NCBI GenBank assembly: GCA_903813345.2
Contig: CAIIXF020000001.1
Span: 11,656,001 to 11,720,000 of the forward strand
DNA: 64,000 nucleotides
Direction of reading: 5' to 3'
Source of the DNA: Owenia fusiformis
Taxonomy: Eukaryota
Part shown: positions 1 to 64,000 of the stretch, one piece after another
Numbering within the stretch: the first letter of the stretch is position 1
How the letters are laid out: each line of letters begins with the position of its first letter
Made by a program: the position numbers and the translations under genes
The notes under the pieces: model-generated
Databases searched by the model: none
The model's input: only the letters and a program-made list of their open reading frames with translations
Told to the model about the DNA's origin: nothing

Positions 1-126
1 CAATATTAAGACTTCTGTCTCCGATTGTTATGCAGGTATGTGTATAAAATCATGTGAACAACATTATCCTGGAAACTCCCATATTCATTCTCATATTGTC
101 TTACAGCTATTTCGCAAATGACATAA
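1..126 (+). CDS. Possible last two coding exons (<1-35, 107-126) of a neighbouring plus-strand gene (..NIKTSVSDCYAAISQMT*)
   Basis: CAG/gtatgt donor at 36 and ttgtcttacag acceptor at 106 give an open frame ending TAA; too short to identify. Confidence 0.3.
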
Positions 127-150
127 TCCTAAACAACATATGGACATAAT

Positions 151-820
151 TGTTGGAATTACACATGGCGTTTTACAAAAGCTTCTTCGGTTTTAACCAG
201 GTTTAAGAATCAGGTGTAATCACAATTTGCGGTTTTACAAAAGCGCTTTTCTAAAACTCCAAGAACCCTTGTCACTAGTAAATGGCATACGTCGGTAGGC
301 GTTTTAAGTGTGCAGTGTAATACCGATCGGTTTTTCTAAGACGCCTTACCCGGGTTTTTACTAGTTTTTAACATTTGCCCTAAACGAAATAAGACCTTAT
401 ATCTAAATGAAAAATGGATGATGGTCGCCAGGTCACATCAAAAACAAGTGTTATCTTTAGAGAATATGTACATTTTTTTCTTTTTCCTTTTTATTATGTT
501 TTCTCATAATTAATAAAACATAAATAAAAATTATGCAATGTCATGCATTTTTAATCAAATTATGGAAGATCAGTTTTGTCTTAGATGCAAAAAGAATACA
601 TTTACAGGAGATGTAGGCTACACATACATGTATGCTGGATATTATCCATAACTACACGTACATCGTTAAAAGTGCACGAAAGGCGTTTTAGAAAAAACAC
701 GTGTTATTCCAAAATATAATTCCTAAGCCGCTTTAGAAATGTTGGTGAAATCAGAATGGCGATTTTGTAAAGCGCCTTCCACTAAAACGTTTTAGCGGAT
801 TTTGTGGTGTAATTCCAGCA
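151..820. mobile_element. Non-autonomous TIR element (MITE), possible 3-bp TSD
   Basis: TGTTGGAATTACAC ... GTGTAATTCCAGCA inverted termini, AAT on both flanks, internal GGCGTTTT/AAGCGCCTT motifs. Confidence 0.55.
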
Positions 821-971
821 AATATTGCAGAACTGAGCGAAAAGAAAGGTGGAACAAATCAGATTAAGATATTTTATTTTTGAAATGCACAAAGGGCAAC
901 AGTTGAAGAACAAAAGTTAAAGGCGTTGTGAAATAGATCGTGCTTTTATATGATCCCCTTCTATAGTACCC

Positions 972-1055
972 TACCCTTTGCATTTGTTCGACTTCACTTC
1001 TTAAATGAGAGTTTCGTCTTCTCGTAGTTTATAATAAGACTCTGCACGCAGCGTA
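972..1055. repeat. ~80-bp tiny dispersed repeat, copy 1
   Basis: Closely similar to 2090-2171. Confidence 0.6.
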
Positions 1056-1113
1056 ATAGTGCCCCTATTATCCATGTTCATGTTCTCATTTGATTTTTCA
1101 TCAGTTATGACTT

Positions 1114-1241
1114 GGTAACATTTGCTCTGATTTTCATTACGGCGCCCGGCCAATTGAGTATTTTATTCAGAATTGAATACAATTTTGAACAAAATACTCA
1201 TCGGCCGGGCGCCGGTGCTGAAAATCTGAGCAAATGTGACC
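1114..1241. repeat. Long imperfect palindrome (core of a hairpin-type MITE)
   Basis: ggtaacatttgctc..cggcgcccggcc..gagtatttt mirrored by aaaatactc..ggccgggcgccg..gagcaaatgtgacc. Confidence 0.7.
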
Positions 1242-2089
1242 ACGGCATTATAAAAGCATACTCTTTAATACACGAACAGATTCAAAATGAGACTTTATCT
1301 ATCAGAGAAATAAAAATGGAAAATTTGTATTCTGAAAATATTAACTGATGCATTGGTTAGTATTAAATATTAAGTTTTACAGTCGGAAACCTCAAGGGGC
1401 GGGAAATTTGATTAAACAAAAAGCCGGATTAATATGTGGACAACTTGCAAATGAAATGTAAGTAACATGACAGAACGAGTGTGTACGCCCAATAAATACT
1501 TTTATAGTTTTAATGTGCATTCAAAGGACCCCGTTTGTAAAATTGATAGAAATGAATAGTTTTATTATCGGAAAAAACTGAGAAATATCTACCCGAGTCG
1601 CTAGAATAGTCAACATCATATCAGTGCGAAAAATTAGCTATATTTATTTTCTATGCGATATACACCTGATATTGATAGCCTTCCACGATCATGGTCCGTT
1701 GACATCATCAACCTTGTGATTTGCCATAAGTGATTAACCAATATTTTTTAATTAAAAGTCGGGGTTGACGTTTCTTGACTTTTCACACTGACATCAAAAC
1801 AAAACATAATTTGAAAATAAAAGGCATAAAATGGCCATTAAAAGTACATTTTTGAACAAAAGTATCAACTTATATTACACTGCACGCAAATACAAAGTGA
1901 AAAGTACGTCTTTCCAGGAGATTGAAATACGGATCGGTAAGTCAACAAATCTAACTGTTAAATAAACAAGCTTAGCCTATGTCTGCGATTGTTTGTCTGA
2001 GTGGCCAGATGTTATCCGTTTCGGATAATAAATTTCTGAGAATACTACTGATATCTAGAATACATCTTCTGTGATATTTTTCATAAAAC

Positions 2090-2171
2090 TACCCTTTGCA
2101 TTCGTTTGACTTCACTTCTTAAAAGAGAGCTTCGTCTTAGTGTAGTTTAACTAGACTCTGCACGCAGGGTA
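2090..2171. repeat. ~80-bp tiny dispersed repeat, copy 2, TACCCT..AGGGTA termini
   Basis: Inverted 6-bp termini; similarity to 972-1055. Confidence 0.6.
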
Positions 2172-2406
2172 TCATAAAACAGGCATCTTAGCTGCAATTT
2201 TGAATAATAGCGTAATTCATAGCACAATATAAATTAACCCGCCTCTGTTTAATTCAAATATGCATTACCCTTAAGATTTATATACTTAGACACCTTTTCA
2301 TTCTTGATTCGAATTTTTATCTTGTCTTCATCTAAATTTGTGGATTAATAACAGTTTTTAGTATACAAATTGAACATACAAAATGTAGCGTATTGATTAC
2401 ACGTTA

Positions 2407-2650
2407 CAATGGCGTAGCCAGCTTTCAGTCGGGGGGAGGGGGGGGGGTGCGATCGTGGCATAAAAAATGTTTTTGAAGATTTGTTTTGAATTTTACAAAA
2501 ATTGGTGCAACTTCGTTCAAAATCGAGCTAGAAGCTTCAAATAAAAAGCATTTTAAGACTTTTTTCTTCTATCTAATGGTTCTATTTTCATTGTTTATGG
2601 AGGGGGGGGGGTGCGATCGCACACATCGCATCCCCCTGGCTACGCCTATG
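2407..2650. mobile_element. MITE with GGCGTAGCCAG..CTGGCTACGCC termini
   Basis: Terminal inverted repeats and internal poly-G + TGCGATCG motifs. Confidence 0.65.
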
Positions 2651-3214
2651 CGCTATATTAATATAACAAGGTATCATATCATGCCAATAGTTAGATGGTT
2701 AACTAATATTAACACAAAATAATAATACACGATAATTAAAAAAATAAACCTCGGTATTCGGGCCTAAAATCCAAGGATACGTGTACCATTACTTAAGTGT
2801 AAGCTGCAATACCATATCGAATACCTGTACCATTACTCAATAATAACCACTAGTAAGACCATAATAACAAGCTTAATAACTAGCTTATTGCAACTTATTT
2901 CATACGATTTTGTCTTGTGTATCCATAAACATATACAATGTATGAATATTTGCAGATCATGATGTCTCAATCTGCTTAGTGCTGTTTGTATATATTACAG
3001 GAGTGTCACCATGTCTGGGTATAAACTGAACTACAAAAATAATCCCAGGACGTCGTTAAATGGTGCAATGTACTTATCTTGAGGCAAGCTTAAATGGTGA
3101 TATATTATCACGCATAAATATTACTGTATGAAAGTTCAAGAAATAAAAATTACACTACATGAATATAAATGTTTTAAGATCATGCAATTTTTAAATGTGA
3201 ATGTTAAGGTTAGT

Positions 3215-4182
3215 ATAACCAGAACAACGGCAACGCCAAAGCGTAGCGAATCCCATCGAACATTTTTCAAAAAGGGGCACCTTCTACCAAAAGTGTCATT
3301 AGACAGTGTGCCATGCTTATAATATTCACATACCAAATATGAACAAAATCGCTCAACTACTTTTCGAGTTATAGTAAAATACGTTAAAATGGTGGCCATT
3401 TTGAAAAATGGCCACCTTCTACCAAAAGTGTCATTAGACAGTGTGCCATGCTTATACGTATTCACGTACCAAATATGAACAAATTCGCTCCACTACTTTT
3501 CGAGTTATAGTAAAATAAGTTAAAATGGCAGCCATTTTTCAAAATGTCCGCCATTTTTCAAAATGGCCACCTTCTACCAAAAGTGTCATTAGACAGTGTG
3601 TCATGCTTACAGTATTCACATACCGAATATGAACAAAATCGTTCCACTACTTTTCGAGTTATAGTAAAATACGTTAAAATGGCGGCCATTTTGAAACATG
3701 ACCGCCCTCTACCAAAAGTGTCATTAGACAGTATGCCATGCTTATACGTATTCACATACCAAATATGAACATAATCGCTCCACTACTTTTCGAGTTTTAG
3801 TAAAATAAGTTAAAATGGCGGCCATTTTTCAAAATGTCCACCATTTTTCAAAATGTCCGCCATTTTTCAAAATGGTCGCCTTCTACCAAAAGTGTCATTA
3901 GACAGTGTGCCATGCTTATAGTATTCACATACCAAATATGAACAAAATCGCTCCACTACTTTTCGAGTTACAGCAAAAATCGTAAAATAACGAGTAAAGG
4001 CCGCCATTTTTCAAGATGGCTGCCATATGCTTTTTTAATATCTACATTTCTAGCTTTATTAATGTCCTATATAATTTTTTTTACATTTAAAACATATTGC
4101 TATTACAGTTTTACATATTGCACCTAAATTACTGTAAAATCGGCACTAAAATGGCCGCCATTTTTAAATGAGTGGCCATTTA
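3215..4182 (+). mobile_element. Helentron-associated (HINE-like) element, left part, with ~5 tandem 135-170 bp core repeats
   Basis: Repeated CTTCTACCAAAAGTGTCATTAGACAG..TTTTCGAGTTA..AAAATGGCGGCCATTTT cores; subterminal ATCCCATCGAAC is the reverse complement of the end motif at ~6918-6930. Confidence 0.65.
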
Positions 4183-4563
4183 GCTGTGTATAATGTAAAC
4201 CCATCTTATGTAATTATTAATAATTATCATAGTTTTAAAAAGTCAATATTTATTGTTAATCTAAAGGCAAGATGACTTTTGCTGTATTAATGTGCATCTT
4301 AGGTTATTATGATACTATTAAAGTAGACAAAAAACACACCAATTATTTTTTTTAAAAAAAGAATTAAAATTGTAATTTCGCGATTTAGACTACCAGAATT
4401 AATTAATGTTTTTGAAATCAAACATGGCAATCATATTTAGCAGGACATACTCCTGTTTAAAACCTGTGAATGTAACATCTCTGAAAGCAGGCAGCTTGAA
4501 ATGTGAACATGACTTACTGTCAGTCAACACATCAAGCAAGCCACAACATTCATAATACACATT

Positions 4564-4753
4564 CAGTGTTCTCCCCAGGATTTTATCTCAAGTGAGTGCA
4601 AAATTCTTAATTTCTCAATTTACACCAATTCGGTCAAAATATGCTTATTTTCATGGTTTTTCTATTTTCACGTGGGTGAAAATGGATTCTAGCCTATTAT
4701 TAAATCTAAAGTGGGTGCAACGCTAACTTGCGACAATCCTGGGGAGATCACTG
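4564..4753. mobile_element. CAGTG-ended MITE (hAT-like termini), copy 1
   Basis: CAGTGTTCTCCCCAG..CTGGGGAGATCACTG; second copy at 59182-59356. Confidence 0.65.
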
Positions 4754-4813
4754 ATATTAGTTTTACACAGGTTTCAAACAAATTCCTACAGAGGTCAGGT
4801 TTTAGATATTTAC

Positions 4814-4946
4814 CTTGTATTTCCTGACGTAAATTCAAACTCTTCTACTATCTGCGTAATGAATTCCTTGACCAATCTGAACGTGTCCCTGCCAACTCGA
4901 TTAGAGGCATCCACCACAAAGACGACATCAGACTTTGATTCGCAAG
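4814..4946 (-). CDS. Exon 32: VWA5 N-part with degenerate MIDAS (SCESKSDVVFVVDASNRVGRDTF...)
   Basis: ttcag/gtaaa boundaries; DxSxS changed to DASNR. Confidence 0.85.
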
Positions 4947-7900
4947 CTGAAGCATAAATCGAAGATATTCTGTACAAATGATGAAAATCTATTATAGGAT
5001 TCTATGGTTCAACATACAATCCAGTTTGAAATCAGGATGACTTTATACAATAATGTATTAACATAATATGGGGAGAAGGTAAAATTATTCTCAGAATCAT
5101 GTTTTCGGAGAGGCCAATATTTTGATGCGACTCCTTACTCATCTTATATTAAGACCACCCTTTATGTGAAAACTATGATAAATATATCAGTTGTACATTT
5201 CAAAATGATACATTATGTGCTTTATGTGGTTTTGGTTGAGAATGTGTCCTCTGCATATGTGTTTCCATTTTCTGGTTCAACATATGAACACCATTTTATT
5301 CATATATGCTTTGCTGTAGGTGAATAGGATAAGGGGGGGGGTGCTTTACTTACATCTCTCGCATGTCTTTCCAGAGTAGCCAGCTGGACATGTACATTTG
5401 AACTGTTTGATACCATCCTCACATTTACCTCCATTCTTACAAGGATTTCCCTTACATTGGTCCTCATCTAGGAAATAGAAAGACATGCTGTATATTCAAA
5501 TGTCTATTGAAGTAGTTCACAACTTTTGACTATTTCAAGGAATATTTGTATCTTCCATCATGCCATCAAAAATTCTTAGTCAATAAAATGTAACACCTTT
5601 CCAAGTTCATATAATCAAAATATAATAGCAGTAGTATAGTAGTAAATAAAATTTAAGGATATATTGCTGATCCATGATCTTCTTTCCATTTATTGTGAAC
5701 TTTGCCAGTTTGCCGCAAGTCGCACAATGCTCACTTGTATTTACTGATGCAATTAATCATATTTTGAAAAAGTAGCTTCTTAATTCTCACCTTCAAAGAT
5801 CAGTTTTCTAACTCGCTTCACTGTGTTTGGGGCATCTCGGAATATGTCCACATAGAATGAGCCCTCATCGCGCAATGATGCGATCTCAGTCATTTCACGT
5901 TTGTTAGGAATGGCGACACCTATTGTGACTACGTAGATGCCATCTTGTTCGGCTTCTCGGGCAGAGGGCAATGTTTTAGCCAGGTTGATGTTATGGTAAC
6001 CATCTGTAAGTTTAAAAGACATGTACTGACTGTCCTAGAAGTACATGTCATAATAAATTTTTATTTTACCTTGACCTTTGAACGGACAGTGCACACAACC
6101 TTCCCCAGAAATAAAGAAGGCATTAACATGCTAAATGTCACAACCTGCCATTTGTTACAGACATCAACCGCCATTTGTGGTGTTGACATGAAAATGATTA
6201 TTTAGGATTTAACTCAACCAATTTGAAGTGTATCAATCCAATGATTAAAAATTTTAGTTATCCTATACGAAAGAAAATATTTCAGAATACTAACTTTACA
6301 GCTGACAAGTATGACAAAATATAACGTCTTTCATACCTGTTAAAAGAACAGCAACATTTCTTGCATCAGGCCTGTCTCCAAACCTAGTAAGGAACATCTG
6401 TTTGTGTGCTGCTGCAATACCATCTGCTGTATGTGTATAACCATCCATGTAATTCACACTGTCCACAGCATTCAATATACCAACCTAAAGAACAGTAAAG
6501 GCGTTATATGAGTGAAATGACAAATTGCTTCCTTTTTCAAAAATCTCTTTTAAACTAGACAACAGCAGTATTCACATACCAAATATGAACAAAACCGCTC
6601 CACTACTTTTCGAGTTACAGCAAAAATCATAAAATAACGAGTAAAGGCCGCCATTTTTCAAGATGGCTGCCATGTGGTTCTTAAATATCTACATTTCTAG
6701 CTTTAGTAATGTCCTATATAATTTTTTACATTTAAAACATATTGCTATTACAGTTTTACACCTAAATTACTGTAAAATCGGCATTAAAATGGCCGCCATT
6801 TTTAAAAGAGCAGCCATTTTGAAACGAGCAGAACTTCGGGCCAATGGTATTTGAGTTATTGCCTGGACGGACGTAAAGTCGGACGGATGGAGGCGTTCCC
6901 TATATCCCTCTGAACTTCGTTCGATGGGATAATAACTTTTAAAGTCATGACGAAGAGTAAATAAATGATAGAAACATATTCTCAAACTTTACATGGGGAC
7001 TTTAAATATAAACTCTGTAGTGTATGAATGATGGAATTATAACACTGTAAAATGCATACCTTTGTTCTGTGAGCATTTAGATGGAATTGAATCCTAGCTG
7101 CAGTACTGTAGGTGACCATTCCCACCTGTATACCACACGACTCTATATCCATTTGCTCCACCATGGTAGAGACAGTCTCCTTTAGGAGCTGAAAATTCTG
7201 CTCCCCCACACTGGCACTTGAGTCAACAATGAATATGATATCTGCCTCCTTGGGGCACTCTGAAACAAAACAAAATTTGAGAGAAATATTAAACAGATCA
7301 ACATGGCATCAAACCTGAACAGAGGTTACTTATTGAGTGGGAATTTGGGAACAAATATAGGATTCATAATGAGGGCTAATTTGGTATTTTTCTTAATAAG
7401 AAAGATATAAAATTGTTTTATCCCATACTGTTCAATGATTTCACTTAAATTAATAATATAACTATAACAATAATAAAATATATCTATCAAGTTATTCTTA
7501 AATTGTATGACAAATTATCATAGAAATAAACTAAGCAAATGTTAGAAATAGCCAAGGACATGTAGTACAGCAGATAGGCACAATGTTCAAGGGCTAATAG
7601 CTGTAAAATATATTTGCCCTATATACTAGTATACTTACTAGTTTCACACGATTTTCCACCAAAGCCATATTTACATCTGCATGTGTATCCACCAAGTCCT
7701 TCAATACAAGTACCACCATTCTCACATGGGATGGAGGCACAATCCTGGTCATCTGTAAACAAACACATACAAACACTTTCAATACAAGCACCATCATTTT
7801 CACATAGCAGGGAGGCACAATCCTGGTCATCTGTAAACAAACATATACAAGACCTTCAATTCAATAACCACCATTCTCACATAGCAGGGAGGTATACTCG

Positions 7901-10900
7901 TGGTAATCTGTAAACATACACATACAAGACCATCAATTCAAGTACCATTATTTTTACATAGCAGGGAGGTATAATCGTGGTAATCTGTAAACAAACACAT
8001 ACAAGACCTTCAATTCAAGTACCATTATTTTTACATAGCAGGGAGCCACAATCCTGAGCATGTGTAAACAAACACATACAAACACCTTCAATAAAAGTAC
8101 CACCATTCTCACTTGGTAGGGAGGTACAATCCTGGTAAACAAATATAAACAAGACCTTCAATACAAGTTCCACCATTCTCACATAGCAGGGAGGTACAAT
8201 CTTGGTCATCTGTAAACAAACACATACAAACACCTTCAATCCAAATACCATCATTCTCACATGGCATTTTAAAACATAACAATATATCACCCCATAGACA
8301 CCAGATAATCAATCTACTTGGAACTTCATCAAATCAAAGTATTATTGAAGAAGTCTTCAGAATGTAGAAGGTGCAGCCAACGCAAGCAAATTCCTTTTGA
8401 TATATAGCATAATACAGTTCTTAGAATAGACATTACTTCAACCAAACAATAGTATGTATACCTTTAGAAGTTTGAATAACAAGATATTTACAACAAGAAA
8501 ATGGATTAAACGATGACATTTTCCAAGACAAAGCATCAGTCTAATAATATTGATTAGGCATACGGTACTTGCATTATCTTTGACACATACATACACAATG
8601 TGGTAAAGTATACAGACTTGGAATACATATGATTACTTTACAAACATACAGGATCAGATGACCAATGTCATAATCATTGAGATATATCATGACTGTTAAA
8701 TCCATATTTTTATTTTCAAAACAGATAGCGAAGGAAATATTCTCACGATATAATCAGTGAAACTAAGAAAGTGAGATTTCTATTTGAGATGTCCCATTTT
8801 GGATTGCCTCATCCCGGATAGTCGCTGACCAATCAGATACATGGATTTGCAATGGAGGAGCACTACTCGGGTTACAATTTTACTATATTTATGTTTGAGA
8901 AATAGAACATAATTTAAAGATTGGAAACTCAAACAAAGAAAATAACAAATTATGTGACAAACGAAAATTCATATTAAATTAATGGCACCAAACAATATAA
9001 CATTACCTATGACAAGGGACAACAATCATGACGTACCAATAGGTGTCACTGTATCTTACATAATATTAAGTGAAATAACATCAGTTCTTATCCTGGTCAT
9101 TAACATTTTAACAGTCATCACCATTGCAAAGGTTGAATCTCTACATACGGTGATGAATAAACTGTTTGTGAATTTGGCATGTGCGGATTTACTCCTTGGG
9201 GTGTCATTACCATATTGTTCACTGCGTTTCTACCAGCTTGATATGGTATACAGTAGTTTAATGCTAGAGAAAATATCATGTTTGGTGTGTCAGTATGTAA
9301 CACTAGCCACAGCTTCCGTAAGTTTTCTAGGATTTTCACTGATTGCTTTGGACCGTTACTTGGCAATAACGCAACCACTGATGTACCACCAGCTAATGAC
9401 TAAGAAAAGACTCTTAGGAGCAGTCATATTTATTTGGTTGTTTGTATTCAATGTACTGGGCATAATGATTGGGTTGAACAATTGGAGATCAGGGACTCAG
9501 TGCACAGGTCTTCTTGTACTCAATAGAGCCATGTACTCTATAGTGATCTTGGGTCTTGGTGGTCTACTAAGTATTACATCTGCAATGTTATATGCTAGAA
9601 TCTTCTACATAGCCTGGCAGCAAAAGAAACGCATCCAAGCAGAAGAGATCAGTTATGGTCAGAAATGTGCTAATTCTGACACCAAAATGGCGAAGACAAT
9701 GGCTATGGTGTTTTGCAGTCTCTGTGTCTGTTACCTCCCATTCATCATTGTCTCTGTCTTTCTACGGCCTTATACACCAGAAGAGAGACCCTTTTGGCTC
9801 AAAATATCATTGGGATATGCGACCATCTTTGTTTATTTCAACTCATTCCTAAATGCTATCATTTACTCATGGAGAAATAAGGATTTCCGTAAAGCCATGT
9901 ATCAGCTGGTGTTTCCAAAGAAACAGCTTATCATGAATGTGCAGCCAACTACGGTGTTTTCACTTGATAAATACATTTCAGTGACAAACTGATTCTGAAT
10001 GATGCTATAGCGTTTAGCGAGTAGTCATATTTGCCATATATGGCCCCTCTTCATTTTAATGAACTTAAGACTCAGAGGGGGGAAGATGATCTTTAAAATA
10101 TTCCTAAAAAGTCATTTATCTATTAATAACTGAACATGTAAAACAAAGAAAATATCAGAAGGCTAGAATAAATATAGTTTTCAAATCAAATCAAATCAAA
10201 TGAAAATGGAATTAGACAAAGGGCCCAAAAGGCTTACATTTGCAATATGCACGTATCAATGTTGGAATGATTTAGGGACAAGTTTAAAATATTAATGCCT
10301 TTAATGCTGATAAAGATAATTACACTTAGGAGATGAGTAAAAGTTAACTTTTTGTAGCAAACAGCAAAACCTGTAAACATGTCTGTAAGTGGAAAGCCTC
10401 GATAAACGGAACTTTTTTCAAATCTGTATCCAATTGACTTACTGTTTAATGAATTTGTAAATGGAAAGCCTCTAAAGCGGAACACTCTTTAAAGGAAAAT
10501 AATAAGGAAAATATGGGGATCAATCTAAAATATCATCAATTTTGAGACAAAATTGAAATATTGACTAGGTCCTTTATGGTGTTTATAATAAGCAGAGATC
10601 AATACATTTTGGGATTTTAAACCAATAATTCTCTCAGTTGATTGTGCTACCTTAACCCAGACATCACAAATAAAATAAACAGATCATAAAGGCATCTGAC
10701 CATTACACAAATCTGACACTTACATTATAAAATTATTATCATGTTCATGCCATTCAAAAAAAACTAGTAGAAAACAATAAGGTTAATTATAAATGTCAAT
10801 AAATTATAATGACCTGATTTAGCATATTGTCTGTAATTATTGATGTGTTGAAATGAATGTTAAAAATGACGGAATTAATAACAAATGTATTAATGATTGT

Positions 10901-13900
10901 TCTAGTTCGCTCTGCAAGACTAAAGTATTGAAAATATATATTTTATGAGTTTTCCATTTGCAAGATGGTACATGTAGATCTATTTTGTCATTAGAATGAA
11001 CAAAAAATCTAGATGATTTCAATTCCATTTGTTAAAATAGAATAATATATACACAAAGATCAAATGTCCTGTTAGGCATATTCAAAGAACTTATCGACAG
11101 AATTAATGGCTCGTTTAAAAACACTTTTTGTGTCTTGCGCAGCCCTTGGATGGACAATTTTGGTGATCATTATTTTCATCATAGACCACGATGTAAGTCA
11201 ATTAGGTAGGAAGATGATGAAATCAATACCAGGAGAGCAAAGTGTATTAAGTAGATTCAACACATTGTTGCAGCCCAATAGAACACATTTATTCATTCAA
11301 GAAGGTGAAAGACAAAATTGCAGTATTGATAACATGATGGATGTTTTTAATAAAGATATCAGTGATCGTTATATGTCTTCTTTTAACAGATCTGAGCTAT
11401 TATCTAATATTGATCCATCTAAAATGAGATTTCCGTACCAGGAAAGGTATCTAAAGACAACTTCGGAAGCATTAAGGAGTAAATTGGTCAAGGACCTTCA
11501 ATGTATCTTGTCAAAGACCCCGACTCAACAGATAACCTTGATCGGGGCTAGCATCGGTTATGAACTGAACCTTCTCAATTGGTTGATTCTTGCATGCCTT
11601 CGGAATAAGCCACCAATGAAAAACATTCTGATATTCACCCCTGAAAATAAAGTACACCTTTGGCTCAAGGAAAAGGGAATTCCAAATATACTAACACCAT
11701 ATGATAATATATTCCTCCCAATTGGCCAATCAGAAGGCTTCTTACATAATATAAAAAAGTTCTGGATATTACGCTTATTTCTATGGAAACTTTTACATCA
11801 CCATGGATATGACATCATTAATTTTGATTCTGATGCTTATCCACTGTTAGATGCGGGGCCTCTCTGGGAAATCTATCCAGATGCAGATGTAATTTCTGCG
11901 GCGGGGAAGTACCCAGCTGATATTACAAGGAAGTGGGGCTTCAGTCTTAATCTTGGCGTGACCTTGCTGCGCTATACTCCACGTACAGGTACTGAGAAAT
12001 AAATGTTGACAAAGAATATGCTAGAAAACTAGTTCTTTTGACAATTAGTCACTAAAATTTTCTCAGTCGAACAGTTCAATTCAGATTAAGATAGTAACAT
12101 ACTGCATATAGTTCATCTTTTTGTGTTGTTTATAGTACATGTTGGAGGTTTTTTACAAATTACGTTTATCTGTAAGTTATTAATGGAATTGAAATTTTCA
12201 GAAAGCATCTACTTGTATTACTCTCTTTTTCAGATTTGTTTTGGGGGGCAGCTATTGAGGAATCAAAGAAAGCAATAATTGATGACCAGATAATTGTCAA
12301 CATGGCCTTGGCAAGACTGGGCGTACAATGGAACTGCATTCGAAAAGACTTTCAATACAGTGAGATACACAAACGCTCTATAGTAGGTCAAGCTATAGTG
12401 GATCCCAACACAAATTTTTCAACTGCTAAATTTTTGGGTGCCTCCAGACCTAAACCCCTGTTGGAACTTGTTGATACAAATTCAAATTCAGTACCTAATG
12501 GCAAACTAATCTTTTCAGTAGTTGCTGTACAAACAAACATATTTTGTCGACACCAGTGTGATAATGGCAATTTTGAAGGTGTCTATGTTTTACATAAGAT
12601 CCCACATTTAGATGCAGTGATCAATGTTTTAAATCTTAAATGGAACTCTATGCAAACGGACACCAAAGGCTTAGAATGGTTGCGATATGTAAGTGTTATT
12701 GATTTCTGACTGTGTTTAGTGAGGCGTTCCAAACTATCATAAAATGACAGATGTTATGCCAGTGTTACTAGCTTGTTTAACATTGATTGTGTATTTCATG
12801 TTTATATTCAATTTATTTTATACAACAATCAATTTTCAAATTATATACCACTAATCTATAATCTGATCTTTATATGTGAATTTATGATTCAGAATTGTTA
12901 AAACATAATCAAATGCAATATTTAATCATTGTGTCAGTTGCTGAATTTTGAACAATTAGTAATCAACATAACGTTTACAGATTTTTTTAATTTTACATTT
13001 ATCGATTGTTTTTCAGAATTGAATTGTATCTTTGTCAGGTTTATAATCCGAACGCTGCCACCAAATCCAGTTGTGACTCAATCATATTCACACACAATTA
13101 CAAGATATAGATGTACGGGATTTTCCAATATGCCAGTGTCATAATCAATTCCATGATATTCAACTTATAGCATCAGAATCAATGAGCAATTTCATAATCG
13201 ATTATCCAAAATTAAATGAAAAATAAATTTTACATCTACAAAATGTTGATGCAATTCTAAAATTTTCAAAATTTTATCAACATAAAATCTGGTGAGTAAG
13301 AAAATATTCATGCCACCTTATGAGATGTCGCATTTATTTCCCCGCATTAGTAACTAATCCACTCTATGAGATATTGTATTTATTCTCCCACTCTAGCAAT
13401 TTAATGGAGATATCATATTCATTTCCCCGCTTTAGCAACTTAATCCACTCTATAAGATATTGTATTTATTCCCCAACTCAATATGTGCTGATCGAATACT
13501 AAAGTAATTTACCTTTTTGATTTAAATATATGAATTATTCATCCACTTGACAAGGTGCAAACAGATTTTCTAGTAAAGACACATGTTATGTTAAAATTTC
13601 AACAGGGTATTCATCACAATTTGCTAAAAAGCTAGGGAAATCCATCTTGATCCATCAAGGACTACACTGCTTTAACAGTATGAGAGAGATCACTCAACTC
13701 AATTTCTTGACAGTCAAGAGTATTGAATACGCTTTCAGAATTGCATTATTTTAACCGATTGTTGATCACTCACTATTGTTCATGTCTCGGAAATGACATG
13801 AAGGGTCAAGGTGTCTCGAATTAATTGTCTGCGCATGTTTTATTCCATCACAAGTACAATGAATCTGCCAAATAGATATCAATAATTGATTATTTCAAAA

Positions 13901-16900
13901 TTGCCATCACCAATACTCTTCTATCAGTTATTGATTTTGGTGGATGGAGATAAGCTATAAAGATTTTCTACTTTCAAATTCACCTAACAAGCAAATGAAC
14001 TTATATGTGCTGAAGTGAATAAGTAAGAGATAGACAATGGCAATACCAGGGTGTACCAGGGTAAGAGCACTCCGCAGAACAGCTTTTTGTATACTGTACT
14101 TGTATTATAACTGAATGTCTTATATAATGCGATAGTGATGAAAGAGTGCTGATCCTATTTCAAAGTCACCAAACCAAAATCTGTGAACAAAGTATTAGTA
14201 TGCATAGCACTCTAGTATTCTTTGTGTAATGAATTAAATGAAAATATAGATATTTCAACACAAATGTAACAGTACATGTATAGCATGTTAAAAATAGTAA
14301 TGTTCAACTGTAATAAAAGGATCTTTTGATGCATATACAAATAAACAACAATGATATACATATGTATATAGCAAATCCTGTCTAAGTGGAACATCTTTGG
14401 TATCTCTAAACGTGTTCCACTTGGGAGCTGTTCCGTTTATAGAGGTTCATTTAACATTAAGTCAGGTGGTCTTTGGACTCAGAAAAGTGTTCCACTTGGG
14501 AGGTGTTCTACTTCTAGAGGTGTTCTACTTAACAGGTTTCACTGTACAGTAAAACCTGTCTAATCCGAACACCCATGGGACCAGCCAAAAGCGTTCAAAT
14601 TGGCAGGTGTTCAAATTTCGAAGATATTGTTGGTCGGGGGGGGGGGGGATTTTCATTGTTCAGTCCACTAATATTGAACACTTAATACTTAGTCAGAAAA
14701 CAATACATGTTGTTGATGAGTTTATTCTACAATAGGCCTATAGCCTACTTGTATATGCTATGTTTTATTTACATTTTGAACAATTTCATTATTTTTGGAA
14801 AAATAACTCTTTAATTTTGGCAAAAGCTTTGTAATACACTGAATAAGTATATGATAGTTTGTACAAAGTATATGATAGTTTGTATGCTTATTAAATGACT
14901 TATCTCATATTATGGTTACATAGCACTGCTTTACTTTAGCTGTAGGTCGTTCATTGTTGTTTGTTTCTTGGCACTTTTAGCATTAGCACTATTTGAGTAG
15001 ATACCCTCTTCAATTAAAAAGAATTTTTCATGAGTGCTCATTCGAGATGATGCATAATCTTTCAAAATATTAAGGCCATTCAGTATGTCAGATGTGCCTT
15101 TTTAGGAAGCATTTTAGCGATAGGATATTACGAAGTTGAATTTTTTCTCTTTCTCATGATATAATCTTGTCTGCAAATGTGTCTGTGTTGCCTTTGTGAT
15201 TATAAAACATTTACTGATTGAATCCTAGCTATCATAACAGACCCATGGGATATAAAACAGTTAAGACTTGTTCATAATCCAAATCAAAAACATCCAGTTA
15301 ATTTAAAATAAGGATAAACCAATTATCTCCCAGATTCTCACCTTTCTCTTAATCCAAATCAAAAACATCCAGGTAATTTCTAATAATGATAAAACAATTA
15401 TAATCTTGTCTGCAAATGTGTCTGTGTTGTCTCTGTGATTATAAAACATTTACTGATTGAATCCTAGCTATCATAACAGACTCATGGGATATAAAACAGT
15501 TAAGACTTGTTCATAATCCAAATAAAAAACATCCAGTTAATTTAAAATAAGGATAAACCAATTATCTTCTTGATTCACACCTTTCTCTTAATCCAAACAT
15601 AAAACATTCAGTTCTTTTCTAATAGGATAAACCAATTAACTCCCGTATTCACACCTTTCCTGTTGTTTTCCACAATTAGGGATGTCATTGAGACTTAAAT
15701 AAGTTAATAATTAGGACAATATTGGTTCTTTGATTACATTGCATATGTAAAGATAATAAGAACTATAACATTGACTCAACATGTGGCTATTATTGAAATG
15801 TCCAGACATTTGATTTCTGATAAAATGTTCAGATTAGACAGGTCAGTTTTTCAAATCTGATTGTTCACTGTTCAGATTAGGAGGTGTTCAGATTTCAAGG
15901 TTTTTTTAACATGGGAGTCAATGGGAGGAAAAAATGGGACCGAAAAAAAGTGTTCAAATTGGAAGGTGTTCGGATTAGCCAGGTGTTCAGATATACAGGT
16001 TTTACTGTACATGTATCCCATTTTACTCACCTACACATATTGGATCAGTTAAGCTAGCAGTGTTGTTGATCAAAGACTCATAGTCGTGGACAAAATGGAC
16101 CAACTGTGGGGCAGAAGCAATACCTTCAAGTTCATGACGTCTCTCAGATAGTCCTATACCCACTCCTAGTACAGTGATACCATCCTCCTTTACCAACCTG
16201 ATAATGACAAATGATTCATGAATTTAAGGATAAACATCAATGCAAAAATGTACAGAAATGAACATGATTACATTTGGAAGGTAAAAAGCCAATAACACCC
16301 AAATACTGACCCGAATTATGAGTGTCAGGAATAATTGAAAAATATATTCTTGACAGATTATCTGTTGATTTTCACTATGAACATATGTATATGTTTGTAA
16401 TATTGTAGTGAATTCAAAAATTGAGACATACCCTTTGTCTAAAAGCATTTCTAAATCTGTATTTTTTAACATAGATGCAGGGCCAATAAAAAGATGGCAG
16501 TTTGACTGATTTGTCTATTTCTGCCCTACACTATGTAACATCACTTTCAAGTCAGTACATTTGGTTTTGAACTCCGTGTGCAAGGTGATGTATCATTAAA
16601 GACTTTGTACTCTAATAAAGATGGCAGTATAATCAAATGAACTCTTAAACAAGTACACATAACTTACCTAGCTTCAGGAACAGTCATTTCATGATTCACA
16701 TTCGATTCGCTATCAGTGATGATAATAGCCACATTTACTACATTAGGCCTGTCCCCTGCAGCTTCTGTAAACATCTGGGTTCTCATCAATCGAAGTGCAT
16801 CAGAGGTGTGAGTCAGTCCATACCTGTATTCCACCTGCTTTAGACCCTTCACTACATCCTCGGTTGTTTTGTGCTCATTTAGACGGAACACTGATACGGC

Positions 16901-19900
16901 CGCATCACTGCCAGAAAGAGATAAGATAGAAAGATGTCAAGGGGGTACTTGTATATATGTACAGGATATAGATAAACGTACCAATAAATATAGTTAGAAC
17001 AATTCTATTTTCAATATTTTATTTCCTAAATGATTACAAATGGGCAGTCAAAATCAAAATTGCCAATCTTTTGCCAATATATTTTTCTATTATTATACAG
17101 GGTGTCCCAGAACACATGCCTTATATCTTCCTCAAAAAATTCTCATGAGTTCTTGGACACCCTGTATGTATTTGTATTTGAAGTATTTATATCTTTATTC
17201 TAAAATTTGAGATAAATGATTTTCATTTTTATTTATTCAACATTCAATTTTCAAACTGTTTTTTCTATACCTGTAAGTAATTAACCCAATTCTAACTGCA
17301 CCGCCATCAATGTCAAACCTTTCAACCACATCTCGCACAAAATCCAACATTTTCTCAAAGCTGTCCTCTCCAATACTTCCAGAAGAGTCAAGTATGAACA
17401 CAACATCGGCCTCTGCTAAACATGGTCCTATAAAATAATAATCAAAGCATGTTCAATAACAAGGCATATACATAACATGTAAAATGTCACCACCTGCCAT
17501 TTGTTATCGAAAAAAGTTGGAGACTACTAGTATAACAACATGTTACCACTTCTGGTGGTGACATAAAAACCAACTATGCCTCAATAAAATTACAATTTGG
17601 CAAATCAGATATTGATATTTCTATTTCCAAAGCTGATATAATTTGATGGTTTAATTAATAAATAGAAACATAATATGAGCCTTGGCTAGAGAATGTAGCA
17701 GAATGTGTAATATCAACAATATTTATTCAATAAAACAACAGATGCCCTGTTTCATACCTGGTTACCCTAGTCCTATTTGACATAAACCTGCCCTCTTTCA
17801 CTAAAAATATGACTAAATTCAACGGCAATAAAGATATCATCTTCAAGAACACATTGATATACATATATGTACTCAAGCATGATGGAAAAATTATTTGGTA
17901 AGTTATTGTTTTTATTACATAATTTACATCATATCATTGGTATGGAGGGACAGAAAAAGCTCTGAGAGTATGGTATAATTGAAGACATTGAAACATTGTG
18001 CCCATGCATGGAATGAAAATGTTCAGTTACCTCTAGCCTTTGGCTTGTCTCTAACTGTAATGGTGACAGTATCAGAGCTCTCAAGGCCCTCAATGTCAAA
18101 GACTGTCAGTTTATATGTGTATTCCCCTCCCACATCCATTCCACATGCCCTTGTGAGAGCCTCATTCTCATCTTGTATGCCACCTTCACTTGGACCACTG
18201 CAAATATAAAAGGGAATCATGTGGAATCAGTAGGTTGCACATTTACATGCAATTTGTTATAATAATCATCAAGGTATTTACAGAACAAAATGTCACCACC
18301 TTGTAAGTTGTTATTGCAAATTTTTACAGATTCTAAACACAAATTATTACAGATGCTGATTACCACAGGCCACCAAACACTGTCCACAAAAAGTTGGAGA
18401 CATTAAAAAAGTATCATATACTGTCAGTGATATATACCAAACGAGTAAAGTTTAATTCTGTTTTGTTAACAAGTGAAATATTCCCCCCTCCCCTCTAAGA
18501 TGCAACGAAGAAATATATCTCACAAACTGACATTACTGGGCATTATTTTTTGAAATTTTGAGCTTATTCTAGGTAAGTGGACCTCAAATTTCAAAGTTTA
18601 GAGAAAAGACTTCTCGACAGTATTTTGTTTTCTTGAGAGAAAATATACTTGTAACAATTTTGTAGTCGATGAAAGTAAATTCCAGAAAAAATCTTGAGTA
18701 CACTTTCCAGACTTCATGACATATTTTACGAAACAGATGTTTGAAACAAGAGTACAACATCCATCAGCAAGTCAATCTAAATAAAAAAGTACACTTTTGA
18801 ATTTTATCATGAAAAATGATCAGGTCTCAAGAATATGAGACAATGCATACTGAGCCAACATATCCTAAATCTAATATTATTTCATTATTTTTTATTTCAG
18901 GACAGCCAACTTGAAATCTAAAAATACAATCTAAAAATAGCCATGCTTGGTTGTAATTTCAAGAATGCAGATTAATTGAAATTATGTGTTTTGATTGGTT
19001 GGAATTTTATATAGCAGGCCTAGCAATGTGTGGAATCTTTATCAATCTGACTGATTGTTGTAAAATTGCACATACATCCTTAATTAGCGAATTGTATAGT
19101 GATAATAAGTATGCCTACTACTACCACAAATGAAAAATGGTCGTTTGTCATCAAGGAATACCAGGGAAATCTCCACAAGGAAAGGCAATGAGAAGCAAAA
19201 GCACAGAATGTACAGTATATCACATCAAGTCATTTCGCCCCTTGGATGTTTCACCCACTCCGAGACTGTTCACTCTTTAGACATTTCATCCCCTGGATGT
19301 TTCACCCCTTAGATGTTTCACACATTTCCAAGACACTTCACCCCAATATACCTGTATATACAAATATACATGTATGTACATATAAAATGCCATGGTTTGG
19401 GTTATTAGTGAATTCTGACTGAATTTGCATGAAAGACTTTAATTTCTTCAAGTATGAAAACAAATATAACAGGTACATATGAATTAAAAAAGGTTTCCAC
19501 TTTAATTAGAATCCCTAAGAAATCCCTTCCTTGCATGTATAAAAAATAGAATTGTGAAAAGGAGCAACAGTAGACATCAGGATAACTGATTGTTAATTAT
19601 TTGTTGTATTAAGAAAACTAATTATTTTTATCCAAGGGGTGAAATGTCTAGAAAGCATAGCAGAATGGTTGTTCAGTTTCATAAAAGCTTACCGCCGCCA
19701 ATTTGTAATGATTGGCCCGAGTTGCAGTCCCATTTTGGGCAAACTTAACGTGTCTCTGGGCTGCGTCCCATTGATCGATGGTGAGGTTGGAGGGATCAAT
19801 TGAACACGCCAGAATATGTAAAGAATAAAATAATGATTAACCATCACAAGACCAATGCCCATGGCCAACCTTGGTAAGGTCGGGGATCAATTTTTTCCAA

Positions 19901-22900
19901 ATGTTTCCAAAAAACTGCCAAAAAATTCCCAAATTTTTCTAAATTATTAAGAACATTTGCAAATTTGGTTGACAAAATTTAGACAAAAATATAAGAACTT
20001 GTAAGGATAATTTTAACAGAGTCCTTAAAATCTCCCCTTACTATAGACCCCAACTATATCCTAAAAATCACACTTACTACAGACCCCAACAATTTGTCTC
20101 ATTCTAAGCCTAAAAGTGCCCTTTTTGAGCCTTATTTAATCAAGAAAGGACCAATTAGATATTTTAGAAAAATAATTTTTTGACTCCCTGAGTTTCTCAA
20201 TTTTCAGGTTTACTCCATGGAAGAGTGATAATTATTGCTAAATGTTATTGCTAAATACTTCTCTAGCAAAAAAAGACCATTTTGAGATTCTAAATTCACT
20301 GGGAAATGTATCCTAATAAGCTCTAATAGCTAAATACATGTAAAGTAAAACCTGTCTAATTCAAATGCCCTGAGACCTGCCAAAGGTGTTCGAATTGGGA
20401 TTGAGGGGTTAGAGTTTCAAATTTTTTCTAATGTGGAAGTTTTCAGATTTTAAATATTGAACCAGATATTTGGGAGGAAGGCCACACCCCCCCCCCCCTC
20501 ATTTGGATGCAGGGCTGAGCTTGTGGATATTCATATAAGCAATACAGTGAGAAACTCCAGTTAGGGTTGGACTATCATTATGAAGCAAGTTTAAAAGGAT
20601 TTTATTACATGCAGCAATCATTTATTTCTCTGAAACCATAGCTGCTTTTTTCAAATCACATCCTAGTACTACAAGTAATTTAACTCCAGGACACATTCAC
20701 TGAAATTGATACATTATGTATGGTTTTATCAATTTAAAAATATGTTAATGAGATTAGCAGCCTGATTTTATCTGTGGCCGGCACATGTATGAATAATTGT
20801 TACTTTATGTCAGATAATTTTGCTTTATGTCAAATAATTGTGACTGCATGTCTGGCAAAATCGTTCTGATTAGCTAGCCAGAAAAAGAGTCAAGAACCCC
20901 AAGCATTCCATGTTTAGACATGTACATGAGGCTGCCGACTTGAACTGTGCACATTAAACTCCAACCTCAGTAATTGTTTGAAGGTGGTGTCTACATATCC
21001 TTTACATATGGTTCTCATATAATGCATTGACAAAGGAATTAGCTTCAGTGTGTGAATGACATTTTTAAATTGCATGTAGTACAAGAAAGTCTATGGAACT
21101 AGAATGAGGTGCCTATACTATAAGTTTTAGTTTAGACTTGTCAGCTGATCTACCAAGTCTACCAGGCCATGTCATCTATTATTAATATGTATGCGCAAGT
21201 GCCAAAGGAAAAGAACCAAGAATGGTTATACAGAACGCAGCAAGAAAAAGAAAACATCTTAGAGTACACCAGTCATAAGGAAAACAAACCCCAACTATGA
21301 AATAGAATACCATTGAATTCTACTGTCCCATAAAGTCACCTAGAATAACAGTATCATAGTATAGACAAGCTCCAGTGCCTCATGATAAAACATTCAATTG
21401 GTGACAGGATATGTGAAAAGAATACCTAATTTTGACACAAAAAATGAAAGAATAGGCACAAAACATGAAAGAATAGCCCAATGTTGACACAAAACATTAA
21501 AGAATAGCCCCATGATGACAAAAACTTGAAAGAATAGCTCCATGTTGACACAAAACATGAAAGAATAGCCCCATGATGACAAAAACTTGAAAGAATAGCT
21601 CCATGTTGACACAAAACATGAAAGAATAGCCCCATGATGACAAAAACTTGAAAGAATAGCTCCATGTTGACACAAAACATGAAAGAATAGCCCCATGTTG
21701 ACAAAAACATGAAAGAATAGCCCCATGTTGGCAAAAACTTGAAAGAATAGCCCAATGTTGACACAAAACATTAAAGAATAGCCCCATGTTGACAAAAACA
21801 TGAAAGAATAGCCCCATGTTGACAAAAACTTGAAAGAATAGCCCAATGTTGACACAAAACATGAAAGAATAGCCCCATGATGACAAAAACTTGAAAGAAT
21901 AGCTCCATGTTGACACAAAACATGAAAGAATAGCCCAATGTTGACACAAAACTTGAAAGAATAGCCCCATGTTGACAAAAACTTGAAAGAATAGCCCAAT
22001 GTTGACACAAAACATTAAAGAATAGCCCCATGTTGACAAAAACATGAAAGAATAGCCCCATGTTGACAAAAACTTGAAAGAATAGCCCAATGTTAACACA
22101 AAACATGAAAGAATAGCCCCATGTTGACAAAAACTTGAAAGAATAGCCCAATGTTGACAAAAAAAACATGAAAGAATAGCCCCATGTTGACAAAAACTTG
22201 AAAGAATAGCCCAATGTTGACAAAAAACATGAAAGAATAGCCCCATGTTGACAAAAACTTGAAAGAATAGCCCAATGTTGACAAAAACTTGAAAGAATAG
22301 CCAAATTTTGACACAAAACATGAAAGAATAACCCCATGTTGACACAAAACATGAAAGAATAGCCCCATGTTGACAAAAACAATAGCCCAATATTGACACA
22401 AAACATGAAAGAATTGCCCAATCTGGTGACAAAAGAACATGAACATAAAAAGATTGCCTGTCTACTTTGATGTTTACAATCAGTTTCCAGCACCTTCAAA
22501 CTTAAAAACAAACATCTTCTAATCATCCAGCAACAAAACCGCAATTAAATGACTCACAAACTGACTTCAAATCTCTGTTTTGTGTTATTAACCAGCCCTT
22601 CAATCTTACTAGGATCTCAATAATGTTGATTATGTTGAAAATGTCATGTTAAACACTCGCAGGCAGGTTGCATAACACTTCACATATCACTACTTTATCT
22701 TTTAATGAGTGGATTCGGGAGCAAAGGGGATTCAATATAAGGAATTATCATAGCAATAATTTGTTAATTTACTTTAATGATGACAGGTGAAATGGGTGGA
22801 AATATATCAAATGAACATTCTGGTAATTCAACAGATCACACTGTGCTGTTAACCACAAATAAAATACTTTCCGTTCTTAATTATACTCCAGATGAAATCT

Positions 22901-25900
22901 TCTTTTCGTTTTTCAATTCTATTACAACTTTCCTGAACTACTATAAGAACTTCAGAAATTATATGGTTAATCAAGGTTCAAGTCCTAGATAGGGAGAAAT
23001 TAGGTCAACTTTTTATCTAGGTCAAAGGTCAAGAAATAGATAAATCTTAATTTTCTCAGTTTTCTCCATCAGCCTTCGATATTTTTTCTTCTGAATTTGT
23101 GGCATGCTGATATGTTTGCATTATTGTAATAATGCTTGTTTTTATGTTGTTTTGTTGTTTGTCAGGATGCAGTTCAGTGTTGTATGTCAATAATATACCA
23201 ATAATTAAAATGTGTGGTTTTGTACACCCATTATGAAAGCCATGTTATGAAGGGGAGAGGTCAAGGTCACATAAAGTTAAATATGGAGTGTCTTACCTGG
23301 AGATTGAAGATGTTCCATTTAAGTTAAGGATTTATCAAATAAAACATAAAAAACACAAACCAAAATGAAAAATAAAATATTGTTACATTGTTAGGGTTTA
23401 TTCATACATATTGTAAATCACTAATGGCAACAAAGGTCATGGTCATATGCAATGTCATGTGCTAGGTCAAACACTTAAAACTTTTGTCACTGACAAATCG
23501 CAAGTTCTCCCAAATAAAATATATGGCTATTCAGTTTTACAGAAAAGGTTGCCATTTTTACATATTTTCTAGATGCCAATTTAATCCTTTAGGATGAAGT
23601 AATTGTTTAGATAACATTGGGGGAGGGAGGTTTATGCTTCGCTTATTAGTATACCTTGTACCTTGACTAACATAGAACCTTGCTAATAAAATACCCAATT
23701 GAAGTCAAACAGAGTAACGTTTTGCATCACTCATAATAATTGCAATATTCTAATATATAAGACAGACTTGTTTTTGTTTATTTTTCAGGGGGAGGTCAGA
23801 CTGGCACTTCACTAATCAGTTTAGGTTGGTGACTTTGAACTCCTACATTGCACCCTGCTATTTTTACATTGTAATTGGGCCATCCCAGGGTAGAGGGGGT
23901 CAACAGGGTGCCTCATAAAATTGAAATTATTCCAATACATCAAAAATAATAACAAGGCAAAATGCCAATGCAAAGTGTCACTACCTGTTATTTGTTACAT
24001 ATGCCAACCACCAAACACCAACCACCAAACACCAACTACTGCCACAAAACAGTTGGAGACTATAACTTGTGATGGTGACATAACAAAGTTCATATCCAAC
24101 TTTTTTATAAAGATTTGCTATTACAACTAAGAAGCATATAATAAAATATTAAAAGTTAAAATTGTACTTAAACTAAACCTCTATATGTCCAAAATAAAGT
24201 ACAATTTCATTTTAGATTATATCATTAAACCTTAAACCAATGATTGCACTTGCACATGTAAAGTAAAACCTGTAAAGTGAAACACCTCTAGAAGCAGAAC
24301 ACCTCTGTTAATGGAACACTTTTCAGATTCCTAAGACCAATAGACTTAATGCTAAATGAACCTCTATAAGTGGAACACCTCCTAAGCGGAACACTTTTTA
24401 GAGTTACCAAATATGTTCCAATTAGACAGGTTCTACTGTTATAGGAGGATTCGCCAGTTACACATACAACATTGGTGGTAAAGTACAAACTCATTAAGAT
24501 GAATGTCTGTTGCTCTTGTTTTTTAGACATGGATACTATATACAAACATGTACCCTTAGTATGTGAGAAAACTTAACAAAGTTGAGATGACTCCGAGTAC
24601 AAAGAAATGTGATCTGACACATGTTCTATGTAATTTCCCCATTCATTATCATTATAAATACGATATATTATTATTTACTGGGAAAATACTGAATTATATC
24701 AAGATATCAATGGCGATCTGGAAGCTATTGAATATGAAAAGGGAATATATCAATCTTAAGCATGTGGTCTGACAGATTTTGAACAAATGATGAACCATTT
24801 AAAAGACTCTCACAAGATGAAGTGTCATACAATACTCCTACTGAAACTGGGCCCACTTAAATTTCGTTTTTTTTCAAATAATAGGCAAAATTAAGATTCT
24901 ACCAATTTTCAATGCTTTCTGAACAAAAATCATGTAAATTTTCCATGTGCAATTCAACTCATTAAAATAATCCAAAACAGACACTGTCCCTATTTCACTC
25001 CTGCTTTTTGCCCAGTGTTATAGTGTTGACCCAAAAGATCAGTAAAAGCAGTACAGTATGGTCAATTGTAAGATCACATACGACTGAGACCAAATTGAAT
25101 CTCAGCCAATATTTTGAAAATCAGAAAAAATGTCAAATTAAATAGCACCAAAATAATTAACAGTACAGTATGCCCTATGCCTCTCTTAAGACTACTCTTT
25201 ATTGTGTACTCGAACAAAAAGTATGCATACCATGTCTGTCTGTCTATGTTCATTCTAAAGAATTCTCTAAAAAAATTATGGACATGATTTTCTATATATA
25301 AATTAATATAAATTGTATTTGGACACTAAATTGCACACCTATATAATCTTAACAACTCCAGAAATTCTTTATGCAACAATGCCTGACTCCAGGTGCTTCT
25401 AAGATCGTAATTCAAGGTCAGTATGACCAAGAGGTATATGTGTAAGTCATTATAGTGGCCTGATTTCCAGGAGAACCAGGATGTGGACTGATGTGAAATG
25501 GTGTGACGGAAGCCTGGTGTGTGGTACATAGGTGACTTGACGTCATTACCTTACTTACACCCACCTTCTCATGTTATCTTAATTTACATCTGATTAGAAA
25601 CATTGGAGCATACTGGGAAGCATTTGTTTATATTTTAAAAGTCCTTAGGTTGTTTGGAGCTAATTTGCTTCTATGTTATATGCAGTGAGAATTTTGAAAC
25701 ATTATTTATCAAATCTTGCAAAATATTTCTGAGTTTGAGGACAAGTGCACTCATCGGAATCTTACGTAATTAAACAAAACACATGGTGATAAATATCGCA
25801 CTCTGAAGAGTAAAATTGCCACTATGTAATTTACCCAGCATGCCCAAACCTAACCATATCCTGGTACTAGTCTACTCTTGTTTTCCAGGAATTCTGATGA

Positions 25901-28900
25901 CAAGATTTATATGGCACACACCCATCCACCCAGCCAACAGCACAAACCCAGAATTTGACTCTTTAAGTGCAATGAAAATAAAATGAAACTTATAGGTTAA
26001 GGTCATACAAACCATGTACGTAACAATGTGAAACTTAAACTTGATATTATCTTATAAGACACAACTGAGATGTCTGTTTAATTTGAGTGGTTCACAGTTG
26101 ACTTTGTAAATATATTATGTTACTACAGATGTGTAAGTTATAGCTCATAAGTTAATCTTAATTTAATACCATATTCTTTTTTATCAAAGTGGATTTTGTA
26201 TGGGAAAACATGGAACAAGGCATTAACATCCAAAATGTCACCACCTACCATTTATTACAGACACCAAAGCCGAACTCTGAACACCATCCACAAAAAAGTT
26301 GGAAGCTATAACAAAATGTCAGCACTTGTGGTGATGACACAACTACTTTTACACAATGGGACAAATAAAAAAATCTACTTTTATATTAAAAATCTCCATT
26401 ACAGGATACACAGTAACTTTTCCTAGATATTTCCTTTAACTGTATGATGGTGATATTCTAAGAAGTAACATGTAATACAAAGGGACAAAAAAAGGAAGGT
26501 GCTTGTGTGAGAATCTTATACACCTCATCTAATTTATATCTGTGTTTTAACATCACCTTTCTTCTTCCAGTTCAAGAAACTGTAATCATTATATCTTCTG
26601 TAATAGATATGAGGTTAGATTTCCATTCCCAAAGGAGCTAGAATGTTAATGATTACAGTCAGAAAAACCTGTCTTAATGAACACCTCTCTCTAGTGAACA
26701 CCTGTCTCTAGTGGGTACCCTTTCTCCACACATACTCTACTGACTGAAATTACCCTCTTGTAGTGAACACCTACCAACACTGAACATTTTTTCTTAGCAC
26801 AAATTTCAATATACATAGGTTTTTACAAAAATATGGAATATGGATCAATTTCTTGACATAGATTAAAAGGGTGTATGTAAGGAATAATGGTACAACATGA
26901 TCTTGTAAACTTTCTCAGATATCTGATTAGATCATATCGAAAAGAATTTTAGAGATGTGTATCTGTAAAATGTCATTCATTAAAGAATAAATCAAATAAT
27001 TCACACCAAGTCAGAATGATCTAAGAAGATTCAGTTTTCCAGTATTTAGAACTACCCAAAGTTTTGAAAATAGGGAACAGAAAAACATAGTAGACAAGAT
27101 AGATATTCCTAATGATCCTTATTCCCTTGTGTGTGGATTCTTCAGCATCAAATAATTGAATCCAGTGATATGGCCAGGGTGGGTATGGAATTCAAAATTC
27201 CAAAGGCAAGTTTCAAATCCCATATTCCACTAAGGGCTGAAATAAACAAGGCATTAACATGCAAAATGTCACCACCATTTGATACAGACACCAACTGCTG
27301 ATCACCAACCACCGATCGCTAATCACCAACCGCCGTAGCAAAAGAACGGAGACCATATCAATATGTCACCACTTTTTGGTGGAGACATAAAAATTCACCC
27401 CAGGAAAGATGAAACCCATAACCTTTTGAATATCAATCAGTTAAGCTTTGGAAAAGACTGGCTCTTTTACATCAACATTGCATCTATAGTTGAATTTTAC
27501 TCACAAAGTCAATGATTCATTGAGTGTTTTATATCAAACTTAGTCTCGCACACAGACTGAAAATCATGAAATCAAGTCCACATGTGTAATTAGAGCCAAA
27601 ATGATTATAATAATGAATTGTTTCACTCTCACATGACATAACTGTTAAATGTAAATTGTTTTTAAACTAAACTTGATGTGAAATATAACATCATTAACAA
27701 ATCCTGTAATAAAGAATTATTTTGATCAAAAAATTGATATGTGCTAGTTTTTGTTTAATTGCCAGAAACTCTGACTCCAGTCTGTGTTAGGAGGCAATGG
27801 GAGGATACTTTTACATTTATGTTTGCCATCTGGGTCTACAAATCTTTATTCAGTCTCAAAACTCAGAATCAAAATGGTAGCATTGTAGCCATATGATTTC
27901 AGGTTGTCAATCATCATATTTATGAATGGAGGTTTATACTACAGGGTGAACCAAGCAAATAAATCAACTTTACAATGATGATTATAAATACATATCAGTA
28001 CAAGGCATTACATGCAAAATGTCACCATCTGCCATTTGTTACAGACACCGAACATTGAATCAAAATGCCAAACACCAACTGCTGAATGCCAACCACCATC
28101 CACAAAAAAGTTGGAGACCATAACAATATGTCACTACTTGTGGTGGTGACATAATAATACTGTATTACATATGTAAAAAGTCAATTCTAAATACATGGAT
28201 TGGTTATTTTTAGCTCACTCTGTATAACACAACATCTAAAAATGTGTTTATGAAACAACAATAAATTATAAAAACACATGTAACCACTTACAAAGTCTAC
28301 TGAGAAAACACAAATAACTGAATTAAACTACTTGTTTTTTGTTTCATAATACGCAGGCATATCAAAGGTAAATCACTTTTAATGAACATGTTTTCCGCTA
28401 AAAGCAGCTGGGTCTTTGTGGGGAACATAGTAGGCTCAGACCCAATTGTATCAAATGTTAACAGAGCTCATAACTTCAGTAAAAGTTTCTAAGTTCTTAG
28501 TCATTTTTCACTATGAAGAATGACCTAAACAGTATGTGCCTTGAAAATGTTTCTTGGGAAAGTGTATGATTTGTTTCTATATGTTATTAGTGCTGTATAC
28601 TATAAACTTCAGTAAGATTAATACAAACATTTGTTGTTATTCCACAGTTTATTTTCAAGGACGATAATGAAAACAAAACTCTGTTAAGAGCATTTTCATA
28701 ATTAATATAGACAAACAGGAAATTCCAACAATGAAATACTAAACAAAATATACACTGTATTTATATACTTTAAATCTATATTCAAATGGTTGAACTTTGA
28801 TATTTAGAGAGGGGGAAGTTCTAATCTCAGTACATGGACTTTTCAGGTGACCTTGACCTCCAATAGCACCTCTTACTGGACAAACAATTTATCCCAAAAG

Positions 28901-31900
28901 GATTGCCCAGAATGTTTCAAATGTACTGTAGGTATAATCACCCCCCCCCCACCATCTCCCCCTGTTTATACAAACAATAAATAGTGTCACCACCTGGTAG
29001 TAATTGCAAAAGTGTAACTCATTGTTACAGTCAAGGAAACCAAATGCCAAGTAAAGTTCAATGACCATGTTCAATGTTCAAAACTCAACTGGTCAACTGA
29101 GGCTACCATGACCATATATCACAAGCAAAGACTGCAATTCTCAAAACAAACATTTATCACATAATATCACAATCACATGTCTGATCATGACTTCAAACAA
29201 AAATTGTGACCATCTTGTAATTCAATGCTCTAAACCAATATATTGTTCCAACAATAACTCATGGTTTCTTCATTCACATAAAGCCTGGTTACTACAAACA
29301 GTTTTAAGAATCTGGTCAAAATGGGATAGATTGATGATTATGTGTCATAAACAACTGTTTGAAAAGTTGAAAAGTGGTTAAGCTAATAGAGTAAATATGC
29401 TAAAATATATACCTCCTATGCTATTGGATATCCTTGACGGAGACATGTACATTCCCACACAAATAAATGCATACATAAGGCTAGACAGAATAATATAATC
29501 CAGGCAAGACTCTCAAATGTTCCAATTTCTCATCCCATCGATGTAGCAACATATGAATTGAATAAATTTCAAACAATATTTACAATTAAAGAACAATTGC
29601 ATCCCAAATACATGTACTCGTATATCCCAAAGAGATCCATGTTAGCTTATTGTGTAAATTTTGATCAATTATGATTTGAAACCCAGAAACTTGCCACTTC
29701 TTCAAAATATACCAAGAACAAAAAAGATGAATGAATGTAACAATAGAATAATAACTAGATTTGTAAATTGAACAAAGTTCAATTTAAGACTCCAGATTGA
29801 TTTACTTGAGTAGGTAGCTGAGTAAGTAACTGAGTAGCAAGCTGAGTAAGTAGATGATTAAGTAATTGAGTGAGTAGCTGAGTAGGTAGCTGAGAAGGAA
29901 GCTGAGTAAGCAGCTGAGTAGGTAGCTGAGTAAGTAGCTGAGTAGGTAGCCGAGAAGTAGGTAGCTAAGTAGGTAGCCGAGTAGGTATGTAGGTAGGTAG
30001 GTAAGTAGGAATTTTTGACCGAAAGTCGGATTGAAATTTGGTTTGCAGATTCAGATTCCTGGGAAAATTCTACCCTTATTTCATAACTCATACATTAAAT
30101 TTGGAGATTTTTTATTTTGACCCACTTTTAGGACGCCATATCTCAAAAATGGGTCAAAATACTTTCTGACGGCAAAAGGCTATCACTATTAGCACACTCT
30201 TTTCTACCTGTATACAAAATTTCGAAGCAAATCCTAAAAGTGTAGTGCCAGAATCGTAAAAATAAGGAAAAACTATGAATTTGACCTAGATTTTGACCTA
30301 GGCATTTTGGTGTCCAAATATTGAAACTAGGTAGCCTTTGAGGTCCCCTTCTTTTATAGGAATTCATTATCTTAAGCTGTACTCAGTCTATATCTCGTAT
30401 TTTACACTTCAAAAAAATATCTTTTTTTCTTGACTTTCTATCAGGATACCATCAGATCGATTTTTCTCGAAATTTCAAAACGCCATAACTTCCGAACGGG
30501 AAGTCGGATCGAAATTTGGTTTGCAGTTTCGGATTCCTGAGAAAATTCTTTCCTTAATTCATAACTCATACGTTGAGTTTGGAGAAATTTTTATTTTGAC
30601 CTACTTTTCGGACACCATATCTCAAAAGTGGGTCAAAATACTTTCTGACGGCAAAAGGCTTCCCCTATAAGCACACTCTTGGCTATATGTATACAAAATT
30701 TCGAAGAATATAATTAATCTGTAGTGTCAGAATCGCAAAAATAAGGAAAAACTTTGAATTTGACCTAGATTTTGACCTAGGCATTTTGGTGTCCAAAATT
30801 TTATGAAAAGAAGGTCTTGAGGTCCCTTTCTTTTATGGGCTTCCATTATGTTTAGCTGTGCTTAGTCTATATCTCGTATTTTACACTTCAAAAAAATATT
30901 TTTTCCCATTGAATTAACATGGGGCACCAAATTTAGCGATTTTTGAATTTTCAAAACGCCATAACTTCTGAACCGGAAGTCAGATCGAAATTTGGTTTTC
31001 AGATTCGGAATCCTGAGAAAATTTCCTATAAGACTGATATCCTGGACATTGGATTCGGAGAACTTTTTTTTGGACCTCGTTTTCGGACACTGATATCTCG
31101 AAATCGGTTTGAGATACCAAAAAACTAAATCGACCCTAGCTTTTCTACTTTTTTATGAGGAACACAATGAAAAAAACCCGGATTGAAAATATTGAAGGAC
31201 GACCGAGAAAATTGAAAAAAGTGACAAAGTACTGGATTTGACCTAGTTCTTGACCTTTGACCTAGATAAAAATTTGACCTAATTTCCCATCATCCCAGAT
31301 ACATTCCCTAGTTGATCATGTAAGCAGCTTAAAGTAAGCTCTTCTAGTTGGTGAGAAATCTGGGAAGGAGGAAGAGGAAGAAAGAATAATAATAAGAAAA
31401 CTGGCAAAAGCAATAGACTCCAGATTTTCATCTGGAGTCTAATAATATATAGACTATTATGATTTTCAGAAAATGGGCATAACAATCACTAAAAAAGCAT
31501 TAAAATGCAAAATATCACCACCTGCCATTTGTAACAGATGCCACACTCCAAACACCAACCACAGTCACAAAAACCTTGGAGACCATAACAATATGTCATC
31601 ACTTAAGATTGAGATATTGTCAAGCTTGGAACTGGGCTGCATTCTTAATTCAATTCAATTCAATTCAGCTTTATTTCTTATATATAGTATTATTTACAAG
31701 GATCAATTTCAATCTAGAGCAGTCTTCTCTGTTTGTATGAAGCACTGATAAGAAGGAATGATATGAGCAAAATTGATTTTGGGATGAGACAAATATTGCT
31801 TGTTGCTATCTCTAACTACAACTGTATAATCTGAGTTAACCCAATTTTGAAAGAGATGCTCAGGTAACTTTTTGTGGCAATTCTTTAGTCCTTCTATGAA

Positions 31901-34900
31901 TCATAAAACATCAGAATATTAATGCACAACCTATTAGTTTGAAAATAGATTGAAATTTTTGAAAGGTCCACATGCTAATGAATTAGATTTTCTTTTTGAC
32001 GTGTGCTCCTAATTTCACTGGTATTTTAAGTAAGAGTCCATTCCCCTACTTATTACCTGAGTATCTCTCTACAGTCTATTCCAGTCACACATGTCAAGTT
32101 GCATTTACATAACATGGAGAGAATTGAAACCCAAACACCAACAACAAGAGTACTAAAAGAAGCTACATAGATGGCAGTAGGTTTTTAACATTTGAATCAA
32201 TTAAGATCAAGAATGTGGATTTTGCCATACTGTTCAAATATTGCTGAAATCCTGAAAAATTTAACATAAAAAGGTCACTTTGCAAATTATACTGTAATTT
32301 AGTTGAAAATATCCCAATTCCAAGCCTATGCCGCTCATGAGTTAGGGCACAGTTTAACAATAGTTTACAATAACTGTCTCATTTTCAGTTGACCATGTTC
32401 AAATATTTGGAACAAACAAGAAAATTAAGTATTGCCTGAACTGGAGATTGAATCTGGGACCTATTGCGTAGTACGTACATGCTCTACCACTGAGCTATAT
32501 GGGTGGACTCTATTGAATCATTCCTTGTCATATTTGTGAAAATATGAAAAATGCCTGAATGCTTCAATACATTGCTCGTACTCTAAAGAATTGAGCCATC
32601 CTTCACCAATGTACATCTACCTTAATGGGCTCATACCTGGTTCTAAAGTTAATGTACTATCCTTCAATGGGTTAGTGAGTGCATGGTTTTAGCAAGGGAC
32701 TATGTCCAACCAGGACATTTTAGAGGACAATTAGTTGAGAATTCAAGAAATCATTGTGGTAAGTCACACCTTCTCAATCTCTTTTCTTTAAACGATGCAA
32801 GAGAGAGAGAGGGATAATGTGAGTATCAAAATGGGAAAAGGAGACATTTTGATAAACAGCTTGTCTTCACAGCCCCAGTGTCAATGAATAAGTTCTAATA
32901 AACCCAGCCTAGTTCTTGTATAAAAGCTAAAATTGATCATAATTCCTACTTACTTCACAAATTCCCAGACGTACACCTCAACTTTGACATCATCTGTAGA
33001 TTGTTTGCCACTCAGTGTCGTGCATGTGTTTGGAAGTCGTATTATTTGGTCCTTTCCTGCATTCGCCACTGGAGGCTCATTACCCGCTATCACGTGAAAT
33101 AAAAATGGAAAAAGTATGATAAAAATGTTTGGTATAGTATTGGAATGCATTTTGTCTCTGGGTTGAACCAAATCAACGTTTATTCGTTGTTTTGTAAATC
33201 TTGATTGTCCCTCAGGATTCCTTCATCTAACTGTGTTGTTCATCAAATTATTTTACACTGTCTTTGGAAAACTTTTAACATCCACTGTTTTTAGCTTATT
33301 CCTTGATTATTTTCCCTCTATTTTGTTTATAAATGATGATATCAAAATGTGAAATGATAGTTTTAAAATCTCCAGCAGAAATTGATTCAGGCTGGAGCTA
33401 AAAAACTAAATATAAATTGAGTGTCACAGAAAGGAAAGAACCAAAGCCGTTCCTGTAAATGCTTTTATACTTTTTCACCTTAACAGTTACATCTCTGATA
33501 AGGCACTTCTCAGGTTAAAGATAAGGGAATATAAAAGATAAACATGATGATGGATACCTATGAACTGATACCTAGGATTCATAGTAAAATACAACATTTC
33601 AGATTCAGCTTTTTATTTATTAACATTTATCTAATCTGTAATATGGCAATGTTTTACATTAAATCTAGCAACGCATAAATAAATAAATGTATAATAACAA
33701 TAATAATGTGCAGACAGATGTGGGACGGGGACTTAGATACATACATCTAAGCATGAGTGTGTATAACTTGAAGAATGATTTGCTAAGCCACACTGGCATG
33801 TGTTTTACCTTCAAGCTCGATTTTTTACATAATTCTTCCATCATCATTTAAGTGCCTGATATAAATGACCTAAAGGTGTAAAGTTTTAACTGAACTTTTT
33901 AAGTATTATGTTATGTCATTTATAACATTATTAAGTATTTTCTATTGAAGTTTTTGTGACGTCATGGTGCATCTGAGCATAGACCTGAAGCTTTGAGCCA
34001 GTAGTCAGAGAATGTAGACATGAAGCTTCAAATCTTGTGGCTATCAAGATAATAAGGGCACATAAGATTTATTGTGGTGCCTTTTGGAGCTGTGTGGGGC
34101 TCTCTGTTCACCAACATGAACACTTTGGGATAGATGGCAGTGCATGGCATGGATATAAAATATACCCCCATTCACACCAAATGCAAAAATTAAATTAAAT
34201 TAATGCCAAAATTTATTCCATAATAACATGTTTTCCCTGGGAGATAAACAGGGAATAGAAATGATATTCAAAACATCCTGCATCAGATCCCATATCAGCC
34301 AAAATCCCATATCACATCCCATATTGGATCCAATATTAAAAGATACTACAGATTAAGGGAAGGAGGGAGGGGGTAACGCATAATTGTAATTACATATAAT
34401 TTTATTCTGAACTGATACAATGCATCAATAAAACATTTTAATTTCCTTGAAATAAAGTGCAAATGGCTACCATACTTAAATGGGAAAGAATAAAAGGCAT
34501 CAAACATATTATATAATTGGAACTTTGAATGGAAACTGAAGTTCTCCATGTCTAAATTGTATACTATTGTCCTTTTAAAAATGTATGAAAAGCACTAAGA
34601 AAAAACGAAATACAAAATAATCAGAAAATGAATGAATGATCCATTTTTCAGCAAAGGTTCAGATAAAAAATTCCTGGTACTTCAAATACCAGACAAACAA
34701 AAAAGAAGTTGCATAGAAACCAATTATCATGTGGAGAAAGTAGTGCTTAAATGATATAACATGATATGTAATACTAAGTAGCTTGGCTTTAACCCTATGA
34801 TGGATTGGTGAAAAAATGTTTTTGAAGATTACAGTATTCAATGTTAAGCAACTATCATAGTAGAGAGATAAATAAACAACCCAAAGGGTGAACAATACTG

Positions 34901-37900
34901 TACCTAGAAATAATAGTATGGGCATAATCTAGCTAGTCAGTGGCATGGGAGGCTATCAAATTCAAAATGACCACCATAAAATTGACCAAGTATGTATAAA
35001 ATTGAAGAAAGTCTTGATTTTCATATGAAGAAACATCCCTAAAAATTTCAAAATGAAAATCTGTCAGTAGTTTACCTGGTAATGCTGAGATGGGACTTTG
35101 AAGACAAGATTTTGTGATGGAAAATCAAAAAAAAGTAAATTTTAATAATTACCCAGTAAACACAAACCCAAAATTATTTAGTTCTAGATTTTCATACTAA
35201 AAAAACATGCCTGAACATTTCAAATCAATCTGTCAAGCAGTTTGAAAAGTGAGATGCCACCACATGCAGGCCGAAGCTCATTTCAATAACAAAAATGGCA
35301 AGGGTAATTGTTGTCTAGTTTAGATTATTCAATTCATACTGTAGTCTTACAACCCAAAGATTGCAAATACAGTAGAACCTGCGTATATTGAACATTTGTT
35401 TCCTGAGAAAAAATGTTCAGAGTTGGTAGATGTTCACTTTAGAGAAAGTAAATACAGAAGTCAGTAGAGTATGTGCGGAGGAAGAGTGTCCACTATAGAG
35501 ACATGTGTTAACTAGAGAGAGGTGTTCACTAAGACAAGTTTTACTGTATAGAACTACATGTAGTTTCTGTCAAATATTCTCAACTGGTAACCTATACTTT
35601 TAGAACATTGGCAGTCAATTCTCCTTCAATTTCCATTATTTCATACACATTGTCAAACATTGTCTACAATATATTAGTTTGAAAGGTTTAAGAGAACATG
35701 TACATGTTCAACTTTATTTTTAATGAATTTGTCAATAAACAACAGTTTCCTATATAAGAAGCATTTGGTAACCTTTGATCTGAGAATTGTTTACATATTT
35801 ATCCCAGCAAGTTATCTGCAATATTTGGGGAATAAGGTATGCTTTAACATGTATTGTAAACTGAAGAATATCAGAACATTAACATCTTAATTACATAAAT
35901 AAACATTCCAATATTTAGCAATCCAAACACTGAAAAATACCCTCATTTTGTTTACAATTACAAAATAAAATAACAAGGCATTAACATGCAAAATGTCACC
36001 ACCTGTAATTTGTTACAGATGCCAAATGCTGACTGCTGAACATCAACCATTGACTGCCAGACACCATCCATAAAAAGATGAATTTTGTAACAATATGTCA
36101 CCACTTTTGTTGGTGACATAAACATTGTTGTCTTGTTAACAGTGAATGAAAGTGAAACCATATATCTTAATTTATAAAACTAAGAATTGATCCATTTGTC
36201 TCTGGTCAGGGTAATGTTGGGGTTTTCCTTGGAATAATTCTGATATCTTTCCTCAATCATGATATATCCTGGGTCGAAATCATATTTTCCCTCAGATAAC
36301 AAGATTTTTTGTAATGATACAATGTTAAGTAGCCCAAATGTGTTATTTTGAAAGTTACCTTCAAAATAATGATTATAAGAGTTACGAGAGAAATTATTCC
36401 ATTTTTCGCTCAAAAAGAGTTAAAAAATATCTGGATTTACTGCATCATGGTTTGTTTAATGCAAGTTCACCTACCAGTTACATTTTATTTTTCATTGTTT
36501 AGTGATTTACAGCACCATGGAAATTAATATGTCATAAATAAAAATCATTGTATAAACTCAGAAACTTCCTAACTCCAGGGAAGCATTCTAATTTTTCAAA
36601 TAATTGCCATGATGAGAATCAATGCACATGGGTGTTTATTACCAAGAAAAACATCTCAGGAATCAGGTCTTTGATTTATTTTAGGGTTTAGCCATGGTAA
36701 TGGGTGTCATCAAAGAAAATTTACCATGGGAGCTGAGTGAAGGAAGATGTGTGATTAGTAGGCATTATTTTGCTTTTAGTTCCCTCTAACAGTACCGCAA
36801 GCAGATGTAGAATACAATGTACTACAACTGTCCATATTTGTTTACAATCTTTTTAGTTTCCATGGATTTACAATTAGCCATAAATAACAGCAAGAGCACT
36901 AGGGCAGAATAACCAGTAAACCTTTCCACCCAAGTCTAAATCTACGAGGATTCCATTAAAAAACACAAGCATCAACAAACCACTAAACTTAACAAGCAGT
37001 TATTAGGAGCCCTCGTTCCTCCTGCGAAAAATACTTTATAATTAAGATTAATATATTTTTGTAATTGTTTCCACTCTTGAGGAGTGTGAAATTATGAAGA
37101 GGCAGACATTTTCGGCATTTTAGTTATGTCTGTTTAATTCTAACCAGGGGTAGACTTTTGCTTTTTGACCCATAATTTCCTGAACATAAATTACTTTTCA
37201 AAAAGTTTTTCAATCATGAAAGCCTTCAAGGAATATTGCATTTAACTCTTTTCTGTCTAGATGTGGTTATTATGACCATGTTAACCCAGATAATGCCTGA
37301 TTGGAATGTTTCTTTAATGTTATCACAATTTTTTGCTATCACAATTTTTTGTTCAGACATGGCGATGAAACCAATGAAGACCACATGCAACAATGTACAG
37401 TAGACTCATAACAGAATACCTACTTTTTCAGAATCCTACATCCAGACAGCCACCCTGTGTTCTAAACTAAGTAATAATAGGTACCCTCTGATTAGTACAA
37501 AATGATGATGATTTGGAGAAAACATCCACTTTTTATACAAAGATAACACAGACAAGGAACAAAAGTAAATGCTTGTTTTGTTGTTGGTTACGTAACATGT
37601 TAATGACATCACATATTTAATCAATATAGAATCAAATCATTTAAATTATTTGTTTGTTTCGTTACTGATGGGGCAATATGTGACTGATGTTTTTGTGATA
37701 CGTCATATCTTCAAATCACAATCAAATCATATGACGAATTGGTAGTCGCCTTGATGGTTGCCATATAAGCTAATAAAGGTGGGACTTATGGAACCGGAAG
37801 TCACATGAATGGTTCAACCCCGTTCCATAGTGTGAAGGGCTCCATCCACTTCATGGGAAGCCTTCAGGAAAATGTTATGGCCTTATATGGAAGTTCAAAT

Positions 37901-40900
37901 GTAAAATATGAGCAAAAAATGTAATACAGGGATTCACAGACTAAATCAAAAAGAATCAATTTTAATTTAGAGTGTAAATAATGATAATGTATTGCAAAGG
38001 GTAAGAGACAGCATGTGCATTACCTAGTTTTGGAAAACATAATACCAGGGTCAATGCCATGCATTAAATTCCACAAATCAGCCAAGAACCTGGACTAATG
38101 ATCTGTTTACTGTCAAAATGATTTATTTTTCATCATTATAATAATGGTTATAATAATGGTTCATTTTGTCCATTTTTCATAGTATAGAAGATTTATTTCA
38201 GATAAAAGCAGAGGCTGGTGTCATATTTACTGCTACTCTTACTTGCAATCATATCCTCATTATTGGCCATATGTCTCAATGCAAGCCAATAAGCTCAATG
38301 AGATAAAAATGGTTATATGAACCAAAGTAGTATAATGGTATTGCCTAAAAATCCCCTGATCTTGTCTCATAACTTGACCTTCTTTCAGACCAGCTATCAA
38401 AGCTTTATACAACAGAAGACAAGTTAAAACCAACTTAGTGAATGGTCTGGACTCCTAAGATCTAAGCACAGCAAGAGTTGATCCGTCAAACAGACTCATA
38501 CAGTTCTATAAAACAGAAGCAAATGTAAAGTGAACCAAACGGGTATATCGGCCAGCCAGAAACTTCTTTTGGGATCATATGCCATTTGTCACATAAAGTG
38601 AAACAAACTAGTAAATAAAAAATGATCTGGCCTTAGACTCCTCCTGAGATCATATTCTCCCATGCTGTCACATGGGGTGAAACAAACTAGTAAATGGTCT
38701 GGCCTCAGACTCCTCCTGAGATCATATTCTCTCATGCTGTCACATGGGGTGAAACAAACTAGTAAATGGTCTGGCCTGAGACTATTCCTGAGATCATATT
38801 TTTCTCAATCACATGGGGTGAAGCAAAGTAGTAAATGGTCTGGCCTGAGACTATTCCTGAGATCATATTTTTTCAATCACATGAGGTGAAGCAAACTAGT
38901 AAATGGTCTGGCCTGAGACTATTCCTGAGATCATATTTTTCTCAATCACATGAAGTGAAGAAAACTAGTAAATGGTCTGACCTGAGACTATTCCTGAGAT
39001 CATATTTTTCTCAATCACATGAAGTGAAGTAAACTAGTAAATGGTCTGACCTGAGACTATTCCTGAGATCAAACTTTTTAAATCACATGAGGTGAAGCAA
39101 AGTAGTAAATGGTCTGGCCTCCCTTGAGATCATATCCTCTCAGGGTCGCATGAGGTGAAGCAAACTAGTAAATGGTCTGGCCTGAGACTATTCCTGAGAA
39201 CATATTTTTCTCAATCACATGAAGTGAAACAAACTAGTAAATGGTCTGGCCTCAGACTCCCCTGAGATCATATCCTCTCGGGGTCGCATGAGGTGACCTT
39301 CTGTCTGGGAGTGAGACCAACTACTAAACACAACAACTATAAGATCAATCAACTCATTATTTTTACCCAAATTAATACATTAAACACAAAGGGGGTAATA
39401 GTGGTTTCACAAACCTTTCTAATATAGTACAATATCATTAATGATCATATAAAATCTGGGCACAAATGCCAAAAGGAAAGGACCAAAAACTTTAAAGAAA
39501 CCTCACAAGAAAAGCAAACTCTAAATGTAAACCTATCACAAGAGAAATAGACCCTATACTGTATATCCCAAAACCATGATCTTACATGAAAAGAAATAAT
39601 GTCTATAACATCCCCCTTCCTTACTCGATTTTTCAGCCATAAACATACACACATCTTCTCCAATTTGGGTGTAAATGTTTGACTCCAAAAAATGAACTGA
39701 GTACAAAATGATTGTTATGCATGAATCTGAAATGACATCTTTTGTCAAACAAAATTGTTTTCCTTCAATCAACCAAATATGTTGTATATCATTAATAATG
39801 GTGTTACGATTCCAATAAATCTTAAGTAAATGAGAAAAGAAATAATTACAATGTCAAGGCCCTCATGTAAATAACCTCCTTAATTGAAAGATCAGGTTCC
39901 ATACTAATACCATTATAAACGGCACACTCTGACCTCTAAACACATTTCATATGGGGTTCTTAGAAGTGTTTATAATATAAAACTGAACCATACATTTAAT
40001 ATACAGTATATCACAAATTTCCTTTTTTATCAGATATGTGTCACAGAAATGTTTATAAAAATGTACTTTTCACATCTACCTAATTACATCAAGATAAGAA
40101 ATAAGACAAAAGCCATTCTGATTATGTTTAGAGACACAAAACAGAATAATGAAGAGGTGAAACAGCAAGGATTAAAGTAAACACACATTGGGTACACACT
40201 CCAATATAAATAAAATATAATATAAAACTGATAACATAGTCATTTCACTCAAATTTTCAACTGAGTAGGTATGAAACAGAATGATTGTTTTCCCATATGT
40301 TTAAATAATGCAAAGAGAAAAAATGGCACTCACGTTCAACTATGATCTTTACTGTATCTGTATCTGACAGTTCATCCTCATCAAAGACAATCAGTTCAAA
40401 CTCATACGTTCCTTCCTTTGTGAGCCCACATACTTCTGTCTTAGACTCATCATCTGAGGATATCTTAGGCTCACCAGGTCCACTGTAAAGTTGTAGAAAT
40501 ATTCATCATACAGTGTGAATGTTTTATTCAAGTTTCAAAAATGATTGTACATTGTTTCATAATATGTGCTGTGCATTATGCATTGTAATACCCTATTATA
40601 TTAGATTGGTGCAGTGATGGTTCAATTGGAATTAAAAAAATATCATAACATTTCGCATGTCCCCAGAGTTCAGGCAATTTGATCATAAAAATACTATTAT
40701 ATTATACACATTCTTTTAACATTATGTTTTAAGGCAATCAAAGAGATGAATTAAAACCTGAGTACTTCATGCTCCAAAGTGACTTAATAGCAAGTGGAAA
40801 AAGAAATGTACAATATTCAAGATCTGCAAGGAAATTCAGAAGTCTCTGACTATGATAATAATATGAGTTTTATTTAATATTACCCTCGAGGTTCCCATCT

Positions 40901-43900
40901 CCAGAAGACAATAGCTTCATCATCAGAACTTTTTCCTCCATCAAGCTCCACACACTCCTTGGGTAGAGTAATTCTCTGGTCAGGCCCAGCATCGGCCACT
41001 GGGGGCTTATTGCTCTCTGAAACAACAAGAGGTTAAATAATTTGCAACACAAAATGAAAATTTTTACAAGCTGTATGCTATCATGTAAAGATATTGGTCT
41101 AGAGGACTAAGACCACAATTAAATATCTAAGCATAAGTGCCTAAGCATCTTGATTCACAAGGTTTCAGTTGCTCCACCTTGGAATTCGAAGATGTGCCGA
41201 AGGGAAAGGTCCAAACCCAAACCATGATCTAACATGAAAAGAAATAATGTCTAACACCCCCTTCTTCATACAATACATGTTGAAGAAAATTGATAGCCAA
41301 TAATCATAACATCAAAAATTTTAAATATCTCAAACCACTATGATCTTATACAGAAAAAACAATCTCCCTCCACAAGTATTCAAGAATTTGACTTACTTAT
41401 GACTGTGACCTTCATTCTGTCAGTATCATCAGCTTCATCAGCATCAGAGACAAACAGCTGGAACTCATACTCTCCAGGTATAGTCAGGCCACATATCTCT
41501 GTTTTCTCAGCTTCTTGGTCAGATATATCTGTCTTTGCTGGTCCTCTAGAAATTATGTGACATGTCATTGAATGAAACATAATTTCATTATGTCATAATA
41601 TACTTGGGCAAAGATTTCACTATGTTACCTTTAAAAAGAGGCTATTATATTGCTATTTATTTTTAAATTGAAATAATCAGCCAAAAATGGATTAATTCAT
41701 TAAAATGATCAGAAAAATGCCATACAAAAGGAGCAATGCTATTATGGTAAATGGGTGTAAACATAAACATCTTACCCTTTCTGTTCCCAAATGTAGAAAA
41801 CAATTGCCTCATCATCTGTAGATTCCTTGCCATCAACTATGACACAGTTCTCTGGTAGTGTAATAACCTGGTCTGCCCCTGCATCAGCCACAGGTGGGGC
41901 ATTGCCCTCTAAAATGGCAATCATGGGTTCATCAATATGGGACAAACAATTCATTGAATGGAGCATTGCCCTCTAAAATGGCAATCATGGGTTCATCAAT
42001 ATGGACAAACAATTCATTGAATGGGGCATTGCCCTATAAAATGGCAATTATGGGTTCATCAATATGGGACAAACAATTCATTGAATGGAGCATTGCCCTC
42101 TAAAATGGCAATCATGGGTTCATCAATATGGGACAAACAATTCATTGAATGGAGCATTGCCCTCTAATTTGGCAATCATGGGTTCATCAATATGGGACAA
42201 ACAATTCATTAAATGCAGCATTGCCCTCTAAAATGGCAATTATGGGTTCATCCATATGGGACAAACAATTCATTAAATGGAGCATTGCCCTCTAAAATGG
42301 CAATCATGGGTTCATCAATATGGGACAAACAATTCATTAAATGGAGCATTGCCCTCTAAAATGGCAATCATGGGTTCATCAATATGGGACAAACAATTCA
42401 TTAAATGGAGCATTGCCCTCTAAAATGGCAATCATGGGTTCATCAATATGGACAAACAATTCATTGAATGGAGCATTGCCCTCTAAAATGGCAATCATGG
42501 GTTCATCCATATGGGACAAACAATTCATTAAATGGAGGATTGCCCTCTAAAATGGCAATCATGGGTTCATCCATATGGGACAAACAATTCATTAAATGGA
42601 GCATTGCCCTCTAAAATGGAAATTATGGGTTCATCAATTTGGGACAAACAATTGAACAACTAAGAAAAGACAGCAAAATCAGTTTGGAATGACTATAACA
42701 GAAAAGTCAGATAGGATCCTAAGACTGCAAAACATATCATATTGTCATATAGAATCCAAGACAGGGACAATAAACAGTTTACAGAGTACAGAGTTAAGTA
42801 TTACAGAGACAGTAAACTTACTAATGACAGTGATAGTAACTGTATCAGTATCAGAGAGTTCATCCTCATCAAACACAATCAATTCAAAGATATATTCTCC
42901 AATCTCAAGGTTGCAGATTCCAGTCTTAGGTGTGTCTTCGGATTTAATCTTGGGTCTTGCAACACGACCAGGGGCACTGGAAATCAGAACGAAAATATAT
43001 AATGATGTTAACTTGGCCTTGTTCCTTCTTTTAATCCAATGATATGAATTGAAGTAGGTCTTACAAATATATACAAGGTCACCATGAATCGTTGACTGTA
43101 ATACATTAATAACATTCGGTTATTAACTATTCATTCAAGTTTTCAAATTTTCTTTTCTTGCATGATTATAGAAGAGTTTCAATATGAACCCATCAACAAC
43201 ATAAAGTGATACTAATAAATAATATAAACTTACGTTTGGAGTTCCCATCTCCAGAAGACAATCTGTTTATCATCTGTACTCTTTGAGCCATCAACGGTGA
43301 CACAGTCCTCAGGGCTGACAATCACCTTGTCCTTCCCTGCATTAGCTACAGGAGGTATCTTAGGATCTGCAAATGTAGGTTGGCAGACAAACTTTACATG
43401 TTATTAAACGAACTATACGAGAATCAAGTACATGTACTCGTACATGAAAATGCATTCAAGGTCTTTGAAGTGGATATCACTATGAAATGAGATATATGGA
43501 CCCATGGCTCTAATTTCATCAATATTTAATTTTCTATGTACTTTTTTCACACAATATAACTTGTACATTGATAGGGCACTACATATATTCAAAGTTTACA
43601 ACATTACATGTATGAAATGATCACAGATGATGACATCATATTTAAGTCACCTACTCTGAAATTTCAGAGTTCATTAAATTGATGAAGCTCTCTTTTAAAT
43701 AATTAAAATCAAACTATTGCAAATGGTAGAAATCAGCCAACCTTTTACAATGATTGTCATTGTGTCCTCATCGAATACTTCATCTTCATCAAAGACAACC
43801 AGTTTTATCTCATATTCTCCTGGTGTTGTGAGGCCGCATACCTCAGTTGTTGGTGAGTCCTCCTGGGCAAACTTTGCAGTCTCAGGACCACTGAAATATC

Positions 43901-46900
43901 ATAGTAATGGACTTAGTATAACTCTATTTCTAGAGGGCAATTTAAATATCCTCTGTCTTGATGATAATAGATTATTTCCAAGATTAACTTAAATAAATAG
44001 TATAAAACCAAATCACTTGGAGGTATATTAAAAGTAAATGAATGACAATTAACTTATGAAAAACAGAACTATAGATTTTAAGATGAGAGACCATTTTAAA
44101 CTTAGAGCATTTATACATATCAACATCATTATTATTATATGTCAGGGAAAGGATGGTCCACATTGATCAATCCCTTGCCACCGAATTCTGAACTCTTACC
44201 CCCTCCCCTTCCCAATAATTACATACTGTAACATGAACCACACAGGTTAATAGAGGAACAAACACTTGCAAATCCACACTAAGATTTAATAAAAGCAATA
44301 CCCAAGCTGCATCCACTGCCAGCGTACTACACCAATATCATCAGTGCTATTACTGCCATCTATTAGAGTGCATTCTATGGGTAAAACTATTGTTACATCA
44401 CCTATAACATTAACCACTGGTCCTTGGTTCACGCGCACTGTCAAAGCAATAATGGTGAGTTAGTACTATTATTTATACAGCAGTATTAATATAAGACTGT
44501 AAGTTATAAGCATTCATACAAGTTAGTATATATGGAAGTATATGAAAGTGGGACTCAATCACAGGTTTTACGATATTTCAAATGATTACTTAAGGACTCT
44601 ATAGTATAGGAAACGAAAGAAAGGCATTTGGTTGTTTTCTAAGATCCTACATGGTAAAGCAATAAGGAGCCTCAACCTCCCAACACATGGCTCAAGACAT
44701 CATACACCTTGTTCCTTAGATTTCTTCCCTCTTCATTTAAGAAGTGTGGATGATGTCTAAAGCCCTGCATTTGGAAGAAGAATAAGCTCAAAATTCTTTG
44801 GATGACACATTTTGCCAAGTATCAAGTAAAGGCAGTTTGTTGATATACGATCAATTTTTTAATGGCTAGACCAGTACAGTATACACTGATAGAGAGAACC
44901 TGTCCCTCTGTTTGGAATATATTTCCTCAGATTGGTCCACTGAGCTGAATTTAACCAGTTTTAACATCCCCTCTTTGTGAAAACTTTAAAAGTACTATAT
45001 GCACTATGTACTGTTTTCTCTACATGTTACGAATGCAGACTTAAGTCAAATGCTAAATATGGGGTTCTAAATGCCAAATATGGGGTTCTAAATGCCAAAT
45101 ATGGGGTTCTAAATGCCAAACGGGGATCTACATGTAAATGTCAAATTGGGGTCTAAATGCATAATGGGGGAGGATTCTGTCGAGATAAGGAATGAGTGCC
45201 CAAAATAATGGAATAGAAAAGTTCAAAAACGTTTGTTTCAAAGGTAGAATTAGTCTTTCATCAATGTACAAGTATAAGCCCCTCCTAAAGCTATAAATAT
45301 TAAGGTTGTCACTACAGGATTAACTGTAAAGCTACTTGTCTTGAAAATCAACCCAAGCCTTGTGAATTAAGTCTAACCTCAATTGTTCCCATATCCAAAA
45401 TACTATTTGAACATCATCTGTACTCTTGGTTCCATCAAGTGTAACACATTCTTTAGGAACAGTGATTTCTTGATCTGGGCCAGCATTGGCAATGGGGGGC
45501 AGATTCTCCTCTATAAGCACAGTTTTTGTTGTTCAAAAGAGCTCAGTTTTGATGTGGTCGCATTCACATTATTATGAATAATAATAATGAATAATGAAAA
45601 ACACAATTTCAGACATTTGCTTCCTTAAGTTACTTCTTAAAGTTATGATGACAGATTTGTCTTAAAACTTATAATAGCCAGATATTTGAAAGATTTCCAA
45701 ATTCCAAATCTTCCTAAGACTTACTGATTACTCTAATTTTCAAGGTATCCATATCATCCATTTCATCTTCGTCAAATGCAATCAATTTTATAGTGTACTC
45801 CCCAGGGGTACTAAGACCACAAAGTTTGGTCTTTGGGTTTTCTGGCTTCGAGAATACTCCCGTCTCTGGCCCATCAAGCTGTTCCCATATCCAGAAGACA
45901 ATCCCTTTGTCGTCACTGCTCTTTGTACCATCCAGGTCAACACAGTCCTCAGGCAGAGTAATCTCAATGTCTGGACCTGCTACTGCTACAGGTGGCTGGT
46001 TGGGATCTAGTATAGAAATAATCACATATTGGTGTCTTTGTATTGTAGAGTTATGTTGTGGAATGATCTCAAGTCCCGATATGCTCAAACGTGTAAATAT
46101 TCAAATAATGATACCTCCATGACATGAAAGTGAAATATAACAGTACAGCATTAAAAAATTGATGAACATAAAAAAGGTGTGAAATCTCTGAATTGCAAGA
46201 GAATTTTTCTGTCAACAAGCTAACTTGCATTGAGTTCTAAAAATAGGATGTTTGCACCCTACATGAACCCTTTTTGCACCAAATAAAAATGAGAAACATC
46301 ATGAAAAATTGCTACATTTTGACCAACTTGGACAAAACTGTGCTAATTGAGAATATCTGAGGAGCACCTGGGGAATGATGCTTACTTATAACTGTAACTT
46401 TGACTGTATCAGATGAGTCTCTTTCATCTTCATCAAACACCCTAAGGATGAACTCATATTCCCCAACACCAGTGAACCCACACACTGTGACAACTGCCTC
46501 ATCCTCTTTAGACAGAGTCAAAGATGGTGCATCCCTAAAAAACATCAACATTTTATTGAAAATTATTGATAAAGGACTGTCTTTCTTTTTTTGATAATTG
46601 AGGAGAATAGAATAGAGTTTTTCACTACCATTCTCGATAAATTGGATCACATAATAAGCCTTTGATATGATGGCAGTTTAGATACTTCAATATAATAACG
46701 TCCTTTTATTTTAATTAAAAATGGTTCTGATCCTTAAAAAATTCTGAATAATCTGTAACTAATCCATCAATAGTCTTTGTGACAAACCTTTTCTGTAAAA
46801 TTCAGACCTTAAACTAATTGCTTTATTGAAAATTGTATAAGCCAAGCCACTTATAAAATGAGCAATTTTCTCAGGATGTTGGTAATTTCAAGTATGAACT

Positions 46901-49900
46901 TAATTTAGCTGTGGTTGAATATGTTTTAATGACTTACTCTGAGAGTATTTCCCATATCCAAAAGACAATAGCTTTATCATCAGTACTGGCTGTACCATCA
47001 AGATCCACACAGTCATCAGTAACAGTTATCTCCCTATCAGGTCCAGCATCAGCAACAGGAGGCTCATTGGCTTCTGTGCAAATAAACATAATGCAAATAC
47101 ATGTTTGTAGACTTGCAATATTAAACTATGCTGTGAAAGTACTCACTGATTGGAACTACATCAACACTTGCAAACGTGGGTGGGCTACAGGGTGGGGTAC
47201 TTGTAACTTATGATCCCAAAAGCACCATAAGCTATAATAGAGGTCTTATAGGGGTTCATAAGTTAGTTTTATGCATGCACAATTTGCCAACATCGATGAA
47301 AATATATATAATGTTTTACATTCTTTTTATCTCTAATGAGTCAGCATACTTTGGTACAAATATTTAACACTGTACATGTTTCGTAGTCACTAATTATGAT
47401 TCTGGATTTGGATTTTATCCCCAGAAATACCTAAAAATGGTCTCTTGATGTCCATGTATACAATAAATACATTCCATCTTCTTCTGATGCAATGACTTTT
47501 CATCATCACTTTTTCATTTCATTTACCAAATACATTGCTCTCGCTTTACACAAATCTACAGTGAAGTTAACATTAAAAATGTTAACTTACTTAGAGCTTT
47601 GATTTTTACAGCATCTTTATCCAGTAACTTGTCCTCATCATAGACAGTCAGTTCAAACTCATATTCTCCTGGTTGGTTGAGTCCCTCTAGCAATGGTTGA
47701 GCAGCATCTTTAGGTTCAATGAACACTGGAGAGGGGCCCCTAGAAATATGCAATGAAACCCATATAGGCTGTACATGTACACATGACATGTCTCTCACTT
47801 AATTCATCCTTGTATACTATCAATATGCTTAATAAAAAAAACACTTTTATATTTCACTCTAAATATTCGGACTTGGAATGTTAAACAAGTGAGTGCTCCA
47901 CTTATTTGAGACCTAGCACTATCTAGTATGACAATATAAAGATGCACAATCATCTTTAAAATATGCTTAAAATATAAGTTGTAGGGTATTAAGGTATTTT
48001 TATTTTAAAAGTGTCCCTGAAGCATCATACCTCGATAATGATACAATGTTCCAATATTTAGTAATTACTGTTTATTCTTCACTTGATATTTTTTTCAGTT
48101 GCATTCAATGTTATTTTACTTTTGGGACACTCTTACATCATATTCATACCCAATTTGTTCCCAAGAATATATGACAATCTTGAGGTCATCTGTGCTTGCT
48201 GTGCCATCAAGGTAGAGGTCTTCCTCTAGTGGAAGTTGAAGTTCCCTATCTTCACCTGCATTTGCTACAGGGGGAATCAGCGGTCGCTTGGTGGCCTGAA
48301 TTTCTAAATAAATAAATTCAACTTGTAAAGGCTCAAGATTTACTTTCACAGTTGTCTGCTGTCGTACAAAACATAGTTATTCAGAAATAGCAGATGAAAT
48401 GCCCCAAAATAGTAAATGATCTACACAGATCAGTTAATTCCAGCTTAACTCCTTTATGACTGAAAATTTTGGGGAAAGTGGAAAGAAATGAAAAACTGAA
48501 ATGTAAATGAATCTAGAAGCAAGAAAAGGAAGCAACACCCAATAAGTTATATGTCATTTTGAAGGGCTATACCCATACTTTATTTTTTTTTGAAAAAAAA
48601 TATGAATATGCAAATGAGATAGTGTCATTGTGATGTCATAATTCAAGATGGCGCAGTTGGATTTTTTTTAAAATGGAATTATTTTAGCATTTAATTTTTT
48701 ATTGAGACTTCAATTTAAAAATCTGAAAACACAGAATTATAGATCTTCTTATGCTGATTTCAGTGGTATTTGTACTATGACATAACTCCTACAAATAATT
48801 TTTTTAGAGCTTCGAGACTGCAAATTCTTGGAAAATCCCTATGGCGATTTAACATGGGATTTTATCGTTTTCGATACTTTTTCGCGACATGTCAGATTCA
48901 AGTGCCTCTAACTTTGCACAGAGTCATCAGATTCAAACAATCTTTTTTTTAAAATGTTCCTACTGGTCCATTCTTTTAGAAAATGCATTATTCTTGCAGT
49001 TTTATTGAAATAAGGCCCCTGGAGACCCCTTAGAATAGCAAGAAACAAAATCGATCATATATGATCGATTTTGTTCTAAGGGGTCTCCAAGGGACCCCTG
49101 ATGATAAAAATGCATGATTTATCAATTTATTTAATCCTGAAGTCTGTACAAACATTTTAAAAAAAAGTTCATGACTTTTCGTTAAGTATTTACAAAGTTA
49201 CAGTGATCCAAAGATGGTTAGCGCGCGAAAAATTGCGAAAACGATAAAATCCCCTGTTAAATCGCCATAGGGATTTTCCGAGAATTTGCAGTCTCGAAGC
49301 TCTAAAAAATTTATTTGTAGGAGTTATGTCATGGTATAAATACCACTGAAATCAGCATAAGAAGATCTATAATTCTGCGTTTCCAGATTTTTAAATTGAA
49401 GTCTCAATAAAAAATTAAATGCTAAAATAATTATATTTTGAAAAAAATCCAACTGCGCCATCTTGAATTATGACGTCACAATGACACTATCTCATTTGCA
49501 TATTCACATTTTTTTCAAAAAACATAAAGTATGGGTATAGCCCTTCAAAATGACATAAAACTTATTGGGTGTTGCTTCCTTTTCTTGCTTCTAGATTCAT
49601 TTACATTTCAGTTTTTCATTTCTTTCCATTTTCCCCAAAATTGTCAGTCATGAAGGAGTTAAATATCTTAGGGCTATTATATTTCTAACTCATTTTACAC
49701 ATACATGTATATTGTAACAATTATATTATATCATCCATTAATTATTATAAGAAACATAATTACATATTTCCCACACACAAACTAAAGAGTAAATCTTTTC
49801 TATAAGCCATCTCATCTTCCTTGAACATCATGAAAAATAGTTAAACAATTCACCTGCACAAAAAGTGTTAACAATGGCAGACTGAATCTTTTTCAGGTCC

Positions 49901-52900
49901 TCAAAGTCATCAACAAGAAATCTGTTTTTCTCAATAGGGGGTGTTGCTAATCCATCCAACTCATCTGATTGGCCACTTAGACCAATGCCCACAGCGAAGA
50001 TGTGAATACCTAAAGCACGTGCAGCTCTAGCCTCTGGTAAGGTTCGTCTCCTGTTTACATTAGAGACGCCATCAGTCACAACAATAGCTATATTAGGAAC
50101 ATCTGAAATGCAAAGACACACAGTGACAAATATTGCACTTAGAAAAGACACACAGTGACAAATATTGCACTTAGTAAAGACACACAGTGACAAATATTGC
50201 ACTTAGAAAAGACACACAGTGACAAATATTGCACTTAGAAAAGACACACAGTGACAAATCTTGCACTAAGAAGAGCAAAATGGCTGCCATGTAATTTTCC
50301 AAGCATGCCCTAAATCTAATCAGATCTTGGTACTAAGCTTGAAGGAAATGTAGATTGTCACTCGACTTTTTGGTGATTTTGAAGTCATGTCTGCACTTCA
50401 CAGTTCAAAATCAACTCTGTAGTTATTTGACTACCACCTTCTAATTTGCCTCACTGACCTTTTATCATTTCTCAAACATATTCTCTCAAAATCAGGAAAT
50501 TAGGTTCCTGAGTGGGGGAATTTTGCAGGGAATTTCAGTCACAAAAAGTAATGAGTGACAACTTACACTTCCTCCAAGTGTAGTCTGCTCTTGGAAATGT
50601 AAAAATTTCATGTTGAGTGTGTGTGTATACTTAGTTTTCCTTGAATTCTGCAGACAAAAGTGGCATCTGCTCACCCACCCAGAAGCACATAAAGACAATA
50701 TAGCACTTTGATAAAAGTTAACAATAGACCAAAGTTAGATAAGTGAATTTATTAACAGTCTACAATCATTTCTATGGAGAAATCCAGAATATGAGAGAAT
50801 TAAATGTATAAAAATAGAATTAATGTACCTGGTCTGTCGCCATTAGCCTCAGTAAACATTTCTCTGTACATTTCAAGTAAGCCATCAGCTGTATTGGTAC
50901 TTCCGTATAAGTAAGGAATTGATCTGTAATAACAAACACAACATACCTAAACACGACAATAGTATCAGGTATCAGTATCAGGTGATAATTTAGCTACTTA
51001 TACTTTCCTTATTCATTAAATAAATACTATCTAGGCATTTTCAATAGATTCAACGGTAGGTCCAAAATACTGTAATTTTAATATGTTTATATACATGTAT
51101 TTTTATTGCCAACATAGATGTATATCTTTTTCTTTGTTTAACATAAAAATATATCCTTATTACTCGATATGTCTTAAGATCCAGAAGGTGTACTTTATAC
51201 AGTATTTTATTTATTCATACAAATGTTTTTTCAATATTCTTTCCAAATTTTTATTATTCAGGGTAGCAGGCCTGTTGTTTTAGATTCTAAGCCTATATAA
51301 AATAATTCATAGCTTAAAACCAGAAGTGATTACAATGTGTTGAACCTCAAGTGAGAAGTGCACCAAAAGCACTTTTTATAGAATTTCTTTTTCACTTTCA
51401 TGCTGAGGCTCTGATTATCAACTATAATCCAAATTAACTAGGTCATGTCATTTGAAATATTGTTTAGATTTAGATTTATATAGTTTGGCACTAAACAAAT
51501 AAAGTGAAGTGGAATTTTAACAACATGCACATGTATTGTTTTTTCAATGCAGGCTTATTATCATTTTTGTAACTTTTTTGCATAAAGATTCCTGGGCGAT
51601 GACACAATAGTACAATGGCCAAATGAACTCCAACTATTATGTAGGCTGGAATTGTGAAAAAGTGAATTCTGCACAGTATTTTGTTAATTTTTTGAATAAA
51701 TATCATGTATAGCCACTGATTTATTTATATTATATTATAATAAAATGGTTATGACAGAATAAAACAAGGTATTAACATGCAAAATGTCACCACCTACCAT
51801 TTGTTACAGATGCCAACCGCCACCTGCCAAATGCTGGAGAATAGGTGGTGGCGACATAAAAACCAAAATATTTTCAGTTATATGGATTATACTTTACCCG
51901 ATAGCATTGAGCAGACTTTCAAGTTTATTATATTCGTTCAGATTGAAATGAACTTTTACACGGCTACTGTAAGTCAATGCACCAACACGCACATTACCGC
52001 CATCTATGTTCTGTGAAGATACTATGTTTTCAAGGAATCTCAACTGAAAATAAAGAAATTCTCATTTAAAGATGACATTTATGCTGTTCGACAAAAAGAA
52101 GCTACAAATGATACAGATGTTTCACTTGTGCATAGTTTCAAGTTTCATTTATTTCATATATAATCCCTTGATTTTAAAGTTAATTTGGCAAGTGTGTCCA
52201 CTGTTTACAAGCTAAAGAATTAAACATTTCTGCATCTTTAATCTAATATTTGACAAAATCTCTCTTCTTTTCTGATTTCAAGTGATCACAAGGAACACAC
52301 CAGCATTTGGATAGAAAATATTGCTTTCAATATTGTAAACTTTCTGTGCTTTCTTTTTAATAATCAAATCGCGAAATTATTACTCAATATTTCTAAAGGT
52401 AATTCACTGTAGTTTTTTTGCTAGATCTAAGCCAAATGAATAAATATATCTCGCTATAGAACATGCTTTAAAGAATTACGAATTTCCCAACTTCAATTAA
52501 AAGCAAAGTTATGATTTGAATATTTTTATTTATTATTTTTTTTTTTTATTTATTTATTTATTAGGATAAAACGCTTTTACAACAGCGGCACTACTAAAAT
52601 TTAGTGTGCATCCAAAGAGACTAAAACACATACATACAATAGGTTAAAATCATTAAAAATACATTTCCTTTAAAAATTCGTAAACACATTTCTCAAATTT
52701 ATTTATTTGGTCCTGCCCCCATGTGCCTATGTAAAGTGAATCACCAATAATCCATTGTAGCTTATCATTAAGGCTCGCTGATAAGTATTCACCTACAAGG
52801 GCAACGTCACATGAAGAGATTAAATTGTTAATGAATAGGTTTCTTTTATCCTGGAGGACGGGGCAAAGGAACAGGCGATGGGACATAGAGTCATAAGAAT

Positions 52901-55900
52901 TGGAGGGGCATAATTTACAAAAGCCATCACTTTTATTCCACCTTTTAAGGTCTGATTCTAATTTAAAGCAACCCGACCTGGCTAAGAATTTTTGTCTTGC
53001 TCCTTGGAAGTTGAATGGTTTTTTTAGGTATTCTTCTTGAAAGACATGTCTCTTAACATTTCTATAAAGGGATAGGGATGGCCTGTCGCAAATTGATGAA
53101 AACAATTCCTTAGTAGTAATTTCGTTGGAAATATTGAGAAAGGATGAGTACCATTCTTCAGAATTAACATTTAATTTATTATCGAGCCCATGGTGCACTA
53201 ATATATTTGCTATGTTAGAAACATACTTCCAATTAGATTCTTTATTTATTGAATATGATTCCAAGAGGGCAGATAAAACCTTAGATACTAGGGTTTGTGA
53301 GTTTTTATTCTTTAGATAGCAGAAATAGTCAATTTGACGTTTTTGAAAGATCTTTTCAATTGGACGCCAGCCCATATCACAGACAAGGGCTTCATAAGCT
53401 GGGGAACACTTAAGGCTAAGAATGGATAAACCAGCTTGGTATTGATACGACTTTAAATTTTTCTTCATTTCGCTTGTGTTTGGAAGGAAGACTCCTGCTC
53501 CATGCAATATTGAAGGAAGGAACATGTTATTATACATGGTGTTACCAAATTGAATTCGTTGGATATTACAATGTTTGTTGAGGGTTGAGGTTATATAACC
53601 TTTGAGCTTTTTTGATTTTAAACCAAGAATATTATTAATATGGTGCGAGTCTTTCAGTGTTTTGTCAAAATAAACGCCAAGGTACTTATATGTTTTTACT
53701 TCATTGAGGGAGAGCTCACCAAGCTTCCAAACTTTATGTTTGTTAACTTTTCCACCTATGATCATAACTTTAGACTTTTTTGAGCTGAAACTAAACCCCC
53801 ATTTTTTACCAAATTCGTTTGTAATATCAAGCATTCTACAGAGATCAGATTCGCTGGTAGCTGTGAGGACGATGTCATCTGCAAAAAGCAATGCGGGTAG
53901 AGTTATATCTTTGAAAGGGATACCCATATCATTTTCGATCAGGCTGTCAATCAAATCGGTCATAATTACAGTAAATAGAGGAGGTGAGAGTACACATCCC
54001 TGTTTTAGGCCAGATTCAACTTCGAAACATTCAATACCAAAATTACCAAATATAACTTTGTTTTTGACACATGCGTATAGATTTTTCAATACACGCCAGG
54101 CTTTGCCCTGGATTCCTTTCTTCCAAAGAGATATAAAGAGTTGTTCACGGTCAATAACGTCAAAGGCTTTCGATATATCGATGAAAGCTAGATAAGTCTT
54201 TTGATTTTTATCCCTACGGAGACTACATATACCTTAAAGAGTGAAAATATTGTCTTCCAGACGCCTACCTTTACGGAAGGCACCATGGTAGTCACCAAGC
54301 AGATTATTTTCTTCTAGGAAGGTCATTATTTCCGTTTCTAAAATGCTAGCATATAGTTTATACAGGTTGGACGTGATTGTGATGCCTCGGTAATTACCTA
54401 ATTCTTTACGATCATTATCTTTATGAATGGGGTTAATGGTTCCTTCATACCAATCATCTGGGATAGTTTCCATAAGTTTGAAAAAGTTAAACAATTTTGA
54501 AATGGAAGAAACTATAGAGTCCCCGCCATTTTTCAAAAATTCATTGGGAATATGATCATTGCCGCTTGCCTTTCCATTTTTCAAGTTATTGATTTTCCTC
54601 AAAACTTCTGCTTCGGATATGATAAAATGGTTCAAACAATTTGGAGAAAATTTGGTTTCACTTTCAAGTTTATTTAGTTCATCAGACAGATTGGTCTTGA
54701 CATAGTTGGGGTTTCTACTTTTGGGTCCGACATTTGCCCAATATTTGCCAATCGTATGGGAAACTAATTTGGGGTCGTCAATCGTAGAGTTGGGGTTAAA
54801 TGGGTCAATGATTTCATTTGGGAATTTACTTTTAGCATTAAACATTTGGAGGGTTCGCCAAAAAGATCTAGATGATGAAGATTTACGTAGTGAATTTTTG
54901 GTAATAGTTTTGATATGATTCTTCACATGACGTTCCCTTATAAGGTCCTTTACTTTATTTTTACGATCTAAGTAGGACTCCCATAATGTTAAAATAACAT
55001 TTGGGTCAACAGATTTGACTTTACTCATATATCTATGAAGACGACACGCATCTTTACGACTTTTGATCAGGACTTTTAATTCATCATCCCAAAAGTGGCG
55101 GAGTTTAGGGTTAATAAGGCTTCTACCAATAGTTGTATCTGCAACCTCAGTTAGAATAGTTTTCCAGCTTTTCCACGCTTCATTGACATTACTAAAATCA
55201 TTTAGTGACCAATTTGAGAGTTTATCAGATAACATTTCGCGGAAAGAAGTCCAATCTGTTATTCGTGTTAGGTTGTGAAATGAAATGATTTGTTTATTGT
55301 TTTTAACTGAAACAATTCGTTTTTTGTTTTAATTCTATATTGTTTTTTAATTCCTGGTACAAAAGTTTAACACATTGAAAAATGTCATTCTGAGAAAGTC
55401 CAAAAGTGTTACATTTTATGAACAAAAGTTTTATATTGTACATATATACTACACTGTACTCATATCAGGATTGATGAAGGCTTTTACCTGTTCTTGGAAA
55501 TTTCCCTTGCCTACACTTGTTGATGAATCCACAACAAATACAACATCAGCCTTCACATCACAGCCTAGAGCTGGTTGAGGGGTAGGTGGGGCCAAACCTG
55601 AAAACAACTTGAATATATAACACATCACAGCCTAGAGCTGGTTTATGGGTAGATGGGGCCAATACTGTAAACGAAGTTGAATAAATAACACATCACAGCC
55701 TAGAGCTGGTTGAGGGGTAGGTGGGGCCAATCCTGAAGACAAAGTTGTATATATATAACACAACACAGCGTATACGCATAAAGCTGGTTTAGGGGTGGGT
55801 GGCGCCAATCCTGAAAGTTGTATATATATATAACACATCACAGCGTAGAGCTGGTTTAGGGGAATGTGGAGCCAAACCTGAAAACAAAGTTGAATATATA

Positions 55901-58900
55901 ACACATCACATAATGGAGCTTGTTTTGGGGTAGGTGGGGCCAATCCTGAAATGGAAGTTACAGCTGGTTTAGGGGTAGGTGGGGCCAATCTTGAAAAGGA
56001 AGTTGAAAACCTAACACATCACAGTGTAGAGCTGGTTTAGGGGTATGTGGGGCCAAACCTGAAAACAAAGTTGAATATATAACACATCACAGCATAGAGC
56101 TTATTTAGGGGTACGTGGAGCCAAACCTGAAAACAAAGTTGAATATACACATCACATAATGGAGCTTGTTTTGGGGTAGGTGGGGCCAATCCTGAAATGG
56201 AAGTTACAGCTGGTTTAGGGGTAGGTGGGGCCAATCTTGAAAAGGAAGTTGAAAACCTAACACATCACAGTGTAGAGCTGGTTTAGGGGTAGGTGGGGCC
56301 AAACCTGAAAACAAAGTTGAATATATAACACATCACAGCATAGAGCTTGTTTAGGGGTAGGTGGGGCCAAACCTGAAAACAAAGTTGAATATATAACACA
56401 TCCCAGCCTAGAGCTGGTTTATGGGTACATGGAGCCAAACCTGAAAACAAAGTTGAATATATAACACATCACAGCATAGAGCTTGTTTAGGGGTAGGTGG
56501 GGCCAAACCTGAAAACAAAGTTGAATATATAACACATCACAGCCTAGAGCTGGTTTATGGGTAGGTGGGGCCAATACTGAAAACAAAGTTAAATATATAA
56601 CACATCACAGCCTAGAGCTGGCCGAAGGGTAACAAAAAATCTACTCACGTTTACAGAACTGGGTGTATACAGTCTGCTTGATTTTCTGTAATTCAGCAAA
56701 ACCGCTGACAAGAAAACGATTATCTTCAATAGGAGGTGAGGCCATTGCATCTAACTCATCAGACTGACCGCTGAGACCGATACCAATCGCATAAATATGA
56801 ATGCCTTTGGCTCTAGCTTCTTCAGCTTCTGGAATTGTCCGTCTTTTGTTGATGTTTGAGACACCATCAGTCATGATGATAGCAATATTGGGAACATCTG
56901 GAAAAAATAAAAGGTACAAGTGTAGTAGATTTGTATAATAATGTTTATAACATTTTGATATCACTATTTTTATACTTTTATGTATAACTGATGACTGTGT
57001 TAGATATATACGAGGGTTGATCCAAAAGTTCCGAACCGTTTGCTCTAAAAATCTTAATATTTCATGAATATTGTTCATATATGGCCACAACTACCCCATA
57101 TATAGTAGTTTCATTTTGTGTAAAAATAAACAATAAATCTGACCAGCAACATAGGTGTCTGGTTACCATAGCAGCGTGACAACAGGGTAGGTGGAGCTGG
57201 AATAAATTAAACTTTATTCCGAATTTCAGCAATTGAAGAGCTATTTCAGATCATTTCAATTTGTGGAGTTTCACCACCATAAAATCTCATACAATAGGTC
57301 ATTATAGTTTATAAGTTCATTTGCCTTCAAAATAGTCACCACCATGTGCCACACATTTCTTACAGCGTTTCAACTAGTCCTGTAATACATGGTGAAGTTC
57401 ACCTTTAGCTGTAGCATTAACGCTATTAGTAAATGCCTGGTTAAGGTCAGCTTCATCATCGAATTGGATACCCCACAGTGGTTTCTTGGCTTCAGGAAAC
57501 ATTATGAAAGTCACATGGTGCCATATCAGGATAATATGGTGGATGGGGCTGTAGTTGGGCCTGCAAGCACTCATGTATTGCCTCTGTTGTAACATTGGCT
57601 CTGTGGCCTTGGGCATTATCATGGTGAAAGTAAAAATTCCCAAGGAGATCTGCTCGTTTTTTATTTCTCATAGCATCTTTAAGATCTTTCTTCAGCACCC
57701 AGAACACATTTTTAAACTGAGTAAGTGTCATACCTAATTGATTGACTCAAAATAGATCGACATAAAAGTAATCTAGTTTAAAACTTTGTAAATGATTGAT
57801 AAAGTTTTGTAACTGACCTTTGAATAATAAGCTCCATTGACAGTGACTCCAGTTACCACAGATTGAATAAAGGATAACTGTGTCGTACTCTTGCTCCACC
57901 TACCCTGTTGTCACGTTGCTATGGTAACCAGACACCTATGTTGCTGGTCAAATTTATTGCTTATTTTTACACAAAATGAAACTACTATATCTGGGGTGGT
58001 TGTGGCCAAATATGAACAATGTTCATAAAATATTACGATTTTTAGAGCAAACGGTTCGGAACTTTTGGATCAACCCTCGTATATACTTGTTTTCAAAACC
58101 CATGTGACAAAAACTGTATAGTGATCCATATATGATGGAGAGATTGACGAGTTTAAAAGTCATCAAAAAATATAATATATAAATGACTATAAGAGTTATT
58201 CTTTAATTTACATTATCTAACATGCTGCATTAATTGGTAGTTTCAGATTTAATTGGGAGGAATCTTCTCATGAATTCAGTTTTCAGAATATATGGGATAA
58301 GCATAATAAAACAAAAAGTGTCAGAAGTATTTTTCATTCTTATGCCTGTAAGTAGACGGGTTATTCACTGATTTGAAAAATAACTCAAACACAGTACAAA
58401 CAACGATCAATCATCTACTGTTGGTATTTCTTAAACCTCAAAATTAGCTTTGATATATGATTTTGATGACCATTTAATAGCCAGGGGGTTAGTATGCCCT
58501 GGTTGGGTTTTATTTATGTAAACATGTAGGTTTATATGTAAGAGCAAGAATTGTCCCTCAAACACAATCCGCCCCATCTGGTTCGCATTTGTAAAGTTGT
58601 ATTTTGATGAAAGCTAGGCATTTATACATATGGCGATGCTGACATTCAATGAGGCAGACAGGGCATGTCATTGGCAATGATACGATCAACAAAGCCTTAA
58701 AAACGATTTATATTACACTACAGTACTTAATATTAGCTGTATGCTTAATTATTATTAGAGGATCTATTTTCAAAGGTAATAACACCATGAGTTTGGGCTG
58801 TAGCTTTACTGGCCAAGACAAAGGACTTAATATTTTAAGTGTTATGAAAGATGAGTTGAAATCACCATTTTAAATATACTCAAGTTATGTTCCTAAAATC

Positions 58901-61522
58901 TTAAAATTCATTGATTTTTTAGGTTATTTACAAAATTATATGACAAAAACGATGTAAAATTTCATACATGCCAGTTGGATACAATTGAAGTTACAGATGT
59001 CTAAACTTTCAAAGACTGATTTCTGATTTTCACAAAAATGTGAGTTTATGGCATTATTCTTCAGATACAGTGAAATGTATTGTCATGATACAGTCTGATT
59101 GCATGAAAATTGCTCAATGAATTATCCCTAAATTGAAGAATATGGGCAACATTCAGTTTTTCCAAATTTCCATAGGGTAAACAGTGTTCCCATTAGGATT
59201 TTTTCTCAAGTGGGTGCAAAATTCAGACATAAATTGGTCAAAATATGCCAATTTTTCATAATTTTTCACTATTTCAAGTGGGTGCAAGCCTACTATCAAA
59301 ATCTCAGGTGTGTGCCGTACCCCCCCCCCACTGATTTAATGCTGGGGAGATCACTGGTACATATGCTTCCTTCACACAACTTACCTGGACGATCTCCTTT
59401 CTTCTCAACAAACATATCATTGTGCATCTTTGCAAGACCAGCAGCAGTATTTGTACTGCCATATATGTAGGGTATATTATCGATAGCAGCAAGAAGGGCA
59501 GATTTGTCGCCGGCATAATCATCTAAATGGAAGTGAACATGTTCTTTAGTGCTGTAGGTGGCAATTCCAACTCTCACCTAAAAATAACAAAAATAGTAGG
59601 GTATTTTTTCGTTGTCAAAAATGTAACAGTACACCCTCAGTTGTTAAGACCATTCTAGACATAGACTATGAAATGGAAAAAACAGAATAATCTAGAACTT
59701 TCGCCACCAATAATAGGCTTTGCTGCAGACCTCCTTTTTATGAATACCAGAGAACATTTTTTGTGGTTTCGGGGAAGAATCTTAGAGTTACAGACTATTG
59801 ATGGTGCAAAACAAAGGCAGTTACATATATTGTAATTCAAAAACTATTTGTTAAGGCTTTTTTTACATAAATTTATTCCTTTACTTAACAATAATAGACA
59901 TGCAATTGATTGCCAAAGTTTTATAAAAACATTAGCAGCAATTTTTAAGGCTTTTAACAAGTTCAACAGGTTTAAAAGTTTACATTTAGCAAACCTTCTA
60001 ATTATCTAACACATTTTGAACAGTTGATTTTCAATTATATCTTACCTGATCGGCATCTACATCAAAGTCTTCTATTAGATTTCTAACAAATGACATCTGT
60101 TTTTTAAAGTTAGCAGATCGCACGCTCGTAGAAGAGTCTATCACAATCACAATATCAGCTCTAAGTTCGCATGTTGTACTTGAAAGAATAATCCTTTTAC
60201 CTGCAATTTAGAGAATTAACAAGATGTTTGACAATGAAACATTAAATCAGCGTTTCTCATTTTGTTCGATGGGATAACAAAAACAAAACAAGGAGCAAAA
60301 TGTCACCACCATTTGTTACAGATGCCAACCGCCAACCATCGACTGCTGATCGCCAACCACCGATCGCCAACAAACCGCTGTCACAAAACGGAGACCATAA
60401 CAAAATGTCACAACATTTTGGTGGTGACATACATGTAATAAAGGAAAAGGCAGTAATAATTCTTTAATCAAACAGAATGAAACATTTAATCAGTATTTCT
60501 CAAATTTTATTCGATGAGATTATAAAAACAAAATGAAGGGAAAGTCTGTTATAATTCTTTAATCAAACAGAACATTTTTAAACCTGGGTATTACTTTTTT
60601 TATCAAAGCCGTCACTTTGTGTTAATAAATTGGAACAACAGAAAGCAAGTAGAACAGGTTGTATCATTATGTATTGTCTAGCAAAAAATGTTCCAGAATA
60701 CAAGAACAGGTCTTTGTTTAACCCAAGCTAAAATATTCATTTTAAAATGTTCATGCAAAAATATTTCTATTAAAAAATGTTACTTCATGGAATCAACCAG
60801 ATGGTGTTCTCCAAAGTAAAATGCATCACACTGCACAAATATGTTATAAAAAATATGATATCAAAAGCAGTTGTGTTTCCAAGCTGGACTACTTGCTCTG
60901 AATTTATTCTGCACTGAGTAACATCTTGTCTCAGTATGAAACCCAGGAGGAAAGTAAAAACGGCTTTGAAAAGTTCATACTGCATGGTGATACAAGTCAG
61001 AAATGTAATAAAAGCCAGGTAAAATCTGTTAAATCAAGAAAACATGGTGTCTGGGAAAACCTGACATAATAATATGTGGAAGCAATGCTTGGAAACATGT
61101 TTTACGGTTTACATGTTTTAATGCATTCCAGTTGGAGGATAAATGTGTGAAAATCCAACCAAAATATGAGTTTTAGTATGGTTTAGAAGTTTTCTTTTTG
61201 TTTCCTTTGCTATTTAACTCAGTGACTGTTATTTGTTGGCTTGTTTATTTATTTGTTTTTTGTGTGTTTATTTGTTTGTTTGTTTTTTTGTTTGTGAATG
61301 GCAGGTAGGTATGTAAAAGTGGCTATTATGTAGGTACCATAAAACGATAAATAATCTGAACATTTCAGATGTCAAAAACAAAACAATAGCATGCAAATCA
61401 ACTAAATCATCCTTACCCCCAGCTACAAGCGGCAGCACCGCAGTATCCAAATCTTGGGCTAAAACTTGTAGCAGCTGAGTAATTAACAACAAACACCCTA
61501 TATGATACGGTATAAGCTCCAT
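4814..61522 (-). CDS. Large secreted multi-domain extracellular matrix/adhesion protein: SP-VWA-VWA-(PKD/K319L-like)x8-VWA-EGF-VWA-EGF-VWA(partial); 32 coding exons, ~1697 aa visible, 3' end unresolved
   Basis: Manual splice assembly. Every intron is GT..AG and phases join in frame across all 32 exons (5093 nt). Four VWA domains have DxSxS...T...D MIDAS motifs, eight repeats have PP(V/I)AxAGxD...(L/V)DGxxS(T/S)DD...W...G(E/T)Y, and two exons encode 6-Cys EGF domains. Confidence 0.9.
5354..5467 (-). CDS. Exon 31: EGF domain 2 (DEDQCKGNPCKNGGKCEDGIKQFKCTCPAGYSGKTCER)
   Basis: 6-Cys EGF pattern, 114 nt, phase 1-1. Confidence 0.9.
5791..6003 (-). CDS. Exon 30: VWA4 C-part
   Basis: DGYHNIN..GIYVVTIGV; ORF 5780..6022. 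Confidence 0.9.
6337..6484 (-). CDS. Exon 29: VWA4 middle (VGILNAVDSVNYMDGYTHTADG...GDRPDARNVAVLLT)
   Basis: ttag/gtatg boundaries, VWA motifs. Confidence 0.9.
6565..6935 (+). mobile_element. Helentron-associated element, right part of the family at 3215-4182
   Basis: 6567-6800 matches ~3920-4165; ends with GGAC microsatellite and hairpin-like ATCCCTCTGAACTTCGTTCGATGGGATAATAA. Confidence 0.65.
7060..7259 (-). CDS. Exon 28: VWA4 N-part (CPKEADIIFIVDSSASVGEQNF...)
   Basis: DSSAS MIDAS; tttcag/gtatg. Confidence 0.9.
7639..7752 (-). CDS. Exon 27: EGF domain 1 (DDQDCASIPCENGGTCIEGLGGYTCRCKYGFGGKSCET)
   Basis: 6-Cys EGF pattern, 114 nt, phase 1-1. Confidence 0.9.
7697..8266. repeat. Tandem array (~77-bp unit, ~7.5 copies) spanning the EGF1 exon 3' splice site
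   Basis: Unit = intron end (tgtatgtgtttgtttacag) + first ~55 nt of exon 27. Confidence 0.9.
8982..9992 (+). CDS. Class A (rhodopsin-family) GPCR, orphan, single coding exon, nested antisense in the host-gene intron
   Basis: 336-aa ORF with 7 hydrophobic segments, NLACAD (TM2), DRY (TM3), CYLP (TM6), NAIIY variant of NPxxY (TM7), FRKAM helix 8, N-terminal N-glycosylation sequon NIT; no TM7 lysine, so not an opsin. Confidence 0.92.
   Translation: MAPNNITLPMTRDNNHDVPIGVTVSYIILSEITSVLILVINILTVITIAKVESLHTVMNKLFVNLACADLLLGVSLPYCSLRFYQLDMVYSSLMLEKISCLVCQYVTLATASVSFLGFSLIALDRYLAITQPLMYHQLMTKKRLLGAVIFIWLFVFNVLGIMIGLNNWRSGTQCTGLLVLNRAMYSIVILGLGGLLSITSAMLYARIFYIAWQQKKRIQAEEISYGQKCANSDTKMAKTMAMVFCSLCVCYLPFIIVSVFLRPYTPEERPFWLKISLGYATIFVYFNSFLNAIIYSWRNKDFRKAMYQLVFPKKQLIMNVQPTTVFSLDKYISVTN
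11106..12709 (+). CDS. Type II membrane nucleotide-diphospho-sugar transferase-like glycosyltransferase (Nucleotid_trans/GT77-like), 2 exons 11106-11988 and 12234-12709, ~452 aa, nested antisense
   Basis: N-terminal TM anchor, DSDA (DxD) motif, NLGVTLLR and DDQ..VN motifs; a phase-1 intron gtactg..tttttcag joins ORFs 11106..12002 and 12236..12709 in frame. Confidence 0.85.
14369..14544. mobile_element. pogo/Tigger-type MITE (~180 bp); relatives at ~10360-10490, 24260-24439, 26656-26826, 35370-35546
   Basis: CAGTAAAACCTG..CAGGTTTYACTG-type termini, TA flanks, repeated GGAACAC/GTGTTCC motifs. Confidence 0.7.
14547..16007. mobile_element. 1.46-kb non-autonomous pogo/Tigger-type DNA transposon with an internal ~240-bp tandem duplication
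   Basis: TA|CAGTAAAACCTGT..ACAGGTTTTACTG|TA; 15161-15400 is repeated at 15400-15640. Confidence 0.75.
16031..16197 (-). CDS. Exon 26: VWA3 C-part (LVKEDGITVLGVGIG...LTDPICV)
   Basis: atcag/gtgag boundaries, in frame. Confidence 0.88.
16668..16907 (-). CDS. Exon 25: VWA3 middle
   Basis: GLTHTSDAL..GDRPNVVNVAIIITDS; ORF 16664..16891. Confidence 0.9.
17098..17164. mobile_element. 67-bp Tc1/mariner-type mini element
   Basis: TA|CAGGGTGTCC..GGACACCCTG|TA. Confidence 0.7.
17271..17427 (-). CDS. Exon 24: VWA3 N-part (GPCLAEADVVFILDSSGSIG...VRIGLITYS)
   Basis: DSSGS MIDAS; tatag/gtata; not in the ORF track. Confidence 0.9.
18031..18197 (-). CDS. Exon 23: PKD repeat 8, C-half
   Basis: GPSEGG..ACGMDVGGEYTYKLTVFDIEGLESSDTVTITV; phase 2-1. 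Confidence 0.85.
21415..22435. repeat. Minisatellite, 30-31 bp unit, ~33 copies (AAAACATGAAAGAATAGCCCCATGTTGACA)
   Basis: Direct reading; explains the repetitive minus-strand ORFs. Confidence 0.95.
27246..27393 (+). mobile_element. Short (75-155 bp) Helentron-like interspersed element; representative of 11 copies in the window
   Basis: AACAAGGCATTAACATGCAAAATGTCACCACC..TGGAGACCATAACAATATGTCACCACTTTTGGTGGTGACATAAAA; copies at ~6115, 17458, 18284, 23951, 26214, 27246, 28000, 31494, 35972, 51763, 60287. Confidence 0.75.
29753..31446 (+). mobile_element. 1.7-kb Helentron-associated element with (GTAG)/GTAGCTGA microsatellite, tandem ~480-bp cores and terminal hairpin
   Basis: Subterminal AGACTCCAGAT at ~29787; terminal hairpin AGACTCCAGATTTTCATCTGGAGTCT at ~31415-31440; ~30020-30430 repeated at ~30500-30905. 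Confidence 0.75.
32431..32503 (-). mobile_element. tRNA-derived SINE head or tRNA pseudogene
   Basis: Minus strand TAGCTCAGTGGTAGAGC (A box/D arm) and degenerate B box AGATTCAATCTCC; no intact cloverleaf. Confidence 0.6.
32954..33086 (-). CDS. Exon 22: PKD repeat 8, N-half
   Basis: GNEPPVANAGKDQII..CTTLSGKQSTDD..YVWE; 133 nt. Confidence 0.85.
38590..39297. repeat. Minisatellite, ~69-bp unit, ~10 copies
   Basis: GTGAAGCAAACTAGTAAATGGTCTGGCCTGAGACTATTCCTGAGATCATAT.. repeated. Confidence 0.92.
40334..40482 (-). CDS. Exon 21: PKD repeat 7, C-half
   Basis: GPGEPKI..VCGLTKEGTYEFELIVFDEDELSDTDTV; 149 nt. Confidence 0.88.
40884..41016 (-). CDS. Exon 20: PKD repeat 7, N-half
   Basis: SNKPPVADAGPDQRI..CVELDGGKSSDD..WRWE; 133 nt. 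Confidence 0.88.
41397..41545 (-). CDS. Exon 19: PKD repeat 6, C-half
   Basis: GPAKTDI..ICGLTIPGEYEFQLFVSDADE; 149 nt. Confidence 0.88.
41776..41908 (-). CDS. Exon 18: PKD repeat 6, N-half
   Basis: GNAPPVADAGADQVI..CVIVDGKESTDD; 133 nt. Confidence 0.88.
41895..42652. repeat. Tandem array (63-64 bp unit, 12 copies) spanning the exon 18 3' splice site
   Basis: Each unit contains minus-strand gccattttag|AGGGCAATGC. Confidence 0.93.
42822..42976 (-). CDS. Exon 17: PKD repeat 5, C-half
   Basis: APGRVARPKI..ICNLEIGEYIFELIVFDEDELSDTDTV; 155 nt. Confidence 0.88.
43234..43366 (-). CDS. Exon 16: PKD repeat 5, N-half
   Basis: PKIPPVANAGKDKVI..CVTVDGSKSTDD..WRWE; 133 nt. Confidence 0.88.
43742..43890 (-). 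CDS. Exon 15: PKD repeat 4, C-half
   Basis: GPETAKFAQEDSPTTEVCGLTTPGEYEIKLVVFDEDE; 149 nt. Confidence 0.88.
45050..45160. repeat. Short 21-bp tandem repeat (AATGCCAAATATGGGGTTCTA), ~4-5 copies
   Basis: Direct reading. Confidence 0.8.
45378..45510 (-). CDS. Exon 14: PKD repeat 4, N-half
   Basis: ENLPPIANAGPDQEI..CVTLDGTKSTDD; 133 nt. Confidence 0.88.
45725..46006 (-). CDS. Exon 13: PKD repeat 3, whole domain in one exon
   Basis: ORF 45714..46088; 282 nt = 133+149. Confidence 0.9.
46386..46534 (-). CDS. Exon 12: PKD repeat 2, C-half
   Basis: VCGFTGVGEYEFILRVFDEDE; 149 nt. Confidence 0.88.
46938..47073 (-). CDS. Exon 11: PKD repeat 2, N-half
   Basis: ANEPPVADAGPDREITVTDDCVDLDGTASTDDKAIVFWIWE; cacag/gtaag. 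Confidence 0.88.
47591..47739 (-). CDS. Exon 10: PKD repeat 1, C-half
   Basis: GPS..PGEYEFELTVYDED; 149 nt, phase 2-1. Confidence 0.88.
48150..48303 (-). CDS. Exon 9: PKD repeat 1, N-half
   Basis: PPVANAGEDREL..LDGTASTDD..YSWEQ; the tttag acceptor gives the required phase 1. Confidence 0.85.
48449..49658. mobile_element. 1.2-kb foldback element flanked by TTAA (piggyBac/Kolobok-type target site), non-autonomous
   Basis: TTAA|CTCCTTTATGACTGA..TCAGTCATGAAGGAG|TTAA; ~440-bp near-identical inverted arms; central palindrome CAAAATCGATCATATATGATCGATTTTG. Confidence 0.85.
49854..50102 (-). CDS. Exon 8: VWA2 C-part (DVPNIAIVVTDG...IFAVGIG...FCA)
   Basis: ORF 49828..50202; 249 nt like exon 4. Confidence 0.9.
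50112..50272. repeat. 32-bp tandem repeat x5 just upstream of the exon 8 acceptor
   Basis: GACACACAGTGACAAATATTGCACTTAGAAAA at 50115, 50147, 50179, 50211, 50243. Confidence 0.9.
50829..50923 (-). CDS. Exon 7: VWA2 (SIPYLYGSTNTADGLLEMYREMFTEANGDRP)
   Basis: ttacag/gtac boundaries; paralogous to exon 3. Confidence 0.88.
51898..52043 (-). CDS. Exon 6: VWA2 (LRFLENIVSSQNIDGGNVRVGALTYSS...LLNAIG)
   Basis: ttttcag/gtaaa boundaries; VRVG..TYS motif. Confidence 0.88.
52522..55280 (-). mobile_element. 5'-truncated non-LTR retrotransposon (LINE): reverse transcriptase + C-terminal Cys/His zinc-binding motif; one in-frame stop
   Basis: RT motifs NYRGITI, AFIDISKAFD, GLKQGCVLSP, LFADD, YKYLGV; CKLC..H..C; ORFs 54234..55235 and 52653..54089 share a frame, separated by one TAA; (AATA)n/poly-A tail at ~52522-52562. 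Confidence 0.93.
55488..55597 (-). CDS. Exon 5: Pro-rich linker + VWA2 start (LAPPTPQPALGCDVKADVVFVVDSSTSVGKGNFQEQ)
   Basis: tttcag acceptor (an in-frame ctctag alternative lies 33 nt downstream), gtaaa donor, DSSTS MIDAS. Confidence 0.82.
55554..56621. repeat. Tandem array (~67-68 bp unit, ~16 copies, with higher-order repeat) spanning the exon 5 3' splice site
   Basis: Unit = ttatatattcaactttgttttcag + first ~44 nt of exon 5; fills almost the whole intron. Confidence 0.93.
56649..56897 (-). CDS. Exon 4: VWA1 C-part (DVPNIAIIMTDG...IYAIGIG...FCK)
   Basis: ORF 56641..57090; ccag/gtgag boundaries; 249 nt, phase 1-1. Confidence 0.9.
57011..58079 (-). mobile_element. Internally deleted mariner element with ~185-bp TIRs and a decayed transposase fragment
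   Basis: TA|CGAGGGTTGATCCAAAAGTTCCGAACCG..|TA; remnant FHHDNA and HPPYYPDMAPCDF (cf. mariner YSPDLAPSD) in ORF 57492..57731. Confidence 0.9.
59182..59356. mobile_element. CAGTG-ended MITE, copy 2
   Basis: Similar to 4564-4753, ends CTGGGGAGATCACTG. Confidence 0.6.
59385..59577 (-). CDS. Exon 3: VWA1 middle (VRVGIATYS...GSTNTAAGL...GDRP)
   Basis: VWA motifs in ORF 59296..59577; tag/gtaag boundaries. Confidence 0.9.
60046..60200 (-). CDS. Exon 2: VWA1 N-part (KRIILSSTTCELRADIVIVIDSSTSVRSANFKKQMSFV...)
   Basis: ttgcag acceptor, gtaag donor, DSSTS MIDAS; missed by the ORF track. Confidence 0.88.
61417..61522 (-). CDS. Coding exon 1: start codon and signal peptide (MELIPYHIGCLLLITQLLQVLA-QDLDTAVLPLVAG)
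   Basis: ATG at 61522 just after a ttgcag acceptor (61532), hydrophobic core ending VLA, phase-1 donor GTAAGG that joins exon 2 in frame. Confidence 0.75.
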
Positions 61523-62880
61523 ATTGGAATACTGCAATTACAAATGTACTTATAAATTAGAGACAATTAAATAACGATTTGTGTCAATAAAAAAGCAATG
61601 AAAAGGACACTTTTTTATTTTAAACCCCTATATAGGTAGGATCTCAAAATAAGTGAGGTAAATGGCGAAACTAAAAGCAGTGATTATAACCTAAATAAAG
61701 CCAAATACCTCTCTTGCCAACAATCTACAGAATTGTAAGATAATTATGAAAGAGCATCCCAGGGTGGGGTATTGTTTTATAAGTTTCACCTTTATTGACA
61801 TAGTGAACTTTAGAATGGAAAGTCACCATAACCAGACATTATTTTGATATATTTATCTTTCAAATGTTGGCCTTTGTGTTTTCTAATGGAGAACTGATGA
61901 ATTGTGTTGACATTTAACACCCATGAAAGCTATTGATGAATATCCCAGTAGGGCCACCTAGCATGTAGTTTCTATCCAGGGGCCTATCTAGACTTACCTA
62001 TCAACACACTCTACAAACTTCAAGAAAAGCTCGAGTTTTTTTAAACGTAACTTTACTTGTTGACTTTGGTCCTAAATTCTGAGACACCTGAATTCATTAT
62101 ATTTTTGAGAATTTGAAGAATAACTGTCACACATGCTTATTTTATTCTTTGATTTTGGATGATCTATTTAAGAAGTAGCTTTTTTCTTGAATATTTAATT
62201 ACCTGAAATCCCAGAGTCAAATTGATTTTGTTATTGTTTTATGCACTTTTGTTACAGATAAAAGACACCGTCCTGTTTCATGATCAGATACGAACAATCT
62301 ATGATTAATCTCAAAAGTCAGCCGACTGTCTACCAACCAGGGAACATTCCTTCCATTTACTAGGATTGAAATTACAATAAAAATTGGAATGAAATGGCAG
62401 CAGCAAGTTATTTCCATAGTTTTGATATTCTGATTAATAATGTGATATTCCTTTGGAAACAGAAGTCAAAACAAATGTGGTCTGGAAGTAATCATTGTAA
62501 CTAACAGGTTATAAAGAACTGAAGATTAAAACTTGATCAACTTATCCTAATCACCTTCCATATGGTTTGCCCCAGGGCTCAAATTATTTTCCTTTTTAGG
62601 GAATAATTGGGCCTTCTTTTCAACAATACTCTTCTTATATAAAATAAGTTTCAATGAAATGGCAGGAATCAGTTATTGAAAATTGACAGATTTTAAATAG
62701 ACAGACAGATGGACATATATGGTGAAACATTTATGCAAAATTAAATCTTTCATTTACAAGTTAGCATTACTTTGTTTAGAAACATCCTTTGACATTCATC
62801 ATTTCAATAGTTTGCAGTCACTCTTAAAAAAATTCTCACAAAAGTAGGGCAAACTGGAAACGTAGATTAAATTACAAATA

Positions 62881-63342
62881 CAGGGTGGTCAAAAAATGGA
62901 AACCCTTACGCCATTTTCCTCATATCTTTGTAATCTTAAAAAATAACTCCCTGATATTTACACATTTGTACATCATTCAATTCCGTACCAGCCAAATATA
63001 TTTCATGACCATCAGATTGATAGTCACAATGTTACAGCACTTTAAAGAACATGCCCCAGTATAGTAGCCACTTTTATGCTTTTGGCAAACCTGCACACAT
63101 AGTCCAAAATGTCCATACCTGTAAAGATACGTCAATGATAGAGTGTATGAGAATGTACTCAAACAATTGAGGACCTCAAAAGTGAGATCTTCCATGTCAT
63201 TCAGGCCATATCAGTTGAGAAATGCATTCGGGTCATTGACAACTGTGCAGGTTTGACTACAGCGCGATAATGCCCAAATCTGTAGCATGTTGTTCAAAGT
63301 GCTGTAAAATTGTGACTATCAGTCTGGTGGTCATGAAATATA
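62881..63342. mobile_element. Tc1-type element fragment with internal ~55-bp inverted repeat
   Basis: TA|CAGGGTGGTCAAAAAA start; 62998-63055 inverted at 63285-63342. Confidence 0.45.
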
Positions 63343-63355
63343 GTAGGGTGATAGG

Positions 63356-64000
63356 TAGAGGTGTCAAGTATTAACCGGTTAACCGGTTAACCGCCGATAA
63401 TGCCTTGACCGGTCTGTGTTTTTATGGGTGGTTAGTTGACCGTGTATAATTCTGTTATTTCCCGGGCTAATATTGCATGCTCATCTGTTTGCTTTTAAAG
63501 TGTCAGTTTCACGTAAGCTACTCATACATGTCATAAGTCCGATAACTCCTTACAAACATCCAATCAGCAACTTTAATCCCTGCCACATTGCTTTCCCGAG
63601 CTTACCTTGCATGTTAATCTGTTTGTTTTTCAAGTGTCAGTTTCATGTGAGCTACTCATACACGTGATAGTTCCGATCACTCCTTACAAACATCCAATCA
63701 GCACCTTTAATCGCCGCCACATTGATTTCCCGCGATTACTTTGCATGTTAAATCTGTTTGTTTTTCAAGTGTCAGCCATGTAGGCTAGGCAAATGGAAGT
63801 TTAACATCCCAAAAATTGCAACTGTTTTTAAATTAGGCCTTTATTGTATATTGATACCAGTTGAAAAACATATCAAAAATATAGAAAAATATATGCAGTG
63901 GACAAATATGAAATGTCACATTCTAGGTACCCCCCTCCAAATTTGAGTATGGGATTGTAAATATTTTTTAATTTCAAAATTAAATGCTCTTGTCAACTAA
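63356..64000. mobile_element. Left end of a probable hAT-like element with ~145-bp internal tandem repeats
   Basis: TAGAGGTG..TTAACCGGTTAACCGGTTAACCG subterminal motif; repeats at ~63473-63780; other end not seen. Confidence 0.45.

Follow-up and report, generated by a model that had tools for sequence, protein, structure and literature searches.

Why should three tandem arrays in a single annelid gene each lie across a 3' splice junction, with none across a donor? The window analysed here, a stretch of 64,000 nucleotides from Owenia fusiformis, holds a gene with three arrays (A1, A2 and A3) whose units combine the end of an intron with the start of the following exon. In our view they are probably minisatellites of the mirage type, in other words unremarkable small duplications in tandem that fell by chance across 3' splice junctions. 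Until now mirages have counted as an oddity of lancelets, and three in one annelid gene suggest a wider occurrence among animals.

Host gene and its public models

All of the arrays considered lie in one gene:

Host gene: 4814..61522, minus strand, 33 coding exons in the window, from E0 (61522-61417) to E33 (4946-4814)

Its product is secreted and carries five VWA, eight K319L-like PKD and two EGF domains (Pfam). Exon boundaries were fixed by exact protein match, not by prediction alone: the translation of the exon chain E0-E33 is identical over 1697/1697 aa to P0279 (CAH1773018.1), whose record is titled 'unnamed protein product, partial [Owenia fusiformis]' and whose model is partial at the 3' end, and the isoform P0051 is a second exact match to the exons. 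Multi-PKD proteins dominated the search of representative proteins, where P0051 stood at rank 43 and was chosen for its 53% identity. Queries with PKD or VWA exons returned no identical protein, because the host-gene models sit in a cluster that is visible through its representative alone. Of the 335 open frames of at least 38 aa on the minus strand, 300 were included in the Pfam scan of exons; the other 35 were 5 frames in an array at 21.4-22.5 kb, 8 at positions 9-2088 and 22 antisense frames. Plus-strand genes lie at 9.0-12.8 kb, and it is to these that the 22 unscanned minus-strand frames are antisense. No second half of PKD domain 4 was found between 45378 and 44437, and this apparently missing half is explained by E13 and E15 being alternative exons.

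Intron positions and phases are common to all of the paralogous VWA, PKD and EGF units (the eight paralogous PKD half-exons have an identical domain start position and an identical phase), which indicates that the introns are old and were not gained.

Anatomy of the arrays

Arrays were detected with Tandem Repeats Finder; to establish what the units are made of, we read the minus strand and compared every unit with the functional junction by alignment. All four arrays of the original prediction were recovered at the positions it had given, together with the exons that hold the functional copies:

A1: 7693..8266, minus strand, period 77, 7.5 copies, 81% matches
Exon E28: 7639..7752, minus strand, EGF domain (Pfam), holds the functional last A1 copy
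A2: 41895..42653, minus strand, period 64, 11.9 copies, 95%; also period 383, 2.0 copies
Exon E19: 41776..41908, minus strand, first half of a PKD domain, holds the functional last A2 copy
A3: 55554..56621, minus strand, several period-68 rows plus higher-order periods of 246 and 314
Exon E4: 55488..55597, minus strand, start of the second VWA domain, holds the functional last A3 copy
A4: 50112..50272, minus strand, 32-nt intronic minisatellite, period 32, 5.0 copies, 96%

A1, A2 and A3 are mutually unrelated, and every unit spans a 3' splice junction. The A1 unit (77-78 nt) joins 22 nt from the end of intron E27-E28 (8278 nt) to the opening 55-58 nt of EGF exon E28. The array consists of a 5' partial unit, six decoys with 74-91% identity to the functional unit (AG kept in 4/6) and the functional copy at 7774-7695, within which the annotated exon starts at base 7752. 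In A2, 50 nt of the end of intron E18-E19 and 14 nt from the start of PKD half-exon E19 form a 64-nt unit, present as 11 decoys (83-98% identity, AG kept in 10/11) and a functional copy at 41958-41895 with the annotated acceptor at 41908; the array accounts for 745 of the 913 nt of the intron. The 68-nt A3 unit combines 24 nt of the end of intron E3-E4 with 44 nt of the start of VWA exon E4. About 16 copies are present, laid out as a 5' partial unit, 15 decoys (60-94% identity, AG kept in 13/15) and a functional copy at 55621-55554 with the annotated acceptor at 55597, and 1024 of the intron's 1051 nt (97%) belong to the array. Exon E4 holds two more in-frame AGs (first exon bases 55570 and 55564), and the annotation uses 55597. 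Tandem Repeats Finder, unit alignment and the exact protein match therefore agree with the earlier description of three unrelated arrays made of an intron end and an exon start. The fourth array was correctly placed upstream of an acceptor, its end falling 9 nt short of exon E7 (50102), but it is no relative of the junction arrays: it is purely intronic, has no AG-exon junction and is an ordinary intronic minisatellite. The remaining 7 of the 10 arrays in the host gene are plain intronic repeats.

It had also been claimed that, in transcript order, the functional exon comes last among the copies, and the annotated acceptors at 7752, 41908 and 55597 bear this out. CAH1773018.1 takes the last copy as acceptor in all three arrays, CAH1773019.1 does so in A1 and A2, and CAH1773020.1 in A1 only (by-eye comparison). 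These models, from an annotation pipeline that was RNA-seq-informed, are our one source for the use of last-copy acceptors. Three raw RNA runs from 2026 and one raw DNA run, all under one species label, were uninformative for the locus: across 40200-60199 even the DNA run gave about 0-0.5x on unique sequence, 96-98% of the reads continued into unlike sequence, pile-ups occurred at three small repeats only, no splice joints were reported, and A2 and A3 had a depth of 0.

The exon-derived parts of the units are ancestral coding sequence, so copying ran from the exon into the array. The A1 unit contains the first three cysteines of an EGF domain homologous to exon E32, the A2 unit contains the 'G-N-A-P' start common to the paralogous PKD half-exons, and the A3 unit contains the conserved Cys-Asp-Val start of the VWA domain. 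Units start at -22 (A1), -50 (A2) and -24 (A3) relative to the AG, with no common landmark. A unit start at the branch point (lariat-intermediate cDNA) is unsupported by these positions, and the only good branch-like motif in A2, as judged by eye, is near -25. A 7-nt 'filler' in the A2 unit was considered as a sign of end joining, and a 5'-truncated first unit explains it equally well. The inner copies of A1 have a common variant that is absent from the 5' partial unit and the functional copy (small numbers); this and the higher-order periods of A2 (383) and A3 (246 and 314) look like signs of normal minisatellite turnover.

Decoy sites and the acceptor-donor comparison

Candidate acceptors were scored with a position weight matrix built from the host gene's own 32 acceptors. 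Seven decoys in A2 score equal to the real acceptor (10.8), seven in A3 score above it (8.9 versus 6.7), and one in A1 equals it (12.2). The expectation that the pre-mRNA would carry many near-identical candidate acceptors thus held up, and only the count of 7-16 stacked acceptors proved slightly generous, the AG-bearing copies numbering 5, 11 and 14 with the real site included. As the decoys score at or above the real acceptors, site strength leaves their presumed silence unexplained. Overall, 27/32 decoy AGs are retained, which is about the neutral-decay expectation, and decoy AGs are neither purged nor under special conservation.

On the donor side, no GT in A2 reaches the score of the weakest real donor, and A3 offers only weak cAG|GT sites, at 5.6 against a real donor median of 8.4. 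One GT in A1 scores 8.3, near that median, and seven others score 3.1-5.7. Recursive splice sites (ratchet points) were considered for A3 and rejected, given this donor score and an intron of only 1051 nt. The 64- and 68-nt units of A2 and A3 are frameshifting, and in both arrays a stop lies directly upstream in the frame of the real exon (ORF limits 41972 and 55631), so decoy use would be mostly harmful, which fits silence. The last A1 decoy, with 7830 as its first base, lies upstream of the real acceptor by 78 nt; it shares the phase of that acceptor and is open into the exon, and its use could add 26 residues in frame. The arrays are a natural experiment on 3' splice-site choice, with up to 14 stacked acceptors that match or exceed the real one in strength and of which the annotated mRNA uses the last.

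Every junction of the host gene was then compared, as a 60-nt probe, with 1.5 kb on each side. Junction-spanning duplicates were found at 3/32 acceptors. At the donors tandem duplicates were found in 0/33 cases, and hence no donor-spanning array of the F7 IVS7 type; the only donor matches (2/33) are weak (score 31), non-tandem and due to the paralogous exons E18 and E20. The absence of a comparable array at any donor, as claimed earlier, is therefore correct for this gene, but the difference between acceptors and donors is not significant (Fisher p = 0.24; binomial 3/3 p = 0.25), and sampling noise is its most likely cause. Nor does the last-copy polarity speak for a mechanism, as had been proposed. 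It is a geometric necessity, because with a duplication that spans an acceptor the last copy alone runs into the rest of the exon.

A different result is obtained when the number of acceptor arrays is set against chance. With uniform seeding of 10 arrays, 0.15-0.57 acceptor arrays are expected and three were observed; the probability of at least three is 0.0003-0.009, uncorrected for the window having been picked for these arrays. A null based on random intronic points (63/400 with a nearby duplicate, versus 3/32 acceptors) was rejected, as it counts every array copy though one acceptor per array can be functional. The 63/400 points with a duplicate do indicate that arrays are common in the host gene.

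Origin of the arrays and known counterparts

On the reading that we consider probable, each array would have begun with the duplication of a 64-78 bp segment that takes in an intron end and the beginning of the following exon. It would then have grown through unequal exchange or replication slippage, in part as multi-unit blocks. The spliceosome would still define the true exon at the last copy, because only this copy is joined to the remainder of the exon and its donor, and the upstream copies would be silent or near-silent decoys that merely lengthen the intron. The arrays are accordingly most likely neutral passengers. Besides the decoy scores given above, two observations sit awkwardly with this account. 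The first partial unit of A1 and A3 begins inside the exon-derived part, which one-step tandem duplication does not predict and which needs a later deletion at the array edge. In addition, three junction arrays among 10 exceed uniform seeding, which keeps a junction-biased process in play.

Such a process, in which transcription- or splicing-coupled breakage, R-loops or RNA-templated repair preferentially seed duplications at acceptors, gains from this excess, from the 0/33 donors affected and from the occurrence of amphioxus arrays in several of the few genes examined, for which the reports call the mechanism unclear (PMC3087553, PMC3902484). We nevertheless think it unlikely, since the acceptor-donor contrast has p = 0.24, the window was selected post hoc, amphioxus and human genes are documented to have donor-side arrays, the unit starts (22, 24 and 50 nt upstream of the AG) share no landmark, and the remaining 7 arrays of the gene are plain intronic. 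Slightly more doubtful still is the broader form of this idea, that in Owenia, and perhaps in other minisatellite-rich marine invertebrates, breaks or RNA-templated repair at 3' junctions direct duplication there far above chance; if true, mirages would regularly give rise to longer introns, decoy sites and new exon sequence across Bilateria. Selection could instead have kept the decoy acceptors for tuning of splicing efficiency, nonsense-mediated decay or alternative in-frame segments, in keeping with scores that equal those of real sites and with the 26 residues that decoy 7830 could add. This is very improbable given that decoys are used in none of the three public isoforms, AGs are retained as neutral decay predicts, the decoy exon parts contain stops and frameshifts, and copy identity (60-98%) is as in drifting arrays.

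The reverse direction was also weighed, with the intronic minisatellite older and its last unit the source of the exon's 5' end. An 11-residue Pro-rich linker, encoded in A3 by the first 27-33 exon nt, is absent from the paralogous E25, E29 and E33, these VWA first exons begin 0.67-1.67 codons before the conserved Cys, and two in-frame AGs (first exon bases 55570 and 55564) remain at the older position. All three units contain conserved domain-coding sequence, however, which could not have come from an intronic repeat; as an account of the arrays the reverse direction is quite improbable, and at most it accounts for the A3 acceptor having shifted upstream secondarily. Over-expansion or mis-joining in the assembly has a precedent in one amphioxus mirage reported as mis-assembled in a draft genome (PMC3087553), and the sampled DNA reads are uninformative at the locus. 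Yet each copy can be told apart from the others (identity 60-98%, private substitutions, higher-order structure), no array exceeds 1.1 kb against a PacBio read N50 of 25-30 kb and optical maps in the published O. fusiformis assembly, and the exons flanking the arrays are in phase and intact on either side, so that an artefact is hardly credible.

With chance duplication as the preferred reading, the closest counterparts are the amphioxus mirages. They have been described in the globin genes BflGb6 and BflGb9 (Ebner et al, 2010, PMC3087553), in Adh3 (Canestro et al, 2002, NAR 30:2871, as cited by others) and in troponin C and PGBD5 (Pavelitz et al, 2013, PMC3902484). A1-A3 share the defining features of mirages, namely head-to-tail units of minisatellite size and a unit that spans an intron/exon boundary, and in BflGb6 the unit likewise consists of an intron's 3' end together with the 5' portion of the following exon. 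Unit sizes (10-160 bp in amphioxus, 64-78 bp here) fall in the minisatellite range in both, copies are several to many with identities of 81-100% and 60-98%, respectively, and splice signals are kept in many copies. Homogenised inner copies with the edge copies excluded are found in amphioxus and, in small numbers, in A1. In amphioxus the authentic mRNA was found to be made despite the decoys, and the public models suggest the same for Owenia; length polymorphism together with normal splicing was demonstrated by experiment in amphioxus, whereas the Owenia arrays are known from sequence and annotation. The host here is an annelid, not a cephalochordate, and its gene holds three independent arrays, all on the acceptor side, whereas amphioxus mirages occur at both boundary types (BflGb9 and PGBD5 are donor-side; PMC3087553, PMC3902484). 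The Owenia arrays also differ in reaching up to 16 copies and in an intron, E3-E4, that is 97% array.

A human parallel is intron 7 of F7, where the first unit of a 37-bp minisatellite lies across the exon 7 donor and mutagenesis showed that the first donor is found by 5'-to-3' scanning (Borensztajn et al, 2006, PMC1557585). Both cases have an array that copies a junction, silent pseudo-sites and an authentic site at the exon-proximal edge (in Owenia, per annotation), but the F7 array is donor-side with a functional first copy, whereas the Owenia arrays are acceptor-side from their sequence. They thus mirror an array that has been used in studies of 5' site scanning. The donor-side mirages in BflGb9 and PGBD5 and the F7 intron 7 array contradict the earlier suggestion that decoy donors would not be tolerated. 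Human genes in segmental duplications are also described as having variable internal tandem repeats at their exon-intron boundaries (De Grassi and Ciccarelli, 2009, PMC2812944); there, too, boundary units of minisatellite size change gene structure and can activate cryptic sites, but they produce new introns or longer exons in recent paralogues, while the Owenia introns are ancient and the coding sequence unchanged. The phenomenon is thus already known from amphioxus, at both boundary types, and from the donor-spanning F7 minisatellite, and Owenia adds a new instance. Our literature search found no splice-junction array outside chordates. If the arrays are neutral and at chance frequency, they are a tidy example of a known oddity and nothing more; a genome-wide test is worthwhile, as an assembly, annotation and RNA-seq exist for O. 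fusiformis.

The proposal that such arrays provide raw material for intron gain is reasonable, yet it was published earlier for the same structures in amphioxus (PMC3087553). In the Rogers model (as cited in PMC3087553), introns are gained through tandem duplication of an exon segment containing AGGT, and potato RdRp is reported as a case of this kind (PMC4974935). The model shares with A1-A3 a tandem duplication that includes splice signals and differs in its outcome, the Owenia gene having no new intron. Rogers-type gain was rejected for A1-A3 because the repeats do not include the donors and the paralogous units have these intron positions and phases in common. What intron E3-E4 does illustrate is that an existing intron can be built almost wholly from copies of its own junction.

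Junction minisatellites in a VWA-PKD-EGF gene

Among minus-strand open frames at least 38 aa long, 300 of 335 were scanned with Pfam. They yielded a long run of exon pieces from VWA, K319L-like PKD and EGF domains on that strand of the window, which has the G+C content (~34%) of AT-rich animal DNA. We assembled an exon chain via AG/GT sites and reading phases, and from E0 (61522-61417) to E33 (4946-4814) its translation is identical to P0279 (1697/1697 residues), one of two sister models that share a cluster with P0051, the model retrieved from protein representatives. P0051 itself is matched exactly once E13 is swapped for E15 (44437-44302). As the chain reproduces a public model exactly, the four arrays A1-A4 all lie inside one gene, and the exon boundaries are backed by an independent model; the O. 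fusiformis annotation is described as combining RNA-seq evidence, Augustus and PASA (PMC9977687). The protein has 5 VWA, 8 PKD and 2 EGF domains.

Arrays and protein models of the host gene. A decoy is an upstream array copy of the 3' splice junction; the functional unit is the copy joined to the rest of the exon.
7693-8266, minus strand: A1, unit of 22 intron and 55-58 exon nt, before EGF exon E28; 6 decoys, 74-91% identity to the functional unit, AG kept in 4/6
41895-42653, minus strand: A2, unit of 50 intron and 14 exon nt, before PKD half-exon E19; 11 decoys, 83-98% identity to the functional unit, AG kept in 10/11
55554-56621, minus strand: A3, unit of 24 intron and 44 exon nt, before VWA exon E4; 15 decoys, 60-94% identity to the functional unit, AG kept in 13/15
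50112-50272: A4, intronic repeat with a 32-nt unit, ending 9 nt short of E7; no junction within the array
P0051: CAH1773019.1, 'unnamed protein product, partial [Owenia fusiformis]'
P0279: CAH1773018.1, 'unnamed protein product, partial [Owenia fusiformis]'
P0280: CAH1773020.1, 'unnamed protein product, partial [Owenia fusiformis]'

All four arrays of the original prediction were recovered in place by Tandem Repeats Finder. Units were read on the minus strand and each was aligned to the functional junction, and every junction was scanned with a 60-nt probe against 1.5 kb on each side. The scan found spanning duplicates at 3/32 acceptors of the host gene and no tandem junction copies among its 33 donors, where the 2/33 matches were weak and correspond to the paralogous exons E18/E20. 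The observation of arrays at 3' junctions, with none at a donor, is confirmed. Going by coordinates, 1024 of 1051 nt of the A3 intron belong to the array, as do 745 of 913 nt of the A2 intron.

A1-A3 are junction minisatellites of a known kind, the mirages, first described in amphioxus Adh3 (Canestro et al. 2002) and later in the globins (Ebner et al. 2010, PMC3087553). The repeat in BflGb6 joins the 3' end of an intron to the 5' part of exon 2 and is present in 3 copies in one haplotype and 6 in another, and RT-PCR of the amphioxus globin mirages is reported to show normal splicing, with edge copies that are not homogenised (PMC3087553). The same structures are described in lancelet PGBD5 and troponin C (PMC3902484), and minisatellites at exon-intron boundaries are described as reshaping genes in human segmental duplications (PMC2812944). 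Our full-text literature searches found no mirages reported outside chordates; within that literature, this is the first annelid case, with three in one gene. The observation in the original prediction is real and well documented; its interpretation was right only in part, and the polarity that it proposed is not supported statistically.

Acceptors, donors and chance

Arrays at acceptors only were taken in that proposal to suggest either mutational targeting of acceptor regions or tolerance of decoy acceptors but not of decoy donors. The counts do not support this polarity (acceptors 3/31 versus donors 0/31, Fisher p = 0.24; essentially unchanged when the final 32 acceptors and 33 donors are used), and it is contradicted by published donor-side cases. 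In BflGb9 the donor side is duplicated, and the authors state that either boundary can be affected (PMC3087553). In human F7 intron 7, the first unit of a 37-bp minisatellite lies over the donor, and the pseudo-donors are described as functional yet silent (PMC1557585). The claim that the last copy is always the functional one agrees with the annotation, in which the acceptors of A1 (7752), A2 (41908) and A3 (55597) each fall in the final copy. It carries no information: when a segment spanning an acceptor is duplicated, only the last duplicate can run on into the remaining exon.

An excess of arrays at junctions as such is possible. For a null model, the ten arrays in the gene span were each collapsed to one unit, leaving ~50.4 kb in which seeds were placed randomly, and a unit was counted if it contained an acceptor flanked on either side by 8 nt or more. 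With all ten arrays, 0.57 acceptor-containing units were expected (P(>=3) = 0.009); with the eight arrays of at least three copies, 0.15 were expected (P(>=3) = 0.0003). The acceptor excess over random seeding is suggestive, with P values that must be discounted because the window was flagged for this very pattern among very many windows. An assembly artefact is unlikely, given that the copies are mutually distinct, no array is longer than 1.1 kb, and the published assembly is long-read based, described as using PacBio reads (N50 25-30 kb) with optical and Hi-C maps (PMC9977687).

Origin of the arrays and probable silence of the decoys

In each unit, the exon-derived part is coding sequence of ancestral origin. 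A1 carries the opening cysteines of an EGF domain (compare E32), A2 the start common to PKD half-exons, and A3 the conserved Cys-Asp-Val start of a VWA domain. Copying therefore went from junction to array and not from array to junction. Ebner et al. put forward a model of intron gain and described the mechanism as unclear (PMC3087553). Here, the introns of A1-A3 have positions and phases common to all paralogous domain units; they are old introns that were lengthened, not gained. The first, partial unit of A1 and that of A3 start within the exon-derived part, which would not be expected from duplication in one step; a later edge deletion is assumed. By copy matches, A2 is young (95%) and A1 older (81%). 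Higher-order periods (383 nt in A2, 246/314 nt in A3; Tandem Repeats Finder) and a variant common to the inner copies of A1 but missing from both edge copies are usual marks of minisatellite turnover.

The acceptor of A3 may have shifted upstream secondarily. Paralogous VWA first exons begin 0.67-1.67 codons ahead of the conserved Cys, while E4 (minus strand) has an extra Pro-rich linker of 11 residues that they lack. Three in-frame AGs are present in E4, with first exon bases at 55597 (annotated), 55570 and 55564; the annotated one adds the linker, and the latter two remain at the older position. Read differently, these AGs suggest alternative 3' sites.

Site strength does not explain the choice of the last copy in the annotated mRNA, as decoys score at least as high as real acceptors on a position-weight matrix trained on the gene's own 32 acceptors. 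Seven decoys in A2 equal the real site (10.8), seven in A3 exceed it (8.9 versus 6.7), and the first in A1 equals it (12.2). What the decoys are without is the remaining exon and its donor. A2 contains no GT scoring as high as the weakest real donor, A3 only weak cAG|GT sites (5.6 versus a real median of 8.4), and A1 one GT at 8.3, near that median, and seven more at 3.1-5.7. Exon definition would fix the acceptor closest to the real donor and the exon enhancers, and the upstream copies would remain silent. Use of a decoy would usually be harmful, as the 64- and 68-nt units shift the frame and meet a stop just upstream of E19 and E4, whose open frames reach back no further than 41972 and 55631. 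One decoy differs: the last of A1 (first base 7830) lies 78 nt ahead of the real site, shares its phase and reads through into the exon without a stop, so its use could add 26 residues in frame. Decoy AGs are kept in 27/32 cases, about what overall copy identities predict, and so show no evidence of selection in either direction.

Other features of the locus

Arrays occupy ~11% of the gene span (6027/55324 nt). Further tandem repeats (3261-3978, 15160-15659, 29807-31023, 38620-39296 and 63457-63775; units of 12-479 nt) sit in introns or flanks and touch no exon. A minus-strand 30-nt minisatellite (21460-22419; ~30 copies, 89-92% matches) within the 14.7-kb intron E23-E24 yields open frames as long as 332 aa, which almost certainly do not encode protein.

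E13 (45378-45510) and E15 (44302-44437), both on the minus strand, are alternative exons that each encode the first half of a PKD domain and probably represent a tandem exon duplicate. P0279 splices E12-E13-E16 and P0051 splices E12-E15-E16; a transcript with E13 spliced to E15 would be out of frame, and the two accordingly behave as mutually exclusive. The intron between them holds a small repeat with a 21-25-nt unit (45048-45166).

Four 2026 raw runs under the same species label (X21-X24) barely match 40200-60199 at >=95% identity, genomic DNA included. Depth on unique sequence is almost nil even for DNA, and zero splice joints were reported at that depth; the runs may stem from a strongly divergent lineage that bears the same species name. 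Short high-copy repeats at ~41146-41320, 51763-51816 and 59195-59335 carry read pile-ups in all four runs (RNA and DNA), reaching ~50-120x mean depth per strand class (DNA run, 667-nt bins) next to almost none on flanking unique sequence, and are probably small interspersed elements also present in a diverged lineage.

An intronless rhodopsin-family GPCR gene (8961-9992, plus strand; Pfam 7tm_1, E 4e-31) lies antisense within the 8.3-kb intron E27-E28, followed by plus-strand long open frames at 11079-12002 and 12179-12709, neither with a Pfam match. Intron E4-E5 contains a non-LTR retrotransposon remnant (52656-55328, minus strand) oriented like the host gene, with two open frames (364 and 526 aa), broken near 54233-54237, and a reverse transcriptase match (PF00078, E 1.5e-25).
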